DNA of 64,000 nt from the NCBI GenBank assembly GCA_963664115.2, contig CAXWPJ010000012.1, positions 416,001 through 480,000 of the forward strand, read 5' to 3'. Shown here in pieces: positions 1 to 64,000 of the stretch. Within the stretch, counting starts at the first letter, position 1. Every line of letters starts with the position of its first letter. Source of the DNA: Terriglobia bacterium. Lineage in GTDB: Bacteria > Acidobacteriota > Terriglobia > 20CM-2-55-15. The notes beneath the pieces are model-generated. The model had not been told where the DNA came from. It was given only the letters and a program-made list of their open reading frames with translations, and did not search any database. The translations under genes were made by a program, and so were the position numbers.

Positions 1-508
1 AGTGTTCCCAGCGCGCGTCTACCCCCAACTCGCGGTAGGGCGCCGACGCGCCCCTCCAGACATCCATGCCCCGCGCAGGGTCCTGGCCGCTTCCACCCCC
101 TCCGGGTGGCGTTGCCCTGTTGGCGTTGCGCCACGGCAGTCCACCGATGGGAAACAGAACGTTCGGCCCGATATCGGTCAGCAGCCCCGCCTGCGGACGG
201 GCGATGTTCGGCAGCTCGCCCCCACCCAGCAGATACACGCGATCCGGGCTCTCGGCGAAGATGCCCCGCGCTCCTCCGTAAGTCCAATTCTCGTGGCCCG
301 GGAGCGTGCTGAGATCTTGCGGCCACCCCTCAACCACTTCATACGGGCCAGAAACGTCCTGTGCCCCAATGGCATCCGGCACGGCGCTAAACGAGGACAC
401 TCCCGCCGCTGTTTCTCCCTCTGAGGGCGCGTTCAGGCTATTGCCCACAGCAATGCCAGCGGCCAGACCCACCACCAACGCCAACACAACAGTCACCGTT
501 TTACTCAT
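1..508 (-). CDS. Exported NHL-repeat/beta-propeller-like protein, 5' part only (runs off the window)
   Basis: Manual translation from ATG 508: MSKTVTVVLALVVGLAAGIAVG...GPYEVVEGWPQDL...GIFAESPDRVYLL. No stop before position 1; GGAGGGG RBS. Not in the ORF track. Confidence 0.65.
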   Translation of the reverse strand, partial: MSKTVTVVLALVVGLAAGIAVGNSLNAPSEGETAAGVSSFSAVPDAIGAQDVSGPYEVVEGWPQDLSTLPGHENWTYGGARGIFAESPDRVYLLGGGELPNIARPQAGLLTDIGPNVLFPIGGLPWRNANRATPPGGGGSGQDPARGMDVWRGASAPYRELGVDARWEH

Positions 509-539
509 CGCACCCCTCCCAGCCAGCACAGGCTGCCAC

Positions 540-812
540 GTTGATCCAGTTTGATTCACGTTGATCAAGGACAGGCCCGCCTCTCTTGCGCCTGGCCTTG
601 GCCAATCCCCTCACTGGTCATATCTAGAAATGTTCGAGCTGTGTCGGAGCACTGACGTCCATTGCGACTGCTCGCGCTCTTCGAACAGCTGGGGGCAGTC
701 TATAGAAACGGTGGGCGGAGAGGCAACGAATTCTCGAGCAAACATCCGCCTATTTCCTGGGATCTGCGGCTCCAATCATGGCACCGGCACCCGTTCCTTG
801 AGGATTTGAAAA
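540..812 (-). repeat. Kinase-junction module (kinase C-tail, spacer, degenerate kinase N-head)
   Basis: 776-811 reads FQILKERVPVP*. AGGCAACGAATTCTCGAG at 721 matches the copy at ~18417. From 663 the minus strand reads MDVSAPTQLEHF*I..., a degenerate kinase start. Confidence 0.6.
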
Positions 813-960
813 GACGAATCGTCGGCAGCGTGGAGCCATAATGACCAATAATATTGACTTGATCCGGTGGCGGGGTAATGGGTGCCTCGTCGACCCGGCT
901 AACAGCCCCGCAAGCCAATGAAGAATCTGAGCGAGAACGGGGCGTCCAGGAGGATTCGCG

Positions 961-1473
961 ATGTTAAACCGTTCTTGGCTTATTGCAGTTATGGCAGCGA
1001 TTGCCACCTTCTCCACCACGTCTGTCCACGCGCAGGCGCTGACGATGGAACGAACTTTTTTGACTAATTATGCGGCCAGCCAGATCGTGGCTTCGTGTAT
1101 GGCGATCGCGGCGCGCGAGAGCGCGAACATTGCCATCGCGGTCGTCGATCCGTACGGAAACCTGCTTGCCTTTCAAGCCGCTGAAGACAGCACCGAAACC
1201 GGGAGCCTGACCGCGCAACTGAAAGCCAAGACTGCGGCGCGCTGGCGCCGGGCGACGGTGGAACTGTTCGACCGCGTCAACAACCAGGTCAACCGTGCTC
1301 CGGAATGGATCGGCGATTTTCCGCAACCGGGCGGCTTTCCCATCTATGTCGAGGGCCAGATCATCGGCGCGGTCGGAGCCGGCGGCGGTGTTGGCAGTGC
1401 CGATGATGCATGCGCCGTCGCAGCTGTTGCGGCCGTCTTCGGCGATACGGCGAGTCTCACCCGTCCGGAATAG
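961..1473 (+). CDS. GlcG/HbpS-family heme-binding protein with signal peptide
   Basis: IAIAVVDPYGNLL, AQLKAKTA and GGFPIYVEGQIIGAVGAGGG motifs; signal peptide ending VHA. Confidence 0.85.
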   Translation: MLNRSWLIAVMAAIATFSTTSVHAQALTMERTFLTNYAASQIVASCMAIAARESANIAIAVVDPYGNLLAFQAAEDSTETGSLTAQLKAKTAARWRRATVELFDRVNNQVNRAPEWIGDFPQPGGFPIYVEGQIIGAVGAGGGVGSADDACAVAAVAAVFGDTASLTRPE

Positions 1474-1525
1474 AACTGTTGCTTCAAGGCACCAGATCCG
1501 GCGGGTCGGGACGAAGGACCGGCCC

Positions 1526-1577
1526 AGGGCACCGGCATCCGCTTTTCAATTCATCAAGCGAGTTCAGGACGATGTTG
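1526..1577 (-). repeat. Degenerate kinase C-tail remnant
   Basis: Minus strand reads NIVLNSLDELK/RMPVP with a frameshift; compare NTVLNWFEELKERVPVS at 18474-18527. Confidence 0.6.
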
Positions 1578-1634
1578 CGGTGTGGGATGAGAAGAACCGT
1601 TTAAATTCCGCAAAACGATATAGGCGGACAAGCA

Positions 1635-2636
1635 CTAGGGTATTGCCTCCGCCTCCGCCACCGCTTCTTCGTAAAGACTGCCGTACCATCGCTCTACCGT
1701 AACACCGGTCGTCGGCGAGTGATTTTCAGCAGCGAATTCCGCGTCAAACTCCCTCGAGGGACGTGCTTCCAGGATCTCGTCGAGTGTCATGCCTTGGGCG
1801 ACCATAGCGCGAACTCGGGCATGAACCGTGGTGATGACATCACGTAACGCGATCAGTTCTGTTCTGTTCGAGAGTTGTCCGTGGCCGGGCACAATTATTG
1901 TGTTCGGCGTCGTCATTTCGAGAGCCAGGTTGTAATTGTCAACGAAGTTTTCGGTCGTGCCACCGGCGCGGATGTTCATCGAAGGATAGTCTGTCGTATA
2001 TTCATCGCCAAAGGCCCACACATCGGAACCGCGGAAGTACACGGCTGCATCTCCGTCTGTGTGCGCGGGTTTCAAGGGCACGAAAACCACTTCCTCGCCG
2101 TTAAAGTGGAACGTCAGAAGCTCTGACGATGTCACTACAGGCAGGCCGCCGGGAGGATCCGAACCGGGAGCGCGGCCCCCCATCATGGCCCTGCGCAAGT
2201 TGGGTTGGGCGAATATAATCGCGCCCATCATGGCCATGTTTTCGTTGTTCTGAACGTGATCCAGGTGGGAGTGCGTGTTCACAACGAAGCGTATCGGCTT
2301 ATCGGAAATTTGTCGGATTGCGGCCATGATCTGATCGTAAAAAACGATGAAATTCGTATCCACGAGAAAAATCCCATCGTCGCCCGCGAAGACCACCACA
2401 TTTCCGCCTGCACCGGCAACCACGTATACCTGTCCGGCGACATGGCGGACCAGCACTTCGATCTGCGAAACTGCTTCGGGATCGGTAATTCGACTGTTGA
2501 ATCCACGTATATCGGGGATCGGACCCCCGGTCGGAATCGCTTGCCCGATAGCAGCGACGCCAAAGGAAAGAAGGCCGAGCACGGCAACGGTCGCAAGAGG
2601 CATCGTCGATCGCTTCATAGAAGTCAAACTCCGCAT
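1635..2636 (-). CDS. Exported MBL-fold metallo-hydrolase (cyclase-like)
   Basis: HSHLDH, AHTDGD and VPGHG motifs; signal peptide. Confidence 0.85.
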   Translation of the reverse strand: MRSLTSMKRSTMPLATVAVLGLLSFGVAAIGQAIPTGGPIPDIRGFNSRITDPEAVSQIEVLVRHVAGQVYVVAGAGGNVVVFAGDDGIFLVDTNFIVFYDQIMAAIRQISDKPIRFVVNTHSHLDHVQNNENMAMMGAIIFAQPNLRRAMMGGRAPGSDPPGGLPVVTSSELLTFHFNGEEVVFVPLKPAHTDGDAAVYFRGSDVWAFGDEYTTDYPSMNIRAGGTTENFVDNYNLALEMTTPNTIIVPGHGQLSNRTELIALRDVITTVHARVRAMVAQGMTLDEILEARPSREFDAEFAAENHSPTTGVTVERWYGSLYEEAVAEAEAIP

Positions 2637-2815
2637 ACTGAGTCGATTTTTCAGGGAAGTCTACTGTGCAGGACCATGCCCGTCAATCGCGACGCCCCAT
2701 GTGTATCTCAGGTGGCCTTTCGTTTCTGGTCAGCCCGGTCCTGTTGACGCGTCACACGCATGAGGTAAGATTCAGGGTAGGAACACTCCGTAAAACTGCT
2801 TACCCTGGGGCTCAC

Positions 2816-3910
2816 ATGACCTTGAAATTACAAATGGCATCTATTCTGTGCCTTGTACTGATGGCGCCAACACCCTTACCTGCTCAGCTCGAGCGGGATG
2901 CTCCCGGAGACCGGGGCGTAGACGAACCATCTCCGTTCGATGAATCGGCGCCCACTCTGGTTCGAGGCCAGGTCATCGCGGACAACCCGAGTCGACTCGT
3001 TCATCCCATCCCGGTTCGCCTCGAGAGCTTTGGGCAGCCCCTGGACACAGTATTCACAGACGGCAACGGAAACTTCGTGTTCGACAATGTCCAACCGGGA
3101 AATGTTTTCTATGTCGTGATTGAAGAGGATGGCTTCAGACCTGTTCGGGAGCGAGCAGATTTTGGGCCGGTCTCAGCCGTCTCAGCCGGGTTGCCCATTG
3201 TAATTTTTCTCGAAAGCGTAGATACCACAGACGATTCGATCACCGATGCCGGGGCCGTTGACTTGAACCAACTCATTTCGGACATTCCCCGGGAGGCGGT
3301 CGAGGCATTCCAGAAGGCAGCGGAAGAGTCCCAAAATGGCAACTATGAAAGATCAGCCGAACGGCTGGAAGAGGCCACGGAAATTGCACCCGATTTTTAT
3401 GAAGCGCAGAACGCGTTAGGGGTCGAGTATCAGAAACTGGGACGCCTGGATGAGGCGATCGTGCGTTTTGAAATCGCGATGGGGCTGAACCCGAATGCTG
3501 CGGAACCGGCCCTCAGCCTGGGCATTCTGCACCTTCAAGACAGCGATCTCCAGCTTGCCTCAAGCAAACCTGAAGAAGCTCAAGGAAGTCTTGAAAAAGC
3601 CTTCGGGTACCTGGAAGAGGCCGTCGAACGGGACGCCACATCCGCGACTGCCCAGTATTATTTCGGCACCGTCCTCTTCAAGACAGGAGCGATGGAGCAG
3701 GCCCGCGACCGGCTCGATCACGCGCTCGCACTCGATGAAACCTTGTATGCCGTGCGCCTGATGTTGTTCAACGTTTATCTAGCCCAACGCGATCCTGCGG
3801 CCGCTCTGAATCAACTCGAGACCTATCTTTCGGAATACCCGGACAGCCCGCAACGCGAAGCCGTCGAGGGGATCAAACTGGACCTTGAACAACAGTTGTC
3901 GCAACCCTAG
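2816..3910 (+). CDS. Exported TPR protein with N-terminal carboxypeptidase-regulatory-like domain
   Basis: TDGNGNFVFDNVQPG, followed by TPR units (APDFYEAQNALG, NPNAAEPALSLG). Start placed at ATG 2816. Confidence 0.8.
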   Translation: MTLKLQMASILCLVLMAPTPLPAQLERDAPGDRGVDEPSPFDESAPTLVRGQVIADNPSRLVHPIPVRLESFGQPLDTVFTDGNGNFVFDNVQPGNVFYVVIEEDGFRPVRERADFGPVSAVSAGLPIVIFLESVDTTDDSITDAGAVDLNQLISDIPREAVEAFQKAAEESQNGNYERSAERLEEATEIAPDFYEAQNALGVEYQKLGRLDEAIVRFEIAMGLNPNAAEPALSLGILHLQDSDLQLASSKPEEAQGSLEKAFGYLEEAVERDATSATAQYYFGTVLFKTGAMEQARDRLDHALALDETLYAVRLMLFNVYLAQRDPAAALNQLETYLSEYPDSPQREAVEGIKLDLEQQLSQP

Positions 3911-4083
3911 AACGCTGTGGTGGGGAAGATGAGCGTGTCGTCCGGACACAGGCGCGCTCTAATCAGCGAGCGTGCCGCATTTCACCCTTTCCAGTGCAGT
4001 CCTTTCTCTTCTTCCAACCCGTTACGGGTTGCAATGTCAATCTGGGGCCACCACTTTTCTGGGGCGTCTGCCCTCCCCTGAGG

Positions 4084-4464
4084 TCAGTGCTCATGCGACG
4101 ATGTCTTCGACTCAATGCGCCCCACTAACGCTTGGATCGCTTTCGTTTCGTCCTCAAACGTATCGAAGACTTTCGAGAGTTTTGTTAGTTCAAGAAGTTT
4201 TTTCACTTTCTTGGACGGGTTCAACAGACCAAGTTTGCTGTCGCCATTCCGTAGTGAATTATGGACACTGAAAATGGCTCCGAGCCCGGCACTGTTGATG
4301 TAAGAAACCTCGCTGAGATTGAGGAGCAATTTCACCGCGCCTTCCTCAAGAACAGGATTCACCGTCGCTCTGAACAGCCGTATTGAGTCCGCGTGAGATA
4401 ATTCACCCGACACGTCAACAATAACCACGCCGCTGATTCTTCGCGTATTCACCGACAGCGCCAT
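4084..4464 (-). CDS. STAS-domain anti-sigma-factor antagonist
   Basis: LNLSEVSYINSAGLG motif; AAAGGAGG RBS. Confidence 0.9.
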   Translation of the reverse strand: MALSVNTRRISGVVIVDVSGELSHADSIRLFRATVNPVLEEGAVKLLLNLSEVSYINSAGLGAIFSVHNSLRNGDSKLGLLNPSKKVKKLLELTKLSKVFDTFEDETKAIQALVGRIESKTSSHEH

Positions 4465-4483
4465 AAATGCCTCCTTTCATTAT

Positions 4484-4678
4484 TGCCGCCCCCACTTCTC
4501 CCGTTCCACATTTACGACGGAGTGTGCCAATCGCGCAGCGACCGGGAGTGGCACCTGAATCCATCGTTAAATTGCGTTGCGACAAGAACCGGGAAATCTT
4601 GCTAAAGAATATTAAAGGCAGAAGTTAGAAGCTATCAAATTCTCAAATTCCGGCAAATCTTGTATCAGAAGTTGAGAG
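4484..4678 (-). repeat. Kinase-junction module (palindrome, promoter, degenerate kinase N-head)
   Basis: 4601-4678 aligns with 14980-15056. ATG 4564 reads MDSGATPGRCAIGTLRRKCGTGEVGAA, versus MESGTKLGHYEVLSLRGKGGMGEVWRA at 14942. Confidence 0.7.
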
Positions 4679-4787
4679 ACACGCCTATTGAGCCAACCTT
4701 CGCCTCGATGAAGTCTCGATGAAGTATGATGATCCGTGCTGGTTTTTGGGTTTAAGATGCCCATTGCAAAGCGGAGTGGAGGATCAA

Positions 4788-5219
4788 ATGAGAACCTTGA
4801 TGACTTGGATCGCAGTTACGACCACCCTCGCCTCAGTGGCGTTTGCTCAGGCCTTGGAACCGGTACGGCTGGCGCCAGGCGATCTGGAATGGGATGGCAC
4901 GCCTGGTGCCGTGATGCGGGCCGGCATCGCTGGAGATAACGAAACTCCCGGCCTGTACGTTTACCGCGTACGTTTCCCCGAAGGATTTAGAATCGAACCC
5001 CACTTCCATCCAGACGACCGCCTCGTCACGGTGATGAGTGGCACGCTCCACATGGGTTACGGAAACGAATTCGATGAGGATGCGATGCGGGCACTCCCGG
5101 CTGGAAGTGTTTGGACCGAACCCGGACGGCAGGCCCATTTCGTCTGGGCGCGGAATGGCGAGGTCATCATCCAGGTGGTCGGTGTCGGACCATCGGGGAC
5201 CACTCAGCTTGAACGCTGA
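4788..5219 (+). CDS. Exported cupin-domain protein
   Basis: PHFHPDDR...VMSGTL and EPGRQAHF motifs; GGAGG RBS before ATG 4788. Confidence 0.85.
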   Translation: MRTLMTWIAVTTTLASVAFAQALEPVRLAPGDLEWDGTPGAVMRAGIAGDNETPGLYVYRVRFPEGFRIEPHFHPDDRLVTVMSGTLHMGYGNEFDEDAMRALPAGSVWTEPGRQAHFVWARNGEVIIQVVGVGPSGTTQLER

Positions 5220-5330
5220 GCGCGGCCTCCGGTCACAGGGCAGGGATGGAAGCTCCTGTTAGCGTTGGGAAGAACCCCACCCCAAGGACGATCTTCGGCG
5301 CAGGTCCGCCGTCGCAGAACCCCATCAAAA

Positions 5331-6890
5331 CTAGTTCGCCGCGTTGACAATACTAAGGAACTCCGCGTTGGTACCCACCCGGCCGTGAATCGGAACGTGG
5401 CGGTCGACATCCAGTCCCAACCGCTGCATGTTCCGGTAGAGCGTTCGCATTCTGCGGTTGAATGCGGGCGCTGCCGCACCCGGTGCGGGAGGGGAATAGA
5501 GGTCCGCATTGACCAGAAGCTTCTCTCCTGGCAGATAGGCAATCACCATGTTCTCGACGTGGTTCAGGTTTCGAAGCCCGTGGATCTCCATTGTCCGTTC
5601 GCCGTCGCTCAGGACGTAGGTTTCCGCCAGCGTCTCGAATCGATCGGTCGGGGTGGCAGTCGACGCCATCGGATGCAGCGACATCCGGTCCGGTTCGAGG
5701 GTCCGGGGCGCGGCCGAGAGCAAGATCCGTTCATAGAAATCCCGGTTTGCCAACTGCGTGACAATCTTGGCGCCATCGGAGAAGTACGTTCGGAGCCCCC
5801 CGATGTGATCAAAATGGTGGTGCGTGCTCACCACGTAATCGATCGTCTTGTCGGGAACGAGCCGGCGCACTTCCGCCATCACGGCCAGTGAACGTGCCTC
5901 ATTCAACGGCGCCTCGATCAGAACGACGAAATCGCGAAACTCAACCGCCACGCTGTTGTGGGATCCGCCCCCAATAAGCCACACGCCTTCAGCCAGACGC
6001 TCGCTTTCCACCCGGACCTCGGGGACCGCCGCACGACGCACGGCGTCGGGTATCGCCGGCGCGGCGTCGCTGAGATTTGTGCGAACGCTGGCCACATTGA
6101 CCTGAAGAAAGTTGGGATCGAGATACCAAAACTTCTGGGTGTAGTCATAGCCGCTGGCTCCGGCGTGCCCGTGGATGCTTGTCGGAAATTTGATGCCGTC
6201 GAATTCTTCGTAGTCTGTGTATCGGATCTCGTAAAGCATGTCGCCGAAAACGGAGTTTGCCACCCACGTCTGGACGTATTCAAGCATGTTCTGGTCGGTG
6301 AACATGCCGCTCAAACGGTACTTCCCCATCGCCATAAACGAGACCATGGTCACGGTCTGGACCGAGTCGTCGACCGCGAGGACCCGGCGCGTGAACGCCG
6401 TCAGGTCGTCACTGGCCATGGCTGCCTTGATGAAGCCGTGCGGCGTGAGAAGGATTTCCAGTCGCCGCAGCTCCACCGCGTTCGGAGTCGGTGCGGGATC
6501 GCCGCCCCGATCGTTCCAGGCGTAGTCGCCGTTGACGGCGGTGTTTCGGATCTGGTCTCCCTGGAGGGGCGTTCCGCCGCCGCCCTGCGGTGGGTAGTTA
6601 CCCTGACGGCGGGTCACTTCTTCCAACATCGACTGTGCGTCGTAATCGATCGTCCGGCTGTAGCGTGTCGTCTCGAAGTGCGGCCATCCCTCGCCGACGT
6701 CATGCAGGGTTGCGCTGTAGCTCTGACCGAGAGCCGCCACCCATCCGGTCCCGGAATACTGTATGGATCTCAGGTTGGCGGCGCCCATCGCTTCGGACGC
6801 GGCCTCGACGACCGACCGGGCATCCTGGGCGATCGCGGGTCGAACCGTCATTGCAAGAAGCACAATAAACATGAGGTATCGTCGGGTCAT
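5331..6890 (-). CDS. Exported large MBL-fold protein
   Basis: THHHFDHIGG, HVENM and VPIHG motifs; signal peptide from MTRRYL. Confidence 0.85.
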   Translation of the reverse strand: MTRRYLMFIVLLAMTVRPAIAQDARSVVEAASEAMGAANLRSIQYSGTGWVAALGQSYSATLHDVGEGWPHFETTRYSRTIDYDAQSMLEEVTRRQGNYPPQGGGGTPLQGDQIRNTAVNGDYAWNDRGGDPAPTPNAVELRRLEILLTPHGFIKAAMASDDLTAFTRRVLAVDDSVQTVTMVSFMAMGKYRLSGMFTDQNMLEYVQTWVANSVFGDMLYEIRYTDYEEFDGIKFPTSIHGHAGASGYDYTQKFWYLDPNFLQVNVASVRTNLSDAAPAIPDAVRRAAVPEVRVESERLAEGVWLIGGGSHNSVAVEFRDFVVLIEAPLNEARSLAVMAEVRRLVPDKTIDYVVSTHHHFDHIGGLRTYFSDGAKIVTQLANRDFYERILLSAAPRTLEPDRMSLHPMASTATPTDRFETLAETYVLSDGERTMEIHGLRNLNHVENMVIAYLPGEKLLVNADLYSPPAPGAAAPAFNRRMRTLYRNMQRLGLDVDRHVPIHGRVGTNAEFLSIVNAAN

Positions 6891-7329
6891 TGGTTTCTCT
6901 CCGAATTTGGTCGTGTTGGTCTGGACTGGAAATGGACTGGGCACAGTCTAACAAATCACCTTTGGCAGTCAATCGTTCTTAAACCTGGCCAATGAAACAG
7001 GGGCGGCATTCTGCATTGTCAGCGGTAGGTTATAAATTGATTTATCATGATTCGTAAATACGCCTTCCTCCGGTCGCTGTCGCCTTCGCCGGGTGTTGGC
7101 AGCATTCCGTAGTTGAACGGCTTGATTGACGGCTATTGGAACATGCTGAATACCCGGCTGACACTCGTGGGCGGGAAAATCCGTTCGGACCAGCGTTAAG
7201 CGGACAGAGAAGAGAAAATGGGGACGCTAAACCCTCACACGGGGGTCGCGGCCGACATTCTCCACATCCTCAGCTCACCGCTTCCCTTCCTCGAGTTCTG
7301 CTGGGGGAAGCCCTGCGGATTGCAGTCCA

Positions 7330-8463
7330 TCAGGGAATCGGCAGCAGAGGTCTCTGCCCTTCGGGCAAGTGCTGATCGAAGGCCGTCAACAGGACTGCAT
7401 CGCCTGAATGCTGCGCCATCAGATCGATGAAGTCAACCAGGTCTCTCTCTCCAAAAATCTCGAGGGCCCGGGCATAGGTTTCAGGGCTTACGCTGTGCAT
7501 TTGGAAAAGCTCACGACCGAATTCGATGAGAACGGCTTCTCTCTCACCCAGTGCTGTTACCGGCCCGCGATGGCGCACCTGGTCAATGATAGCCGGCTCC
7601 AAGCCGTCCCGGAGGGCTCGAAGCTCGTTCATCGTCCACTGATATTGAGCGTTGTGTTCGCGAGCGGTAACGAGAATCGCCAAGTCCACCAAGCCGCGCC
7701 CAACACTTGCCTCCAGAGAATCGAGACCCGCCCCATGAAGCCGGATGTGTCCCGGTCCCGTGCCCGCGGGGGCCATCGTGCGGCTGTAGAGAGTGGGCGC
7801 CGGGGCCGGGCCGTCTTCCAGACCTTGCTCCTGGACCTGTCGTAGCGGAAGACGGCTTCTTGAGTCCGGATGAATGTCATCGGGCAGAGCAAAAGGAAGG
7901 GGCAGAAATTGCTTCCATCCCGGAGGCATCTGTTGATTGACGGCGGTCAATCGCGTGCCCGTCGCTGTGTAGTTACCGATCAAGTCAACAATATCGACGA
8001 GACCGTTCGTGCCGAGGATATTCAAAGCACGCGCATAGGTTTCCGAGCTCAGTTGGAACGTTCCGAAGATCTCACGACCCAATTCAATGATGATCGATTC
8101 CTTCTCACCGAGTCCTGTCAGCGGCATGCGATAACGCACACGGTCGATCACTGTTGGATCCAATCCCACGGCAAGGGCTTCCATCTCGTGTAACGACCAC
8201 TCGTATGGCTGGTCGTGCTCGCGGGCCGAAACCAGGATCGCCAGTTCCGTCAAGGCGCGGCCGAGTGGGGATTCCCAACGGACGATGACTCCGGACCCAT
8301 GTTGCCGTATCGCGGCAACAGCGTCGGACGAGCCGGGTGTGTCGCGGACTGGAAGCCGGCTGCCCGAAGCCGGAAAGACGTCTCTGGGAAGAGGCAGTTG
8401 TGCACGTGCCGACAGTCCCAGAATGATCAGGACCCAAAGCACAGCGGACAGTCGATGGAGCAT
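7330..8463 (-). CDS. Exported protein with tandem carboxymuconolactone-decarboxylase/AhpD-like domains
   Basis: Internal duplication: ELAILVSAREHDQPYEW / DLAILVTAREHNAQYQW, and ETYARAL twice. Confidence 0.75.
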   Translation of the reverse strand: MLHRLSAVLWVLIILGLSARAQLPLPRDVFPASGSRLPVRDTPGSSDAVAAIRQHGSGVIVRWESPLGRALTELAILVSAREHDQPYEWSLHEMEALAVGLDPTVIDRVRYRMPLTGLGEKESIIIELGREIFGTFQLSSETYARALNILGTNGLVDIVDLIGNYTATGTRLTAVNQQMPPGWKQFLPLPFALPDDIHPDSRSRLPLRQVQEQGLEDGPAPAPTLYSRTMAPAGTGPGHIRLHGAGLDSLEASVGRGLVDLAILVTAREHNAQYQWTMNELRALRDGLEPAIIDQVRHRGPVTALGEREAVLIEFGRELFQMHSVSPETYARALEIFGERDLVDFIDLMAQHSGDAVLLTAFDQHLPEGQRPLLPIP

Positions 8464-8564
8464 TGATTTCTCCCGTGATCGTGATTACAACGCAGCCTAT
8501 CACGCCGCCGAGGGATCGCGAGATCCGAGAAGGTCAATCCGATGCCGCTCTCTGCTTGTCAAAC

Positions 8565-9563
8565 TCAACAGGGGCGGTTCACCACCGACAGATCAATTGT
8601 AGCCAGTTGGCTTGGAGTCTCGAAACCGGCGTCGCAGCCGAGGGCCTTCATCGTCGGACTGTTGTCCAGGGCATCCAGAGCGATAGATTCGGCTCTCAGT
8701 TTCAGGTGGGCAAAGGTTGTACGCGTCGGACGGAGCGTTTCTCCCTGACTTCGTGTTGCCGGCAGACGTTTCAGGCTGACGGTTCCGCGCACGTTGCCGC
8801 CAATCGCCAGAATCTCTTCCTTGGCTTCGTCCACCTTTACCACAACGTCACAATGGGTTCGGGCGCCCTCTCCCATCTGTCGTCGCCGTTCGGCGATGTT
8901 TTGATAGCGCGGGCGGCGGGCAGTGCACAGCAAGTCGCCCGGCTCCACTCCGGTTTCACCCGCATCGTAGGCCACAAATGCCGTCTCGGAGGTGCCTGAA
9001 TCGCGCGCACGTATGGCCTGATCGATGTAGGTGTGGTGTGCCACCGCGCGCCGGAACTGATTTGAGTCACCGACCCCGCCCGCACACATCACCCAGGATA
9101 TGAATGCCGCCGACCACGGGCTGCGCCATCTCGAACCGATACCCCGTGACCCGTTCCAGGCGTCGTTTTGATTCTCGAGGATCCAGGATCCCTCGGGAGT
9201 GACGGCCCAGTACCCGCCGATCGAAGCCGCAACCCTGGCAGATTCTTCGGGATTACCACGACCGCGACGTCGGCGTCCACGCGGTGTGTCGATCGCTTCA
9301 TCAACGACACTGAAGCTGAAGAAGCCCCATTCCTGCACCGCTGCATCGACGATGCGGCGGCGTGCCCCGTTGATCGGTAGCGTGTAGCACGATGTCGGCT
9401 GTATTCTCATTTCACCCGGTGCGCCGCTTACCCGCTCCGACGGAGGCAAGATGTCGAGTACTGCGGCAGGCAAACGGTCGAAAGGCCTCTGTGCGGCGTG
9501 ACCGTTAGTAGAATAAGAAACCAGAGCAATGACAGCCGCAAGTGGCAGCATGAGAGCCTTCAT
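8565..9563 (-). CDS. DUF2272 (CHAP-like) exported protein
   Basis: PWSAAFISW, PGDLLC, THCDVV and IGGNV motifs; signal peptide from MKALML. Confidence 0.8.
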   Translation of the reverse strand: MKALMLPLAAVIALVSYSTNGHAAQRPFDRLPAAVLDILPPSERVSGAPGEMRIQPTSCYTLPINGARRRIVDAAVQEWGFFSFSVVDEAIDTPRGRRRRGRGNPEESARVAASIGGYWAVTPEGSWILENQNDAWNGSRGIGSRWRSPWSAAFISWVMCAGGVGDSNQFRRAVAHHTYIDQAIRARDSGTSETAFVAYDAGETGVEPGDLLCTARRPRYQNIAERRRQMGEGARTHCDVVVKVDEAKEEILAIGGNVRGTVSLKRLPATRSQGETLRPTRTTFAHLKLRAESIALDALDNSPTMKALGCDAGFETPSQLATIDLSVVNRPC

Positions 9564-9589
9564 GAACTTTCCTTTCCTGACGTTTCCTG

Positions 9590-9680
9590 TGGACATACTG
9601 CTGTGCAGCCAATCGAGCCGCTCCAAACTCGCTAAACATTACTAAAGGTAGAAGTTCGAAGCAAACAAACTCTCAACTCC
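9590..9680 (-). repeat. Kinase-junction promoter segment
   Basis: GCTAAACATTACTAAAGGTAGAAGTTCGAAGCAAACAAACTCTCAAC aligns with 4601-4646 and 14980-15025. Confidence 0.55.
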
Positions 9681-10114
9681 TTTGAACAGTTACTCGTAAT
9701 TTAAAGAAGAAGCCCACTGTGGAGGGCCTGCACTTCCGCGATTCTGATGTGTCATGGTCGGGCGTCTACCTGCATCTACCGGCATCTACCTAATGGTATC
9801 GTTGCGCAATCGCGAAGACAGCGCAGAGTCTGACCGTCGGATCGTCAGGCACATGGGACTCCATCTGCGCAGTGCCCTGGGGCTCAGTCCGAACAGGAAC
9901 AACAGGCGGTCTCCACTCCACCTCTTTGGCCAGCACACAGCGACAGCGGACCCGGTGAAACCGGGGCCGGGACACCACACCAGAGCTCGCCTGTGACGTG
10001 CTATGATGCGCAGACTTCAAGCTTTGGTCCAGGAAACGACTCTATGCATCAGGTCGGCGTGGAGGGATCAGACCGGTCGCGGCCCCAGGCAGGCTCTAAA
10101 AAGGAGACAGAACG

Positions 10115-10927
10115 ATGCGAACATTTAAACTTACGGTTGCTGGAGTATTGATTACCTGTACGGTACTTGTGACGGCGCAGTGCGGCAGCATGCCTGTGGA
10201 AACGTCTGCGCCAGCGACGCCTCCAGCTGCGGCGGTCCCAGCTATCATCGAAGACCTTGTTGCCGCCAACCGCATCATCGCAGATCAGGGAGTCGTCGAC
10301 GGATATGGACACGTCAGCGTTCGGAACCCCGACAACCCAGACCAGTTTTTCCTGTCACGATCCATGGCTCCCGAGAGCGTGGTGGCGAGTGACATCCTCA
10401 CGCTGGATCTCGACGGCAACGTTCTCAATTCCGACCAAAACACGTACCAGGAGCGGTACATCCACAGCGAGATCTACAGACTGCGTCCGGACGTAAATTC
10501 CGTTGTCCATTCGCATGCACCCTCGGTGGTTCCATTCGGTACGACCACCGTTCCGCTTCGAGCAATGTTTCACATGTCCGCGTTCATTGGCCAGGGCCTG
10601 CCCATCTTTGAGATCCGAAACGCCGCGGGGATGACCAACATGCTGGTCTCAAACCAGGACATCGGGGCCGCTCTGGCCGAAACGCTCGGCGACCGGCCTG
10701 CGGTACTCATGCGCGGTCATGGCGCGGCCATCGCAGGGCCTTCCCTGCCGATCGCCGTTGGACAGAGCATCTATCTCGCGATCAATGCGACGATGCAGGC
10801 GCAGGCGATGAGTCTCGGCGGCCCGGTCACCTACCTCACTCCCGAGGAGGTCGAATTGACCGGCATTCCCGATAACTACCAGCGGGCCTGGACGCTGTGG
10901 AGACAGGCCGCCCTGGGCGAAAACTAG
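10115..10927 (+). CDS. Class II aldolase/adducin-family protein with export signal
   Basis: GYGHVSVR, ERYIHSEIY, VVHSH and LMRGHG motifs. Confidence 0.9.
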   Translation: MRTFKLTVAGVLITCTVLVTAQCGSMPVETSAPATPPAAAVPAIIEDLVAANRIIADQGVVDGYGHVSVRNPDNPDQFFLSRSMAPESVVASDILTLDLDGNVLNSDQNTYQERYIHSEIYRLRPDVNSVVHSHAPSVVPFGTTTVPLRAMFHMSAFIGQGLPIFEIRNAAGMTNMLVSNQDIGAALAETLGDRPAVLMRGHGAAIAGPSLPIAVGQSIYLAINATMQAQAMSLGGPVTYLTPEEVELTGIPDNYQRAWTLWRQAALGEN

Positions 10928-11069
10928 CTGCTTCGGAGCGGGTCGCCGGCTGATTCTTCTCCCCCGGAACCCGGATCGAAGGCCAGGGATCCCTGTCGTG
11001 ACAGCTTTGGCGTGCGTGGTGGAAAGAGACCGGGGGAAACCGACGCCATACCCGCCGGCGATGACAGGG

Positions 11070-11312
11070 TCAGTTCCCTTCTTTAAGCAGCAGCCGGGCT
11101 TCTTCCAGCAAGTCAGCGGGCACCAGGAAAGTCACAGGCCGGCCACGTGGGCCGAAAAACGTCCCGCGAAACGCCCCCCGAAATGCGTCGTACTGGTCCT
11201 CGCCACGAGCGATATAGGGGATGGCCGCTGCGTCAAGGAGTGACTTGATCACAGCCACCTGGGCCGGGCTTACCGTCTCAAATACGACCCTGAGGTCCGC
11301 CTCGTCCCCCAT
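11070..11312 (-). CDS. Small DUF2007-like putative signal-transduction protein
   Basis: IKSLLDAAAIPY...VPADLLEEARLLL pattern. Confidence 0.7.
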   Translation of the reverse strand: MGDEADLRVVFETVSPAQVAVIKSLLDAAAIPYIARGEDQYDAFRGAFRGTFFGPRGRPVTFLVPADLLEEARLLLKEGN

Positions 11313-11402
11313 CTGCTCTCCGATTTAAGGTCAACGTGCACGTATAGTATCGTGACGACAAGCGATCGGGGACCCGGACCGTCCTGCCTGGGTATGTTCC
11401 GT

Positions 11403-11849
11403 TTATTGGTCGGGCTGGTCCTGCCCCCGCCTGCGGTACCTCGGGTGGTACTGCTCATGACACGTGCGACACGAACTCTCGAGTTCCGCGTTCAAAGCGA
11501 TGATGGCGTCCAGATCATGGGCTTCTGCAGCCTCAAACGCTGCCGTTCCTACATCCACCAACACTTTCGCGTTCTTCACCCAGTCGTCCTGATCGATGGA
11601 ACGGCCTCCCATCATGAGCAGGTTTCCGGATTCCGCCAGAATCAGTGCGCTTCCCCGAAGCAGGTTCCACTCGTAGTCGTTGGTAGGGGGCGCTCTCATT
11701 ACATAGAAAATCTCGTCCGACTTCGGATAGATGATATCCACCATGAGTTCGCTTATGGAGGCCACGGGTTCAAAGGACGGTTCCTGTGCGGCGGTCTGTC
11801 CTACCGAAAGCAGGCAGAGGGTCAGAGTCAGCAAACCGATCATTCGCAT
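11403..11849 (-). CDS. Cytochrome c'-like (class II) monoheme protein
   Basis: C-terminal CRTCHEQY; helical body; signal peptide; AGGAG RBS. Confidence 0.8.
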   Translation of the reverse strand: MRMIGLLTLTLCLLSVGQTAAQEPSFEPVASISELMVDIIYPKSDEIFYVMRAPPTNDYEWNLLRGSALILAESGNLLMMGGRSIDQDDWVKNAKVLVDVGTAAFEAAEAHDLDAIIALNAELESSCRTCHEQYHPRYRRRGQDQPDQ

Positions 11850-12007
11850 AGCAGCTCCTTCGGGAATCTTTGGCAGCAATTCTAGCACTGCCGGCGACCA
11901 AGTCTGATCGAGACTTTTGAGGCCGTCCCGTCTTGTGAAGTCGAAACCGGTGTGAGATTCCAGTTCCAACTTCCAACGCTGGGCCAACAAAATCGAAATT
12001 ACAGTTG

Positions 12008-12118
12008 TCAACGTCCGACAAGATGATTTCGCAGGACTTGAACTTGAAATTATGGCGCCGGCACCCGTTCCTTAAGTTTTTCAAACGAGGTGTGAACAAC
12101 GACGATCTGTTGCTGTTC
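12008..12118 (-). repeat. Kinase-junction module (C-tail and palindrome)
   Basis: Reads EQQQIVVVHTSFEKLKERVPAP*. The 34 bp at 12008-12041 are identical to 15021-15054. Confidence 0.8.
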
Positions 12119-12177
12119 AGATGAGTTCGGCGACCAAGAATCAACTTCGACGTGAGAAAGGCTCTGACGGGCTACAC

Positions 12178-13239
12178 TCAGTCGTTGCCGGCCGTCAACA
12201 GGTTATACGCCGCCTCGACGTTGCGGTCGCGTTGCGGGACGTAGTTGGGAAGATCGCCGTAGTCGCCGAGCGCGTCGCTCGCCAACAGGTCTTCCAGCGA
12301 CGTTTCCGACTCCACCGCGCCGGTGATGGCGGCCTGGAGATCCTCGAAGAACTCCCGGTATGCGGTGAAGTCCGCTTTCGTGCCGACACTGCTGTGGCCG
12401 GGTGAAACAATATCGAAGTCCAGTGCTTCGACTCGCTGGAGTGAGTCGATCCACTGTGACAGCGTCCCGGTGCCGGGGAACCCCAGAGCGAGCCGCTTGA
12501 CGTTGATGAAATCCACCCCGTAGATCACTCGCTCCTCGGGAAACAGGAGCACCGTCGCGTCGATGGAATGGTTCGGTCCGGGATGGATGAGCTCCACGGT
12601 CTTGCCGCCCAGCGTGATCGTCAGGCGCTCGGAGTAGAGCATCTCCGGCCCCAGCACGTCCGCCAGTATCTCCCCCGCATCGAGATAGCCGTCGGCATTG
12701 GTGTCGAACGCATCGAAGTAGGGCGCCAGGTCGCCGCTGGCTTCGTTTCTATCGAGCCGCTGATCGCCGTCGGCATCGACCAGCGTCACTTGGACGGGAA
12801 AGCCGGCTATCGCATCCTCGAGCGCGATGGGCAGGTTCGCGTGCCCCACAAAGGTCGCCGTTTCGTCGAATACCCGGCCGCCGGAGGCATGATCCCAGTG
12901 ATAATGGCTGTAGAGCACGTAGCGCACGGGCACCCCGAACCGCTGTGCCAGTTCACCCTCCAGCCAGGTTGCGAAGTCGGCGTTGAGCGGGTCGGCAAGG
13001 ATGATCCCCTCGGCGGTGACGAGGAACACCGTGAAATGGGTGCCGTCCTGTGCACGGTAGAGATCCCCGGCGATCGGCACGATCTCCCGGGCAGGCTCCT
13101 CGCTCTGGGCTTGACCCGCCGGCGGCGGCGCGTCACCGGTGGAGAGGTCGGCCGGCTGATCGCTCCCTTGCTGCGAGCACGCGGCAAGGAATAGCAGCAG
13201 ACCCACGAGTAGCATCGGTGCGGCATATCTCATCATCAT
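12178..13239 (-). CDS. MBL-fold lipoprotein with an inserted EF-hand pair
   Basis: Lipobox LAAC; HYHWDH; EF-hand loops DADGDQRLDRNE and DTNADGYLDAGE; SPGHS. Confidence 0.85.
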   Translation of the reverse strand: MMMRYAAPMLLVGLLLFLAACSQQGSDQPADLSTGDAPPPAGQAQSEEPAREIVPIAGDLYRAQDGTHFTVFLVTAEGIILADPLNADFATWLEGELAQRFGVPVRYVLYSHYHWDHASGGRVFDETATFVGHANLPIALEDAIAGFPVQVTLVDADGDQRLDRNEASGDLAPYFDAFDTNADGYLDAGEILADVLGPEMLYSERLTITLGGKTVELIHPGPNHSIDATVLLFPEERVIYGVDFINVKRLALGFPGTGTLSQWIDSLQRVEALDFDIVSPGHSSVGTKADFTAYREFFEDLQAAITGAVESETSLEDLLASDALGDYGDLPNYVPQRDRNVEAAYNLLTAGND

Positions 13240-13480
13240 TAACTATCCCCGGCAACGTGCCGATCTGATCGGTGATCTGGCATGGACCTAGACGTGTATC
13301 CGCCTCGATGGACGCGCAACTCCTCTAAACGAGCTCGCACGTAAAACTCACAGAACTATATAGAGCGCGCGGGATGGGGGTCAAAGGAAAAGTGTTGCTC
13401 ACCACTCCACCAACGTCTTCTCCTCAACCTCCCGAAAGCACTTCGGGCGCTTCGCGGGCTCCGGGGGCAGGCCACGTCGA

Positions 13481-13546
13481 ATTAATAGCAGGGTTCAGGT
13501 ATTACAGTTCTCAACGTCCGAGAAGATGATTTGTCGGGACTTGAAC
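13481..13546 (-). repeat. Kinase-junction palindrome copy
   Basis: ATTACAGTTCTCAACGTCCGAGAAGATGATTTGTCGGGACTTGAA, similar to the 12008 and 18428 copies. Confidence 0.75.
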
Positions 13547-13590
13547 CGTCATCTGCCTCCCTTAACTTCCCCGAAGCCGACTTCTCGGTC

Positions 13591-13623
13591 GTAGGCGGGC
13601 TGCATCATCACTACGAGCGGCGT
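13591..13623 (+). pseudogene. Possible remnant of an rve-type integrase/transposase C-terminus
   Basis: Reads VGGLHHHYERR; very short. Confidence 0.35.
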
Positions 13624-13968
13624 GATGTGTAATCGATGTGCTCTTTCTGTCGGGCAGGGTCCGGAGCGCCATGTCCGGGCCGGGCTAGCTGCCGGGGATC
13701 GGGGATCGATCCGGGTGCACTTGCCAGGTCATTCGCAATGCTGCGCCTTTCATCGAACTGTCCGTCGTTGTAAACAGCCGTAAAGAGTGGCTGGATGCGT
13801 TTTGGCGAATGACGCCTGCCCGGTAAAGCTCAACTCCCGATACCTCTTGGATAACGTGATGGGAGCTCCGCATGGGAGCTCCGCATTGCGTGCGCCGGGG
13901 AACGGGGAGTACACTCAGCGCAGTTATTTCCATGCCTCGGGCCCGGTGCCACGAAAAGGGAGGTCTTC

Positions 13969-14706
13969 ATGCGACGTTCAGTGACGGTAAACACAACGAT
14001 TGGATTGATTGCGGTATTCGGTATGTTCGGGATGCTTTCCGGCGCCTTGGCCCAGGAGACCCCGGCGCAGATGGTGGCCCCGCTGTTCCTGAAAGTGGAT
14101 TGGGTGCGGCCGGCTAGCCAGGAAGACACCTCCCTCCGCTACACGCCGGTTCAGGAAAACATCGCCGATCCGAACGTGGAGATCCACTATTACGGGCCGG
14201 GAGCCAAGCAGATCCTGACCACGGGCAATCCGGAGAGCGACGTTCGGCCCTACGGCGTGTGGACGGGGACGGCCGAAGGTCCCTTTGCCATCACCTTCGG
14301 GATGAAGAACGGCAACTATGTCGATCTCACCGGCCTGGCCAACGTCCGGTGGTTCACGAAGACTTCGGGTTTCCATGTCGTGCGTCCCGTCGTAAAGCTG
14401 GCCGACGGCACCCTGCTGGTCGGCGACCGGACTTTCTCTTCGGTGCCTAAGCTCACCCTAAGCGAGTTCTCCCTGACCGATATTCGCTGGATCAAGCTGG
14501 AGCCGGAGCGCATGGTCACGGTCAACAGCGGCCGGTCCCCGACGAACGAAGTCTGGGCCCCCAATCCGGACCTCACCCGCGTCGCGGAAGTCGGCTTCGC
14601 CGACCTGTATCCCGGCAGCGGCCACGGAACCGGCGGGTATATCCACCTCGCCGGGATCGAGGTCTACGGCAAGACCGTGCCGCGAGGGGCGAGGAGCAGC
14701 CGTTAG
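13969..14706 (+). CDS. Exported hypothetical protein (beta-rich)
   Basis: 245-aa ORF with GGAGG RBS and signal peptide; high GC at third codon positions. Confidence 0.75.
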   Translation: MRRSVTVNTTIGLIAVFGMFGMLSGALAQETPAQMVAPLFLKVDWVRPASQEDTSLRYTPVQENIADPNVEIHYYGPGAKQILTTGNPESDVRPYGVWTGTAEGPFAITFGMKNGNYVDLTGLANVRWFTKTSGFHVVRPVVKLADGTLLVGDRTFSSVPKLTLSEFSLTDIRWIKLEPERMVTVNSGRSPTNEVWAPNPDLTRVAEVGFADLYPGSGHGTGGYIHLAGIEVYGKTVPRGARSSR

Positions 14707-14942
14707 GCTTTTTCTCGAAGCGGTCTTGGGCGATCCAAGAACGGTCGCGCCCACCGAGTGCCCTTGGCTTCACGTTCAAACCGTGCGAGGCGATCTGCAT
14801 CCTTCGCAAACTCTTCGGGCAGAGTCTTGATAGCAATTTCACGCCCGAGTTTCGTGCCACGCGCACGCCACACTTCCCCCATTCCGCCCTTACCCCGGAG
14901 GCTCAGGACTTCGTAGTGACCAAGTTTGGTGCCTGATTCCAT
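14703..14942 (-). pseudogene. Truncated Ser/Thr protein kinase N-terminus (subdomains I-III)
   Basis: GKGGMGEVWRA...REIAIKTLP...RLARFEREAK, after which similarity is lost at ~14763. Confidence 0.9.
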
Positions 14943-15140
14943 GATCTAGTGTGCAGTTGAAATGACCGAGAAAAACTCGGTAAAGGATACTAAAGCAGGA
15001 AGTTAGGCGCTATCAAATCCTCAACGTCCGACAAGATGATTTCGCAGGACTTGAGAATGGATTTCGAAGGTTCTACGGGACTGGCTCCTGTTGCTTCAGT
15101 TCTTCAAACCAGTTCCCGACGACGTTGATTTGGAGTGGCA
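14943..15140 (-). repeat. Best-preserved kinase-junction module
   Basis: PLQINVVGNWFEELKQQEPVP* (stop at 15073-75), palindrome 15020-15055, TTGATA...TAGTAT promoter-like element, then the kinase ATG at 14942. Confidence 0.85.
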
Positions 15141-15192
15141 GCGGTTCTCTGGGTCCTCCGGTTTCGGTGCGAGATGATTTTCCTTTAGACTT

Positions 15193-16053
15193 TTACTCTG
15201 GTGGCTCGACCACAGGACGAATAATGTTCCCGTTCTCATCTTGATATACCGCTTGTTCCAGGCCGGACCCGCCGATGGTGGGCTGAAGGTGCTCGACGTC
15301 CCTTTCGTAGTCCATGCAGGCATGAGACATAATCCGGTCCGGAGCCGTCACGCGCTGAAGCGTCTGCATTGTCGTAAACGGCTTCACGAAAAACACGGGA
15401 TCGGTATGCGTCACCGTGTACTCGATCGTGTTTGGGTCGGCCAGGTGAAATCGTTCGGTGAGATGCAGCTGGTCACTGTGTTCGTGACCGGAAATGTCCA
15501 GCCACGTTCGGTCATTGATGCTCACTGTGTCCACAACCAGCGTGTCTCCCTCCCACTTGCCGAGCGCGTGCCCCGTCCATTCCGGATAGTCATGAATGTA
15601 TTCGGGATGATCCCGCCCATCCGTATAGATCAGGCGGAAGGTGTACTGAGATTCGCTGAGGATTACGAGCACGTCAGGGCGCTGAACAAACATGGTGGGA
15701 TGGCTACGGATGACCATCCTGGACGGACCCGGGGGGAGGCAGAATGTATTGGGATCCTGAGCGTGGTCGACGGTCTGATATCTTTCGTATCCATATGCGG
15801 TGAGAATCATTTCATCACCCGGCACAGTGACCTGGGAGAGGTCCCTGGCAGTCCGTCCAGTCCAAACACCGCTGAGGTCCACGGGTCCGATATCCACGGG
15901 TCCAGATGGAGAGTCTTCTCCCAAATACCACCAGGCACCCTCCAACCCAGATCCGGGCGCACTCAATTGCGCCTGGGCAGGGATCACCACGAGGATTAAA
16001 GCGCAGAACTGTGCCCACGCGGCAAAAGTTAAAACCGAAAAACGCTTGCTCAT
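15193..16053 (-). CDS. Exported 'WEGDTLVVD'-family hypothetical protein (DUF6152 partner)
   Basis: DLSGVW, DPNTFCLPPG, IYTDGRDHP, GKWEGDTLVVDT and HSDQLHLTERF motifs. Confidence 0.8.
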   Translation of the reverse strand: MSKRFSVLTFAAWAQFCALILVVIPAQAQLSAPGSGLEGAWWYLGEDSPSGPVDIGPVDLSGVWTGRTARDLSQVTVPGDEMILTAYGYERYQTVDHAQDPNTFCLPPGPSRMVIRSHPTMFVQRPDVLVILSESQYTFRLIYTDGRDHPEYIHDYPEWTGHALGKWEGDTLVVDTVSINDRTWLDISGHEHSDQLHLTERFHLADPNTIEYTVTHTDPVFFVKPFTTMQTLQRVTAPDRIMSHACMDYERDVEHLQPTIGGSGLEQAVYQDENGNIIRPVVEPPE

Positions 16054-16231
16054 GCTGAGCCTCCATATCGAATCACGATTCTGCTTCGAGGGATCCAGAC
16101 CGGGATTCGACTCGCCTAACATCTGATTTTAATTCGTGCTGTCCAATGCAAACGCTGCCGCACGTCGCCATCGCCCAAAGTCTCTGACGGTGACGCTGTC
16201 GGGAGCGACCTTGGCTCCTGAATAGTTGTCT

Positions 16232-16663
16232 CTAGTTGTTGCCTCTAGGCCCGGTAGGTCCTCTATCGTTGGCCGAACCTCCGTACACCCGACGACCATC
16301 GGGCATCGTCACGTTCCGCCCGTTGATGAGGTTCGACCCGTCTCTGGCTCGGAAGCCCTCCACTCTGACGCTATCTCCAATCTTCAGATCGTCTTTGCGC
16401 CAGCCTCTCCTGAACAGATTGTTCGGCGTGCCACCCTCGATGGCCCAATTCTCCACCGCGCCGCTTTCGTCTTCTACATCCACGAACAAGTAGATGTGCG
16501 GATTCCTCCACTGCACTTCCGTGATTTGGCCTTCTACCGTAATGGGCGCATTCGAATCGTATTGGGCCGCGAACGAATGGTGTGCCTCGAGGGAGAGTCC
16601 TCCCAGGAACAGGGCCACACCCACGGCGAATGCACCCGACCACGCTGGTTTCGTTAGCTTCAT
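16232..16663 (-). CDS. DUF6152-family exported protein
   Basis: Signal peptide, then A|HHSFAAQYD; WRNPH; ENWAIEG. Confidence 0.8.
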   Translation of the reverse strand: MKLTKPAWSGAFAVGVALFLGGLSLEAHHSFAAQYDSNAPITVEGQITEVQWRNPHIYLFVDVEDESGAVENWAIEGGTPNNLFRRGWRKDDLKIGDSVRVEGFRARDGSNLINGRNVTMPDGRRVYGGSANDRGPTGPRGNN

Positions 16664-16849
16664 CGAGCCCTCCAGACTGAAATCCGTTTTGGGGTTGCTG
16701 CGCTTCCTCGACTGAGATGCCCGCTAGATCTAACTACAGGTGGGATGTGTAAGCAAGAAAAGTCTCAAGAGAAAAGTCTCAAGAGCATTAGGAGAAAATA
16801 AGAGCCCTCCCCCCGATAATGATTGGGGAAACAGCGCCGACTCCAACGT

Positions 16850-17190
16850 CAGATCCAGCGGTAGCCGTCCTTTCTCTAACCCAGCCGTCAGAGTGTCCCT
16901 TTCGACACATTCCATGACGACGTAGTGTGTGGGGTCCTGTTCGCCAACATCGTGAAGGGTGCAGATATCAGGATGGTTCAGGCTGCTTAGAGCGGTGGTT
17001 CACGGCAACGGAGTTGGTAGAGGTGTGGGGCCGCTGGCCGTCCGGCGAGACATCACTGTGGAAATCCAGGCGAGGTCGTGACATCGTGGGGTCTGAAGAA
17101 CCGCATCGCAAGTTCTCGTTTCGCTGTGCCAGCTTAAACGCGGCTGACGTTTCGGAACGTGTAGTTCGTGCGGCAACCCTATGAGCGCTG
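16850..17190 (-). pseudogene. Scrambled Ser/Thr kinase fragments
   Basis: DVSPDGQR (~17030-17053, typical of the C-terminal WD/PD40 region) lies upstream of LSSLNHPDICTLHDVGEQDPTHYVVMECVERDTLTAGLEKGRLPLD (subdomains IV-V). Confidence 0.75.
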
Positions 17191-17256
17191 CGGGGAGCGC
17201 GATACCCCGTGGATCAAAAACAGAACGTGCGTTTAATGGAAAAGGTGAGCATTGCG

Positions 17257-18330
17257 ATGTCTATTTCACGATTAGCGAGACCTTGGTTTGGGGCAACAAT
17301 AGTCATTGGGATTGCACTGCTGGGAGGCCGCGTCTACACGCAGGATGTTCAGCCCGTAAACAGTGGCGCGAATCCGTATCGCACCATTCGAAATTGGGGC
17401 ATGTTACCGGAGGAAAGACCGTGGGGGGCCGCGAACGGCGTCGACATCGACCCCGACGGTCAGTCCGTCTGGGTGGCCGACCGATGCGGAACACGCGAGG
17501 GCTGTGTCGGGTCCCAAGTGGACCCGATTCAGAAGTTCGACGAGTCAGGAAACCTGCTCGCGAGCTTCGGCGGAGGCATGTTCGTGTGGCCGCATGGTCT
17601 CCACGTCGACCAGGATGGAAATGTGTGGGTGGCTGACTCGCGACGCCCGACCGCAGAAGAGCTCCAGACGTTTCCCGGAGAAAAAGACAAGGGCAGCGTG
17701 GTGGTCAAGTTCAGCCCGGAGGGCGAGGTCCTCATGACGCTGGGGCAGTTCGGCGTGGCCGGCAGTCCGCCCGATGCCTTGACCGACCCGATCGACGTTG
17801 TGACCGCTCCAAACGGCGACATTTACGTGACCGAGAGCCATACCAGGGGCCAGGACCCGGACGTCGTCGGACGCATCTCGGTGTTCGACAGCACCGGGCA
17901 GTTCATCAAAACCATCGGGAAATTGGGGACCGGGCCGGGCGAGTTCCGAAGACCCCACGGCATCGTGTTCGACTCGCTTGGCCGCCTGATCGTTGCCGAC
18001 CGGCAGAACCACCGCATCCAGATCCTGGACACGGACGGAAATTATATTGGTGAATACCGAGAGTTCGGCCGCGTGAGTGGGCTGACCATCGATCAGGACG
18101 ACACGATTTATACGAGCGACTCCGAATCAAACGCGAGCAATCACCCAGGCTGGCGCAGGGGGATCCGGATCGGGAGCCTCAAAGACGGCAAAGTGACGAT
18201 GTTCATTCCTGGCCACGAAACGGATTCCCCCGAAGGCGCTGCCGGGGAAGGAATCGCGCTCGACGCCGCCGGCAATCTGTACACTGCAGAAGCAACAGTG
18301 ACGGGAGTGACAAAGTACGTCAGGGATTAG
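17257..18330 (+). CDS. NHL-repeat protein, peptidyl-alpha-hydroxyglycine lyase-like
   Basis: FVWPHGLHVDQDGNVWVAD and EFRRPHGIVFDSLGRLIVADRQNHRIQ repeats. Start uncertain. Confidence 0.85.
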   Translation: MSISRLARPWFGATIVIGIALLGGRVYTQDVQPVNSGANPYRTIRNWGMLPEERPWGAANGVDIDPDGQSVWVADRCGTREGCVGSQVDPIQKFDESGNLLASFGGGMFVWPHGLHVDQDGNVWVADSRRPTAEELQTFPGEKDKGSVVVKFSPEGEVLMTLGQFGVAGSPPDALTDPIDVVTAPNGDIYVTESHTRGQDPDVVGRISVFDSTGQFIKTIGKLGTGPGEFRRPHGIVFDSLGRLIVADRQNHRIQILDTDGNYIGEYREFGRVSGLTIDQDDTIYTSDSESNASNHPGWRRGIRIGSLKDGKVTMFIPGHETDSPEGAAGEGIALDAAGNLYTAEATVTGVTKYVRD

Positions 18331-18399
18331 AGGCCATTCGTGAGGCACTGGGCCAACGATGTGTCGGATTAGAACTGAGGTCGTTGGGGAAGGTCTAGC

Positions 18400-18527
18400 A
18401 AGAAGGGTAGATAGCAAGGCAACGAAATTCTCGAGATCCGAGAAGATGATTCATCGGGACTTGACCTTGAAAATCAGGACACCGGGACCCGTTCCTTCAG
18501 TTCTTCAAACCAGTTCAGGACGGTGTT
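18400..18527 (-). repeat. Kinase-junction module (C-tail and palindrome)
   Basis: NTVLNWFEELKERVPVS* (stop at 18474-76); palindrome at 18431-18464. Confidence 0.85.
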
Positions 18528-19117
18528 CCCCGCCGTTCACTGTCACGAAACCACCGGTGATCTTGCCCGTCTCAGCCTTGGCAGCGCCGGCATCAACAGG
18601 GGATAGAGGCGCGTCGACGTCACCAGGCCTCCCATGATTACGACTGCCATGGGTTTTCGGTTTCATAGCCCCGAGCAGTGCCCGCCATTGCGATAGGCGA
18701 AGGCGCCAGAGCGGTCATCAATGCGGTCATCAGAATGGAGGCCAAACGTTCCTGGGCTCCTCAAACGGGCAACTCCGTCCCGGGCATCTAAGTCGAGTTT
18801 CGCCTGGAAGGGCGCTTGGCAGCGGTTTGTGACTGATTCTGGAGATGGGCGTAGTTCATTGATCCGTTTAGCCGCCACAGGCTTTCTCTCAGATTGAGAG
18901 TTACGACCGTCTGCCCGAAGAGCCCTGGCGCGGGACGGCTGTGGGGGGCGACAAGTTCGACGATCGATTAAATTGACTTGAGGGTGAGCCGGGATATAAT
19001 TTCGCCCGCGGGCACGACCGAGCCACGGTCGAGCAACGTTCAGCGCGACAGCGTCTCCAAACAAACACCTAGACACGCCATGCTTCAACTGGCAGACCAG
19101 TCACGAGGGTCAAACTA

Positions 19118-20962
19118 ATGAGCAAACCGAGCAAACCGCCCGTTAACCGCCGCAATTTTCTGAAGGGTGCTGCGGCTGGTGCAGCAGCGATCGTCGCCGA
19201 ACCCGCCCTGGCAGCGACGCCAGAAGGCGCACTTCCAGCGCCGCTGCCATCGAGTGCTGTTCAGGTGGGGGACGACGGAACGCGCTACGCGTCTGACTAC
19301 ATGGTCGATCTCTTCAAGTCTTTGGGGCTCGAGTACGTCTTAGCGATGCCGGCCGGGAACTTTGCTGGGCTCATTGAATCGGTGGCCCACTATGCGGGCA
19401 ACAGCAACCCCGAGTGGATCACCTGCATGCATGAAGAATCCTCGGTGGCCATGGCGAACGGGTACGCGAAGATTGAAGGCAAGCCCGTGCTGGTGTGCGC
19501 ACACGCAACGGTGGGGTTGCAACATGCCACGATGGGCATCTATGACGCCTGGTGCGACCGGGTGCCAATCTACATGGTGCTGGGAAATACTCAGGATGCG
19601 ACCCAGCGTGGCGGGTATGTCACCTGGGTCCACAGCGCCCAAGACCCGTGTGGCCTGGTTCGCGATATTACAAAGTGGGACGACAATCCCATCTCGACGG
19701 CACATTTTGCCGAGTCGGCTGTGCGCGCTTACAAGATAGCCACGACTCCACCGATGGGGCCGGTAGCACTCGTGCTGGACGAGCACCGCCATCTTGAGCG
19801 AGTCCCCGCGAATATGCGAATTCCCACTTTGAGCGTGCCTACGGCGCCTCAGGGTGACGCGTCAGCCGTAGCCGAGGCGGCGAGACTTCTGGTGGCGGCT
19901 CGGAATCCTGTGATCACCGTCGGCCGAACCGCACGCACGCCCGCGGGCGTGCCACTGCTGGTCGAACTGGCCGAGACCTTGCAGGCTGGAGTCGTCGATC
20001 GATGGCACCGGCGGATGAACTTCCCGTCGCGTCACCCACTCAATGGCGGCGATTTGAACGATGCCGATGTGATTCTGGCCCTGGAGGCAGGCGATATCGC
20101 CGGCATGGCTCGCCAGGCCAAACAACGTGACGCCACGGTGATCAATGTCAGCGACACTGAACTCTATCTCAAGAGCAACTACCAGGATTTCTTCGAATAC
20201 GCCGAAGTGGATCTATCCATAAGCGGAGACGCGGAGGCGACCCTGCCAACGCTGATCGAATCGGTGAAGCGCTTGATCACGCCCAATCGCCGAGTCGCCT
20301 TCGAGGCACGCGGCCGGACGGTGGCAGCGGCGAACCGGCAGGCCCTGGACAGAGAGCGCATAGCGGCCACCCACGGCTGGGACGCCAGCCCGATCAGCAC
20401 GGCGCGGCTTTCCATGGAATTATGGGAGCAGATCAAGAACGAAGACTGGTCGTATGTGTCGGGCTGGGTCACATGGCCCCTGCGGCTCTGGGATTTCGAC
20501 AAGCATTACCAATTCATCGGCCGCGCAGGCGGAGAAGGCATCGGCTACCATCTGCCGGCGACCATCGGAGCTGCTCTCGCCAACAAAAAGTATGGCCGGC
20601 TGACGGTCTCGATCAACGGCGATGGGGACTTCATGGTGGCGAACGGTGCATTGTGGACGGCCGCACATCATCAGATTCCGATCCTGATCATCATGCAGAA
20701 CAACCGTGCGTACCATCAGGACTACATGGACATGGACCGCATTGCTCATGTGCGGGACCGGGGAAGCTCCTCGACAATGGGTATCGGAACCGAAATCACA
20801 AACCCCGATATCGACTACGCCCAACTCGCGCAAAGTTTAGGCGTCGCAGCCGAAGGTCCGATTTCAGACCCCAGGGATCTGGCGGCGGCCATTCGGCGTG
20901 GCATTGAGGTCGTCAAGGGGGGGCAGCCCTATCTCATTGATGCCATCACACAACCGCGGTAA
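19118..20962 (+). CDS. Tat-exported thiamine-diphosphate enzyme (acetolactate synthase/benzoylformate decarboxylase superfamily)
   Basis: NRRNFLK Tat motif; MHEE catalytic Glu; GDGD...NN ThDP-binding motif. Confidence 0.9.
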   Translation: MSKPSKPPVNRRNFLKGAAAGAAAIVAEPALAATPEGALPAPLPSSAVQVGDDGTRYASDYMVDLFKSLGLEYVLAMPAGNFAGLIESVAHYAGNSNPEWITCMHEESSVAMANGYAKIEGKPVLVCAHATVGLQHATMGIYDAWCDRVPIYMVLGNTQDATQRGGYVTWVHSAQDPCGLVRDITKWDDNPISTAHFAESAVRAYKIATTPPMGPVALVLDEHRHLERVPANMRIPTLSVPTAPQGDASAVAEAARLLVAARNPVITVGRTARTPAGVPLLVELAETLQAGVVDRWHRRMNFPSRHPLNGGDLNDADVILALEAGDIAGMARQAKQRDATVINVSDTELYLKSNYQDFFEYAEVDLSISGDAEATLPTLIESVKRLITPNRRVAFEARGRTVAAANRQALDRERIAATHGWDASPISTARLSMELWEQIKNEDWSYVSGWVTWPLRLWDFDKHYQFIGRAGGEGIGYHLPATIGAALANKKYGRLTVSINGDGDFMVANGALWTAAHHQIPILIIMQNNRAYHQDYMDMDRIAHVRDRGSSSTMGIGTEITNPDIDYAQLAQSLGVAAEGPISDPRDLAAAIRRGIEVVKGGQPYLIDAITQPR

Positions 20963-20972
20963 GGAGGCTGGA

Positions 20973-21398
20973 TTGACCAAGATATCACCAAACTCGAAGG
21001 TGCTACCCGGATGGGCGGTCTGGCTCATTTCTCTGACTGCCTTAGTGGTGCTCTTCGTGCCGGTCTCTGGCGCCGAAACTCAAGGCAATGCGCCCGCCGG
21101 AAATCCGCAAAACGGTAAGACTGTCTTCATGAACACCGGCTGCTACCGATGCCATGGAACTGTGGGGCAGGGCGGCCCGGGTGGACGGCTGGCCCCGAAC
21201 ACTATTCCGTTTGGGATCTTTGCTTCCTTTGTGCGCAACGGAAAAAGAAGCAATCCCAATGCCAACGTGAATTGGTCGGGAATGCCGCCTTATTCGGAGA
21301 AATTCATATCGAATTCCGAACTCGCAGATATTCACGCTTATCTTGCCAGTATTCCGCCATCGGCTCCGGTCGGGAGTATACCGTTGTTGAACGATTAG
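20973..21398 (+). CDS. Monoheme cytochrome c
   Basis: CYRCH and GMPPY; TTG start after an AAGGAGG that overlaps the upstream stop. Confidence 0.85.
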   Translation: MTKISPNSKVLPGWAVWLISLTALVVLFVPVSGAETQGNAPAGNPQNGKTVFMNTGCYRCHGTVGQGGPGGRLAPNTIPFGIFASFVRNGKRSNPNANVNWSGMPPYSEKFISNSELADIHAYLASIPPSAPVGSIPLLND

Positions 21399-21608
21399 AG
21401 TATGTCCCCGCGATTCGGTCCGTTGCCGGTCCAACTTCCGATCAAAAATGGCCAAACGAACGGCTCTTTCTCTATTTTTGAAATTCTCAACGTCAAGAAG
21501 ATGGCCACTTTCGACCGATCCAGGCACGGACCACAAGTCCCCCTGATATCAGTCAGACTTATATTCGCCACCCACACCCGCCCGTGCTATCTTCGTCCGC
21601 CGACACGA

Positions 21609-21637
21609 TTGACAAACACTTCTGCGAAAACTAGACT
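21609..21637 (+). promoter_or_regulatory. Sigma70-like promoter
   Basis: TTGACA-N17-TAGACT upstream of the DUF6152 operon. Confidence 0.5.
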
Positions 21638-21730
21638 TTGCTCCAAGCAAGGCGCAGCATGCCCCCGTCCTCTCACAGGTGGGGCTATCTTATAAAATCT
21701 CTGTTCCGCTGTTGCTCAGGAGGATTTCAC

Positions 21731-22108
21731 ATGTTCCGGACTCTACAAATTGTTTTATTTTGCTTCTGTTTCGCGGCCGTGGCCGTGGCGCACCACTCCA
21801 CGACTGCCGTATACGACGCGGACGAGCCGGCCATAATGCTGGAGGGAACCGTGACGCAGGTGGAATGGCGGAACCCGCACATATGGTTCTACATCGATGT
21901 CGTTGGTGACGAGGGTAACGTCACGAACTGGGGCGTGGAATTCCAGACCCCTCCCGCGAGAATGTTCAGGAGAGGCTGGACGCAGGAATCGTTGCAGGTT
22001 GGCGACGTGGTCAAGGTGGAAGGTTCTCCCCCGAGAAACCGCGAGCTCATCCGCGTCTTGAGCCGGACGACGATCCTGCCCGACGGCAGAGAACTGGGCG
22101 GCAGATGA
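21731..22108 (+). CDS. DUF6152-family exported protein
   Basis: VA|HHSTTAVYD and WRNPH; AGGAGG RBS. Confidence 0.8.
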   Translation: MFRTLQIVLFCFCFAAVAVAHHSTTAVYDADEPAIMLEGTVTQVEWRNPHIWFYIDVVGDEGNVTNWGVEFQTPPARMFRRGWTQESLQVGDVVKVEGSPPRNRELIRVLSRTTILPDGRELGGR

Positions 22109-22206
22109 AGAACGAATCCAGCGCGATAGTCCCGGTCAAGCCGGGAGAACGTTAAAGAAGTTTGATGGGGTCACTGCACCCGCACGATTCCACAAGAGGT
22201 ATTGAC

Positions 22207-22971
22207 ATGAGGAGTGGCATTCAGTTTTCATTTTGTTTCGTGATTCTAGTCAGCGCCGTCATGCTTTCCCCCGTCCCCACCGCCGCCCAATCGGATTGGG
22301 ATCCGCGGGATTTCGGGGGCATTTGGCGCGCCGGCACAAGAGACATCACGGTGGCGTTGCAGCCCGGCGAGGAGATCGCATTCACACGCTATGGCGCCGA
22401 GCAGCACCGGGCCTTCGATCTCAAGGACTATTCCACCAAGGGATGCCTGCACAAGGGGCTCACCCGGCAGTTGCTCTCGAACGCTCTTTCGATGTTCGCT
22501 TACGATGACGATCTCGAAATTATGATGTTCCTGCACGAGGACCACTACCGCTGGCGGGCAATCTACATGGACGGCCGGGAGCATCCGCGGGAGGCGCCCG
22601 ATTTTCCGGAGCCGGCCGGACATTCGATCGGCCACTGGGAGGGCGACACCCTGGTTGTGGACTCGGTCGGTTTCCGCGACAGCACCTATCTGGACACCGA
22701 CGGGCTGGGGCACAGCACCGAGCTGCATCTCATCGAAAGGTACACCCGGACGGGACCGGACACGATCGATTGGGTGGTGAGGGTCGAGGATCCGACGTTT
22801 TTCCTCCATCCGTTTACCTTTCAAACGGAGTTCACCCGGCAGCCTCCCAATATCCGGCTGATGTATTATGATTGCGACTACGAACAGGACATCGAACATT
22901 TGGAGTCGTGGATCCGAGGCGAGGAAGGTGAAATTCACACCAATCCTGATGTTTTCGTGTTCCCTGAGTGA
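22207..22971 (+). CDS. Exported 'WEGDTLVVD'-family hypothetical protein
   Basis: DFGGIW, IYMDGREHP and GHWEGDTLVVDS motifs; C-terminal YYDC. Confidence 0.8.
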   Translation: MRSGIQFSFCFVILVSAVMLSPVPTAAQSDWDPRDFGGIWRAGTRDITVALQPGEEIAFTRYGAEQHRAFDLKDYSTKGCLHKGLTRQLLSNALSMFAYDDDLEIMMFLHEDHYRWRAIYMDGREHPREAPDFPEPAGHSIGHWEGDTLVVDSVGFRDSTYLDTDGLGHSTELHLIERYTRTGPDTIDWVVRVEDPTFFLHPFTFQTEFTRQPPNIRLMYYDCDYEQDIEHLESWIRGEEGEIHTNPDVFVFPE

Positions 22972-23110
22972 GGTGAGACAGAAGGAAGTTCCCAGTCGAA
23001 ACCTTGGTGTGTTTGTTGGGAGAATCCCGGTTTCGTTTCCGCGATGCCGGGATTTGATCAGCTGAGTCGGGACCGGTTTTGAGCCCGCCGAATCAGAAGA
23101 CCTCTACGCA

Positions 23111-23585
23111 GGCATTGTCGAATTAAATCCGCGGGAATCACATTGCCAGGACGCAGAAGCGCCGCCCCCCCCCCCCCCCCCCCACGTTAGGCATCGCTTT
23201 CCATCCGAGATCATCAGCCATGCAGTCTGGCTGTATTAGCGGTTCAACCTGAGCCTCAACAACGTGGAGGACATGCTCGCCGGACGTGGCGTGCGAGAGC
23301 AGGCCTCTCGACCTGTTCCATCACCAGGGCGTTGACTCCGGTCGCTGTTTTCACAGCCAAGGTCTGCTCCTGCACCCGGGGTCACTGCAATACAGAAAGG
23401 TGCCTTGGCTGGGGCTTTCTTCTGCTCAGTGCGTCGATGTAGCTTCGCCAGAGTGCCATGGCTCACGCACCACCTTCAGGGTCTTCACCGCCACCGTCGC
23501 CGCCGGGTGAGAAAAAATGATTCGAGCCCCCTCGAGTGCCGGCAATCGCTGTCGCACAAGTGTTCAAGGCAGTTTGACAGAGAGT
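23111..23585 (+). mobile_element. IS6-family remnant
   Basis: GGCATTGTCGAATTAA end at 23111. 23192-23293 reads HRFPSEIISHAVWLY*RFNLSLNNVEDMLAGRG, an IS6 transposase N-terminus with a stop. Right end uncertain. Confidence 0.65.
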
Positions 23586-23642
23586 AATGGAGTGGTATTC
23601 TTCAGACGATATTTAGATTCCCAGATGCTGGAGAGGCACAAG

Positions 23643-24077
23643 ATGCGAATCAAGCTAACGAGTCTAGTTGTTGTTGCCGGTATCCTCCTTTACGCAGTGC
23701 CTGTGTTTGCGCACCACTCCTTTGCTGCGGAATTTGACGCCGGCAAGCCCATCACCCTCAGGGGAAGCATCACCAGGCTCGAGATGCCCATCACCCTCAG
23801 GGGAAGCATCACCAGGCTCATGACAAACCCACATGGGTGGCTTTACATAAACGTCACGGAAGAGGACGGCAGTGTACAGAATTGGGCCGTCGAAACGGGT
23901 GCCCCAAGGGCTCTTATGAGAGCAGGTGGGAACCGGGAAAGCTTGGCGCCAGGAACGGAGATCATAGTCGAGGGATGGCTTGCTCGTAACGGTACGCCAA
24001 CGGTGAACGGCAGAAACATCATGTTCGCCGACGGGCGATCGATTACGACCGGCTCCTCGAATCCAGAGATCCAGTAA
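23643..24077 (+). CDS. DUF6152-family exported protein with an internal duplication
   Basis: FA|HHSFAAEFD and TNPH; PITLRGSITRL occurs twice. Confidence 0.8.
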   Translation: MRIKLTSLVVVAGILLYAVPVFAHHSFAAEFDAGKPITLRGSITRLEMPITLRGSITRLMTNPHGWLYINVTEEDGSVQNWAVETGAPRALMRAGGNRESLAPGTEIIVEGWLARNGTPTVNGRNIMFADGRSITTGSSNPEIQ

Positions 24078-24139
24078 CGGAAGGGCTGGGTCAGGCCGTC
24101 ACTCCTGGGAACTGACTCTATCGCGGCTCCTCGCGAACA

Positions 24140-25321
24140 TCAGTATTGCCTGGTGATCTTGAACGTCCCGCTCTCGTTGCCCCGGGTGTAGGTGCCGATC
24201 AACGAACGGGCAAGCCAGGTCAGATTCTCGAACTTTCCGTCCAGGACGACTCTAGCGGCTCCAGTCCCGCTTTCAATGTGGACGGTCCAGTCATCCGGGT
24301 TGAGTTCCGCCTGTGTGATGGGAACACTTTGCGGTCCCGGATTGATGGTACCCGTGATGGCCTCACCGTCCCAATCCATCACAATCATCAGGCCGCTCTG
24401 GGTGTTCTCATCTGGACCCCATTCACCGACGAAGCTCCCCTTCACCGGGTGTCCGTGACCGGAATAGGCTCCGACATTGCCGGTTCCTGTTGCTCCGTTG
24501 GTTTCCCTGACGTAGCTTTCCTGCCAGCGGTTGTTCTCCTGGCACTTATAATCCCTGATCTCGGAATCCGGACTCCAGGAAAGATCCACAGCAACGGTCC
24601 AGGGCCGCGTGTAGGCTCCGGGATCATCGATAGTGGCTTCGATGTGAAGATTGTTCAAGCTGGTACGCGTGTATCTTTCGATCAAGTGCATCTGGCCCGT
24701 ATGCGGATCGCCGGCGCGGTCAATCCACGTTCCTTCATTGAAGCCGACGGTATCCACAACCAGCGTATCGCCCTCCCAACGGCCAATCGCGTGTCCCATG
24801 AACGTCGGGAAGTTTTCAAGATCCTCTCTTGGCGGATGCGGGCGCCCATCCAGGAAAATCTCACGCGAGATGTTTCCGGGGAATTCCCGAAGTTGAATGA
24901 TGCGTTCCTGTTCGGGGAGCTGAATGAATTCGATCGGGTGCGGCCCACCTCTTGCGTACGGTAGCGGCGGCGGGATGCAGAACCCCTCAGGATCTTCTTT
25001 CCCAAATGTTATTTGATCGCGGTACTGCTGGAGGGCTCTGGCCCAGGGCTTGAAAGGAATTCCCTCGGATTGCGGCGGATCTATCAAGATATCCAAATAA
25101 TTCGGGACCGATCTGATAAGCCAAACGCCTTTTCCGGTTTCGGTTCTTCCCAGGTTCGGCCTGCCATCCGGCAGTCGGGGAACCGGCTCTCCCGGGTCAG
25201 GGCCCCCAGGGTCCGGAAGTCCGGCTGTTCCCTGCGCGGCGAGGGTGGATGCCAGCAGGCAACACGAGAGTATGAAGATTGCCGTTATCGTCACCGATCT
25301 TGTAATCCAATGATCGTTCAC
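24140..25321 (-). CDS. 'WEGDTLVVD'-family protein with an extra C-terminal domain
   Basis: PRLPDGRPNL, DPEGFCIPP, GRWEGDTLVVDT and YKCQENN, then ~110 additional aa. GTG start with AAGGAGG RBS. Confidence 0.8.
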   Translation of the reverse strand: MNDHWITRSVTITAIFILSCCLLASTLAAQGTAGLPDPGGPDPGEPVPRLPDGRPNLGRTETGKGVWLIRSVPNYLDILIDPPQSEGIPFKPWARALQQYRDQITFGKEDPEGFCIPPPLPYARGGPHPIEFIQLPEQERIIQLREFPGNISREIFLDGRPHPPREDLENFPTFMGHAIGRWEGDTLVVDTVGFNEGTWIDRAGDPHTGQMHLIERYTRTSLNNLHIEATIDDPGAYTRPWTVAVDLSWSPDSEIRDYKCQENNRWQESYVRETNGATGTGNVGAYSGHGHPVKGSFVGEWGPDENTQSGLMIVMDWDGEAITGTINPGPQSVPITQAELNPDDWTVHIESGTGAARVVLDGKFENLTWLARSLIGTYTRGNESGTFKITRQY

Positions 25322-25440
25322 GCTGCCCTCCTTCATCCAACCGTGTCAATGTATTCGAATATCGGTGTTGAGGGGCGCGTGATGCGCCCCTCAAAAGTTG
25401 CCTGATTTGCGATTGTCTCGTCGTCCAGGGCCGCTCAGAT

Positions 25441-26592
25441 CTAGTCGACAGGCTCCAACCGGACGACAGACGTCGGTGCACCGTCGCGATCTTCGATGGC
25501 CACGTAGATGTATCCGTCAGGTCCCTGACGGAGGTCCCGGACACGGCCGATTCCGTGCAAGAGCGTCTCCTCATGCACGATGCCTGTGGCATCGGTGACG
25601 AGCCGCGCGACCTGTTCGCCGGCCAAGCCACCGGCCAACAAGTTCCCTTTCCATTCGGGAAAGCGGTCGCCCGTATACACCATCAGGCCTGAAGCGGCGA
25701 TTGACGGCACCCAGAAATGTACGGGTGACTCCATGCCGTCGCGCAGCGTGCCTTCGTGGATCGCCAAGCCGCTTCGATAGTTCACACCGTAACCGATCAC
25801 CGGCCAACCGTAGTTCGAACCCCCGCTCAGGAGATTGAGCTCGTCGCCCCCCTGCGGTCCGTGTTCGGTGACCCATACATCACCCGTGTCGGGATGCACA
25901 ACCAGTCCTTGCGGATTGCGGTGCCCGTAGGTCCAGATCTCGGGTCGCGCGCCTTCGGTATCGACGAAGGGATTGTCCGACGGCACACGCCCATCATCAT
26001 GCAAGCGGACGACCACGCCGTGATGGTTTGAAAGATCCTGAGCCGGGTGCGCCTCGAGATCGCCCGTTGATGGGACCTGGCGTTCACCGACCGTAATGAA
26101 AAGGTAGCCGTTACCGTCGAAAGCAAGTCGCGAGCCGTAGTGACCGCGTCCACGGGTCTCCGCCTGGAAAATCTCCCCGATACCCGTCAGGCGATCGTTC
26201 TCAAAACGACCGCGCACGACTGCCGTGGTCGATTCGCCCCCGGGCAGTGGCTTGGAGAAGCTCAGGTAGAGCATCTGGTTCGATGCGAAGTCGGGGTGCG
26301 GCACCACGTCGAGCAACCCGCCCTGTCCCTGGGCGAAGACCTCCGGTACGCCGGCCACCGGGTCGGCAAGGAGCTGTCCGTGCCGGACGATGCGCAGCCG
26401 GCCGGGACGTTCGGAGATCAGGACGTCTCCGTCGGGAAGGAAGGCGATGGACCACGGGTTCACGAGACCATCCGCCACGGTGACGACGCGAAAGTCGTGG
26501 TCGGCAGACCGCACGACCGGCGCTTGCGCAAAAGCCACTGTCACGGCGACGATCAGGGACAGCGTCGCCAGCATCCAACAAATACGAATCAT
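25441..26592 (-). CDS. PQQ-dependent sugar dehydrogenase (GSDH/YliI family)
   Basis: GQGGLLDV, HYGSRLAFD, YGHRNPQG, EHGPQGGDELN and NYGWP motifs. Confidence 0.9.
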   Translation of the reverse strand: MIRICWMLATLSLIVAVTVAFAQAPVVRSADHDFRVVTVADGLVNPWSIAFLPDGDVLISERPGRLRIVRHGQLLADPVAGVPEVFAQGQGGLLDVVPHPDFASNQMLYLSFSKPLPGGESTTAVVRGRFENDRLTGIGEIFQAETRGRGHYGSRLAFDGNGYLFITVGERQVPSTGDLEAHPAQDLSNHHGVVVRLHDDGRVPSDNPFVDTEGARPEIWTYGHRNPQGLVVHPDTGDVWVTEHGPQGGDELNLLSGGSNYGWPVIGYGVNYRSGLAIHEGTLRDGMESPVHFWVPSIAASGLMVYTGDRFPEWKGNLLAGGLAGEQVARLVTDATGIVHEETLLHGIGRVRDLRQGPDGYIYVAIEDRDGAPTSVVRLEPVD

Positions 26593-27038
26593 GAAGATCT
26601 CCTTCGGCCCGGGGGCCGTCTGAATCAGCTGGCGCAAACCCGCCTCGCCTCCCCTCACGGGAAACGCACATACTGTGGGTTGCACCAAGAGCAAGTCTCA
26701 AACAGCTTAATCGCACCACCGGTCTCTTGCAAACCGACAAACCGTGCGGTCAGCCTGCGTCCTCTCACCGAACGCTCAAGGTCTGGATAGGCTGTACTTG
26801 AGCGCTGCTGCGGCGCACCCGGGGCCCCCCATGTAAGGTTTCACCCAACACCAGAGAAGCACTTTCCGGTGCCTGTCGCGCGGCGTGGAACGGTTGTTGC
26901 GCTGAGGCCGTCCAGGCCAGACCCGGGAAAAACACAGACATTCGGATTTAGGCTTTGCGTCACACTGAATCTCCTCCGTCACTTAGACAATGAACCGATC
27001 GCGTCCAAGACACCGTTCGGCGGTTTGGAGCGACCGTG

Positions 27039-28628
27039 TCAAAGCGTCAGCAACGGCCGCAGCTCCCGCACGTCCCTCAGTTCCTCGAGCGCATTCACCT
27101 GTTCGATCACCGCTTCCGTTCTTGTGTCCCCAAGTATCGGCACCATGAGCTCACGTGCTTTCGCGGCCACGCCTTCGGTGTCGAGCGGGTTTTCTGGCGT
27201 GCCGGGCGCGTGACTCACGAACAGGCTCACCCGAGCCCCGTCGCGAGTCGTCACCTCGACGAAGCCGCTGCGCGGTGCCTCCAACACGACGAGCTCCGGA
27301 TCAGCGATCAGCTCCACACGCTGCCTGGCTTGAACGATGGCGGGCTCCGACATACGTTCGAAGGAATGGCTGTTCTCGAAGTTGATCATGCCATCGACCA
27401 GGGCCACAGCCAGGATGTGCTGGCAGTTGACGTCCGGCATCAGACGGTTGTCGACAATCCGTGCACCGTCCTCAGGCAGTCGCACGAGAATATGCTCGAC
27501 GTTGTCCACCGTCAGGCCGTACTCCTCGCGGAGCGTAAAAAAAGCCGCCAGCGGCGACTGGATGGGATAGCCCACCGGAAACGTCTTGATCGCGGTTTCC
27601 TCAACGTAGAATCGGCTGCCGAGATCCGCAACCATTTCCTCCGGTGCTGCGTCGTCCGACAAAGCATCGAGCACGTTGCGTTCGCCTTCCAGAGCATCGA
27701 GGACACCGGTGAATCCACTCTGTATCATTGTCGCTGCAGCGACACCGTTGCGTGCCCCCATTCCACTGAAGTCGAAAGCCTTTTCGATATGCTCCACATC
27801 CCGGACCCAACTCCACACACCGGAAACCTGCTGGACGGCGTAGGAGATCGCGTAACGCATTCCCGTCTCATCGAAGCGTGCGAGAGACGCAGCCCCAGCA
27901 CTGGCCCCGAATGTCGAGCTGTAACCCTCCGCACTGCGAAAATTCGCACGGACCAGGGCCGGTCTGAGCGCGACCAGGAACCGGCAACAGAGATCGTAGC
28001 CCAGAGTTATCGCTCTGAGCAGTTCCTCACCCGAACTGCCTTCGCGCTCACCCATGGCAAGCGCTGCCGGCACGACCGAACAACCGGGATGGGCTTTTGT
28101 GAAGGGGTGGAAGTCATCCGTCTCATCCGCATGGGCGGACATCGCGTTGGCAAAAGCAGCATTGACAGCCGACGTCATGATGTTTGTCGTCACGACGGAT
28201 GCTTCCGGGATGCCACCCTGCGCCCTCACGTAGTCGATTGCGACTTCCCCGGGCCTGAGGCGTGCACCCGAAACGATTGCGCCGAGCGTATCGAGAAGCC
28301 GATGTTTGGCTGCGAGCCGAACGCCGGGCCCGAGGCTCAGTTCCCTCGCTTCGACCATGTATCGCGCCAGACGGCCCGTCAGATCAGGACTTCCGGCTGT
28401 GGGGGACGTGGGTTGTGCGGGCTCAGCCGCCGGGTCTTCAGTGACTGAACAGCCCCCGACAGTGGCGGCGGCGAGAAAGCCACCTGCAGCGCCCTTGAGA
28501 ACGCGTCGCCGTGTAATGCGCCCCGGTGCGTCCCCGCCTCGGACCGGAACGTCCGTGCCCCGCAGATCATCGCTCACGTATTTCTCCTCTTTCTCCATTT
28601 TCTCCCTGGCAATGTTCTCTTCATTCAC
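27039..28628 (-). CDS. MmgE/PrpD-family protein with Tat/lipoprotein signal
   Basis: RRRVLK...VGGC; AHADETDDFH, AHPG and GTPENPL motifs. GTG start uncertain. Confidence 0.85.
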   Translation of the reverse strand: MNEENIAREKMEKEEKYVSDDLRGTDVPVRGGDAPGRITRRRVLKGAAGGFLAAATVGGCSVTEDPAAEPAQPTSPTAGSPDLTGRLARYMVEARELSLGPGVRLAAKHRLLDTLGAIVSGARLRPGEVAIDYVRAQGGIPEASVVTTNIMTSAVNAAFANAMSAHADETDDFHPFTKAHPGCSVVPAALAMGEREGSSGEELLRAITLGYDLCCRFLVALRPALVRANFRSAEGYSSTFGASAGAASLARFDETGMRYAISYAVQQVSGVWSWVRDVEHIEKAFDFSGMGARNGVAAATMIQSGFTGVLDALEGERNVLDALSDDAAPEEMVADLGSRFYVEETAIKTFPVGYPIQSPLAAFFTLREEYGLTVDNVEHILVRLPEDGARIVDNRLMPDVNCQHILAVALVDGMINFENSHSFERMSEPAIVQARQRVELIADPELVVLEAPRSGFVEVTTRDGARVSLFVSHAPGTPENPLDTEGVAAKARELMVPILGDTRTEAVIEQVNALEELRDVRELRPLLTL

Positions 28629-28641
28629 TGTCGGCCCACCC

Positions 28642-29811
28642 TCAGTCGATCGGTTTCTCCCAACCCTGCTCGAAATACTTTTCCCAGTTCTGCGCCCAGG
28701 GCCGGCCAAAGTAATCGATGTAACCCTCATCGAAGGGCAGCAGCTGCGTGGGTCTGCCGTCAGGACCGTTGACAATATTGCTCATCACGCGGCACTCGAC
28801 GAAGGTGTAGCGCATCTCCGGGTCGTCGAGTTCGGCTTGAAGGTCCCACTCGGTCAGCGTATGCAAGGGCCGGACAAAGGCTTCCGGATCGTAAAATGTC
28901 GTCTCGATGATGAGGCCGGTTCCATCAGGGTTCGAGCGGATGATCTCCACGGTCTCCATCGCATTGCTGTACTCGAACATCGAGATTCCCAGCGTCCACG
29001 CCTGGACATTCGCTGTCCAGCTGACCAGGGTGTCGTGGTCCCAGAATCCGATTGTTTCCCCATACCACTGCGGCACCAGTTGCACGTGCTGGCGGCCGAT
29101 GAGCACCTTGCGGATAAAATTGTCGGCGACGCCGCCGAGGAACTGAACCTGAAGCGGGTTAACCAGAACCTCGACCTCCCGGACCGCACCCCGTGTGAAC
29201 CATCGCATGAATCCCTCGGGATAGCAGAAGGAAGACACCCACTGGGGCGAATTGCTCACGGTCTCGTGATAGTTGGCCTGGACCATGCGCTGCTGGTACT
29301 CCGGGGTCAGCAACGATATCACCGTGCCCGTTTGAAGGTTCCGGCCGTCAACCCACTGGTCGGCCAAATTCCCTTTCGTGTACACACCGCCCCAGTCGGG
29401 CATGGTCCGCAGTGTGTGTATGGTGGGCCCTCCCCCAGCAGCCTCCGCTTGAGCCAGCAACACCATGTAGTGTTGCTCCGCGCTCTGATAGTCGTAGGGG
29501 CTGACGATATCAGAGACGTCGCGGTCAAAGTCACAATCGCCCCATGCAGCAAACCTGCCGCGACGCCACATATCGGAAAGCCCGCGGGGCGTGTTGCATC
29601 GGGCATATCGTGGATCCGCCCAATACTCGCGATCCAAATAGAAGTTCTCGGTCGTAAACAAGTCCACCGGCAGCGGCACGATTCCCGCCGGCGCTCGGAG
29701 CTGTGGCTCCCCTTGCGCGGCACCTGAAGCCGGCGCCACAGTCGTCAGGGACATCAGGGCCAGAAACAGGGTCATCGTGAACGCGGGTACTCTTCGACCG
29801 GCCATAGGCAT
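28642..29811 (-). CDS. Exported hypothetical protein, distant 'WEGDTLV'-family member
   Basis: [21 protein letters not shown] and YDPEAFVRP motifs; signal peptide. Confidence 0.75.
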
Positions 29812-30054
29812 CGACGTTTCTCCCTTTCTTGTGGCTGTCGTTTCGGAAGGATCGTATTCGGAGATCTTCGGAGCGGTCAAGCGATAAGATGCACCCTCAT
29901 GAAAGACCTGCGCTCGACCATGAGAGGACAGTGCGAAGGACGGTGGGTCCCGTGTTAGATATGAGGGCAGCGACGGCGGGCGGAATTGCCTGCTGGAAGC
30001 ATCGTAAATCCCGTACAGTGACCGTTCTGAAAATCGCGGGCCTTCGGCCCGAAT

Positions 30055-30420
30055 CTAGTTTTTCGTTGCGGCCATGCCTGTTTGCGCCTCGATGGCCTGA
30101 GTTTCACGATCGAAGATGTCGAATACCGTCGTAAGCTTGGACAATTCCAGGAGATCACTTGTCCTTTGAGTTGGATTCAACAGGCTCATGCGGCACCCTT
30201 TGTTCGTCAGCGATGTATAGGTGGCAACGAGTTCGCCAAGGCCACAACTGTCGATGTAAGAAACATCTTCCAGATTCAACACAAACTTGCGGCTGTCCTC
30301 CTCCACCAACCGGTTGACCGTATTGCGCAACAACAAGACTGACTCGCCAGCTGAAAAGCGGCCAGACATGTCCACCAGCACCACCCCACGGTCGCGGCGT
30401 GTCTTCAGAGCAAAGGACAT
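30055..30420 (-). CDS. STAS-domain anti-sigma-factor antagonist
   Basis: LNLEDVSYIDSCGLGELV; paralog of 4084-4464. Confidence 0.9.
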   Translation of the reverse strand: MSFALKTRRDRGVVLVDMSGRFSAGESVLLLRNTVNRLVEEDSRKFVLNLEDVSYIDSCGLGELVATYTSLTNKGCRMSLLNPTQRTSDLLELSKLTTVFDIFDRETQAIEAQTGMAATKN

Positions 30421-30638
30421 CGAAAACTCCAATTCGGCGATTCATCCGAATTTGTGCATCAGCAGCGAGGCGCTTACGCTCGGATGCCTCCCCAAGATCG
30501 TTGCGGACAAGAATGAAAATCTGGATTAAGTGTATATCGGAGAGGAGCCGGAAGCAACGGAAGGTCAGACAACGACAAAGGGATTGCTCGTTGCCTGACG
30601 TGGCCATATGAAGGGACGTATACCTGTGATCGTATCGG

Positions 30639-32594
30639 CTATGGAAGCCGGAGCGCCAACAGTTCGGCCGGATATCCGTCTGCGGCAACCGCAATAACAA
30701 TGCACTGCACCCCGTCAACCATGTAGGACATGGGCAGGCCCGTCTGAGTCGCCGGAAGTTCGATCTCGGCTAAAATGTCGCCGGTCGCTTTGTCGTGTGC
30801 CCGAAAGACAGGCCGGCCCCCCACACCCTCTCCCGAGAAGAGGAGCGTGCGCGTTGCGAGGAGTCCGACGCGATTAGGACGTCCCGTCCGGCCCAGTTCC
30901 AGTCCGGCCAGGGCCGGATGGTTCGCAATTTCTTCCGGCGTGTCCGCGTTCGCAATCTGCCAGAGCATCTCGCCACGGTTCAGGTCGATCGCACTGATCT
31001 GGCCATAGGGAGGTTTGACGGCTGGCAGGCCATCGACCATCAGCGTCTCGGCCGGCATGAGCATGAAGTCGACCGTGACACCTTCGATAGGGGGCAGCAA
31101 GCCTTCGACCGCCGCACTCATCTGTGAACTCACGTAAAGAATGCCGGTTTCCGGATCCACCGCACCCCCTTCCCAGTTACCCCCACCGGTGGAACGCGGC
31201 AGCATGACCGTTCCCCGAATGCCGTTCTCGGGGTCGGATCGTTCGATCGGAGTGAATAGAGGCCCGAAGCGCACGCCTTCCACCAGCGCCAATGCCTTCT
31301 CCCGCAGTTCGGGGGTGAAGTCGATGAGATCATCCTCGCTTAAGCCCTGGCGTGTGAAAGCGGGTGGCCGTGTCGGGAACGGTTGCGTGGGCGACAGGCG
31401 TTCCCCCGGAACAGTCGTGTCGGTCGGTACGGGGCGTTCCACGATAGGCCAGACCGGTTCGCCCGTGACCCGGTTGAACACATAAGCCCAGCCCTGTTTG
31501 GTGATTTGCGCCACGGCCGGAATCGAGAGTCCATCCACTTCGATGTCGACCAGAATCGGTGCGGCTGGATTGTCGAAATCCCAGACGTCATGGTGCACCA
31601 GCTGGAAATGCCAGAGGCGTTCTCCGGTTGCGGCGTCGAGCGCCACCACGCTGCTGGAATAGAGGTTGTCGCCCAGTCGATGCCCGCCATACCAGTCGTG
31701 AGTGGAAACCTCGGTGGGGAGGTAGACAATACCCCGTTCGAGGTCGGCCGAGAACATGGTCCAGACACCCGCGTTACCGGAGTATTGGTTCGAATTGTTT
31801 TCCCATGTTTCCGCTCCCGGCTCCCCGTTCTCAGGAACGACGTGGAAGCTCCAGAGCAACGCGCCTGTCCGGACGTCGAATCCCCGGATGTCGCCTGGAA
31901 TATTCTCGGGTGTTGGCTGACTCCGACCGCTGATATGAGCCGAGCCCACAATAACAACGTTGTTGACGATCACCGGTGGTGAGGACGAGCCGATGGTACC
32001 GATCGGGTTCACACCCTCGGGAACGCGAAGCGAGTCCATCAGGTCGAGGACACCGTCGTCGGCGAAGCCGGACACGGGTCGTCCGGTGGCCGCATCAAGG
32101 GCGATCAAGCGATAGCCGGGAGTGATGTAATAAATTCGCGCTTCGTTCCCGTTACCGCCATCCCAATATGCGACGCCGCGTCCGGAGTTGATCCGAGGCG
32201 CGAGCGCTCCCCGTTCACCCTCGTCTGTCCGATAAACCCATAGCGTCTCTCCCGTCGCGGCCTCGATTGCCACGATGGCCCTGCGGGAGCCCGCAGTAGC
32301 ATAGAGGACGCCACCGACCATGATGGGCGTGGTTCGGTAGTTGTTTTCGGGTACAGGACCGAAGTTACGGGCGGACCACTGCCAGGCGATTTCAAGCTCA
32401 CCCACGTTGGAAGCATCGATCTGATCCAGGGGAGAGTATCGGGTACTGCCCAGGTCCCCTCCATACACCGGCCATTCACCTCGGGCGGGACCGACTTGCG
32501 CACCAGAGTGAACCGCGGCCGCGAAGAGAAACAGAAACAGGACGATGCAATGCGTTGCAACGCGGCTTCGGTATTTGAGAGAAACTATCGTCAT
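30639..32594 (-). CDS. PQQ-dependent glucose/quinate-type dehydrogenase (soluble, no TM domain)
   Basis: STRYSPLDQI, RGVAYW, WHFQLVHHDVWDFD, GGNWEG and KPPYG motifs. Start uncertain. Confidence 0.9.
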   Translation of the reverse strand: MTIVSLKYRSRVATHCIVLFLFLFAAAVHSGAQVGPARGEWPVYGGDLGSTRYSPLDQIDASNVGELEIAWQWSARNFGPVPENNYRTTPIMVGGVLYATAGSRRAIVAIEAATGETLWVYRTDEGERGALAPRINSGRGVAYWDGGNGNEARIYYITPGYRLIALDAATGRPVSGFADDGVLDLMDSLRVPEGVNPIGTIGSSSPPVIVNNVVIVGSAHISGRSQPTPENIPGDIRGFDVRTGALLWSFHVVPENGEPGAETWENNSNQYSGNAGVWTMFSADLERGIVYLPTEVSTHDWYGGHRLGDNLYSSSVVALDAATGERLWHFQLVHHDVWDFDNPAAPILVDIEVDGLSIPAVAQITKQGWAYVFNRVTGEPVWPIVERPVPTDTTVPGERLSPTQPFPTRPPAFTRQGLSEDDLIDFTPELREKALALVEGVRFGPLFTPIERSDPENGIRGTVMLPRSTGGGNWEGGAVDPETGILYVSSQMSAAVEGLLPPIEGVTVDFMLMPAETLMVDGLPAVKPPYGQISAIDLNRGEMLWQIANADTPEEIANHPALAGLELGRTGRPNRVGLLATRTLLFSGEGVGGRPVFRAHDKATGDILAEIELPATQTGLPMSYMVDGVQCIVIAVAADGYPAELLALRLP

Positions 32595-32725
32595 AATTTG
32601 CCCATAATAAGTTGAATATCTGATCACAACGGAAGTGATTACCATTCGCTGCTAACCGTACTCGATCGATCTGTAAGCGCTTGAACCTCTAGTCCGGACT
32701 CCGTGCCATCGGGACAGTTCTTTCC

Positions 32726-33673
32726 CTATCGAAGCATACCCGAAAGGTCGTAAGCCGCCACTCTGTTCTCCTGCATGTGCGGCACGATCGCGAGTCCCGA
32801 ATCTGCAATGAAACCGAGGTCCGCGGTTCCGGGTCCCAATTCGGCCAGGTCCCGCACGCTGCCGTCACTGTAAACCTGCATGACCTTTCCGGCCAGAAAG
32901 TCGGTAATCACATACCCGCCCTGCCCATCGCTCTCGACACCATCAATATTTGCAAACGGCAAGGGAGTGATCAGGGTCTTTTCTTTCGTGGTCAGATCCA
33001 GCGCATAGAGCCGGCCCGGAACCTCTGTGCTGAAATCGGGGCCGGGTTCCCCCCAGCCACCCACGATCAGGCGATTGCCTTCGACGAGCAGGCCGTTCGG
33101 ATACTCGAGTTCTACGCCTTCGGCAAAGATTTCGACTGCACCGTCCCGGACCGCGTAAATGCTGCTCGCAGCCATGTCCGATACGTAAACAGTCCCGTCG
33201 TCTCCAATCGCAACATCGTTCAGGAACTGGGCGCTCTCCACGCTCAGGCGTGAAACAATCGCAGCGGTTTCGATGTCGATCCCGATGATCTCGTCGAGGT
33301 CCGCCGTCCAGAGGACTCCCTCGTGGCTCCTCAAGCCCTTCGGCGCATTCAACCCCGTGACCCAGGACTCTGACACCACATCCCCACCGAGGCTGAGCTG
33401 AACAATGCGTCCGTTTCCATCGCGCTGGGCCGGATCCCCGGCAATCTGGGATGAGAAGATGAAGCCCGAGTCCACGTCAACGTAAACGCTTTCGGGATTT
33501 TCAATGCCCGCAGTGGCTTCCCAGACGGGGATCAACCCAGAGGCAGTCGCAAGCGAATCGGGTTCGTCGACGGTCGGATCTTCACTCTCCGGTGCCGGCG
33601 CGCAGGCCGCCAGCAGGAGAATCAAACTGCTCAGGGTCAGATAGCGCACCCAGTACTCTGTTTTCAACACCAC
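32726..33673 (-). CDS. SMP-30/gluconolactonase-like beta-propeller lipoprotein
   Basis: Lipobox LAAC; NPES, LNAPKGL, FLNDVA and PNGL motifs. Confidence 0.8.
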   Translation of the reverse strand: MVLKTEYWVRYLTLSSLILLLAACAPAPESEDPTVDEPDSLATASGLIPVWEATAGIENPESVYVDVDSGFIFSSQIAGDPAQRDGNGRIVQLSLGGDVVSESWVTGLNAPKGLRSHEGVLWTADLDEIIGIDIETAAIVSRLSVESAQFLNDVAIGDDGTVYVSDMAASSIYAVRDGAVEIFAEGVELEYPNGLLVEGNRLIVGGWGEPGPDFSTEVPGRLYALDLTTKEKTLITPLPFANIDGVESDGQGGYVITDFLAGKVMQVYSDGSVRDLAELGPGTADLGFIADSGLAIVPHMQENRVAAYDLSGMLR

Positions 33674-33741
33674 AGTATCTCCTCTTTATTCAATCGTAGG
33701 CACTCACAGCGGGAACGCGACGCGAAGAATGCATTCTTCGT

Positions 33742-34557
33742 CTACTGATCCCCCTCGTAAGGGGCAGCCACTCCGACCAGTCCCGCACGCTCGATTGAAG
33801 ACATGACGAATCCCGAGGCTTGAATTTCAGAGACAAACTCTTCGACCGCCGCCCGCTTCGCCGCATCGCCTTTAGCGACGACAAACGACTGCTCGACCTC
33901 CATGAAACTGTCATCGAGAACCCTCAACTGGGAACCCGAAGCCGCCTCGGCATCGAGTGAACGCTGCCGATTGATCGCGAAAGCGTCCACCTCCCCGCTG
34001 GTCAAGAGCACCTCCAGCTCGGCCTGGGACGGAACAGTTTCAAAATAGCTGATCTCGGCGTCGTTCAACTGGCTGCTCACAAACAACTCCTGGGACTGCC
34101 CCCTAACGGCGCCTACCTTCACACCGGCGCGGTCGACGTCCGCGCTTGTTTCAAAGGCTGAGTCCACGGGCACCAGATAGCTGCTGAACATGACCAGGTA
34201 GGCCCCGGCATAATCCACTTCAAGTGCCCGGCTATCGTTATAGGCTAGAAACCCGATGTCGGCCTCACCACTCTCCATCGTGTCCATGAGGCCCCGAGCG
34301 TTTGGTGCGGAAATCATTCTGTAGGGCACGTCGAGTCTGTCTGCCAGTTCCTGAACCAGATCGGGCACCGTGCCTGTGGCGACTCCGGTTTGTGCGTCCG
34401 TCCGGCTCTGGACGGGATTGCTGCCAAGGTAAACCGCACGGAGTGTCCCCGTGGGCGCCAGGACCGGCAATGGTGTCTCTGTCTCGGCTGCCATACACCC
34501 GGCGGTCACAAGGCCTGAGAGCAGCCAGATTGCGGTGAGTTTGTTTGCATATCGCAT
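33742..34557 (-). CDS. ABC-type (family 3) substrate-binding lipoprotein
   Basis: LAPTGTLRA and DVDRAGVKVGA; lipobox TAGC. Confidence 0.8.
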   Translation of the reverse strand: MRYANKLTAIWLLSGLVTAGCMAAETETPLPVLAPTGTLRAVYLGSNPVQSRTDAQTGVATGTVPDLVQELADRLDVPYRMISAPNARGLMDTMESGEADIGFLAYNDSRALEVDYAGAYLVMFSSYLVPVDSAFETSADVDRAGVKVGAVRGQSQELFVSSQLNDAEISYFETVPSQAELEVLLTSGEVDAFAINRQRSLDAEAASGSQLRVLDDSFMEVEQSFVVAKGDAAKRAAVEEFVSEIQASGFVMSSIERAGLVGVAAPYEGDQ

Positions 34558-34794
34558 AATGAGATTATTCTACCGCATGCCTGTCGAATGCCCGCGGCAT
34601 CTATGTGTGGATCAAATATTTCTTTAGCTTTTGATGGGATACAGTACCGGACGGCGCGGCCCACATACGATGACTTTGCCGGGCGGGGCTCGAAGAACGC
34701 CTCAGAACCTCTGTGAGTTTCGATTCGCGTCTCATGTCGCAGTATCAGCAGTCGGGGGAAGGGAATGTCGGAGGGGAAAGGGAAAGAGCCGGGA

Positions 34795-35067
34795 CTACTT
34801 GCCGCTCTGGTCTGTTTCTTTCAGGACCTTGTGCTTGTACTTCGTGTCCTCGATCTGCTTGTCGAGGCCGACCTTCATACCCTTTTTTCGGGCGGCTTTA
34901 TAGTTCGCATCCCGAATACCCTCTGAACTCACAGCGAAACGCGACAGCGTCCGTTCAAGCTTCTCACTATTACACGACGGACACGTGGGAGCGTCTTTAG
35001 CCGGGGGGAGCACCAGGAACTCAAACTGGTTACCACACCCCTGACACTCGTATTCGTAGATCGGCAT
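34795..35067 (-). CDS. FmdB-family zinc-ribbon regulatory protein
   Basis: MPIYEYECQGCG...CPSC. Confidence 0.9.
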   Translation of the reverse strand: MPIYEYECQGCGNQFEFLVLPPAKDAPTCPSCNSEKLERTLSRFAVSSEGIRDANYKAARKKGMKVGLDKQIEDTKYKHKVLKETDQSGK

Positions 35068-35232
35068 CGCTTCACAATACATGCCGCCGGGGGGACCTTC
35101 AACACCCTGCTGTGGTCCCGGCGCCCGGCCTCTCAAGTCGAGAGCCAGGCGCAACCGGCGATCATACAGTTAAATTATATCTATTTTAAATACAATCATT
35201 TAATTTGTTATTCTAAAAGTTACACTTTATAT

Positions 35233-36591
35233 TTATTGATTAGGACTTGTAGCGAAATATCCGGGTATGCCGGCTTTTGTCGCCCGGAGTATTTCTATGA
35301 TGGCCTGTCTGTCTTCGGGCGACAGCCGGTCATATTTCGGGTCATCATCCATGCCGGAGAGCACCTGCCAGAGCCGCGCGTAGATGGCATTTCTGGCTTC
35401 CACAGGAAGGCCATCAAACACATGGGTATAGATCATGTAGCTGAGCGGGTAGCGCATCAACCGCCGCCCGAGGTCAAACTGACGCAGAGATCGGCCCAGA
35501 CTGTCCCGGGGACCCCGGTTTTCGAACTGTACTGAAAATCCGGAACTCCCGGTAACGGGAAACTGGAGCTCGGCTTCATCAACGAACAACATGTAGTCCA
35601 CCACCTCATCCAGCGCATCCTCCAGATCGATCAGGTTGAGAACGCTCGAGGCCCGATCCCCTGCCACAGCGCTTCGCAAGGTATAGCGTACTTCCCAGCC
35701 ATAACGCGTCAAGAGGTTGATCATGTGCATCTGATGTTCGAAAACCATTAGCGCAACGATGTCGCTGGAGGGAACCAGATAGGCCCCGTCATCGACACGC
35801 CCCGCGATGGAACCCAGCGTCAGTTCCTGATTGTCGCGGATGGATTCTTCATTCTGCGGGTCGGTAATCACACCATTCCCGAGATGGCGTACGCCGCCGT
35901 GGCGCCCCGTAACGTAAAATCCGCCCCATCGCTCTTCGAAGGGGCTCTCATGGTTGATCAGAAAATTGCCGAGCTGGGGATTGATTCTCCCGTCCGGTGA
36001 CGGCATGACGCTGCGGACGAGCATTCCCGGAACGCCGAGGCTGTTAATGGAATCGTGGCATCTCAGACAGAGCTGATCCTGTCTGGAGAAAGCGGGAACC
36101 TGCGGCGGTCTCTGCTGCTCAATCGTGTAGAAGATCACGCCCTTCTCCGAATCCACCGAAGCCACCTCGAGCAGCGGTGCGCCCCGGATCGCAGCCACGA
36201 CGACGGTGTCACTGAAGTACACCAGGCGGGGGTTGTCGGGCTGTATATAGGGACTCTGGAGGCTGTTCTTCGAAAACAACGCCACCGGGGATTCTATGGC
36301 GATGTCCAGGGCTTCCAGGACCGACTCAAGATAGCCCAGGGGTCCGTTGGACCGCAGCGCGACAGCCCCGTCCCGGAGATTGAGGTTCAGTTCTGCCACC
36401 GGATCTGCGGGCTGACCGTAATAGTCAATTACCGGGTGACTGGCTCGGGGAGAGAACATAGTCCGGTCGAGTTGAGCCGTGAACGCAGCCGAAACGGCGG
36501 CAACGATAGTCACCACGGCCACCACGATCACGCAGGCAACTCGGGCAGGGCTGATCACAGTCCGATAATTCCCTCTCAGGTTTCGTGTCAT
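35233..36591 (-). CDS. Exported hypothetical protein with one CxxCH (putative c-type cytochrome)
   Basis: CLRCH, ERWGGFYVTG and SDIVALMVFEHQ; N-terminal TM/signal segment. Confidence 0.7.
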   Translation of the reverse strand: MTRNLRGNYRTVISPARVACVIVVAVVTIVAAVSAAFTAQLDRTMFSPRASHPVIDYYGQPADPVAELNLNLRDGAVALRSNGPLGYLESVLEALDIAIESPVALFSKNSLQSPYIQPDNPRLVYFSDTVVVAAIRGAPLLEVASVDSEKGVIFYTIEQQRPPQVPAFSRQDQLCLRCHDSINSLGVPGMLVRSVMPSPDGRINPQLGNFLINHESPFEERWGGFYVTGRHGGVRHLGNGVITDPQNEESIRDNQELTLGSIAGRVDDGAYLVPSSDIVALMVFEHQMHMINLLTRYGWEVRYTLRSAVAGDRASSVLNLIDLEDALDEVVDYMLFVDEAELQFPVTGSSGFSVQFENRGPRDSLGRSLRQFDLGRRLMRYPLSYMIYTHVFDGLPVEARNAIYARLWQVLSGMDDDPKYDRLSPEDRQAIIEILRATKAGIPGYFATSPNQ

Positions 36592-36660
36592 TAATGTTGC
36601 CGCTGGGACCTCAACCGCAATATCCTATCCGAACTCAAGCAATCCAAGGAGCCCAGCACA

Positions 36661-37551
36661 ATGCATCCAACTTTTACGAATCGCCTCTTCACGACAATGC
36701 AAGTACTCGCGCTGGCGTATATGCTCGGTCCGAGTGCGCTGGCACAGGACCTTCCCGAACACAAAGACATTGTATACGGGACGGTAGACGGCAAGGAACT
36801 CGGACTGGACATCTACCTGCCTTCAAACGTGAGCTCGCCTCCGCTCGTGGTCTGGGTGCACGGTGGGCGGTGGATGAATGGCTCCAAGGAGCGCGGCGTT
36901 CCGATGCAGTTCGTCGACGCCGGTTTCGCTGTTGCGGGCCTGGATTTCCGGCAATCGACGGAAGCGCGGTTTCCGGCGATGGTTCACGACATCAAGGGTG
37001 CGGTCCGATTTCTTCGGGCACACAGCGATGCCTACGGTTATAACAGCGACCGGATCGCCATTGCCGGGTCGTCTTCAGGAGCGCACCTGGCAACACTGGT
37101 TGGCGTCACGAACGACCACAGCGAGCTGGAAGGTACGGTGGGGGGCAATGAGAGCACGTCCTCCAACGTTCAGGCCATCATCAGCTACTACGGTGCTTCC
37201 GATCTGACGACGATTCTCGAGCAATCGACGCCGTATGGCGTTGGCGTGCGTGAACCCGCTCTCGAAGTGCTGCTGGGCGCGGTTCCCGAAGCGGCCCCCA
37301 AATTGGCCGAACTGGCAAGCCCCGTCACTCACGTCGACCGCGCCGATCCCCCGCTGCTCCTACTGCACGGCGACAGGGACCCCCAGATGCCTATCAACCA
37401 GGCGCATCAGCTTGAGGGCGTCTACGAAGCACTGGGTCTGGACGTCTATTTCGATGTCGTCCATGGATCGGCGCACGGCGGCCCTGGATTCTATACGCCC
37501 GAGCATCTGGATCGCGCGATTGCCTTTCTGGAACGCACGATTGGTCACTAG
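36661..37551 (+). CDS. Alpha/beta-hydrolase (HSL-like esterase)
   Basis: HGGRW, GSSSGAHL, HGDRD and AHG motifs. Confidence 0.9.
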   Translation: MHPTFTNRLFTTMQVLALAYMLGPSALAQDLPEHKDIVYGTVDGKELGLDIYLPSNVSSPPLVVWVHGGRWMNGSKERGVPMQFVDAGFAVAGLDFRQSTEARFPAMVHDIKGAVRFLRAHSDAYGYNSDRIAIAGSSSGAHLATLVGVTNDHSELEGTVGGNESTSSNVQAIISYYGASDLTTILEQSTPYGVGVREPALEVLLGAVPEAAPKLAELASPVTHVDRADPPLLLLHGDRDPQMPINQAHQLEGVYEALGLDVYFDVVHGSAHGGPGFYTPEHLDRAIAFLERTIGH

Positions 37552-39400
37552 TCCCAAAACAAGCGCATAACCAGTCCGCCGAGGCCCAGTTCGCGCCGAT
37601 AGAATTCGAGGCATAGAATCCCGTTCCCGGATGGCCTGTTCCAGGTATCGAGTTTCTGTTGAATCTGTTTCAGTTCAGCCTCGCTGGTGTTGGACGGTTG
37701 ACAGAAACCGGGACCTCGATCGCCCGGGCTCAGAGTCATGATCGGGTCAACATCGCAGAGGCTGACGCAACACATCCACCCCGCGGAACAAGACCGGCAA
37801 CCACCGGTTCCAGGCCAGGATCCGGAACAGAATGCGCCGCCCGGTGCGCACGAGTTGGCACGGCACAAGCATGAAAGCGTTCAAGAAGGTTTTGAACTCC
37901 ATGCGCAGCACGGTTTGCTTCTCAGCCTGATATTTTTGGCCCCAACGTCCGGTTTCGGGAAGCAGCAATGCAAACCACGCTTTCAGTGTCCAGGCCAGTG
38001 ACGCGATCACCATGTAGGCCCAGTTGCTGGTCTGATCTCCGACCGGCATCCGCAACGCCTGAACGCCGTTCTTCAACTGCTCAATGAGATTCTCCTGATT
38101 GCACCGTTGATTGGCACGCATCACAATCTGGTCGGCCGGATCCGAACGGTTGGTAATGTAGAAGAAGTACCGGATGTCGTCAAACAACACCTGCTCTCCT
38201 TTGGCCACCGACAGATTCTTCCGCACCACGACGACACGGTAGTCCCGATCGCAGGCTCCGGGTCGATACCGAAACTCGGCCACATCCTCACCCTGCAAGC
38301 GGATATTGTCGAAACCGCGCTGCCGAACGATCTCTTCCTTCACGTTGTCGGGACGTTGGCGCGGTTCGGTCGCCACGTCGTATTTCGCGGGCCGTTCCAG
38401 GCGCTTCCACTGGCGCGGCTCCAGTTCATCGGCCCGGGCCTTCAGGTTCGCCATCGCGTCAATCCCGAATATGAAACCCACCTGCTGGTCGTCCCATCCG
38501 TCCAGATGCCGGGTCTGGCTGAAGTCCGTGTCCCCGCGCAGCAGGATCTGGCGAAACCCCGCATGCCGGCACAATGCGATGGCTTGGTCGAACCGGACCG
38601 CGGCTCCTTCATGCGACGGCCGGTTGCCGCTACGATTGACCAGATACAGCGGTTCGGCGGTGTTGGCCAGCGAGATCATCAGCGGGTGATATCCCCACGT
38701 CCCGTCGTAGGCCACGTCCATCCCTTGCTTGCATTCCCCCGTGGTTTCGGCCAGTGTCCCGTCCGCGTCCAACACCGCTTCTTCGAAAAACGCCGCCGGT
38801 TGCTGTCGCCAGACTCCGAGCCGGACTTGATTGGTTGCCTCCATCAGACACTCCACGTCGTCGGCCTCGAATCTCCGGCAGAAGTCTCCCGCCGTCGTCG
38901 GATCCGGAATCCGTTGCGCTCCCAGCGCATCCAGATACACCGCATCGTTGCGCCGCAGTTCGATGTCTTCCAGGCACGTTCCTCCGCTCAAGGCGTTGTA
39001 GGCGATGTTCAGCACGTGATCCGACTCGTGATACGGCAGGTGCCGCTTCAACACATGCACGCCCTTGTCGATGGCTTCGATCAGCCCGGTCCGCCGCGCC
39101 ACCAGTTGCATCGTCCCGATACCACCAACCGATGTGCCCCGCGTCCGCTCTCCCATCTCGTACTGAATGTTGCTCGCCGAAAACATCGGCTCTACCTGAT
39201 CCGTCCAATGCCGGTCCCCAAGCCGACGTTCGATTCGCCGCTTGCGGTTCCTCATGTTCTTGCGCGTATAATCGTTCATCTGAAATGCCTCCTTTTCCGA
39301 AGAATCTGTTCAAGGTTTTTTTCGCACGGAGAGGGGGCATTTCGGGTACTTCCGCTCTTATTGCACTATCATTTCCTCGTCAATCACGCTTGTTCAGGGA
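37552..39400 (-). mobile_element. IS1380-family insertion sequence
   Basis: Imperfect terminal inverted repeats TCCCAAAACAAGCG / CGCTTGTTCAGGGA, flanked by CTAG (within ACTAGT) on both sides. Confidence 0.85.
37747..39279 (-). CDS. IS1380-family DDE transposase
   Basis: LPYHESDHVL, PDPTTAGDFCRRF, LDADGT, LRGDTDF and ENLIEQLK motifs. Confidence 0.9.
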   Translation of the reverse strand: MNDYTRKNMRNRKRRIERRLGDRHWTDQVEPMFSASNIQYEMGERTRGTSVGGIGTMQLVARRTGLIEAIDKGVHVLKRHLPYHESDHVLNIAYNALSGGTCLEDIELRRNDAVYLDALGAQRIPDPTTAGDFCRRFEADDVECLMEATNQVRLGVWRQQPAAFFEEAVLDADGTLAETTGECKQGMDVAYDGTWGYHPLMISLANTAEPLYLVNRSGNRPSHEGAAVRFDQAIALCRHAGFRQILLRGDTDFSQTRHLDGWDDQQVGFIFGIDAMANLKARADELEPRQWKRLERPAKYDVATEPRQRPDNVKEEIVRQRGFDNIRLQGEDVAEFRYRPGACDRDYRVVVVRKNLSVAKGEQVLFDDIRYFFYITNRSDPADQIVMRANQRCNQENLIEQLKNGVQALRMPVGDQTSNWAYMVIASLAWTLKAWFALLLPETGRWGQKYQAEKQTVLRMEFKTFLNAFMLVPCQLVRTGRRILFRILAWNRWLPVLFRGVDVLRQPLRC

Positions 39401-39475
39401 CTAGTGAGACCCAAGCCCGAAAACCCATCGTTGCGGTTTGGAACCGGGCGCTAAGCCATAGCAGCAGGAGGCAAG

Positions 39476-40450
39476 ATGCGAGTCTGGGGTTACGGTGTGT
39501 TTGCGGTTTTTTTGTTAATCCTTGCCGGTTGCGCCGCTGCGCCAGTGGAAGAAGCACCGCTTGCGGCCCAACCCGCTGACGAAGCACCGGCAATGCCCGG
39601 GTTGGCCGCACGCGGGCTCACCGGAGATGAATTTCCCCGCGTCCGTGAACTGGCCGAAAATGTTTACGTTTATGAAACTCTTGGAAGGAACTACGGAACC
39701 AACAGCCTCATCGTCGTTACCTCCGACGGGGTACTTGTTGCGGACGGACTGGGCAACCCCTCGGCTGTAACGGGACTGGTTGAAGCGATCGAGGGACTGA
39801 CGGACCAGGCGGTCCGCTACGTTGTTGTGGCATCGGAACACGGCGATCACACGGGCGGCAATTCCGCGTTTCCGGACGGGACCACCTTCATCGCCCATCC
39901 GAACTCCCAGGCCGCCCTCGAGGCCCAGGCTGATTCTCCGGACCGGGATGGGGACGCCCCACCCATCATCGTGCCGACAGAAGCAGTCTCCGACAGCCGG
40001 ACCCTCAGGCTCGGAGACACCGAAATCCAGATCCTCCACCTTGGACGCGCTCACACCGGTTGCGACTTGATGGTTTATCTACCCGCAACCGGCGTACTGT
40101 TCATGAGTGAGTCGTTCTTCAGCGGACAGTTTCCCGCCCTCAGGACCGGATTTGCGGCGGAGTGGATAGCAGCGCTCGAACAGGCCGAAGCCATGGATGT
40201 GAGCTACTACGTTCCCGGTCACGGTTTTGTCGACGACGCCGAAACACTGGCCGACGATGTGCCTGAGTTCAGAATGGCGATTGAAGCGGTCCTGGCCGAA
40301 GCAACCCGGCTCTACGACCCTGAAGGAACGGCGGAGGCTGCCTTTGGGGAAGCGGACTTCGGCGACGCAGCCGAGCGTGGAACGTTCGGCCTGTTCGCTC
40401 CACTGGCCTTTGCCCGCGTATGGGAAGAGGTCGCCGGAAACATTGATTGA
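39476..40450 (+). CDS. MBL-fold lipoprotein (degenerate metal motif)
   Basis: Lipobox LAGC; SEHGDH, AHTGCD and VPGHG. Confidence 0.85.
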   Translation: MRVWGYGVFAVFLLILAGCAAAPVEEAPLAAQPADEAPAMPGLAARGLTGDEFPRVRELAENVYVYETLGRNYGTNSLIVVTSDGVLVADGLGNPSAVTGLVEAIEGLTDQAVRYVVVASEHGDHTGGNSAFPDGTTFIAHPNSQAALEAQADSPDRDGDAPPIIVPTEAVSDSRTLRLGDTEIQILHLGRAHTGCDLMVYLPATGVLFMSESFFSGQFPALRTGFAAEWIAALEQAEAMDVSYYVPGHGFVDDAETLADDVPEFRMAIEAVLAEATRLYDPEGTAEAAFGEADFGDAAERGTFGLFAPLAFARVWEEVAGNID

Positions 40451-40474
40451 TCCTAAACTTCAGTGGCGCGCAAT

Positions 40475-41221
40475 CTAACGCGGCAAGATTTCAGGAGGCA
40501 GGTTGGTCTCCGGCAAAGCGTTTCCCCGGTGGCAGGTCCAGCAGGACAGCACACCGACCCTCCCCAGGTACTCGCTTTCCAAGCCCTCTTGAATTTCGAA
40601 CATCCGGCGCGAAAGCAACTTCATCAACTTGGCATCGTCGGCCCAGTCACCCTGAACATGACAATAGTCACAGCCCACGCCCAGGTCGCGGCTATAAGCT
40701 TCCATGATCTGGCGAAGCCCATTGGCCGGGACATCCCTGTAGTTTCGAATGTCGCCATAGACTTCCCCCGATAAACGACTCTCGCTTGAAAACTGCGCCC
40801 CGCCTACCGCCGGGATGACTGGAAGGGGCCCAATCGCGGGTTCAGTTTCTGGTGTCGGCGAACCCCGATGGCAAGTCCAGCAGCTCGGCGCTTCCAGTAC
40901 CTCGAAATAGCTCTCGCTTGCGCCCACGACCATACGGATCATTTCCCGGGCAACTCCCTTCAGGGGATTGGCGTCCGAAGCCCGGTCAACCGGGTCGTGA
41001 CAGTATTCGCACCCGACGCCGAGAGAGACACTCATGGCCTCCATGATCTGTTGCAATTGCTCGGGTGGGGCATCCATGAGGATCTGAACGTTCTGATACC
41101 CCGACTCCCCAAGGATCGGTCCCTGCTGCCCGAAGCTTGCTCGAGGACCCTCGGCGACAACCAGGACCACGGAAAAAGCAATGACAACAGCTGTGGGCCA
41201 GAAGAGCTTTCTTAATTGCAT
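40475..41221 (-). CDS. Tetraheme c-type cytochrome, reaction-centre cytochrome (PufC-like) family
   Basis: CEYCH, CWTCH, CDYCH and CWTCH in two repeated diheme units with Met-rich helices. Confidence 0.85.
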   Translation of the reverse strand: MQLRKLFWPTAVVIAFSVVLVVAEGPRASFGQQGPILGESGYQNVQILMDAPPEQLQQIMEAMSVSLGVGCEYCHDPVDRASDANPLKGVAREMIRMVVGASESYFEVLEAPSCWTCHRGSPTPETEPAIGPLPVIPAVGGAQFSSESRLSGEVYGDIRNYRDVPANGLRQIMEAYSRDLGVGCDYCHVQGDWADDAKLMKLLSRRMFEIQEGLESEYLGRVGVLSCWTCHRGNALPETNLPPEILPR

Positions 41222-41260
41222 ACAACCCGTTGGAATCGACCCGGCACTGAAAACACCGTG

Positions 41261-42103
41261 TTACTGCTCCATCGCATGTAGCTTCCACAGGGACCACGGG
41301 CGCTCGTAGCCCAGACCTTCGCCCGCTTCATCCAGAAAGGCCTCGGTTTCCTCCATATTGATATACGTGATATCGCCTCCCAGGCTCATGGCCTGCGTTT
41401 GCAATCGCGCATTGATTTCCAGATAAATGCTCCGACCTACGGCAAACTTCACGTTGACACCCACAACGGAGACTCCGTGTCCTCGCATGAGGACTGCAGG
41501 CCGGTCAGCCAGAGTCTCGGCCAGGGCGCGACCGCGCATCTGATCGCTCACCAACATATGCGTCCCACCGAAAATGTCGCGAATGTCGAACACCGGAATG
41601 CCTTCACCGATAAATGAACTCATGTGATAGATCGGACGAAGCGGCACCGAGCTCACACTGAAAGGAACGACAGCGGGCGAGTGATTGTGTGAAATCGCCT
41701 GCACTTCAGGCCGGGCCTTGTAAATCTCGGAATGAATAAAGCGCTCCAGATACTGCCCGGATTCGCCCAGGTTGATAGGATTCGCTTCGAGATCGTATTC
41801 AACGATGTCATCGGCTGTCACAAGCTCGGGCGCAACCCCCCCCGCGAGCAAAAACCGTTCGGGGTTTGCGTTATGCCGGACGCTGACATGACCGAAGCCA
41901 TCAACGATCCCTTCCTGCGAGAGAATTCGATTGGCCAGGACCAAATCCTCAAGAAGTACGGGATCGGGTGGTCCTGCCGAAACCGGCTCCTGTGCGGCCT
42001 CTGTCCGGAATAAGGCACCCAGAGCAGTCAGTGCCAGAATTAAAATCAATCCACTTAGAACCCATCGTGTTGTCGTCTCGTTGCCCGTCGAGTTGTCTTT
42101 CAT
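41261..42103 (-). CDS. Class II aldolase/adducin-family protein with export signal
   Basis: GFGHVSVR, ERFIHSEIY and LMRGHG; paralog of 10115-10927. Confidence 0.9.
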   Translation of the reverse strand: MKDNSTGNETTTRWVLSGLILILALTALGALFRTEAAQEPVSAGPPDPVLLEDLVLANRILSQEGIVDGFGHVSVRHNANPERFLLAGGVAPELVTADDIVEYDLEANPINLGESGQYLERFIHSEIYKARPEVQAISHNHSPAVVPFSVSSVPLRPIYHMSSFIGEGIPVFDIRDIFGGTHMLVSDQMRGRALAETLADRPAVLMRGHGVSVVGVNVKFAVGRSIYLEINARLQTQAMSLGGDITYINMEETEAFLDEAGEGLGYERPWSLWKLHAMEQ

Positions 42104-42636
42104 TGTTTCTCATCTCCAATCTGTACCCATGCATCGAACAGATGCCGCAACTGCGCAGTGCCGGGTTCACCAGAAACAGCTCAGCTCAGGGGGAAACTAT
42201 ACTGCAAGACGAACCCCGATTCCGCCGCTTTTCCGGCCGGAACCGCACGCGGACAAATAAGAGATAGACGCCTCCGTCGGATGTCGCCCACCTCGGTGAT
42301 CACAGGTAGCGACTTCGGGACAGCGCACTCCCAAATATCATGATCCCGAACAGAGATGAAATAATTCCAAACACGAATTAAGAATCGACACGCGCCCCAC
42401 TATCGCCGTCGCTGGTATGTTTCTGCCATGACCCGCATGACGGGTCCTCGGGCATCGAGATACTTTCTGCGTGTTTGAGCAGGATACTCATCAAGCTTGA
42501 CACTTCAACTTGACCGCAAACGACAGTTACAGAGCCTTCCCTTTCTTCATTAACAGTCGGAGAGTTTTAACTTATGCATTCCCTAAGAATGCACTATGAT
42601 TCATTCGAGACCGGGTGGATTTGGAGGGAATGCATC

Positions 42637-42876
42637 GTGAAGCGCTTTGGGCCGGGCATCGCAACTCTGGCAGGCATCGCCTTTCTGGTAGTCAGTTGGG
42701 AACAGCCTGCCTACGCCTATCTTGATCCGGGAGCCGGCAGTCTCCTTCTCCAGGTTTTGATGGGAGGCCTGGCCGGGGCTGCCGTTGTCGTCAAAGTTTA
42801 TTGGAACAGCCTGATGGCGAGATTTGGACGCGGCGACGACACCAGGAGAGCCGATCCGGGTGAATCTGACACCTAG
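42637..42876 (+). CDS. Small membrane protein with a YLDPG motif
   Basis: AYA|YLDPGAGSLLLQ followed by a TM segment; GTG start. Confidence 0.7.
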   Translation: MKRFGPGIATLAGIAFLVVSWEQPAYAYLDPGAGSLLLQVLMGGLAGAAVVVKVYWNSLMARFGRGDDTRRADPGESDT

Positions 42877-44281
42877 ATTGGAATCCGCGCGAATAGAAGG
42901 CTCCTTCCGAGATCCCGCGGGACAGATCTTCCAAAAAGACGGCCATATTTACCGAACCATCAACGCCATTGCCGTCGATGACTTTGTCTTCGTTCAGAAC
43001 ACCAACTTCTACCCGAAAGCCGTCAGCGAAAAGCGTCTTATCTCTGCTGAACAAGTTCCGCCCGAAATCCTGAGCAGCCGGAAAGCAGAGGCCTCCTATG
43101 TGATCGAACACCCACGCCTGCCTTTCGTGTCCTATCCCTATGAGTGGACGTTCCAAATGCTCAAAACTGCCGCGCTGTTCCACCTCAACTTCCATCTTGA
43201 CGCTCTGAGAGACGGCATAACGCTGATTGATGCCTCGGCATATAACGTGCAGTTCATAGGTGCATCGCCGATCTTCATCGACACGCTGTCCTTGCGGAGA
43301 TATAAACCCGGATCGCTGTGGGCTGGTTACAAACAATTCTGCGACCAGTTTCTCAATCCCCTTCTCCTGAGATCCTACGTTGGACTGCACCATAACGCCT
43401 GGTATCGGGGAAACCAGGAAGGCATAAACGCCAGCGAGATCCGGAAATTACTGCCCGCCCGTCGTAAGCTATCTCGGAGGGTTTTCACACACGTCACGCT
43501 CCAGGATTCGCTTCAGAAGACCGCGCGTAAAGGTTCCGGCCCGAATCTTGGAGCGTTGCAGGAAATAGGACTCCCACTGGCAACGTTCAGAAAAACGCTC
43601 ACTGACCTGCGGGATTGGATTATGGGACTCGAAGCGAAAAAGACCGAACGCAGCGTATGGAGCGACTACGCAAAATCGAACAGCTATGCGCTACAAGAAG
43701 AAATCTTCAAGCACGACTTCGTAGACGACTTCGTCCGCCGCAGAAAACTCTCACAGGTCTGGGACCTTGGCTGCAATAGTGGCGAATACGCAGCAGTTGC
43801 GCTCAAAGCCGGAGCAGACTATGTCGTCGGGTTCGATGCGGACCACGGCGCGTTGGATTTGGCTTTTCGCCGCGCGCAAGAGGAAGGTTTACGTTTTCTT
43901 CCTCTTTATCTGGACATCGCAAATCCTCCGCCCTCTCAGGGATGGGCGCAACAGGAACGGTATGGACTTAGGGAACGCGCCAGTGCGGACGGCTTGATTG
44001 CCCTGGCACTGATCCATCACATATCGATCGGAGGGAACGTACCTCTTGGCGATGCGGTTGCCTGGTTGGTCGGCCTGGGACCCAGAGGCGTAATCGAATT
44101 CGTGCCCAAAGAGGATCCCATGGTCCAGGAGTTACTTCGGTTCCGGGAGGATATATTTCCGAATTACACACTCGAAAACTTTCTTGGAGAGCTTCGAAAA
44201 CATGCGTCCGTCGATCGGACGGAACCGAGTTCATCGACCGGGCGTTTACTGGTGGAGTTTTCGCGCAAACCACAAGCCTGA
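42860..44281 (+). CDS. Class I SAM-dependent methyltransferase, NoeA-like
   Basis: SFRDPAG, SYPYEW, DASAYNVQF, WDLGCNSG, LALIHH and IEFVPKED motifs. Confidence 0.85.
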   Translation: MNLTPRLESARIEGSFRDPAGQIFQKDGHIYRTINAIAVDDFVFVQNTNFYPKAVSEKRLISAEQVPPEILSSRKAEASYVIEHPRLPFVSYPYEWTFQMLKTAALFHLNFHLDALRDGITLIDASAYNVQFIGASPIFIDTLSLRRYKPGSLWAGYKQFCDQFLNPLLLRSYVGLHHNAWYRGNQEGINASEIRKLLPARRKLSRRVFTHVTLQDSLQKTARKGSGPNLGALQEIGLPLATFRKTLTDLRDWIMGLEAKKTERSVWSDYAKSNSYALQEEIFKHDFVDDFVRRRKLSQVWDLGCNSGEYAAVALKAGADYVVGFDADHGALDLAFRRAQEEGLRFLPLYLDIANPPPSQGWAQQERYGLRERASADGLIALALIHHISIGGNVPLGDAVAWLVGLGPRGVIEFVPKEDPMVQELLRFREDIFPNYTLENFLGELRKHASVDRTEPSSSTGRLLVEFSRKPQA

Positions 44282-44420
44282 ACGATAAGCGAGATGGACC
44301 CGCTCTGTAATTCGCCCAGTGCTCCCCCAACGGCTTTTCAAGAGACCTAGAGTCTACATAACATGACTCACGGCTTTTCAAATCATAACGTTTATCACTG
44401 GCAGCCTGCACGTTCTTGTT

Positions 44421-46931
44421 TTGTTTAGTATCGCCCTAGCCCAACCTTTGTTCAGCTTGCTTTCCCGCTATGCTGAGTTCTTTGTGGCAAGACAGACCGA
44501 GCCGGTGGATTTGATCCTTCTGACTCTGATCGTCTGCCTGGGCCTTCCATTACTCCTGATCCTTCTTGAAGGACTCGCGGGTGCCATGGGGACTGGATTC
44601 TACAAGTATGCACACATGGGCTTGGTTACCGTCCTGGTGGCTACTATCATCCTTCAATTACTCAAGAAAATTCCGGGAGTACCCGGAATCGCGTTAGTGA
44701 TCGCGGCAGTCCTGTCAGCCATTATGTATTCGCTGGCTTATGTTCGTTTTGATCTCGTTCGGACATACTTGACGTTTCTCTCTCCGGTCATCCTCTTGTT
44801 TCCCGGCTTATTTCTTTTCAATTCCGAAATCTCAAAAATCGTTTTTCCCGAACAGGTCCAGCTTCAGCTGGGCAACGTCGAGGCTGAGACTCCGGTGGTG
44901 ATGGTGGTTTTGGATGAATTGCCGCTGACTTCCTTGATGGATGAACAACGTCAGATCGATCCAATTCGATTCCCAAATTTTTCCCGTTTGGCCAGCGAAT
45001 CTCATTGGTTCCGGAACGCGACAACGGTCAGTGATTCCACGCTCTTGTCGGTGCCGGCGATTGTGAGCGGTCTGTCACCAAAATTGCAGGAACCGCGAAT
45101 ACCGACGACAGCGGATTATCCTGACACCCTCTTCACCCTCTTGGGTGGATCCTATCGTCTCGAGATATTCGAGAACGTCACTCAACTTTCTCCCGCTTCA
45201 AGCGCTACAGTCGAACAGGCGGTCGCACAACGGATGCGCAGTCTGCTGACCGACCTGACCATCGTGTATGGCCACATGCTGCTTCCAATTGATCTGGCTT
45301 CAGGCTTACCTCCGGTCAACCAATCTTGGAATAACTTCAGATTGACTACACCGGAATCCGCAGAAATTCAGGGTGGTACTAGTGATTTTCAGACGCTTGT
45401 TGACTTTCTAACCGACGAAGACGACCGTGCCGGTAAGTTCCGAGAATTTATCGACTCGATTCAGGTCAGTGCGCAACCCACGCTATTTTTCTTGCACTCC
45501 ATGCTGCCCCACTCGCCCTGGCAGTATCTACCGAGCGGAAGACAATATTCACTGACACCGTCATCCATTCCGGGTATGACGACATCTTTCGTCGATAGCG
45601 AAGGAAACTTGCCCACGTGGGGAAACGACGCGTCACTGGTGAACCAGGGCTACCAGCGCCATCTTCTTCAGGTTGCTTTTCTGGACACGCTGGTGGGAGA
45701 CCTTATTGACAAATTGGAAGAAGTCGGCCTGTACGACCGATCCCTCATCGTCGTCACTGCCGATCATGGTACGAGCTTCCGAACAAACGATTTGTGGAGG
45801 CGGGCAAGTGAGACCAACCATCCCGACATAATGTGGATTCCTCTGTTCCTCAAGGCGCCGTACCAAGAAGAGGGCGTCGTGAACGATCGCAATGTCGAAA
45901 CCATCGATATCCTCCCAACGGTAGCCGATGCTCTGGGAATCGAAGTGCCATGGGAAACGGACGGCCGTTCGGCATTCGATCAAACCGTACCAGAACGGTC
46001 AGCGAAAACGATTCTTGCTGGCAGGACACAGGAAATTGTGGCCAATCCAAACTTGAATTCACACGATGAAAGCCTCAAAAGAAAGCTTGAGCTCTTCGGT
46101 TCGGGAGCCTGGGACTCCTTCTTCGCCAGTGGCCCGTATGGTCATCTGTTAGGAGAACGGGTAAACCAGATCGGGGTTGGCGAGACGGACATCGGCGTGG
46201 AACTTGACGGGGAGGCATTTTTCGCGAACGTCAATTTTGATTCTACATTTTTACTCACTCATATTACCGGACACATTCTGGCTGGCCCCAGGAGATATCC
46301 CTCGGGCCATCTGGCCATTGCCGTAAACGACACGGTGCAGTCGGTGACTGAGCTCGCCGGTTCCGGAGACTTCTCGGCCTTGGTTGCAGAAAGCGCGTTC
46401 ATGCCGGGACAAAACGACGTGGAAGCTTTTTTAGTGGTAGATGCCGGCGGAGGAACGCGTCTTGAACATCTCTCTAAAACCTCCCGCCCCTACTATTCCA
46501 TAGTCCCCTCAAGGGAGGAGCAGACAGAATCTCTACAGAGATCGGATGGTGAACGCGTCCCGATTGTTCCGGGGGACGCTCTTGGATATTCAAGGGCCAA
46601 AATTAACGAAGAAACTGGAACGGTCTCCATCACGGGCTGGGCAGCGAGCGTTGAACAACCCCAATTGGGCGTGACGATTCTGATCTTTCGAAACCAAGAT
46701 CTTGTGCACACCGGAACTCCTCGCATCTCTCGGCGCGACGTCACAGCAGTCTATCCGGAATGGGACGCGCTGACACCCGGGTTTAGTTTCGAGTTGCCGC
46801 TCGACAGTTTTGGAAATCTGGACCAGACCGAGGTTCGCGTGTTCGCGCTGACGTCACAGGGTCCTGTTTCGGAATTGGGCTATATCAGAGACACTTGGGA
46901 CTTCGCTATCCGTTCACCAACGACCGACTGA
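44421..46931 (+). CDS. Membrane-anchored sulfatase-like hydrolase/transferase
   Basis: N-terminal TM segments; LDE, T nucleophile (DSTLLS), PHSPW and TADHG. True start probably further upstream. Confidence 0.8.
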   Translation: MFSIALAQPLFSLLSRYAEFFVARQTEPVDLILLTLIVCLGLPLLLILLEGLAGAMGTGFYKYAHMGLVTVLVATIILQLLKKIPGVPGIALVIAAVLSAIMYSLAYVRFDLVRTYLTFLSPVILLFPGLFLFNSEISKIVFPEQVQLQLGNVEAETPVVMVVLDELPLTSLMDEQRQIDPIRFPNFSRLASESHWFRNATTVSDSTLLSVPAIVSGLSPKLQEPRIPTTADYPDTLFTLLGGSYRLEIFENVTQLSPASSATVEQAVAQRMRSLLTDLTIVYGHMLLPIDLASGLPPVNQSWNNFRLTTPESAEIQGGTSDFQTLVDFLTDEDDRAGKFREFIDSIQVSAQPTLFFLHSMLPHSPWQYLPSGRQYSLTPSSIPGMTTSFVDSEGNLPTWGNDASLVNQGYQRHLLQVAFLDTLVGDLIDKLEEVGLYDRSLIVVTADHGTSFRTNDLWRRASETNHPDIMWIPLFLKAPYQEEGVVNDRNVETIDILPTVADALGIEVPWETDGRSAFDQTVPERSAKTILAGRTQEIVANPNLNSHDESLKRKLELFGSGAWDSFFASGPYGHLLGERVNQIGVGETDIGVELDGEAFFANVNFDSTFLLTHITGHILAGPRRYPSGHLAIAVNDTVQSVTELAGSGDFSALVAESAFMPGQNDVEAFLVVDAGGGTRLEHLSKTSRPYYSIVPSREEQTESLQRSDGERVPIVPGDALGYSRAKINEETGTVSITGWAASVEQPQLGVTILIFRNQDLVHTGTPRISRRDVTAVYPEWDALTPGFSFELPLDSFGNLDQTEVRVFALTSQGPVSELGYIRDTWDFAIRSPTTD

Positions 46932-47030
46932 CCACGCGATTCCACGACCTATCTGCTCGCTCGAGACGTAATAGGTGGGATCGGAGAGCGATCTCTGAAA
47001 TTTGGTCTCCGTCGCCCAAATAATCTTGAT

Positions 47031-47375
47031 TCAGCTGAACACGCGGCGATAGGTAGCTTCGTCGAATCCGACGATCAATGTCCTTCCCTTTCGAAGCGCA
47101 GGGGCTCGAAGCTTCCCGTTGCGGCACACGGCCTTCAGGAGTTCTTCTGACCCGGGCTTCTGTTTTTTGAGATCGAAAAAGACAACCTTCTTACCGACAC
47201 AGGCATAGATTTTGTCGACCTGGTTCATCAGGTCCAGGACTTCCACTTCGGGAACTGCCACTTTGCGGGCGTTCACTTCTACTTTGATTGCAACATCGTT
47301 CTGCGCAAGAAACTCCTGCGTCCGCCCGCAGGTCTTTCAAGCGGGCCGATGGTAACTCCAGTCCACTCGTGCCAT
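47031..47375 (-). CDS. ArsC/Spx-like thioredoxin-fold selenoprotein (UxxC)
   Basis: ATG 47375 with AGGAG RBS. MARVDWSYHRPA-TGA-KTCGRTQEFL... continues in frame into ORF 47031-47276 (GKLRAP). TGA at 47339-47337. Confidence 0.8.
47303..47336 (-). promoter_or_regulatory. Candidate bacterial SECIS element
   Basis: After the UGA, two alternative hairpins: CCUGCG-GGCGGA-CGCAGG or CGCAGG-AGUUU-CUUGCG. Confidence 0.55.
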
Positions 47376-47386
47376 CGTTGCTACTC

Positions 47387-48709
47387 CTATATGTTTGGGG
47401 CGAAACCGTCGCGCGGCAGTTCGATCATGCCGCAGGCAAGCGTGTCGTGATTGGACGGATCGATCAGGATGAACGCGCCGGTTTCCCGGTTGCTTCGATA
47501 TGCGTCGCAGACCAGGTCTTGGTAGGTTTTTATCTGGACACGACCAATGGCGTTTTTTTCGAAGGGGCGCTCGCCCGAGTCGGTCGTCAGAGTATTGACG
47601 TCAATCAGGTGATCAATATTGGAAACCACGGCCTTGGTCGTCCGGCAGTTGTGCTTGAGCAAATACTTCGCCCCTTTCTTCAAGGGAGTGTCTGACATCC
47701 AGCACACGGTCGCGGCAAACTCAGAAGTGATTTTGGGATCGTCACCATGCCCTACAATCAAATCCCCACGTGATATATCGATATCGTCTTCCAGAGTCAC
47801 CGTTGCAGATCGAGGCGCCTCCACACTGTCGAACTCGCCATCGAAGCTGACAATACTCTGGACTTTGCTCGTCAACCCTGAAGGCAGAACCTGGATCGTG
47901 TCTCCAACCGCAATGCGCCCCGATACCAGACGCCCCATATACCCCCTGAAATCGGGCAGATCTTTCGTCTGCGGGCGGGATATCATCTGGACTGGAAAGC
48001 GGAGGCCTGACGTGGACACATCCGTTGCGGGTTCGACAGACTCGAGCAACTCGAGCAAGGTCTGGGACCTATACCAGGGCATCCGATCTCCACGGACCGC
48101 AACCATATCGCCATGGACCGCAGACATCGGGACATACCAGGTATTGTGTGCACGTGCATGACGCACACCCAGCCGTTCGAAGAAGTCAACAAACTGCTCT
48201 CGAACCTCCGAGTAAACGGACTCGGAATAGTCCACAAGATCCATTTTGTTGATGGCTATAACGAAATCGGTGATTCCAAGCAGGTGAGCGATACAAATAT
48301 GACGACGTGACTGGGTCACCATGCCGTTTCTCGCGTCCACAAGAATCAATGCCAACTCTGCAGTACTCGCACCGGTAACCATGTTGCGTGTGTACTGTTC
48401 GTGCCCCGGAGTGTCGGCAATAATGAACCGTCGTTTCGGCGTGGCAAAGTAACGATATGCTACATCGATGGTAATACCTTGCTCCCGCTCCGCCCGCAGC
48501 CCGTCGGTCAGCAGCGCCAGATCAATGCCCCGCCCACCCCGCTGTTCGTTATAGTCACGGGCCGCCGCAATCTGATCTTCGAACGCGCCCTTCGTGTCCA
48601 CCAGAAGACGGCCGATCAACGTCGACTTACCATCATCCACACTACCGGCCGTGGTCAGCCGCAGCAGTTTGGCTTGATCGATACCCACAGGAGTCACCGT
48701 AGTGTTCAA
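47387..48709 (-). CDS. cysN: Sulfate adenylyltransferase subunit 1
   Basis: [29 protein letters not shown] and [12 protein letters not shown]; no CysC fusion. Confidence 0.95.
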
Positions 48710-49614
48710 AAATAGCCTTCCTTCTTTTTGTCTTCCATCGTGTTCGAGCCGTGGTCGATCACGCGGGTCTCGCGCTCGCTTCGGATAGCCGCGTCCGCTT
48801 CGATGGCGATCTCATCCAGCGTTGTGGCCTCGGAGGCCACGGCCCCCGTGCAGGGAGCACAACCGAGCGTCCGAAATCGGACACACATCGTCGTCGGCTC
48901 TTCACCGTCCTTAAGATTCCCAACGTCATCCGCTGGAATGAGGTTGACGCCTCGACGCACCACCGCCCGTTCCTTGGCGAAATACAGCGGCACGATAGGG
49001 ATGTCTTCTCTTTGGATGTAGTGCCAGATGTCGGATTCTGTCCAGTTCGAAAGGGGAAACACGCGCATGCTCTCTCCCTCGAAAACACGGGTATTGAACA
49101 GATGCCACAACTCCGGACGCTGATTTTTGGGATCCCATTGACCAAAGGAATCCCGAAACGAAAACACACGCTCCTTCGCCCGCGAACGTTCTTCATCACG
49201 CCGGGCACCGCCGATTGCTGCATCAAAGTCATGCTGTTCCAGGGCTTCCAGCAGCGCAGCCGTCTTTAGCTGTCCGCAGCATCGCGCCACACCCAGTTTC
49301 AGGGGGTGGGCCCCGGCTGCTATCGCCTCTTCGTTGCGGTGCACGATCAAACGGGCTCCAATCTCAACAGCAAAACGATCGCGAAACGCTATCATCTCCT
49401 TGAACTTGTAGCCCGTATCGATGTGGAGCAGGGGAAACGGTATCGGCGCGGGATAAAACGCTTTCCGGGCAAGGTGAACGAGAACGCTGGAATCCTTGCC
49501 GATCGAATACAGGATGACAGGCTTCCTGAATTCCGCAGCGACCTCACGGAGGATGAAGATGGCCTCGTCTTCAAGAACGTCAAGGTGGTTCAAATGCGCT
49601 TTCACATTCAACAT
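48706..49614 (-). CDS. cysD: Sulfate adenylyltransferase subunit 2
   Basis: [35 protein letters not shown] and KKKEGYF. Confidence 0.95.
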
Positions 49615-50328
49615 TTAAGATGATTTGGCCGTGTGCAGGCCGCACTCCTTGGAATCGGCGCTCTCCCACCACCAGCGACCGGAACGGATATCCTCCGCGG
49701 GTTTGATCGCGCGCGTGCATGGAGCACAGCCGATGCTGGGATAACCTGCATCATGGAGAATGTTGTATGGGACCTTGTTCTCGTGGATATACGTCCAAAC
49801 CTCATCCACACTCCATTCCAAAAGAGGATTGAACTTGTACAGGCCCTGGGCGTCGTCCCAAACCCTGACATCGAGGTTTTCACGGGTGGGCGACTGATCC
49901 CGCCTCAGGCCCGTTACCCAGGACTTTTTCCCATCCAACGCCCGACCCAAAGGCTCCACCTTCCGAATGTGGCAGCACTCACGCCGCTGTGCGACGCTCT
50001 GATAGAACGCGTCCGGACCGTTCCCCTCGACATAGGTTTGCAAAACAGTAGTTTCGGGGCAATACACACGTACAGGAACAGGGTAACGGTCCCGCACCTT
50101 GGATATCAGGCGATAGGTCTCTTCCGGAAGCCTGCCTGTGTCGAGCGTGAACACTTCTATCTCTCGCGCATGACTGGCAATCAGGTCGAGAAGCACCATG
50201 TCTTCGGCGCCGAAACTGGACGCAAACGCGGCAGGAGATGACGACGCGACAATCTCTCCGAGAACGGCCACGACATCTGCCGTCCGCTGAGACATCACGT
50301 CTTCGGAAACACCTGGATTTATCATCAT
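49615..50328 (-). CDS. cysH: APS reductase ([4Fe-4S]-type CysH)
   Basis: ECCHIRK, SIGCAPCT, GRWWWE and ECGLH. Confidence 0.93.
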   Translation of the reverse strand: MMINPGVSEDVMSQRTADVVAVLGEIVASSSPAAFASSFGAEDMVLLDLIASHAREIEVFTLDTGRLPEETYRLISKVRDRYPVPVRVYCPETTVLQTYVEGNGPDAFYQSVAQRRECCHIRKVEPLGRALDGKKSWVTGLRRDQSPTRENLDVRVWDDAQGLYKFNPLLEWSVDEVWTYIHENKVPYNILHDAGYPSIGCAPCTRAIKPAEDIRSGRWWWESADSKECGLHTAKSS

Positions 50329-50329
50329 G

Positions 50330-51100
50330 TCAGAAAATGCACATCAAACCGGCAGCCACAAGGACCGTGGCCAACGCGGCTCGCAATACCGGTTCCGGAA
50401 CACGCCCCGTTAATGAGCTGCCCAGATAGATTCCAGGGAGTGAACCGATCAGCAACGCTCCCAGGAGTCCGAAATCGACCGTCCCCAGGGTCCAGTGTCC
50501 GGCGCCAGCGATCAGTGCCAGCGGTAAGGCGTGCGCCAGATTCGTACCGACGATCCGCTTAGCCTCCATCGAGGGCCGGCCGATCATGAGCACCGCAACT
50601 CCAAGTGCGCCCGCTCCGACAGAGGACAGCGTTACAAGGCACCCCAGGAGCGCCCCTGAAAAAACTATCCAGCCGGGCCCGATCAGACCCGCTCGCCCGG
50701 CTGATCGCGCGGCAATTGCCGCGATGCGACCGCGCAAAGCTACAACCAGCGCAGTCAGCAACAGGGCGCCCCCAAGAACCGGCAGGACTGCTGCGTTCAA
50801 GCCATCGAGCGACGAAAGACGGTTCAAAATAACAATTGAGATCATCGTCGCAGGGATACTTCCGTATGCCAGAAGGCGCATGGCAGGCCAGTCGATGTTT
50901 CCCGCTACTCGATGCGCGTAAACCCCGATCGATTTCGTAAGGCCAGCAAAGATCAGATCCGTGCCGACGGCGACGACAGGGGTGACCCCGAGTCCGAATA
51001 TCAAGGCAGGCGTCATGAGCGCTCCGCCACCCACACCGGTCATCCCCACAATAACGCCGACCCCGAATCCGGCAAGCGGTAGTAGAATATTGAATTCCAA
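50330..51100 (-). CDS. TauE/SafE-family sulfite exporter/permease
   Basis: GMTGVGGGALMTP, AVGTDL and IVGTNLAHA. Confidence 0.9.
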   Translation of the reverse strand: MEFNILLPLAGFGVGVIVGMTGVGGGALMTPALIFGLGVTPVVAVGTDLIFAGLTKSIGVYAHRVAGNIDWPAMRLLAYGSIPATMISIVILNRLSSLDGLNAAVLPVLGGALLLTALVVALRGRIAAIAARSAGRAGLIGPGWIVFSGALLGCLVTLSSVGAGALGVAVLMIGRPSMEAKRIVGTNLAHALPLALIAGAGHWTLGTVDFGLLGALLIGSLPGIYLGSSLTGRVPEPVLRAALATVLVAAGLMCIF

Positions 51101-51404
51101 GACTGTGTGATCCTCGATCGCGACCGATTGTTGAGTCAGACATCCTAAGCCTCTTCAAGTCGCACGATCGACCTTCGATTCTATAGGTACTTTATAAAGT
51201 TAGTCAAGATTACAATCACCATGGACCCAGACTTGTCCGATCGCGAAACTTCAATTATTTATCAGTTGTTTATGGGCAAACATGGCGTGCAGAGTTCCTC
51301 TCCACCGCTCTCAATTTGGAGGCTCGCCTAGGGTAATTATGGATATACTGAATTGAGTTAGTATAGAATAGTCGGCCAAATCGCAAACAAACGGAGCAGC
51401 CCCC

Positions 51405-53570
51405 ATGGCGACAAGCGAAATTCCAGTCGAAGCCCCGAATCCGCACGATCGGTGGGCCCATCTTCCCGAAGACGTACGCTACGAAATCGATGTCTTCGAG
51501 ACCCAACTCAAGCGCGTCCAGACCGGACAGATGTCGGAAAAGGTTTTCCTTGAGTTCCGACTGCGGCACGGTGTCTACGGTCAGCGTCAGGAAGGCGTTC
51601 AGATGCAGCGGATCAAGATACCGCTCGGCATGCTCACTGCGAAACAGATGGTCCAACTGGCTAATTTGTCCGAGGAATATGCCGACGGAATCAGTCACGT
51701 CACAACACGACAGGATATTCAGTACCATTTCGTGGACATCGACGATACGCCGAACTTGATGCGGAGATTAGCCGAGGTGGGGATCACAACGCGCGAAGCC
51801 TGTGGCAATGTCGTTCGTAACGTTACCGGGTGCCCCGAAGCGGGTGTGTGCTTGAGTGAAGAATTCGATCCGACGCCCCACGCCCTTGCAATGGCGAACT
51901 TCCTCCTTCGACATCCCGACGCACAGAACTTTGGGCGGAAGTTCAAGATCGCCTACTCCGGATGCGCGGACAAACCCTGCGGCCTGGCAAAGATGCATGA
52001 CATCGGCGCAGTGGCCACCGTTCGCGAAGATGGCCGCCAGAAAATCCATGGATTCAAGGTTTATGTCGGCGGCGGACTGGGCGCAATCCCCCATCAGGCC
52101 AAACTTTATAGCGAGTTCATTCCTGCCGATGAGATGCTGCCTCTGGCCCAGGCGATGTCCCGGGTGTTTGCGCGCCTCGGTGAAAAAGACGACAGGAACA
52201 GGGCGCGAATGAAGTTCCTGCTGCACAAACTCGGAATCGACGAGTTCCGCCGGCTGGTTGAGGAAGAACGGAGAAAGCTGCCCGTCGACCCGGAGTGGGA
52301 AACCGCGATCGCAACGGCCTCCACCCGAATCGAAGTACCCCTGAAACCGGGCTCTGTGCTCGCGGGAGGGGACGGGGCCCCCGATCGGGGGACAGGGGCT
52401 GAATTCGGCCGTTGGTACGACACGAACGTTCGCCCGCAGGCCCAGGATGGCTACTCGATGGTTGAAGTGTTTCTTCCTCTGGGGGATATCACCGCGGACC
52501 AGCTGAGGGAACTGGCCGGGGTTTGCCAAAAATACATCCGCGATACGGTTCGTACGACCGTGACCCAGAACCTGCTTCTTCGCTGGGTCTCCAACCACGA
52601 CCTGCCTGCTTTGTTCGAGGACCTCAAACGAATCGGATTGAACCGGGCCGGTTCGGGCCGCCTCGCCGATATCACGGCGTGTCCCGGCACCGATTCCTGC
52701 AAGCTCGGCATTACCTCATCCCGGGGCCTGGCCGCAGTTTTCGATGAACAGTTCAACAATGGTAAAGACGGAATGGAGGAGGAGTCCCGCCGGGAAGATA
52801 TCAAGATCAAGATCAGCGGCTGTTTCAACTCATGCGGTCAGCACCATATTGCCGATATTGGATTCCTGGGTTCGGTGCAGCGCAAGGGGGCCTTCACGGC
52901 CCCGGTCTTTCAGGTCATACTCGGCGGCACCACCGACCAAAATGCGGACTCCTATGGACTCGTCACGGCCAAGGTCCCCGCGAGGAACGCGCCCCGTGTC
53001 GTCGAACGCCTGACGACCCTGTACTCCGCGGACAAACAGGATGGAGAGACCTTCTCCCAATTCGTCGGACGGTGGGGCAAAGCCCGTTTAAAGTCGGAGA
53101 TCGAAGATCTCACGCTGACCACATACGAAGAGGCACCTGAGCTTTACATCGACAACCGGCAAAGCTGGGAGTACCACAAGGAAACCGGTGTCGGCGAGTG
53201 TGCGGGAGCGATGGTCGATCAAGCGGAGTTCATGCTCGAAGAAGCTGACAGGCTTGTTTTCGAAGCCACACTGGCATTGGATGATGCACGTTACAAGGAG
53301 GCGGCCGAAAGCGCGATCGAAGCGACAACGAAAGCGGCCGATGCGCTGCTTTCGACCGAGGGCCTGCTGCTGTCGGATAACTACGACTGCGTCACTGAGT
53401 TTCGAAAAAGATTCTATGAGACGGGCCGGTTCCACAAGCCATTTGCTGAAAACTTCTTCAGGGCCGCCGAGGGAAACGGCGCCGAATTCACCGCCGATGA
53501 TTCCAGGCGCCGGGTCGAGGAAGCCGCACTCTTCCTCGAACAGGCTCAAAACACCTACACGAAAGCCTGA
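51405..53570 (+). CDS. Siroheme/[4Fe-4S] sulfite (nitrite) reductase with C-terminal extension
   Basis: GVYGQRQ, HVTTRQDIQ, CPGTDSC and SGCFNSCGQH; divergent from cysHDN. Confidence 0.9.
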   Translation: MATSEIPVEAPNPHDRWAHLPEDVRYEIDVFETQLKRVQTGQMSEKVFLEFRLRHGVYGQRQEGVQMQRIKIPLGMLTAKQMVQLANLSEEYADGISHVTTRQDIQYHFVDIDDTPNLMRRLAEVGITTREACGNVVRNVTGCPEAGVCLSEEFDPTPHALAMANFLLRHPDAQNFGRKFKIAYSGCADKPCGLAKMHDIGAVATVREDGRQKIHGFKVYVGGGLGAIPHQAKLYSEFIPADEMLPLAQAMSRVFARLGEKDDRNRARMKFLLHKLGIDEFRRLVEEERRKLPVDPEWETAIATASTRIEVPLKPGSVLAGGDGAPDRGTGAEFGRWYDTNVRPQAQDGYSMVEVFLPLGDITADQLRELAGVCQKYIRDTVRTTVTQNLLLRWVSNHDLPALFEDLKRIGLNRAGSGRLADITACPGTDSCKLGITSSRGLAAVFDEQFNNGKDGMEEESRREDIKIKISGCFNSCGQHHIADIGFLGSVQRKGAFTAPVFQVILGGTTDQNADSYGLVTAKVPARNAPRVVERLTTLYSADKQDGETFSQFVGRWGKARLKSEIEDLTLTTYEEAPELYIDNRQSWEYHKETGVGECAGAMVDQAEFMLEEADRLVFEATLALDDARYKEAAESAIEATTKAADALLSTEGLLLSDNYDCVTEFRKRFYETGRFHKPFAENFFRAAEGNGAEFTADDSRRRVEEAALFLEQAQNTYTKA

Positions 53571-53578
53571 GACGCGAC

Positions 53579-54166
53579 ATGGAACTGCAAAGAATTAACG
53601 TCAAACTGTTCACCGACGCCGGCGGGAAAATTGCACTCGACCCCTTCCTGGATATTTTTTCGCGCTGGCGGGAAGACAGCGCTCACCCCAGCCGGTGGGT
53701 CGACCTGGCCGACTATGCACACGTAGCCAAGGGGCCGGGCGTGATGATGATAGGCAAACAAGGAAATCTCGGCCTCGATCTGGCCGATCCGGGCCCGGGC
53801 ATCCTATACGCCAACAAGCAGGACCTAGAAGGGACGACGGAGGATCGCCTGGTGGAAACTTTCAGACGTTGCCTGGCCCTGACCGGGGCACTCATTAAGG
53901 AACCGGAATATCCCCGGGATCTCAAGCCCCGGCCTGGATTCTGGGAACTGTCTTTCAACGACAGACTGGAAACACCCAATACGGATGAGACCGATCGCCA
54001 GCTCCGACCCGCGATAGAGGCCACCATTCGAAGACTGTTCGGCTCGGATCACACACTGATTCGCGAAGCCGATCCGAAACGCCGCTACGGCTTCGTCATT
54101 CACGCGGAAAGCATCCCCACTCTGGAAACAATTGCTCCGAGACTCCAGGTCGATTCTCTCCGCTGA
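53579..54166 (+). CDS. Hypothetical protein
   Basis: 195-aa ORF 8 bp after the sulfite reductase; DLADYAHVAKGPGVM motif. Confidence 0.75.
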   Translation: MELQRINVKLFTDAGGKIALDPFLDIFSRWREDSAHPSRWVDLADYAHVAKGPGVMMIGKQGNLGLDLADPGPGILYANKQDLEGTTEDRLVETFRRCLALTGALIKEPEYPRDLKPRPGFWELSFNDRLETPNTDETDRQLRPAIEATIRRLFGSDHTLIREADPKRRYGFVIHAESIPTLETIAPRLQVDSLR

Positions 54167-54181
54167 CACCAGGAACGAAAC

Positions 54182-55795
54182 GTGTTCAATCGCCGGCAAT
54201 TCATTCTTTCCACCGTGCTTGGTAGTGCAGCGATCGCGACTGGCTGCGGGGTTCGGGAGCCGGCAAACCGGGTCGCTCCGAACACCCGCCAGATCCCCGA
54301 TTTCGAACTGGACGAACTCTCCGTGGCGGAACTCACAGCCAACATGGAGTCCGGCGCGATGAGCTCGGCCTCGATCACCGAACTCTATTTGAACCGAATT
54401 GCTGGGCTCGACACGATGGGACCCGAACTACGGACCGTTATCGAAACGAACCCCGACGCGCTGGAAACAGCTCGGGCCCTCGATCGAGAGCGCCGCACGA
54501 CGGGACCGCGGGGACCACTCCATGGCATTCCCGTCCTCCTGAAGGACAACATCAACACAGCGGACAGGATGACGACAACCGCAGGGTCATTGGCCCTCGA
54601 AGGGTCTATCCCTCCCCGGGATGCCTTCGTCACCCGGCAATTGCGCGCTGCCGGCGCCGTCATTCTCGGAAAGGCCAATCTGAGTGAGTGGGCCAACTTC
54701 AGGTCACGCGGCTCCTCCAGTGGCTGGAGCGCCCGCGGAGGACAGTGCCGCAACCCCTACGTACTCGACTACAACCCCTGTGGTTCCAGCTCGGGTTCTG
54801 CGGTCGCCGTCTCTGCAAACCTCGCCCCGTTGGCCATCGGAACCGAAACGAACGGGTCCATCATGTGCCCGTCTTCGCGAAACGGAATCGTCGGTGTCAA
54901 ACCAACGGTGGGACTCCTCAGCCGATCGGGGATCATCCCGATCTCAGAGAGCCAGGACACAGCAGGACCGATGACGCGAACGGTAGCGGATGCTGCCCTG
55001 GTTCTGGGAGCATTGACCGGTGTGGATCCCAACGATCAGGCCACCTCTGCGAGTGACGGCCGCTCTGAAACCGACTACCTGCAGTTTCTCGACACGGGAA
55101 GACTCGAGGGCGCCCGTATCGGAGTGGCCCGCAACTTCAACTTTGCTTCAGCGGTCTGGGATGTGTTTGAACCGGAAATCCAGCTGATGCGGGACGCCGG
55201 AGCCGAGATCCTAGACTCCGCCGATGTTCCGAACATAGACCGGTATGGCGACACGAGTTTTGAAGTCATGCTCTACGAGTTCAAATCGGGTCTGAACCAT
55301 TATCTGGAATCGCTGGGGCCGGACGCCCCCGTAAAAAGCCTGGCTGAAATTATTGAATTCAATGCGGCAAACCCCGAACGTGAACTGCCCTACTTTGGTC
55401 AGGACATTCTGATTGAAGCCCAACGAATGGGACCAACGAGCGAGCCGGATTATGTGGACGCTCTCGAAAACAACCGCCGCTTTTCACGGCGCGAAGGCAT
55501 CGACCAGGTCATGACCGCATACGACCTGGACGCAATCGTCGTTCCCACCGGGGGCCCTGCCTGGGTGACCGACCACGTCAACGGCAACCAGGGAACGGGT
55601 TCCAGTAGCCGGCCGGCTGCTGTCGCGGGCTATCCAAGCGTCACTGTTCCGATGGGGTTTGCGGGAGAGCTGCCCCTCGGCATCTCGTTTATCGGGCGCG
55701 CATGGACCGAACCCGTTATTCTGGGACTGGCTTTCGCTTATGAGCAGGCAAGCGGTCACCGGCGGCCGCCACAATTCCTGAATTCACCGGTTTGA
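54182..55795 (+). CDS. Amidase-signature enzyme with Tat/lipoprotein signal
   Basis: NRRQF...ATGC; GPLHGIPVLLKDN; GSSSGS; GTETNGSI. Confidence 0.92.
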   Translation: MFNRRQFILSTVLGSAAIATGCGVREPANRVAPNTRQIPDFELDELSVAELTANMESGAMSSASITELYLNRIAGLDTMGPELRTVIETNPDALETARALDRERRTTGPRGPLHGIPVLLKDNINTADRMTTTAGSLALEGSIPPRDAFVTRQLRAAGAVILGKANLSEWANFRSRGSSSGWSARGGQCRNPYVLDYNPCGSSSGSAVAVSANLAPLAIGTETNGSIMCPSSRNGIVGVKPTVGLLSRSGIIPISESQDTAGPMTRTVADAALVLGALTGVDPNDQATSASDGRSETDYLQFLDTGRLEGARIGVARNFNFASAVWDVFEPEIQLMRDAGAEILDSADVPNIDRYGDTSFEVMLYEFKSGLNHYLESLGPDAPVKSLAEIIEFNAANPERELPYFGQDILIEAQRMGPTSEPDYVDALENNRRFSRREGIDQVMTAYDLDAIVVPTGGPAWVTDHVNGNQGTGSSSRPAAVAGYPSVTVPMGFAGELPLGISFIGRAWTEPVILGLAFAYEQASGHRRPPQFLNSPV

Positions 55796-55802
55796 TGGAA
55801 TC

Positions 55803-56042
55803 ATGATCCTGATCAACATCGTCGATCTTTACTCGCTCGTCGTCTTCGTTGCCGTCATTCTCTCGTGGGTTAAGCTCCCGCCCGACAACCCCGTAGCCGG
55901 GTTCGTCAACAGCATGACCGAACCCGTACTGAGTCGCATCCGCCAGGCGCTTCCGCCCATGGGCGGCCTGGATTTCTCGCCGATGATCCTTCTCGTTGGA
56001 CTTCAAATGTTAAAAGCTTTCTTGATCGGATCCTTACGCTGA
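55803..56042 (+). CDS. yggT: YggT-family membrane protein
   Basis: TEPVL..IR..LPPMGGLDFSP. Confidence 0.88.
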   Translation: MILINIVDLYSLVVFVAVILSWVKLPPDNPVAGFVNSMTEPVLSRIRQALPPMGGLDFSPMILLVGLQMLKAFLIGSLR

Positions 56043-56180
56043 CACAGCCGGCCCCCAAACCAAGTCTCACAGTGCATAATTTTGAGTGGAACTCTTCCGG
56101 ATTCCGTGGACCACTCTTGTCTATACTCCCGATAGCATGGACTCGAATCACTGTTAAACCGGAGCGGTCGTCGACCAGGA

Positions 56181-57344
56181 ATGTACACCGTCAGACGTGC
56201 CGCCCGAACAAAAGACACACTGCTCGGAGGGCGTTTACAACCGGTGCCAACGATCTTCGATAAGCAGGATTCCCTACCCCGCCCGGTCCGGCTCGGACTG
56301 CTTCTGCTGTTGATGTATGCCTTCTTCCTGAGCATCACCTTGATGGGCGACTCGTTTCAGTTCTTCGGACGAGGATTTGCCGAACAGTTGCTCTCAACAA
56401 CCTCCAATCCCTTCATCGGAATCTTCATCGGCATCCTGGCAACGAGCCTTGTCCAGAGCTCATCGACCACAACGTCGATGGCCGTGGGGCTGGTCGCAGG
56501 AGGCGCACTGACGGTTGCTGGAGCCATACCTATTATTATCGGGGCCAATATCGGCACCAGCGTCACGAACACCCTGGTATCGTTGGGCCACGTTTCGCGC
56601 CCCGCAGAGTTCCGGCGGGCTTTCGCGGCGGCCACAGTTCACGATTTCTTCAATGTTATGGCCGTAGTCATCCTGTTCCCTCTCCAGCTTTCGACAAATT
56701 TTCTGGGACGGTTGTCCACCGTTCTTGAGGGCTGGCTCCGGAACTCCGGGGGCTTTACCCTGGTCAACCCGATCAAACTGATTGTGGATCCCGTGGCAGC
56801 GTTGATCGCCAGGACCACGGGCGAGTCCGGCACGATCATGTTGCTGATATCGATCGCTCTCCTGTTTATCGCGCTCCGCTACATCATCATCAACTTGAAA
56901 ATATTGGTCGTCGAGCGCGTCGAGGCATTTTTCGATACGATACTCTTCAAGACCGCGCCGCGCGCGTTTCTGTTCGGCGTAGTCCTGACGATCATGGTTC
57001 AGAGCAGTTCAATTACGACATCCTTTGCCGTACCCTTGGCGGGTGCAGGTATCCTGACTCTCCGCCAGATATTCCCGATGACGTTGGGCGCGAATCTGGG
57101 AACAACGATTACTGCAATGCTTGCCGCACTGGTCACAGGGAACTCGGCCGCCGTGACCGTCGCTTTCGCCCACATTCTATTCAATGTCTTTGGCATCGCG
57201 ATTATCTGGCCCCTACGACAGTTCCCGATCTATTGCGCAAATGCGATGGCGGACCTGGCGACGCGGTCGCGACTGGTTCCGTTTGTCTACGTGACGACAT
57301 TATTTTTTCTGATCCCGCTGACTCTAATCTATCTGATGGGGTGA
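56181..57344 (+). CDS. Na+/phosphate cotransporter (NptA/SLC34-like)
   Basis: Repeated QSSS and GAN(I/L)GT motifs. Start may be further downstream. Confidence 0.9.
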   Translation: MYTVRRAARTKDTLLGGRLQPVPTIFDKQDSLPRPVRLGLLLLLMYAFFLSITLMGDSFQFFGRGFAEQLLSTTSNPFIGIFIGILATSLVQSSSTTTSMAVGLVAGGALTVAGAIPIIIGANIGTSVTNTLVSLGHVSRPAEFRRAFAAATVHDFFNVMAVVILFPLQLSTNFLGRLSTVLEGWLRNSGGFTLVNPIKLIVDPVAALIARTTGESGTIMLLISIALLFIALRYIIINLKILVVERVEAFFDTILFKTAPRAFLFGVVLTIMVQSSSITTSFAVPLAGAGILTLRQIFPMTLGANLGTTITAMLAALVTGNSAAVTVAFAHILFNVFGIAIIWPLRQFPIYCANAMADLATRSRLVPFVYVTTLFFLIPLTLIYLMG

Positions 57345-57351
57345 CCTGGAA

Positions 57352-58035
57352 ATGATCCGATTCAAAGAACTGATTGAACTGTGGCGTACAGCAAATTCGC
57401 TCACACGGGCGTTTGAGGATTCCCACGTGATGCTGGAGATCACGAGACAGATGTTTACCGTCTCGGTCCAATCATTGCGCCAGAGCGATTCCGCCGAAGT
57501 CGGCGTGGAAATTTATGCGATGGACCAGAAAATCAACCAGTATGAACAGGACGTTCGACGCAATGTATTGAAACACCTGGCAATCACCGGTGGTGCGAAT
57601 ATCATTCCCGGTCTGATCCTGACCAGCATCGTGATCGACATCGAACGGATCGGAGACTACACCAAAAACATCAAGGACCTCGCCGCCGGTCACCCGACAC
57701 GCCTCACGGGTGGTCGCTACAATGAAGACCTGATAAATCTTGAAACGGGTGTCGGAGAGGTCTATGAAAAAATACTGCCGATGCTCAAATCTTCAGATTC
57801 GGCGGGAGCACGAAAGCTGATGAAGGGCCATTGGTGGATACTTCAAAAGTGCGACGAGATCGTCAAAGAGCTGATTGCCTCGCCGGACCCGGAGATCACC
57901 GCGACGGACGCCGTCGCAACCGCCCTGTACACCCGCTATCTCAAACGCATCGCGGCACATCTCATGAACATTGCTTCCAGTATTTTCAATCCCTTCGAGC
58001 GTATCGGATTTCGTGCAGAAGAAGATGATGAGTAG
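57352..58035 (+). CDS. PhoU-domain protein
   Basis: DQKINQYE, DIERIGDY and YLKRIAAH. Confidence 0.85.
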   Translation: MIRFKELIELWRTANSLTRAFEDSHVMLEITRQMFTVSVQSLRQSDSAEVGVEIYAMDQKINQYEQDVRRNVLKHLAITGGANIIPGLILTSIVIDIERIGDYTKNIKDLAAGHPTRLTGGRYNEDLINLETGVGEVYEKILPMLKSSDSAGARKLMKGHWWILQKCDEIVKELIASPDPEITATDAVATALYTRYLKRIAAHLMNIASSIFNPFERIGFRAEEDDE

Positions 58036-58189
58036 ACACGAATTGAACCCCTAGCCAGGCTCGAATCGCGGCGCCCAACTCCTGTTAAAGCATGCGTTTA
58101 CGATCACCCTTCACGTCTTCACCAACACGCGGCCCGACAGTCGAGGCTCATGTGTTCACAGTATGGAATGCGCAGTCTGAAAACATCAG

Positions 58190-58219
58190 TTGACGCGGTC
58201 GCTGGCGCCGCGCTATCCT
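58190..58219 (+). promoter_or_regulatory. Sigma70-like promoter
   Basis: TTGACG-N18-TATCCT just upstream of the first aptamer. Confidence 0.5.
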
Positions 58220-58235
58220 TTCCGGGCTGGTTATA

Positions 58236-58284
58236 GACGTGGTGATTTACTTAAATTGCTCCACGTTAAAGATGTGCTAAACAG
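58236..58284 (+). ncRNA. SAM-II-like riboswitch aptamer 1
   Basis: P1 ACGUGG/CCACGU encloses UGAUUU...UUGC; 3' AAAGAUGUGCUAAA. Matches the SAM-II pseudoknot pattern. Confidence 0.7.
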
Positions 58285-58299
58285 CTCAGGTGTCCCGCG

Positions 58300-58330
58300 A
58301 AGCCCTGCGCCCGTTTGGTGTAGGGTTTTT
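58300..58330 (+). terminator. Intrinsic terminator 1
   Basis: AGCCCTGCGCC-loop-GGTGTAGGGTT followed by a T-run. Confidence 0.7.
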
Positions 58331-58342
58331 GTATTTTGGGCA

Positions 58343-58391
58343 GCGTGGCGATTTAAGACAAATTGCTCCACGTTAAAGATGTGCTAAACAG
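58343..58391 (+). ncRNA. SAM-II-like riboswitch aptamer 2
   Basis: GCGUGG-CGAUUU...UUGCU-CCACGU; 32 bp (58360-58391) identical to 58253-58284. Confidence 0.7.
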
Positions 58392-58406
58392 TCCGGCGGA
58401 TTTCGG

Positions 58407-58442
58407 AAAGAACCCCGCGCTGTATGGCGCGGGGTTCTTTTT
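58407..58442 (+). terminator. Intrinsic terminator 2
   Basis: AAAGAACCCCGCGC-TGTATG-GCGCGGGGTTCTTTTT. Confidence 0.85.
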
Positions 58443-58502
58443 GGTTCACTCCCCGTTTTCAAGGGCGAACCCCCCGTCACGCCGGAACGAGGAGAGATCG
58501 AC

Positions 58503-59741
58503 ATGAGTTTTGTTACAGGGTTGAGCTGCCGCGAATGCGGTCGTCAATACCCGAAACGTCTGATTGCAGGATGCCAGGAATGCTTCGCACCTCTCAAGGT
58601 CGAGTACGACTACGAGGCGATCGGCAAAGTGCTGACTCGTGACGTCATTCGATCACGCGACAACTCGATCTGGCGTTATCGCGAACTGCTGCCAATCGAC
58701 GGTGATCCCCAGATCGGACTCGATACCGGGGGCACCCCGCTGGTTCGAGCCGAACGATTGGGCAACGCTATCGGCATCGATGAACTTTATATCAAGAATG
58801 ACAGTGTGAACTTTCCGACCCTTTCCTTCAAAGACCGCGTGACGGCCGTCGCAATCAACAAGGCCCTGGAATTTGGTCTCCAGGCTGTCGGATGTGCCTC
58901 CACCGGAAACCTCGCAAATTCTGTGGCAGCCAATGCGGCTGCGGCTGGACTGCCGGCATGGATATTGATTCCGGACAATCTGGAAGCGGCGAAAGTCAAC
59001 GCGACCTCCGTCTACGGTTCACACGTAATCGCCGTTCGCGGCAACTATGACGACGTCAACCGCCTGTGCAGCCAGATCGCCGACCACTACGGCTGGGGAT
59101 TCGTCAACGTCAACCTGCGTCCCTATTACGGCGACGGATCTAAATCCTTCGGATATGAAATCGCCGAGCAGCTCGGCTGGCGTGCGCCCGACGCGATCGT
59201 TGTACCCATGGCTGGCGGATCCTTGATCACGAAAACGCATTTCGGAATGAAAGAATTCGAAAGCCTCGGATTGCTCGACGAACCGGTCCGGACCAAGATA
59301 TTCGGCGCCCAAGCGACCGGTTGTAACCCCATCACCGCGGCAGTCAAGAGTGGTACCCGCAAGATTCGGCCCGTTAAACCATCGACCATCGCCAAGTCGC
59401 TGGCCATTGGCTCGCCGGCCGATGGCTACTACGCAGTGGAAGTCATTACGGAATCCGGCGGATGGGGCGAAGACGTCACGGACGAAGAAATTGCCGAAAA
59501 CATCCAGTTACTGGCAGAGACGGAAGGCATCTACACTGAAACTGCCGGCGGCGTTGCTCTGGGCGTCACTCGAAAACTGGTGGCACAAGGCAGGATCAAG
59601 CGGCAGGACGTCACGGTGATCGCGAATACCGGAAACGGCCTGAAAACACAGGATGCCCTGACTCTTCAACCCCCCAGAACAATTGAAGCCAAGCTTGCAG
59701 AGTTCGACGCAGCCGTCCACGAGCTCAGCGTGACAGCCTAG
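58503..59741 (+). CDS. Threonine-synthase-like fold-type II PLP enzyme
   Basis: N-terminal CRECG/CQEC; PTLSFKDR (PLP Lys); ASTGNLA; TGNGLK. Confidence 0.88.
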   Translation: MSFVTGLSCRECGRQYPKRLIAGCQECFAPLKVEYDYEAIGKVLTRDVIRSRDNSIWRYRELLPIDGDPQIGLDTGGTPLVRAERLGNAIGIDELYIKNDSVNFPTLSFKDRVTAVAINKALEFGLQAVGCASTGNLANSVAANAAAAGLPAWILIPDNLEAAKVNATSVYGSHVIAVRGNYDDVNRLCSQIADHYGWGFVNVNLRPYYGDGSKSFGYEIAEQLGWRAPDAIVVPMAGGSLITKTHFGMKEFESLGLLDEPVRTKIFGAQATGCNPITAAVKSGTRKIRPVKPSTIAKSLAIGSPADGYYAVEVITESGGWGEDVTDEEIAENIQLLAETEGIYTETAGGVALGVTRKLVAQGRIKRQDVTVIANTGNGLKTQDALTLQPPRTIEAKLAEFDAAVHELSVTA

Positions 59742-59772
59742 TGGCAGCTACCAGCCATATCGGAGGCATTCG

Positions 59773-60054
59773 ATGACTACTCGAGTCACCATTCCTACAC
59801 CGCTTCGGCGATTCACTGCAGAAGACGCCGAAATTGATGTCGAAGCCGACACGATTTCAGAGATCCTGAATGAGCTGGATCAGAAGTATCCGGGTCTGAA
59901 AGCCCGCCTCTGCGAGGAAAACGGGGAGTTGCGACGCTTCTTCAACATTTACGTCGACGAAGAAGACGTGCGCTTCCTGGATGACCTACAGACGAAGGTT
60001 CCGGCTGGAGCGGAAGTCTCGATTATCCCTGCTATCTCCGGCGGACGGTTCTAG
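59773..60054 (+). CDS. MoaD/ThiS/CysO-family sulfur-carrier protein
   Basis: IPTPLRRFT...NIYVDEEDVRF...IPAISGG-RF. Confidence 0.9.
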   Translation: MTTRVTIPTPLRRFTAEDAEIDVEADTISEILNELDQKYPGLKARLCEENGELRRFFNIYVDEEDVRFLDDLQTKVPAGAEVSIIPAISGGRF

Positions 60055-60256
60055 CAACCCAAATGCTCTCTCGCCATGTAGGATTTCGCTCGGTCGTTCA
60101 TTCGGACATCCGGTCCCAGTAAGACCTGCACCGGTCCGACGGTGCGGGTGGCCAACGAGGCGGCAGCCGAGGCGGCAGAGTAAGAAGATGCTCCGATCGC
60201 TTTAAAACGAAACTCTCTGGCACCACCCCTCGAAGCAAGCACACCAAAACCGCACC

Positions 60257-61675
60257 TTACCCTAATTCTTTCCCACCACCCATCGCCGCACGAATCCGGG
60301 CAAGCCGTTCTCTCTCTCCCACAGTCACCCCGAAAACGATCACCGCCGGTGATAGGATTCCGTTCGACAGTTCTTCGATGTTCTCCAGGGTTCCGACACG
60401 CACATCCTGTTCTGTCCATGTCCCCCGCGATATCACGGCGGCTGGTGTCTCGCTGTGGCAACCGGCCTGGCTGAGGCGACGCACGATGACATCCAGACGG
60501 GACAGCCCCATCAGCACGACAACCGTCCCGCCTCCGGCGACGACACTCCGAGCGCCGACCCACTCCTCCGGACTCGCGTCGTCGGCTCGGGAGCCCGTCA
60601 TCACCATGAACGAATGTGCCACGTCACGGTGTGTGACCGGTATGCCGGCAGCCGCCGGCGCGGAGATCGCGCTGGTCACGCCGGGAATAATTTCAAAGGG
60701 AATGTCCGCCTCAGTCAACGCGCGCGCTTCTTCCCCACCCCGCCCGAACACGAATGGGTCGCCCCCTTTCAGACGACACACGCTCAGGCCTCGTTTCGCC
60801 CGCTCGACCATTGTTTCTTGAATAAAATCCTGCATGCGGCCACCGTCCCCGACCTGTTTGCCGACATCGATCACTTCGGCTCCCGCACGTGCTTCCTCCA
60901 AAAGGCGAGTATCGATGAGGCGATCGTGCAAGATCACATCAGCCATGCGAAGCAAGTCCAGCCCTCGTGATGTGATCAGTCCGGGGTCTCCGGGTCCTGA
61001 GCCAACGATATATACACAGCCGGATGCCCGGGGAGAGCCCTTCGAAGCATCCCGGATGATCGCGTCAATCCGTAATTCGATTGTCTCCAGATCCGATTCA
61101 AGAATCCTGTGGAGGATGTTCGAATCCACAATCCGATAGTGCAGTTGCCGGCGTTCTTCTTCGTCCGACACGGACTCTTTCACGCGCGAACGAATTCGGC
61201 TCAACACCTCGAGGAGCTTCTCGTATTCAGGTCCCACGATCGACGCTATGCGTCGCCTCAATCGAGCCGCCAAGGCCGGACTCGCACCCCCGGTTGAAAT
61301 CGCTATCGTTAAATCGCCACGCCGCACGAGGGCGGGCATGATGAAATCGCATTTCGACGGATCGTCGGCAACGTTGATCGGGATTTTCCCCTCACGCGAT
61401 TCATGCCAGGCGGCTGCATTGACTTTCGGATCATCGCTTGCCGTCAACACCACCCAGGAGTCGGTCAGATCTCCAGACTCATAAGCGCGCAGATGCACGC
61501 TGATCTTGCCGGCTTCGGAGAGCGATTCGAGTATCGATGTCACTTCAGGACTGATCACCGTCACGCGCGCATCGCACTCAAGAAGCGCCTGAACCCGTTG
61601 CTCGGCGACATGACCGCCACCGATGACCGTCACGCGGCGGTCTTTTACGTTGAGCGAAATCGGGAAATATTTCAT
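60257..61675 (-). CDS. cysG: Siroheme synthase
   Basis: GGGHVA, INVADDP and ISTGGASP, followed by a CobA domain (GSGPGDP, RLKGGDPFVFGRGGEE). Confidence 0.93.
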   Translation of the reverse strand: MKYFPISLNVKDRRVTVIGGGHVAEQRVQALLECDARVTVISPEVTSILESLSEAGKISVHLRAYESGDLTDSWVVLTASDDPKVNAAAWHESREGKIPINVADDPSKCDFIMPALVRRGDLTIAISTGGASPALAARLRRRIASIVGPEYEKLLEVLSRIRSRVKESVSDEEERRQLHYRIVDSNILHRILESDLETIELRIDAIIRDASKGSPRASGCVYIVGSGPGDPGLITSRGLDLLRMADVILHDRLIDTRLLEEARAGAEVIDVGKQVGDGGRMQDFIQETMVERAKRGLSVCRLKGGDPFVFGRGGEEARALTEADIPFEIIPGVTSAISAPAAAGIPVTHRDVAHSFMVMTGSRADDASPEEWVGARSVVAGGGTVVVLMGLSRLDVIVRRLSQAGCHSETPAAVISRGTWTEQDVRVGTLENIEELSNGILSPAVIVFGVTVGERERLARIRAAMGGGKELG

Positions 61676-62492
61676 CGCTCGGTGTGCTCGAAATACGTCG
61701 CAATCGCGTCTGCGAGGGGAGCCATCTTTGGCGCCGTCGGCAGAATCCGCGCCGTGATCCGACGGCTGACCAATGCCCGTCCGGTTACCTCACCGACCAC
61801 CGCAACAGAAATCCTGTCGTTAAAAGCACGCCACAGTTCTTCCAATCGACCGGCCGTTCCGGCCGTTTGAAAAAGCGATTCAATCTGGGGCGCACTCGTA
61901 AAGGTGATCGCGTCCACCCCGCCCGAGAGCAGCGTTTCGATAAAGTCGAGCACCCGTCTCGTGTCGGAGGCCGGACCGTAGTTATATACTTGTACGATGG
62001 ATACTCGTGCACCGAGATCTTCCAGACCCGAAACGAAATCTGGATTCGGACTCCCGTAGAGCTGGACTCCAATGCGTTTTCCTTCGAGTTGCTCCTTCCG
62101 GAACAGCTCGAGCAAACCCTCAGAAGTCGCTTTTTCTGGCGCCAGATCGACGCTCAAACCCAACTTTCTCATCGCTGCTCGAGGTTTCGGGCCGCGGGCA
62201 ACGACCTTCATTCTTTTCAAAGCTTCTTTGAATGCATCCGATCGGCCCATAGCCGCGGCTTCCTCTCCAATGAACCGCGCGCCGACTCCGGTAAAAAACA
62301 CCACAAAATCGAAATCTTCTTCGATGATCCCCTCGATGAAGACACGCAACTGGGCGCGGTTCCGAACGGGCCTCTCTTCTAATAAAGGACAAGAAATAAC
62401 CGTGGCCCCGTGCCGCTCGATCAACGACAGAGGTGGACCCCATACGTTGGACAGCTTGGCAGCCAATTTAAGGTGGATTCCGCGGTTCATGT

Positions 62493-63341
62493 TTATGCTG
62501 CCGAGGTCAGTGGCCGTGTTCCCGCGTAGGCTTCGCTCGGCGTGAGATCGTCGAGTTTGGAATGCGGGCGGTCGTTATTGTAATAGTTCATCCAGACACC
62601 TATGTGGTGCCGGGCATCTTTGAAGTCACTGAAGGCGTTTAGATAAACGCATTCGTATTTGATCGAGCGCCATAGGCGTTCGATGAAAACGTTGTCGATC
62701 CATTGCCCCTTGCCGTCCATGGAGATCCGGATACCTCGTTCTTTAAGTCGGTCGGTCCAGGCCTTGCTGGTGAACTGGCTGCCCTGATCGGTGTTGAAGA
62801 TTTCCGGACTGCCGTATTCCTCGATCGCCTCGTCGAGGGCTTCAAGGCAAAACGTCGTGTCCTGGGTGTTGGACAGCCGCCAGGACAACACCTTCCGCGT
62901 ATGCCAGTCCATGATCGCGACCAGATATAAGAATCCGTGCGCCATCGGGATATACGTCACGTCGGTAGACCACGCTTGATTCGCCCGCTCCACGGCAATG
63001 TCGTTGAGTAGATATGGGTACACCGGATGAGCCGGGTTTCTCCGGGACGTCTGCGGTGCCACCGAGCGCAGCCCCATCAACCGCATTAGTCGGCGTACCC
63101 GCTTCCGGCCCACATCGTAGCCGAGACGTTTCAGATGACGCGTCATCTGCCTGGACCCATACCAGGGCATCTTCAGATACGCCTCGTCGATCACGCGCAT
63201 CAGGTCCAGATTGCGATCACTCTCACCCCGTGGCCGATAGTACCAACTCGAACGGCTCAACCCGATCAAGTCGCATTGCCGGACCACACTGAGCTGCTCA
63301 TGGCCCGGTTCGACCACCTCGCGCCTTCGACCCAAGCTCAT
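62493..63341 (-). CDS. IS3 transposase OrfB (DDE)
   Basis: WSTDVTY, NTDQGSQFT, DNVFIERLWRSIKYE and RPHS. Confidence 0.92.
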   Translation of the reverse strand: MSLGRRREVVEPGHEQLSVVRQCDLIGLSRSSWYYRPRGESDRNLDLMRVIDEAYLKMPWYGSRQMTRHLKRLGYDVGRKRVRRLMRLMGLRSVAPQTSRRNPAHPVYPYLLNDIAVERANQAWSTDVTYIPMAHGFLYLVAIMDWHTRKVLSWRLSNTQDTTFCLEALDEAIEEYGSPEIFNTDQGSQFTSKAWTDRLKERGIRISMDGKGQWIDNVFIERLWRSIKYECVYLNAFSDFKDARHHIGVWMNYYNNDRPHSKLDDLTPSEAYAGTRPLTSAA

Positions 63342-63619
63342 CGATTGAAGGCTCGTGCTAAAAAATCCCGTTCCACGACCAGTTCACCGATCTTGGCCTG
63401 CAGGTCTTTGATCTCGTCCTCGTGGTTCCGGGCCGATGGATCCCGGCCTCGCTGGAATCCTTCTTTAACGCTATCAAGCGCATCACGCTTCCACTTCGTG
63501 ATCATGTTCGGATGGATCTTGTACCGCGCCGCCAATTCGGCCATCGTGCCGTCGCCACGCATCGCGGCCAGCGCTACCTTCGCTTTGAAATCTGCTGAAA
63601 AATTCCGTCGTTTCGCCAT
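63338..63619 (-). CDS. IS3 transposase OrfA (HTH)
   Basis: FKAKVALAA...KIGELVVERDFL; a T6 run near the end is a probable -1 frameshift site. Confidence 0.9.
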   Translation of the reverse strand: MAKRRNFSADFKAKVALAAMRGDGTMAELAARYKIHPNMITKWKRDALDSVKEGFQRGRDPSARNHEDEIKDLQAKIGELVVERDFLARAFNR

Positions 63620-64000
63620 CGTCGTTAGGTCCTCTCATCTATGCAGAGTCCACCTTATAACGCTGTCCTAATTTTGGGGGCCACTTCTGACATCAGTTCT
63701 TTATCGTATCGATGCTCTGTGATTGCAATCGTGCGGTTTTCTAAAGCCTTTGACATCACCGTATTCGCTCCACTTCGCGTATCTGCCCGACAAGCCCTTT
63801 CAATTGTACCGATAGCCTGGTCGAAAGTCAGCGTAGCTCAAGCACCGCCGGCGCCCCGATTTGAAAACACGGTGGGCATCCGATTGAACGAAAGAGCGCA
63901 GTCCCCGGGGCGGGGGAAAACTGAAACTGAAGTCTCGCCCCGGAGACAGCGCTATGTTTCAGACTGGGCCGATTGCGGATGTTTGACCGAGATCCATCAC

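Follow-up and report, generated by a model that had tools for sequence, protein, structure and literature searches.

Site-bounded gene blocks, kinase relics and a candidate Xer-like recombinase in a Terriglobia genome

The textbook examples of site-specific gene-cassette systems are integrons and the dif modules of Acinetobacter. In sedentary chromosomal integrons, and in attC clusters that lack an integrase, co-oriented arrays of sites lie between unrelated accessory genes; there are arrays with no recombinase close by, and IS110-family elements target the sites. REP/REPIN repeats with RAYT are many short intergenic palindromes, sometimes found as inverted pairs, that also serve as IS targets. 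For the CTX-phage attP and other Xer-exploiting elements, PMC4246890 describes two dif-like sites that are inverted, have different central regions and lie a short distance apart. We analyzed a 64-kb stretch of a Terriglobia genome (G000), hereafter the window, in which a first-pass annotation had described intergenic kinase ends as the junctions of a cassette platform. With a probability of roughly 0.6, these junctions are 38-bp two-armed sites that split about 30 clusters into blocks with differing neighbors in related species, with a Xer-like recombinase likely acting on like spacers and the kinase ends likely being relics.

Sites and kinase remnants in the window and the genome

The four full sites of the window are of type 1. 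They lie on the minus strand, as do all decayed sites, kinase tails, kinase heads and promoter-like motifs described below. The site at 11998-12043 has two arms around a 6-bp spacer, with a 34-bp core at 12008-12041. What had been reported as a spacer-only copy at 13481-13546 proved to be a full site (13501-13546) lacking a kinase tail, and the start of a block shared with the congener G002 (96%) falls exactly there. The site at 15011-15056 belongs to a complete tail-site-promoter-head module, and the block downstream of the site at 18421-18466 is also present in G002 (93%). Just upstream of the 13501 site, a second, weaker site-like sequence with another spacer (13565-13592) can be read in the sequence but scores below the model threshold; its upstream class recurs at other sites. 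Half-site matches mark a decayed two-arm site at 4639-4677, ahead of a promoter-like motif, and a strongly decayed site was read from the sequence, also below the model threshold, at 725-775 between the tail at 776 and a promoter-like leader. The weak copy proposed at 21478-21510 is a weak half-site that scores under the model thresholds; even so, one of the G002-shared blocks has its end at this position. No Rfam match was obtained for window positions 1-24000.

The five kinase C-terminal tails translate on the minus strand as the first-pass annotation had claimed, at 776-811, 1526-1577 (frameshifted), 12050-12118, 15073-15140 and 18474-18527. The well-preserved head it placed at 14942 is a clean 60-codon kinase start (14763-14942) joined to the cargo at a 9-bp microhomology, and the conserved motif of the kinase leader, a putative promoter, is found at 14976-15013. 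The decayed head at 4564 was recovered as well (4505-4564), behind a strong match to this motif (4598-4635). The other head, suggested near 663, is a very weak one (about 600-665). The supposed spacer-only copy at 9590-9680 does hold the motif, as a promoter-like copy (9628-9665) ahead of a DUF2272 gene. Five cargo blocks occupy other places in G002: an HbpS-like gene with a tail (779-1474, 88%), a metallo-beta-lactamase-fold exported protein (12146-13546, 96%), a 245-aa protein with no Pfam family (13815-14771, 98%), a DUF6152 gene with its partner (15164-16771, 94%, without a flanking site there) and an NHL-repeat protein with site and tail (17162-18525, 93%).

The 38-bp site, again two arms around a 6-bp spacer, has 155 non-redundant copies in G000. 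The site, tail, head and promoter models gave 191, 145, 69 and 58 matches genome-wide and 0 each in the reversed genome, indicating that the module parts are not due to chance. Intact members of this kinase subfamily (877-902 aa) number only four, and they lie on other contigs or in other parts of the same contig. The array, first described as a feature of this stretch, was confirmed as a module, but the module is genome-wide: about 30 site clusters, of which the window is one, are present on 10 of 12 contigs and cover about 0.6 Mb of the 4.9-Mb genome. The copies are not scattered in random orientation, neighboring sites being co-oriented in 114 of 119 cases; site orientation had no clear relation with GC skew, which is weak. 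Among 135 full sites, the spacer was identical in 92% and complementarity at five variable arm pairs equaled independence, meaning that arm covariation is absent. Alleles were linked within each arm (V of 0.53 and 0.24), with little or no linkage across the spacer (V of 0.04-0.17). Kinase break points beside the sites vary, a head is found downstream of only 27 of the 155 sites, and an inverted type-2 partner accompanies only 23 of the 263 type-1 sites of G000, G002 and G003. The site pattern gave no match in viral contigs.

Rearrangement between related genomes

When 148 sites of G000 were paired with 98 of G002, no pair had both flanks in common, while 17 shared the upstream flank only and 19 the downstream flank only. 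Cargo neighbors are scrambled in this congener and block ends are enriched at the junctions, in line with the proposal of a cassette platform arising from tandem kinase arrays. Of 18 independent pairs with a shared downstream flank, about 10 diverge right up to the site edge, homology often changes within the site where a kinase remnant is absent, and two clusters carry copies of one site-to-site block of 1327 bp that match at 99.3%. Shared-block ends were located at sites in 31/142 cases, compared with 2.6% of random island positions (8-fold), at tails in 17/142 (5-fold) and at promoter or head in 5/142, hardly any enrichment over 2.6%; 82 ends (58%) were not close to any site, tail, head or IS. 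Crossovers were also placed inside tails and heads. In pairs whose downstream flanks were identical at 90% or more, arm positions 25-32 matched near background, and the same was observed for positions 13-14 relative to the upstream flank. Arm alleles are therefore unlinked from their own flank, which is not what a strict spacer-only crossover predicts. In four sequencing runs of near-identical strains, contigs ended at repeats and joints were short.

Two parts of the first-pass proposal had to be revised. The junctions proposed as anchors combine tail, spacer and head, but tail and head are both present at only 13 of the 155 sites, and the spacer palindrome is the main anchor. The kinase bodies, proposed to have been replaced by cargo, instead look eroded by deletion, with variable end points and a microhomology of 9-18 bp at three of five testable head junctions. 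The interpretation is thus partly supported: the idea of a platform stands, with the site as its anchor and the kinase ends as likely deletion relics that offer secondary homology.

Tandem kinase ancestry was corroborated by two relatives, G004 and G007, which retain intact tandem kinases with homologous sites between them. Site matches numbered 43 in G007 and 30 in G004, against 0 in the control, and were located between the tail and the promoter of largely intact kinases. The sites of these two genomes are of two inverted spacer types; inverted type-1/type-2 pairs are common in G007, in contrast to the low proportion in G000, G002 and G003. Their arms differ widely, while their dif sequences are canonical.

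Candidate recombinase and proposed explanation

The window holds no integrase, as had been noted, but the genome does encode a candidate outside it. This Xer-like tyrosine recombinase (316 aa, G000:C5:52189-53139) has intact catalytic motifs and is placed between two type-2 sites on a contig other than that of the window, with arrays running outward on both sides. It falls below the XerC, XerD and IntI cut-offs (IntI score of 61 bits versus a cut-off of 265). Homologues in G007 and G030 are likewise arranged back to back with the promoter and head of a kinase. The gene is broken in G001 and was not found in G002, G003 and G004, which are 95-97% complete and all site-rich. It had no representative in phages, while seven plasmid records matched at 44-59%. 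Trained without the homologues, a site model detected 25 sites in 266 kb around the metagenomic ones, compared with 4.7 in shuffles, whereas 80 kb next to other recombinases yielded 0. Of 51 recombinase loci in unrelated metagenomes, 13 had an upstream site (1.8 expected), and 38 had none by the model used. An earlier linkage test with the G000 arms alone gave 1/51 versus 0, and a generic arm-only model 5/52 versus about 5% of shuffles. Enrichment became clear only once spacer classes were part of the model, so the link between recombinase and site depended on the third model tried. We found no publication on a recombinase family with two site types, although supplementary lists could hold it under another name.

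We propose that blocks change neighbors likely because such a recombinase, with the C5 protein as the candidate catalyst, cuts and rejoins sites having the same spacer. Recombination between type-1 sites would excise and insert blocks, although neither circular intermediates nor the reaction itself were seen. A junction made at the spacer would often migrate along the arm and tail that the partners have in common until it is resolved, uncoupling arm alleles from flanks. Short-homology deletions may have taken out kinase bodies and fused blocks, and the long tails could supply extra homologous recombination. Kinase genes likely once filled many blocks, with tails and heads left as relics.

General homologous recombination at the repeated tail-site-promoter-head unit, with the site kept as the binding site of another protein such as a kinase-promoter regulator, is the explanation nearest to the first-pass idea. 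It would account for the crossovers within tails and heads and the block ends at tails, the unlinked arm alleles and the site-rich relatives without the recombinase. We consider it rather unlikely, since at many switches the only shared sequence is the 38-bp site, heads are infrequent downstream of sites, promoter/head ends are hardly enriched and, in unrelated metagenomes, the recombinase and site families are associated with each other. It is quite doubtful that the host XerC/XerD act on these sites in the manner known from Acinetobacter dif modules or from TLC-type elements whose XerD arm is degenerate. The 11-6-11 geometry, the identity of one arm with the host XerC arm at 8/11 bases, and the fact that XerC, XerD and a phage-type integrase family are the only tyrosine recombinases common to G000, G002 and G003 all point in that direction. 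Against this, the host has one dif, a canonical one, to which the site-family model gives a score of -16.5, the XerC arm of that dif does no better than 3% of comparable random 11-mers, site conservation reaches past the 11-bp arms, and the arms of G004 and G007 vary widely despite a canonical dif.

Insertion sequences target the site: two IS110-family elements have 7/7 and 6/8 copies there and an IS30 6/6, giving 19/21 copies of three families in or beside sites, along with several recombinase-IS91 copies. Rearrangement driven by insertion of IS110, IS30 and recombinase-IS91 composites at the spacer, followed by recombination among the inserted copies, nevertheless has a low probability, even though these IS are common to G000 and G002. 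Most switched sites hold no IS, and the elements exploit a pre-existing site, leaving the two spacer types and the cross-genus conservation unexplained. Plain decay of tandem kinase arrays, with junctions passively kept and no cassette movement, is scarcely credible. Variable break points, microhomology at kinase junctions and cargo without a flanking site in G002 would agree with it, but both neighbors were kept in 0/36 informative site pairs, duplicate site-to-site blocks in different clusters match at 99%, 155 sites hold a near-invariant spacer while kinases decay, and scrambled, site-bounded blocks already contradict simple decay. Several other candidates were rejected. An attC/IntI reading conflicts with a separate IntI array elsewhere, the lack of attC hallmarks and the absence of arm covariation. 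A transposon-end reading, in which the arms are terminal repeats around a 5-bp duplication, predicted an arm-flank linkage that was not seen. The IS91-composite recombinase, considered as the catalyst, targets sites, but its high-scoring copies were not found in G003, and no family member of the serine resolvases or Y1 transposases was tied to the clusters.

Comparison with known systems

Two genes in the genome are RAYT-like, although each scores under the curated cut-off, and a site lies beside only one of them. Unlike REP/REPIN repeats, the sites have no hairpin covariation, and they have an invariant directional spacer, strict clustering with co-orientation, and block ends at the site. The inverted type-1/type-2 pairs resemble CTX-type pairs as outlined in PMC4246890. 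However, such a partner exists at only 23/263 sites, and the arrays are not at the host dif (single, C2:108 kb) but in clusters on most contigs; neither phage genes nor viral matches were found. Like sedentary chromosomal integrons and integrase-less attC clusters, the sites form a co-oriented array (114/119) with exchangeable genes; arrays with no recombinase close by and IS110-family elements at the sites are further likenesses. Unlike attC, GTT is present in 50% and AAC in 4% of the 135 sites, without arm covariation, and the cargo comprises one to three genes in either orientation. The IntI of this genome (440 bits, cut-off 265) comes with a separate attC-like array and is 195 kb distant from the closest site.

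In Acinetobacter dif modules (pdif, XerC/XerD; PMC13141974, PMC12907356, PMC10132070), two-arm sites with a 6-bp spacer likewise bound shuffled modules, with multi-module site arrays, inverted site pairs and specialized IS at sites. Inverted pairs are common in G007 but limited to 23/263 sites in G000, G002 and G003. With respect to a dif-type crossover confined to like spacers, the spacer here is near-invariant and linkage breaks across it, but arm alleles are unlinked from flanks. In contrast to these modules, the arms are longer and, from sequence identity (8/11 and 5-6/11), are not host XerC/XerD sites, which agrees with the score of the host dif. Direct repeats with a single spacer predominate among the more than 150 chromosomal sites, arm alleles leave their module, and the enzyme implicated is a dedicated Xer-like recombinase. 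The system is neither an integron nor a host-Xer dif module.

More tentatively, it may be the Acidobacteriota counterpart of the integron at chromosome scale, with its own Xer-like recombinase family and two site spacer classes, about one eighth of the genome reshufflable, receptor-like kinase genes as the first cargo and exported enzymes later, whole-arm swaps by one strand exchange followed by branch migration, and action in trans where the enzyme was lost. With about 0.6 Mb of the genome covered, it could account for the expansion and reshuffling of kinase and exported-protein families in some Acidobacteriota. The natural arm variants of the 38-bp site mark the crossover, and the site also reveals what two IS110-family elements and one IS30 target. 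Such arrays would be missed by current integron finders. If the Xer-like recombinase does act on the sites, they would form an integron-like gene-shuffling system made from different parts, with a site grammar and a candidate enzyme of its own.

A recurrent two-arm site at the junctions

The first-pass annotation had described parts of one kinase junction repeated along the minus strand of the window, and these parts are indeed present: five kinase C-terminal relics (tails), one intact and two decayed N-terminal relics (heads), four full palindromic sites and copies of a promoter-like leader motif. The tails and heads belong to a PD40-repeat protein kinase. A more divergent, intact 859-aa kinase lies on the opposite strand ~5.8 kb before the window (C12:410223; C numbers are contigs of G000, the genome holding the window at C12:416001-480000). 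Three exported proteins encoded in the window (1635-2636, 5331-6944, 12178-13239) have a metallo-beta-lactamase fold, with scores far under curated beta-lactamase cut-offs, and positions 47387-53570 and 58503-62490 carry, judging from the translations, putative sulfate assimilation and siroheme genes. A small gene holds an exact, in-frame 39-bp tandem duplication (23747-23819), which could be an assembly artefact.

Starting from the four window sites, a site matrix was iterated to convergence and yielded 191 matches in G000 and 0 in the reversed genome used as control. Once assembly duplicates were removed and the core was required, 155 sites were left, 135 with both arms. Models of the tail, head and promoter matched 145, 69 and 58 times (0 in controls), with full kinases (877-902 aa) behind only four of the heads. 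These features are grouped in 30 clusters that together span 613 kb, and contig overlaps double some of the clusters. Sites are spaced by a median of 2.5 kb, and neighbors are co-oriented in 114 of 119 cases. A tail precedes 71 of the 155 sites, a head follows 27 and both accompany 13. The constant part is the site, not the kinase junction. Among named records, the site pattern was found only in Terriglobia assemblies (10 stretches). Its exact form occurs 114 times in G000; four congeners have 71, 31, 8 and 0 copies, two other genomes a single copy each, and the remaining 34 of 40 relatives none.

The core of the 38-bp site reads, on one strand, ACGTCCGAGAA GATGAT TTCTCAGGACT, with outer extensions also conserved. 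The 6-bp spacer is identical in 92% of sites; variable positions are linked inside each arm and hardly at all across the spacer, with no covariation between the arms and no conservation of attC triplets. In three genomes, 23 of 263 sites have an inverted partner of a second type (type 2), with a different spacer, 20-120 bases downstream (0.6 in shuffles). Tyrosine-recombinase sites of the double-stranded kind are built in this way.

The relatives G007 and G004 carry homologues of the site between kinase tail and promoter, two spacer types forming inverted pairs (43 matches in 300 kb and 30 in 220 kb, palindromes being counted on both strands; none in controls). Full-length kinases number ~18 and ~8, respectively, among the matches listed. 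In G000, the point at which tail and head homology stops varies between 8 and several hundred codons, and microhomology of 9-18 bp was seen at three of the five head-cargo junctions comparable with a relative, including the window head at 14771. Kinases were presumably the commonest early cassettes, later worn away by deletion, their tails still providing extra homology. In several genomes, kinase tails carry an inserted element at one fixed position (C2:764671 and C6:31711, and stretches L075, L202 and L204).

Block shuffling between and within genomes

The site clusters are a real cassette-shuffling platform, with a putative enzyme. In the 6.4-Mb genome of a congener (G002), window cargo is scattered (86-98% identity). 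We compared G000 with 735 kb of that genome, picked around its sites; there, blocks that follow one another have their counterparts in different G000 clusters. Across 148 x 98 site pairs, none shared both flanks, 17 shared only the upstream flank (five of these representing one IS) and 19 only the downstream flank. One G002 site links the upstream flank of a C10 site with the downstream flank of window site 13501. Within G000, a 1327-bp site-to-site block recurs in two clusters at 99.3% identity. Near-identical segments with block order differing at sites are also found on two contigs (C6:19099-46165 versus C11:1-9528 and 55272-63536), and may reflect either recent duplication or the haplotypes of two strains. 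Of 142 shared non-IS block ends, 31 fell at sites (2.6% of random island positions) and 17 at tails (2.2%), counts that may be inflated by alignment run-on through paralogous sites; five fell at promoter or head (2.6%), seven at IS and 82 elsewhere.

In 18 independent pairs with downstream flanks at least 90% identical, adjacent arm alleles matched at near background, and inner arm positions did likewise in 18 upstream pairs. Strict crossover at the spacer does not predict this, as it would keep arm and flank together. A first strand exchange followed by branch migration through the arm may account for the allele data, and so may homologous recombination.

Candidate recombinase and insertion elements

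One of 27 tyrosine recombinase matches is a 316-aa protein of G000 (C5:52189-53139) that has a type-2 site on either side; a promoter and a head come after each of these sites, and arrays lead away in both directions. It keeps the catalytic motifs, scores under the XerC, XerD and IntI cut-offs, and resembles Xer structures best. Homologues occur in 7 of 40 relatives; in G007 and another relative, G030, they too adjoin the promoter and head of a kinase in a back-to-back arrangement. Using a site model trained on G000, G004 and G007, we detected 25 sites in 266 kb of metagenome contigs around homologues, where shuffles gave 4.7; of 51 loci, 13 had a site upstream (1.8 expected). For this linkage, the results of two arm-only models applied before had been weak. 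We infer that this recombinase is the enzyme of the shuffling, a role weakened by the failure to find a homologue in the related genomes G002, G003 and G004 and by the broken copy in G001.

Two IS110-family elements (one scoring just under the curated cut-off) and one IS30 lie at a site in 7/7, 6/8 and 6/6 copies. Composites that pair a 306-aa tyrosine recombinase with an IS91-type transposase (C1:92884-95360 and six more identical copies, outside the window) sit inside the spacer in three cases; in five of six copies they lie 25-35 bases from a site, and the sixth adjoins a degenerate arm. An IS1380-family transposase in the window (37747-39279) belongs to an element adjoining several sites elsewhere. 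On another stretch, L236, two RAYT-like genes under the curated cut-off were noted (540-1319 and 3150-3659), the first ~300 bp from a site.

Comparison with known systems

Searches of the full-text literature turned up no account of the site system. The accessible parts of a recombinase classification (PMC8138268) do not mention Acidobacteria, and those of a Solibacter paralogue study (PMC3174227) note kinase and integrase expansion with no mention of such sites. The host dif is single copy, has the geometry of the site and shares 8 of 11 bases of one arm with it; it fits the site-family model badly. The IntI of G000, a true integron integrase (stretch L012, 5400-10900), has a separate array of its own, a short run of attC-like hairpins with no relation to the sites. 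The type-1/type-2 pairs, a minority form here, recall the inverted pair of CTX attP (PMC4246890), and Acinetobacter pdif sites are likewise hunted by IS (PMC10132070). In its working, the platform resembles integron arrays and Acinetobacter dif modules (PMC13141974; PMC12907356), but on the defining tests of each it falls outside both.

What the first reader, a model, noticed from the sequence alone, without database searches (positions are those of the whole stretch)
47031..47375. Hidden selenoprotein at the end of the cysH-cysD-cysN operon
Seen: the ORF track shows only the 3' part. A proper RBS and ATG 11 bp after the cysN stop give a 114-aa protein with an in-frame UGA at the first position of a redox motif (U-K-T-C), followed by SECIS-like hairpins. 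Known: ArsC/Spx-like proteins have an N-terminal CxxC and Sec variants exist; APS reductase needs a thioredoxin/glutaredoxin-type donor. Inference: a Sec-dependent redoxin serving or regulating assimilatory sulfate reduction, linking Se and S metabolism.
Basis: partly seen in the sequence, partly recalled or inferred. Interest (0 to 1): 0.7.

Follow-up and report, generated by a model that had tools for sequence, protein, structure and literature searches.

The report
Known ArsC-like selenoprotein beside cysN
A small gene after the sulfate-assimilation operon has an in-frame UGA that is very likely read as selenocysteine, but it belongs to an already catalogued selenoprotein family and is probably only a recent neighbour of the sulfate genes, not their electron donor.

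Summary
A 114-aa ORF (47375-47031) starts 11 nt after the cysN stop and has TGA at codon 13 in U-K-T-C. The genome has selA, selB, selD and tRNA-Sec. The protein passes NCBIfam NF041106 (ArsC family (seleno)protein; 114.7 bits, cut-off 85), a family described since 2008. Full-length homologs mostly have Cys there (24 of 28). A SECIS-type hairpin 17-33 nt after the UGA is intact in 70 of 70 TGA loci and 0 of 9 Cys loci, and it covaries. The link to sulfate reduction is not supported. Only 2 of 10 close orthologs lie beside cysN. Four of the 10 genomes have no CysH/CysD domain at all. The same cys cluster lacks the gene in 6 of 8 genomes. None of 80 wider loci has cysN or cysH nearby. The family's recurrent neighbour is instead a TIGR01777 oxidoreductase (24 of 80 loci), often with photolyase or RudS genes. 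Best reading: a Sec/Cys redoxin of the ArsC/Spx fold, likely for thiol-redox stress repair, that recently landed after cysN. Verdict: new member of a known family, low interest.

The parts
47031..47375 (-). Selenoprotein gene, 114 aa, NF041106 ArsC_rel_Se_1 family
   Evidence: (114.7 bits, cut-off 85)
47337..47339 (-). In-frame TGA, codon 13, predicted Sec (first position of UxxC)
   Evidence: Cys in 24 of 28 full-length homologs; 70 TGA, 9 TGC of 79
47328..47330 (-). Cys16, predicted resolving cysteine
   Evidence: Cys in 64 of 64 homologs that cover the site
47304..47320 (-). Bacterial SECIS-type hairpin: 7-bp stem (nt 20-26 with 30-36, U of UGA = 1), GUU loop with G at nt 27
   Evidence: consensus model in PMC13188914
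47100..47102 (-). Pro92 of the invariant L-R-A-P loop (thioredoxin-fold cis-Pro position; cis geometry inferred)
47384..47388 (-). Shine-Dalgarno-like AGGAG overlapping the cysN stop codon
47387..48709 (-). cysN, sulfate adenylyltransferase large subunit (neighbour)
   Evidence: TIGR02034 524 bits, cut-off 336
48706..49614 (-). cysD (neighbour)
   Evidence: TIGR02039 447 bits, cut-off 397
49615..50328 (-). cysH, thioredoxin-dependent APS reductase type (neighbour)
   Evidence: TIGR02055 258 bits, cut-off 235
50330..51100 (-). TauE/SafE family gene, first gene of the operon (neighbour)

Best explanation
The gene encodes a 114-aa member of the curated NF041106 ArsC-related family whose UGA is very likely recoded to selenocysteine, and it likely acts as a general thiol-disulfide redoxin rather than as the dedicated electron donor of the neighbouring APS reductase. 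Shown here: the ORF, the Sec machinery, family membership, the Cys/TGA correspondence and a hairpin that is conserved only in TGA forms. Inferred from the known SelB pathway: SelB binds the G-U-U loop 23 nt downstream and inserts Sec13. Inferred from the fold: Sec13, at the start of helix 1, attacks a disulfide or oxidised thiol; Cys16 resolves it to a selenenyl-sulfide beside the Pro92 loop; the cell's Trx/TrxB system re-reduces it. Inferred from gene context: the family's usual job is in oxidative or light-stress repair modules (TIGR01777 oxidoreductase, class II photolyase, RudS). In this clade the gene moves between loci. Its place after cysN is a recent arrival shared with one congener. 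It is likely co-transcribed here, without being needed for sulfate reduction.
For: Family score over cut-off. selA, selB 383.6 bits, selD itself carrying a TGA, tRNA-Sec 71.6 bits. All 10 genomes with an over-cut-off hit have selA. The 5-bp SECIS core is intact in 70 of 70 TGA loci and 0 of 9 Cys loci; the Leu codon in the stem is CTT in 70 of 70, against 57 of 791 Leu codons further along the same genes. Stem 93.1% paired with 30 two-sided changes, 0 of 500 shuffles. AF2 model pLDDT 88.8; best matches Spx, YffB, ArsC-like, then Grx/NrdH. Four ortholog-bearing genomes (two single-contig, 96% complete) have no PF01507 domain, while the control G001 has three. Eight other close orthologs sit in unrelated contexts. 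TIGR01777 lies within 6 kb in 24 of 80 loci, always on the same strand and adjacent in 20, in several phyla and in both Sec and Cys forms; photolyase in 8, RudS-like in 10. RudS genes are reported in light-responsive operons (PMC11417400).
Against: No biochemistry for the family was found in the papers searched, so redoxin activity, substrate and reductant are all inferred. The stress-module link is absent from this protein's own clade: 0 of 8 rows in a 100%-supported branch. This genome has its TIGR01777 homolog on another contig and no photolyase or RudS hit at E 1e-10. 56 of 80 loci lack TIGR01777 (some are short contigs). Kin share neighbours: the tree needs 8 changes, of which only 2 are forced by strong branches. 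The 11-nt spacing with an RBS overlapping the cysN stop does look like operon coupling. The SECIS stem alone folds at -7.1 kcal/mol (-8.2 with flanks) against the model's -7.5, and competes with a more stable local hairpin.
Confidence: 0.68

Rival explanations
1. Lineage-specific recruitment: in this species and its congener G002 the selenoprotein has become the reductant or redox regulator of CysH, making sulfate assimilation responsive to selenium.
For: 11-nt gap and RBS overlapping the cysN stop. Same order in G002. CysH is of the thioredoxin-dependent APS-reductase type. The fold resembles Grx/NrdH.
Against: The spacer in G002 is about 211 nt, not 11. The cluster stands without the gene in G001, G003, G004, G006, G016 and G022, four of which keep the gene elsewhere. 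Orthologs persist without CysH/CysD. 0 of 80 wider loci have cysN or cysH; 1 has a divergent cysD separated by an unrelated gene. 0 of 17 phylum-wide loci have a cys gene within 1.5 kb. Two canonical Trx and TrxB are present.
Confidence: 0.1
2. Spx/MgsR-like redox-sensing transcription regulator that binds the RNA polymerase alpha C-terminal domain, with a Sec switch in place of the CxxC.
For: Spx is the best sequence and Foldseek match (E 1e-4, TM 0.56). The CxxC position is shared.
Against: Far below the cut-offs for TIGR01617 (23.4 of 75) and Spx PRK01655 (16.7 of 123). In the alignment, Spx G52, required for alpha-CTD binding (PMC2801614), falls in a gap; R60 aligns to Val and R92 to Ala (weak alignment, E 0.03). 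VIA-align ranks YffB, ArsC-like and Spx as tied (Z 8.0-8.6, rmsd 3.2-4.8 A, 87-96 aligned).
Confidence: 0.1
3. Glutaredoxin-coupled arsenate reductase.
For: Family name; Pfam ArsC match just below cut-off (23.6 of 24); H-X3-C spacing kept (H9, U13).
Against: The last Arg of HX3CX3R (PMC3169414) is Gly17. The residue before the Pro is Ala in 120 of 120 homologs, where E. coli ArsC has Arg107 (that equivalence is recalled). No ars gene was among the 18 recurrent-neighbour representatives scanned.
Confidence: 0.06
4. The TGA is a nonsense mutation or real stop, and the gene is a pseudogene or an 81-aa protein.
For: Databases hold many 5'-truncated versions (92 of 120 listed homologs start after the site).
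Against: The TGA is at the same catalytic codon across many phyla. The hairpin is specific to TGA forms. The Sec machinery is complete.
Confidence: 0.02

Closest known systems
NCBIfam NF041106 ArsC_rel_Se_1, 'ArsC family (seleno)protein' = 'Arsenate reductase-like protein', UxxC; 'Arsenate reductase 2' (cd03032) of the GOS survey
   Same: Over the curated cut-off across the whole profile (1-107 of 107), UxxC, one Sec, Cys homologs. The tie to the GOS name rests on the review's citation.
   Different: Nothing at family level. It sits in a long-branch Terriglobia clade with an extra Cys84 (C-R-N before the LRAP loop) and lies next to cysN in 2 genomes only.
Spx / MgsR (B. subtilis-type; TIGR01617, PRK01655)
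   Same: ArsC/Spx fold, N-terminal CxxC position, about 20% identity.
   Different: Below cut-offs; G52, R60 and R92 not kept in the alignment; Sec in place of Cys10.
E. coli-type ArsC and YffB (PF03960)
   Same: Fold (Z 8.6 to YffB 1rw1, rmsd 4.8 A over 93 residues); H-X3-C spacing.
   Different: Dithiol-type UxxC, not CxxS/CxxT; lacks the motif's last Arg and the Arg before the Pro.
Thioredoxin/glutaredoxin/NrdH donors of CysH
   Same: Trx-like core with a redox motif at the helix-1 N-terminus (NrdH Z 7.4, rmsd 2.7 A over 74 residues).
   Different: Has the ArsC-type insertion; not conserved with cysH; the genome has separate canonical thioredoxins.

Membership tests
NF041106 ArsC family (seleno)protein | HMM score at or above the curated cut-off of 85 bits | tested here: met
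   114.7 bits; 107 bits read from the genome with the TGA in place
NF041106 ArsC family (seleno)protein | N-terminal UxxC/CxxC motif | tested here: met
   U13-K-T-C16; Cys at both sites in 24 of 28 full-length homologs
Bacterial selenoprotein gene | selA, selB, selC, selD in the genome | tested here: met
   all over cut-off
Bacterial selenoprotein gene | [quoted passage not shown] | tested here: met
   GUU loop 23 nt after the UGA, 7-bp stem; TGA-specific conservation and covariation (model)
Bacterial selenoprotein gene | bSECIS energy at or below -7.5 kcal/mol | tested here: inconclusive
   -7.1 for nt 20-36 and -8.2 for nt 17-40; depends on the stretch folded
Bacterial selenoprotein gene | Se actually incorporated | not testable with these tools
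   needs 75Se labelling or MS
Spx/MgsR regulator | TIGR01617 / PRK01655 cut-off | tested here: not met
   23.4 of 75.05 and 16.7 of 123 bits
Spx/MgsR regulator | G52 loop, R60 and R92 | tested here: inconclusive
   gap, Val and Ala in a weak alignment; A91 invariant in 120 of 120; roles from PMC2801614
Grx-coupled arsenate reductase ArsC | HX3CX3R motif | tested here: not met
   H9-X3-U13-X3-G17; motif from PMC3169414
Grx-coupled arsenate reductase ArsC | Arg60/Arg94/Arg107 triad | tested here: inconclusive
   no direct alignment to E. coli ArsC was obtained; the pre-Pro residue is Ala; equivalence to Arg107 recalled
Dedicated CysH reductant (conserved cys-operon member) | Conserved linkage and co-occurrence with cysH/cysD/cysN | tested here: not met
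   2 of 10 adjacent; 4 of 10 genomes lack PF01507; 2 of 8 cys clusters carry it; 0 of 80 wider loci near cysN or cysH
Dedicated CysH reductant (conserved cys-operon member) | Supports APS reduction in vitro | not testable with these tools
   needs an enzyme assay

The most novel reading that the evidence does not exclude
In this lineage a mobile Sec redoxin has just been wired into the cysH-cysD-cysN transcript (spacer about 211 nt in the congener, 11 nt here) and now reduces or redox-gates APS reductase, so sulfate assimilation becomes selenium-dependent: operon capture caught in progress. A second, family-level lead is that NF041106 proteins are the redox partner of the uncharacterised TIGR01777 oxidoreductase in photolyase/RudS light-stress modules.
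Probability: 0.1. Interest if true: 0.6.

Novelty: new member of a known kind. Interest (0 to 1): 0.22.

Why it matters
For annotation: the gene is a real 114-aa selenoprotein that standard callers truncate (92 of 120 listed homologs start after the Sec site). For biology: the proposed Se-S link would be notable, but the comparative evidence is against it. The more useful by-product is a testable functional clue for an uncharacterised selenoprotein family: same-strand linkage to TIGR01777, photolyase and RudS in several phyla. I did not find this link in the papers searched, but Haft and Tolstoy 2025 on selenoprotein neighbourhoods was not available to check.

Tried and rejected
(1) Plus-strand reading of the coordinates: no meaningful protein. 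(2) The minimum-energy hairpin at nt 8-25 as the SECIS: rejected. Its loop is only 10 nt from the UGA, one pair is broken in 34 of 70 sequences, and two-sided changes are at chance level (321 of 500 shuffles). It did reach 85.7% paired (8 of 500), so it is not excluded as a competing structure. (3) Co-transcription from public RNA runs: four metatranscriptome contig sets gave sparse, low-depth pieces. One piece crosses the cysN stop but reaches only 15 nt into the gene, so it does not count as bridging, and DNA carry-over is possible; no conclusion. (4) Promoter and terminator scans: counts at chance level here (4 vs 2.4; 5 vs 4.3) and no promoter-like site in the G002 spacer. (5) REP/attC idea for the 18-mer flanking the gene in G002: it is not a genome-wide repeat (exact copies: 2 in G002, 1 here, 0 in three congeners). 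(6) A genome-wide scan with a SECIS-like pattern found selD and this gene among 13 hits; the other 11 did not look like genes and were not followed up. (7) No complex prediction with CysH was obtained, so binding is untested. (8) The careful tree did not finish; the quick tree on 114 columns is poorly resolved. The pre-Pro count in that script used a faulty pattern and was dropped in favour. (9) Earlier findings of this scan: none returned. (10) Rows left out: L118 was not parsed (TGA, U-x-x-Y); L174 (G062, unpublished) was left out; L172, L173 and L177 were not in alignment A3; near-duplicate TGA rows were thinned from 70 to 55 for A3; L038-L040 gave no tblastn hit.

Full report
Observation. 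Read on the minus strand, 47375-47031 is a 114-codon ORF with one internal TGA at codon 13, in H-R-P-A-U-K-T-C. The cysN stop is at 47389-47387, followed by 11 nt and the ATG; an AGGAG overlaps that stop. The ORF list holds only the 81-aa 3' part. Upstream on the same strand are tauE, cysH (TIGR02055, thioredoxin-dependent APS-reductase type), cysD and cysN; a nitrite/sulfite-reductase-family gene is divergent. A same-genus genome is titled Terriglobia (G001 = L072, matched by contig and coordinates), so the organism is an acidobacterium.

Sec machinery. The genome (97% complete) has tRNA-Sec (71.6 bits, cut-off 47), SelA, SelB (383.6 bits, cut-off 242) and SelD, itself with one TGA.

Family. 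The protein scores 114.7 bits against NCBIfam NF041106 'ArsC family (seleno)protein', cut-off 85. It is far below the Spx models and just under Pfam ArsC. The 2026 review PMC13188914 lists NF041106 as 'Arsenate reductase-like protein', UxxC, predicted with high confidence, citing the 2008 GOS survey (passages read). That survey's table has 'Arsenate reductase 2', UxxC, with 42 selenoproteins and 238 Cys homologs (passages). PMC9312934 and PMC1794560 also list ArsC-like selenoproteins (passages). The accession occurs in one paper of the library. Of the best 120 of 144 database homologs, 28 cover the site: 24 have Cys and 4 have Trp (likely TGA read with another code; inference). The other 92 start downstream of it. 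All 64 that cover position 16 have Cys. In 80 GTDB loci (the best 80 of 193), 79 were parsed: 70 TGA and 9 TGC; the 80th has TGA with U-x-x-Y. In a phylum sample, 19 of 201 genomes matched, each with one TGA.

SECIS. Folding this sequence alone favours a hairpin at nt 8-25 with weak z-scores (-2.0, -1.8), which the comparison does not support. The conserved element is nt 20-36. Its 5-bp core pairs in 70 of 70 TGA loci and 0 of 9 Cys loci, including two Cys homologs that encode the same TQEFL peptide. G27 is present in 70 of 70 against 2 of 9. The Leu codon in the stem is CTT in 70 of 70, against 57 of 791 Leu codons further along the same genes. On 70 distinct TGA sequences (this gene, 55, 14) RNAalifold picks the same stem. 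It is 93.1% paired with 30 two-sided changes, 0 of 500 shuffles reach that, and slid controls are lower. Caveats: the sequences are related, 18 of the 30 changes are one pair that also changes Glu to Gly, and the most divergent members break or shift the stem. The loop begins 23 nt after the UGA with G, within the published bSECIS model. This genome's selD has a similar hairpin.

Structure. The AlphaFold2 model (92-row alignment) has pLDDT 88.8, with U13 at the start of helix 14-25. Foldseek's best hits are Spx (E 1e-4, TM 0.56). VIA-align ties YffB, an ArsC-related protein and Spx (Z 8.0-8.6), followed by NrdH/Grx (7.4-7.6); these are middling scores. Residues that define the relatives are not kept. 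Spx G52 falls in a gap, R60 aligns to Val and R92 to Ala (roles from passages of PMC2801614). The ArsC motif HX3CX3R ends in Gly (passages of PMC3169414). L-R-A-P is invariant in 120 of 120. What remains is a UxxC plus Pro-loop redox core.

Is it part of sulfate assimilation? Among 41 genomes (own plus 40 relatives), 10 have an over-cut-off hit, and all 10 have selA. Only this genome and G002 have it after cysN, and in G002 the spacer is about 211 nt. The other eight lie near PadR/MacB and maf-selB (3), BREX and MATE genes (2), resolvases (1), a Rieske-TPP enzyme gene (1) and an aminotransferase (1). The whole cluster (amidase, 195-aa ORF, sulfite reductase, tauE, cysH, cysD, cysN) is present in G001, G003, G004, G006, G016 and G022 without the gene after cysN. 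That makes 2 of 8 such clusters. G007, G017, G021 and G023 carry orthologs 71-76% identical with TGA and SECIS, yet have no cysD match and no PF01507 domain, while control G001 has three. Two of the four are single-contig and 96% complete. Of 80 wider loci (up to 6 kb each side, some short), none has cysN or cysH: two weak cysN hits are in G023 and G017, whose neighbour is SelB. One has a divergent cysD beyond an unrelated gene. None of 17 phylum loci has a cys gene within 1.5 kb. The genome has two thioredoxins over cut-off and TrxB. That CysH normally uses Trx/Grx rests on the TIGR02055 name and my own knowledge; the review passages read (PMC9774590) did not state it. A search for selenoproteins with cysN/cysD returned four papers, none relevant by listing.

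What the family is linked to. Clustering of neighbouring ORFs found one dominant partner, a TIGR01777 (YfcH-type) oxidoreductase. It is present in 24 of 80 loci, always on the same strand: adjacent upstream in 16, adjacent downstream in 4, and 1.5-1.7 kb upstream with a photolyase between in 4. A class II photolyase-like gene occurs in 8 loci and a TudS-DUF1722 (RudS-like) gene in 10. The link spans Planctomycetota, Methylomirabilota, Actinomycetota, Acidobacteriota, KSB1 and others, in Sec and Cys forms; the quick tree needs 8 changes, at least 2 forced. RudS genes are reported in light-responsive operons with photolyases (passages of PMC11417400). This protein's own clade (8 rows) lacks the link. 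The genome's TIGR01777 homolog is on another contig, with no photolyase or RudS hit, so the clue describes the family rather than this locus. Searches for TIGR01777 with photolyase found no paper (none among the 20 listed). Haft and Tolstoy 2025 was not held, and no supplements were read; either could already note this.

Mechanism and verdict. Shown: ORF, machinery, family, TGA/Cys pairing, TGA-specific hairpin, unstable neighbourhood. Inferred: SelB-mediated Sec insertion; Sec13/Cys16 redox cycling with Trx/TrxB; a role in thiol-redox or light-stress repair; recent arrival after cysN with probable co-transcription (RNA data were inconclusive). Which of the 11-nt and 211-nt spacers is older cannot be told from two genomes. 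The finding is a correct rescue of a mis-annotated gene of a known selenoprotein family; the proposed selenium-sulfur link is left at about 10%.

Noticed in passing
window 53579-54166 (+): A 195-aa ORF with no Pfam or NCBIfam match stays behind the sulfite-reductase gene in all 8 full cys clusters examined, at 60-88% identity. It is a much better candidate for an unknown sulfate-assimilation component than the selenoprotein.
   Followed up: partly
L079-L147 (24 loci), e.g. L082:4352-5743, L097:4506-6014, L139:8101-9291: NF041106 genes are repeatedly linked to TIGR01777, a class II photolyase-like gene, RudS-like TudS-DUF1722 and a flavin amine-oxidase/HpnE-like gene.
   Followed up: partly
window 47332-47315 (-): A hairpin at nt 8-25 after the UGA overlaps the SECIS 5' arm and is the more stable fold here. 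It is 85.7% paired across homologs but does not covary. It could compete with the SECIS.
   Followed up: partly
window 46990-47007 (-); L036:7930-7950 and 8370-8390: An 18-nt motif inside an imperfect hairpin follows the gene here. In G002 it occurs both before and after the gene and is not a genome-wide repeat. It may be a trace of the rearrangement that placed the gene.
   Followed up: partly
protein residues 59 and 84 (window about 47201 and 47126, -): Two extra cysteines. Cys84 (C-R/P-N before the LRAP loop) is shared by the close Terriglobia orthologs, where most other members have G-P-T/S; it is a possible second resolving Cys.
   Followed up: no
L029-L031 (G007, G017, G023): In this genus the selenoprotein gene lies 1.4-6 kb upstream of selB, with a maf gene just before selB in the two loci where it was annotated.
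   Followed up: no
L041:2962-3273 (G028): A distant homolog (28% identity, below cut-off) has TGA at the same site and a similar hairpin shifted by one base relative to the codon frame.
   Followed up: no
L118:6037: Variant with TGA and the SECIS but Tyr in place of the second Cys (U-x-x-Y).
   Followed up: no
window 40475-41221 (-): PufC-like c-type cytochrome of the non-photosynthetic type (NF033196, 122 bits, cut-off 70).
   Followed up: no
window 42574-46931 (+): Small membrane ORF, methyltransferase-like protein and a membrane sulfatase-family protein converge on the operon. The last two are also downstream in G002, with about 2.5 kb extra in between.
   Followed up: no
window 37747-39279 (-): 510-aa ORF that looks like a transposase by eye (recalled resemblance, not scanned).
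   Followed up: no

Follow-up and report, generated by a model that had tools for sequence, protein, structure and literature searches.

Two SAM-II-class aptamers in tandem, each with its own terminator and predicted to act as a transcriptional switch, upstream of a thrC-like/ThiS-like gene pair in an acidobacterium

In the metA (SAM-II) motif, promoters lie a few nucleotides 5' of P1 and terminators lie between P2 and the open reading frame (ORF) (Corbino et al. 2005, PMC1273637). Terminators accompany most SAM-II representatives, according to passages of Barrick & Breaker (2007) and Huang & Lilley (2018), and this corrects the statement in the sequence-only reading of this locus that SAM-II switches usually control translation. 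SAM-II aptamers are described as interfacing with the expression platform via the distal pseudoknot (Barrick & Breaker 2007). In the solved SAM-II and SAM-V structures, as summarized in passages of Huang & Lilley (2018), the adenine of SAM forms a pair with the spare U, the sulfonium is cradled by U:A.U triples, the amino-acid end of SAM is also held among the triple and spare-U bases, and a short P2a rounds off the fold; a P2a of 5 bp is given there for 60% of SAM-II. The main text of Sherlock, Higgs, Yu and Breaker (2022, PMC9481103) reports 44 tandem SAM-II examples, with a terminator behind each aptamer "in some instances", and interprets them as pseudo-cooperative. In Streptomyces, MetM is a MetO-thiocarboxylate-dependent homocysteine synthase and MetO is its sulfur carrier (GapMind 2026, Table 2). 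As related by papers citing Hasebe et al. (2024, via PMC13759103 and PMC12172450), MetM is a ThrC homolog, metO adjoins metM, and a SAM riboswitch lies 5' of metM in Streptomyces albulus. The literature already covers SAM-II aptamers, the terminators to which they are usually coupled and tandem SAM-II with a pair of terminators, and the locus described here is a well-formed but ordinary example of them.

The window (the whole 64-kb stretch of DNA analyzed, from a Terriglobia bacterium) contains a leader at 58238-58442 that very probably consists of two SAM-II-class aptamers, each with its own terminator and each predicted to be a SAM-triggered transcriptional OFF switch for a thrC-like/ThiS-like operon. 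The OFF direction is suggested by homology, gene context and covariation. The features of the region are as follows, where R1 denotes a covariance model built here from 127 aptamers with P1 only.

58190..58219, + strand: promoter-like site, with -35 TTGACG at 58190-58195, an 18-nt spacer and -10 TATCCT at 58214-58219
58238..58286, + strand: unit 1 aptamer (RF00521, 26.9 bits; R1, 60.8 bits; pair counts)
58276..58319, + strand: unit 1 predicted antiterminator, 58276-58290 (GCUAAACAGCUCAGG) with 58304-58319 (CCUGCGCCCGUUUGGU)
58299..58337, + strand: terminator T1, stem 58299-58311 with 58317-58329, loop CGUUU, U-rich tail to 58337
58344..58393, + strand: unit 2 aptamer (RF00521, 27.7 bits; R1, 69.2 bits; pair counts)
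58383..58428, + strand: unit 2 predicted antiterminator, 58383-58392 (GCUAAACAGU) with 58419-58428 (GCUGUAUGGC)
58407..58442, + strand: terminator T2, 58407-58420 paired perfectly with 58427-58440 over 14 bp, a loop of 6 nt between the arms and a U tract reaching 58442
58490..58496, + strand: ribosome-binding site AGGAGAG, read from the sequence, 6 nt 5' of the ATG
58503..59741, + strand: thrC-like PLP enzyme of 412 aa with an N-terminal Cys-rich stretch (PALP, 227 bits; TIGR00260, 269 bits)
59773..60054, + strand: ThiS/MoaD-family small protein of 93 aa, ending ..AISGGRF (ThiS, 55 bits; SAMP1/MoaD-family models)

A repeat search recovered an exact 32-nt direct repeat (58253-58284 and 58360-58391; 107 nt from start to start), and P1 reads CGUGG/CCACG in both units (58238-58242 with 58261-58265, and 58344-58348 with 58368-58372), which bears out the earlier description of two units 107 nt apart that share 32 identical nucleotides and keep P1. 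A second repeat of 12 nt, identical at 11 of 12 positions (58238-58249 and 58344-58355), spans the P1 5' strand and GATTT. The placement of the pair between a promoter and a thrC-like gene was likewise upheld, by the TTGACG-18-TATCCT site and by the TIGR00260 match of the gene product. By itself, this sigma-70-like site is weak, with 9 of 12 consensus matches and one site found by the scan versus 0.5 expected; its TTGACG...TAT..T layout recurs 5' of the first unit in relatives, and transcription likely starts about 10 nt 5' of unit 1 P1. No promoter-like site was found between the two units in a promoter scan of 57800-58700. The ribosome-binding site, about 50 nt past T2, belongs to neither switch.

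The two terminators differ, as had been claimed. T1 (58299-58329) was listed by a terminator scan (downstream segment, -20.3 kcal/mol); three G-U pairs lie within the G+C core of its stem and a fourth closes the base, one more than in the congeners. T2 was recovered as a perfect 14-nt inverted repeat with more T 3' of it (-31.7 kcal/mol), and the simple terminator scan left it out because its T run lies partly inside the stem.

Both units contain the A-rich linker, GAUUU and the pairing of UUGC with GC(U)AA that leaves one U spare. GAUUU, the third strand, lies at 58244-58248 in unit 1 and 58350-58354 in unit 2. In P2b of unit 1, UUGC 58256-58259 pairs with G58276, C58277, A58279 and A58280, leaving U58278 unpaired, and in unit 2 UUGC 58363-58366 pairs with G58383, C58384, A58386 and A58387, leaving U58385 unpaired. 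L3 of unit 1 is 58266-58275. P2a of unit 2 is formed by GAC 58357-58359 with GUC 58391-58393; in unit 1 the 3' strand of P2a occupies 58284-58286 and faces a degenerate 5' partner, CUU at 58250-58252.

More than 140 related units, most of them acidobacterial, retain the pairings of P1, P2b and P2a. Pairs of P2 were counted in 112 unique units in a register fixed solely by the anchors UUGC and GCUAAA. P2b (UUGC with GC_AA, one U out) is kept in 112 of 112, but this count owes something to the exact pattern used in the search, which prescribed P2b and the 3' strand of P1, and the invariance of both in those loci is no evidence. The three P2a pairs form in 95, 98 and 85 of the 112 units as G-C, G-U and A-U, versus 9 and 6 units paired at the first two positions when the register is shifted by +1 and 25 and 16 when it is shifted by -1. 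P1 varies in a compensatory manner, with CGUCG/CGACG in two loci (L001 and L002) and with GGUGG/CCACC and AGUGG/CCACU. A credible terminator is absent from 35 of 146 unique units, and the 111 units having one were aligned with MAFFT (alignment A1). The first P1 pair in this alignment is CG in 103 units, AU in 4, UG in 2 and GC in 1. In total, 94.8% of the A1 cells of P1, P2 and the terminator are paired, versus 32-53% with slid partners, and 150 double-change cells were counted versus 45 in shuffles, a value reached by 0 of 500 shuffles, although the aligned sequences are kin and the shuffle statistics overstate the significance. Compensatory change occurs in 9 of the 11 terminator pairs in A1.

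At Rfam gathering thresholds, no match was found in the whole 64-kb window. A permissive scan of 58100-58520 gave RF00521 (SAM_alpha, SAM-II) matches of 26.9 bits at 58229-58301 and 27.7 bits at 58335-58408, with E values of 9.8e-4 and 6.0e-4, respectively, over the whole 4.9-Mb genome. Both units miss the curated gathering cutoff of 36 bits, which is a search threshold and no structural feature, by about 9 bits. All upper-case RF00521 consensus bases are matched save one deleted base before GCUAAA. The same scan gave the SAM-II long-loop model only 14.3 bits, and SAM-V (RF01826) was not among the 29 matches listed at E values up to 10 for 58100-58520. The covariance-model check proposed in the sequence-only reading was thus answered in two ways, with no match at the gathering score and no SAM-V match listed, but with significant sub-threshold matches to SAM-II. 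Units at the same position in two relatives (G016 and G006), which are the first units of tandem loci in a sister genus, score 37.0 and 36.2 bits and pass the cutoff. The window units are, as judged from these scores, significant yet sub-threshold members of a lineage with some Rfam-callable orthologs.

The SAM-II features found comprise a P1 of about 5 bp, the pseudoknot P2b with a spare U, GAUUU, P2a and placement before methionine genes, and the tandem features are two aptamers of the same class that share a 5' leader but have separate terminators. The locus resembles SAM-II (RF00521) in its H-type pseudoknot, 5-bp P1, GAUUU, UUGC with GC(U)AA, A-rich linker and P2a, as well as in having a promoter shortly 5' of P1, a terminator between P2 and the ORF, and methionine genes. 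It differs in scoring 9 bits under the cutoff, in a linker before GCUAAA that is one base shorter, in a 3-bp P2a and in its Acidobacteriota hosts, versus the Proteobacteria and Bacteroidetes named in the passages on SAM-II. No difference in kind was seen from the tandem SAM-II described in the main text of Sherlock et al. (2022, PMC9481103), which also have two SAM-II aptamers per leader. The binding-site architecture is shared with SAM-V (RF01826) and with SAM-II/SAM-V tandems, whose tandem use has been described; however, SAM-V controls translation, whereas both window units carry terminators. The two units form a real, well-formed SAM-II-class pair of a kind already described, with SAM as the predicted ligand, suggested by homology, context and covariation. 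The covariance matches, the conserved pseudoknot, the gene context and the comparative data support the central proposal of the sequence-only reading, namely a doubled SAM-II-type switch that attenuates transcription 5' of a thrC-like gene in a probable acidobacterium.

Conserved elements of this type could also belong to a protein- or ribosome-dependent attenuator, that is, a leader peptide, the site of an RNA-binding regulator or plain tandem terminators. Such an attenuator would account for the weak matches of the Rfam Leu and Thr leader models at T2, but the alignments show that it is the terminator parts of these models that match, covering the generic terminator hairpin alone. The sole leader ORF of at least 60 aa (58190-58387) begins inside the -35 box, and the conserved core agrees at each position with a fold known to bind a ligand, including a pseudoknot that covaries; an attenuator of this kind is extremely improbable. 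It is also very improbable, if slightly less so, that one or both aptamers sense S-adenosylhomocysteine (SAH) or another methionine-cycle compound, the tandem being a two-input gate. The long-kept distinction between unit-1-type and unit-2-type aptamers, together with the scores of both window units below the Rfam cutoff, would fit a second ligand. However, both subtypes invariably have the bases that match the SAM contacts seen in the solved structures of SAM-II and SAM-V, the whole 32-nt core is common to both window units, and the methionine biosynthesis context fits repression by SAM.

In the sequence-only reading, the terminators did not obviously overlap the aptamers and the switching mechanism was left unclear. 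A predicted antiterminator that reuses the P2 3' strand may link the two. When transcripts were cut before the right arm of the terminator, folding returned a recurrent helix between the bases following GCUAAA and the left arm and loop of the terminator. The 3' strand of the pseudoknot (GCUAAACAG..) has its complement in the top of the terminator left arm, the loop and the start of the right arm, and the rule across units is that GCUAAA-N is complementary to N'-UUU-(G/A)-GC, which constitutes the apical loop and the first 2-3 bases of the right arm. In unit 2, 58383-58392 pairs with 58419-58428 at 9 of 10 positions, with extensions of 58394-58396 with 58415-58417 and 58398-58399 with 58413-58414. 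The terminator loops GUUUGG, GUUUAG and CUUUGG are conserved in sequence because, as interpreted here, they pair with the pseudoknot 3' strand. Three other pairings tried by hand were dropped as too short or unconserved, namely those of the left arm to the 5' strand of P1, of AAGCCC to the GGGUUU of the linker, and of the U tract to L3.

The predicted antiterminator was counted in the 111 units with a terminator, in a register chosen by the constant GCUAAA alone to avoid circularity. All six pairs of GCUAAA with the terminator loop and right-arm start form in 69 of the 111 units and at least five of six in 82, leaving 29 units with fewer than five in the tested register. The base after GCUAAA, which was unused in the choice of register, pairs in 76 of the 82 units (C-G in 52, G-C in 21, U-A in 2 and A-U in 1). 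Position +7 is mismatched in most of the 82 (24 are paired there), position +8 is paired in 67 of them, and pairing declines further on. Permuting the tails gave 175 ± 4.8 paired cells (maximum, 192 in 2,000 trials) versus 208 observed. In the MAFFT alignment, 75.4% of the cells of a 15-pair antiterminator are paired versus 27-42% when slid, with 58 double-change cells versus 29.6 after shuffling, a value that none of 500 shuffles reached. Because this alignment puts the loop C of the G-C class in the wrong place, the counts made by script are preferable there.

In folds of growing transcripts, the antiterminator is the minimum-energy structure for ends at 58317-58321 in unit 1 and 58424-58432 in unit 2, and the terminator displaces it once the right arm is complete. 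When the pseudoknot strands were blocked, P1 and the terminator alone formed. Minimum-energy folds at full length always contained the terminator, with the antiterminator absent. The antiterminator is much weaker than T2 (about -18 versus about -31 kcal/mol); the terminator is thermodynamically far stronger, and any antiterminator effect must therefore be kinetic.

These pairings suggest a route by which each unit may switch. Transcription would start about 10 nt 5' of unit 1. When SAM is scarce, the pseudoknot 3' strand (GCUAAACAG and the next few bases) would stay free and would pair with the top of the terminator left arm, the loop and the first 2-3 right-arm bases once these are made; the antiterminator would block nucleation of the terminator hairpin, and the polymerase would continue past it. 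With SAM bound, the 3' strand would be locked in P2b and P2a of the H-type pseudoknot, the antiterminator could not form, and the terminator would fold, so that transcription would stop at about 58333 in unit 1 or about 58444 in unit 2. Since SAM would lock the shared strand in this manner and free the terminator, each unit is predicted to be an OFF switch. Switching through the 3' strand agrees with the remark on the distal pseudoknot by Barrick & Breaker (2007), and a literature search on SAM-II antiterminators found nothing specific. The proposal provides a concrete, testable model for transcriptional SAM-II switches, in which the pseudoknot 3' strand is set against the terminator loop, and it is backed by covariation.

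RNA-library contigs from three runs of a single study cover 58253-58391 and 58463-58761, 59071-59225 and 59386-59593; they break at the edges of the 32-nt repeat, are silent on starts, ends and termination, and could include DNA carry-over. Absence of cover 5' of 58240 is no evidence, and a fourth run gave no contig on the region.

The genes downstream of related units were surveyed in 150 loci with at least one unit. A thrC-like gene lies 3' of 80 of them, behind one unit in 60 and behind two in 20, and for many of the remaining 70 the flanking sequence is too short to tell. In addition, 39 other downstream ORFs were scanned against Pfam, of which 17 matched Cys_Met_Meta_PP, 9 homocysteine S-methyltransferase, 2 a MetX-like alpha/beta hydrolase, 2 sulfite reductase and 1 aspartokinase. 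The remainder comprised TonB-dependent receptor-like proteins (2), a short-chain dehydrogenase (1), DinB (1), HTH_17 (1), a Mu-type transposase (1) and ORFs with no family (2). By their assigned families, the genes 3' of the units constitute a methionine regulon, as expected for a SAM sensor.

The genome that contains the window encodes two more thrC paralogs, with 32% and 30% identity to the 58503-59741 product, and two full-length Cys_Met_Meta_PP genes, and the riboswitch-controlled thrC-like gene is therefore an extra paralog. As in S. albulus metM-metO, a thrC-homologous gene stands beside a small sulfur-carrier gene with a SAM riboswitch 5' of it; the passages on S. albulus do not name the class of its riboswitch. 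The MetM/MetO layout was found in all its parts: a ThrC-fold gene beside a ThiS/MoaD carrier, extra to thrC and under a SAM-II-class unit. From fold family and neighborhood, the 58503-59741 product is likely a MetM-type homocysteine synthase, and that of 59773-60054 is likely a MetO-type sulfur carrier. The pair can be flagged as predicted to be SAM-repressed and as probably representing a MetM/MetO-type homocysteine route in Acidobacteriota, which aids pathway annotation in this poorly studied soil phylum.

To place the element among relatives, RF00521 was searched at E values up to 0.01 in 61 genomes (the window's own and 60 relatives), and 33 of them gave a match. This recurrence of the architecture, together with the genome-wide E values of 6.0e-4 and 9.8e-4, puts the SAM-II match beyond chance. 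With the window's own genome excluded, the matches fall in two families of the class (28 of 34 genomes in one and 4 of 4 in the other), versus 0 of 22 genomes in nine other families, and none was found in 14 control genomes at E values up to 0.01. Only 2 of the 46 matches in the 61 genomes pass the gathering cutoff. An exact-pattern scan with one genome per species returned at least 120 loci, nearly all from metagenome-assembled genomes (MAGs) titled Acidobacteriota; among the matches listed, they span Terriglobia, Blastocatellia, Pyrinomonadaceae, Chloracidobacterium, Solibacter and Acidoferrum, and a few MAGs with other phylum labels also carry the pattern. R1 gave four matches in all in the window's genome at E values up to 1, the two here (69.2 and 60.8 bits) and two at other sites (45 and 41.4 bits). 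Among 151 genomes sampled evenly across the phylum, R1 matched 16 (the window's own included), which are concentrated in few families, and found tandem-spaced pairs in four further genomes. The element is widespread but patchy within the phylum. The exact pattern of HTH-linked copies was not found in the 60 relatives or in viral contigs, and a protein-based scan of viral contigs for them gave a 19-residue match only.

Many acidobacterial SAM-II elements lie under the Rfam cutoff, and routine annotation will miss them. No literature linking SAM-II riboswitches with Acidobacteria was found among the titles, abstract starts and main-text passages covered. It is conceivable, though rather doubtful, that the acidobacterial elements constitute a distinct SAM-II sub-lineage largely under the Rfam threshold, whose two positionally orthologous tandem subtypes were long kept distinct because they differ in affinity or kinetics and so set two thresholds. 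If so, the sub-lineage would be set apart by a P2a of 3 bp, by a shorter linker and by the location of the antiterminator partner inside the terminator's own loop, and two thresholds would allow, for example, graded and then complete shut-off of MetM/MetO instead of merely sharpening one.

The two units of the window are 66.7% identical to each other, and 50% identical in their platforms, versus 87-93% identity of unit 1 with unit 1 of three congeners and 90-95% identity of unit 2 with unit 2 of the congeners. In 23 of 25 tandem loci, Blastocatellia included, the upstream unit has U after GUGG and an AUGU, ACGC or AAGC linker, and the downstream type (C and AACU) accounts for 109 of 125 single units. 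A credible terminator follows both units in 20 of the 25. Each unit is orthologous by position across genera, which indicates that the doublet is old and kept, and no recent duplication; on this comparison, the 32 shared bases are the conserved aptamer core. Two independent switches in series would give a steeper and tighter shut-off than one, as in the pseudo-cooperative interpretation that Sherlock et al. (2022) give of tandem SAM-II.

Of the two predicted switches in this genome, unit 1 is probably less strong and may be undergoing decay, because most of P2a is lost and T1 has an extra G-U pair. Its P2a 5' strand at 58250-58252 is CUU versus CGC in the three congeners, leaving one G-U pair, and the additional G-U pair of T1 is seen in GGUGUAGGG versus GGCGUAGGG in the congeners. 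In addition, RF00521 and a motif search find the second unit only in one congeneric genome (G004), where unit-1 platform sequence persists upstream. These differences would also be expected if only unit 2 worked here, with unit 1 a decaying relic whose aptamer has ceased to respond and T1 a constant partial terminator or mostly bypassed. This is unlikely, since GAUUU, UUGC, GCUAAA and P1 are intact in unit 1, which scores 60.8 bits with R1, and its antiterminator complementarity is kept. The crystallized metX SAM-II has a P2a of only 2 bp, as noted in a passage of Huang & Lilley (2018), which also argues against a relic. In unit 1, moreover, an alternative 4-bp pairing, read from the sequence, is possible between ACUU 58249-58252 and AGGU 58288-58291.

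Two further SAM-II-like aptamers, each lying before an HTH_17 gene, were detected in the window's own genome (G000) with both the Rfam SAM-II model RF00521 and our own covariance model:

L001 1507-1800; G000:C7:19572-19649, SAM-II-like aptamer of locus L001
G000:C5:20630-20711, minus strand, SAM-II-like aptamer of locus L002

L001 and L002 scored 34 and 30.7 bits, respectively, with RF00521 (gathering cutoff, 36 bits) and 45 and 41.4 bits with our own model. In both aptamers, P1 is formed by CGUCG/CGACG and P2a by the pairing of AGC with GCU, and the immediate 3' limit is the ATG of a 79-amino-acid HTH_17 (excisionase/AlpA-type) gene, with a tyrosine integrase gene next in line. P2 contains or adjoins the GAGG ribosome site and the start codon, which is the classic translational SAM-II layout. 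An excision/integration module under a SAM switch would be unusual, and a pattern search found the exact L001/L002 pattern neither in 60 relatives nor in viral contigs.

The same aptamer class also precedes TonB-dependent-receptor-like genes (CarboxypepD_reg, Plug, and outer-membrane barrel) at loci L014 and L042 (second unit), and these may serve, under SAM control, to take up a sulfur or methionine compound. At L019 (G017:C1, about 1400504-1400698 and downstream), the tandem riboswitch leader is whole, the thrC-like gene behind it ends at about 20 codons, and a Mu-type transposase ORF (Mu-transpos_C_2) comes next, the regulated gene apparently having been cut by insertion.

In the second units of L010 and L011 (genomes G022 and G025), the hairpin after the aptamer lacks a U tract, and a long run of G+C-rich sequence comes behind it; this genus may have altered or lost the second expression platform. 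At L020 in G004, which belongs to the window's genus, RF00521 and our own motif search detect only the second unit, directly upstream of which lies sequence resembling the unit 1 platform and its terminator T1, and the first aptamer may be mutated. In RNA-library contigs from two runs, the unit 1 platform and spacer differ from the window by four substitutions and a one-base deletion (58285, 58312, 58331, 58334, and 58342), all of which leave the aptamer cores untouched, and the samples of both runs therefore contain a close strain variant.

The ThiS/MoaD-like protein of the window's operon (59773-60054) ends in AISGGRF, which extends two residues past Gly-Gly. Such a carrier would need C-terminal trimming prior to thiocarboxylation. 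Three genes lie beyond it in the window, the first two of which converge on the operon and are neighbors related to sulfur assimilation:

60257-61675, minus strand, siroheme synthase CysG
61672-62490, minus strand, uroporphyrinogen-III synthase
62493-63341, minus strand, IS3-family transposase
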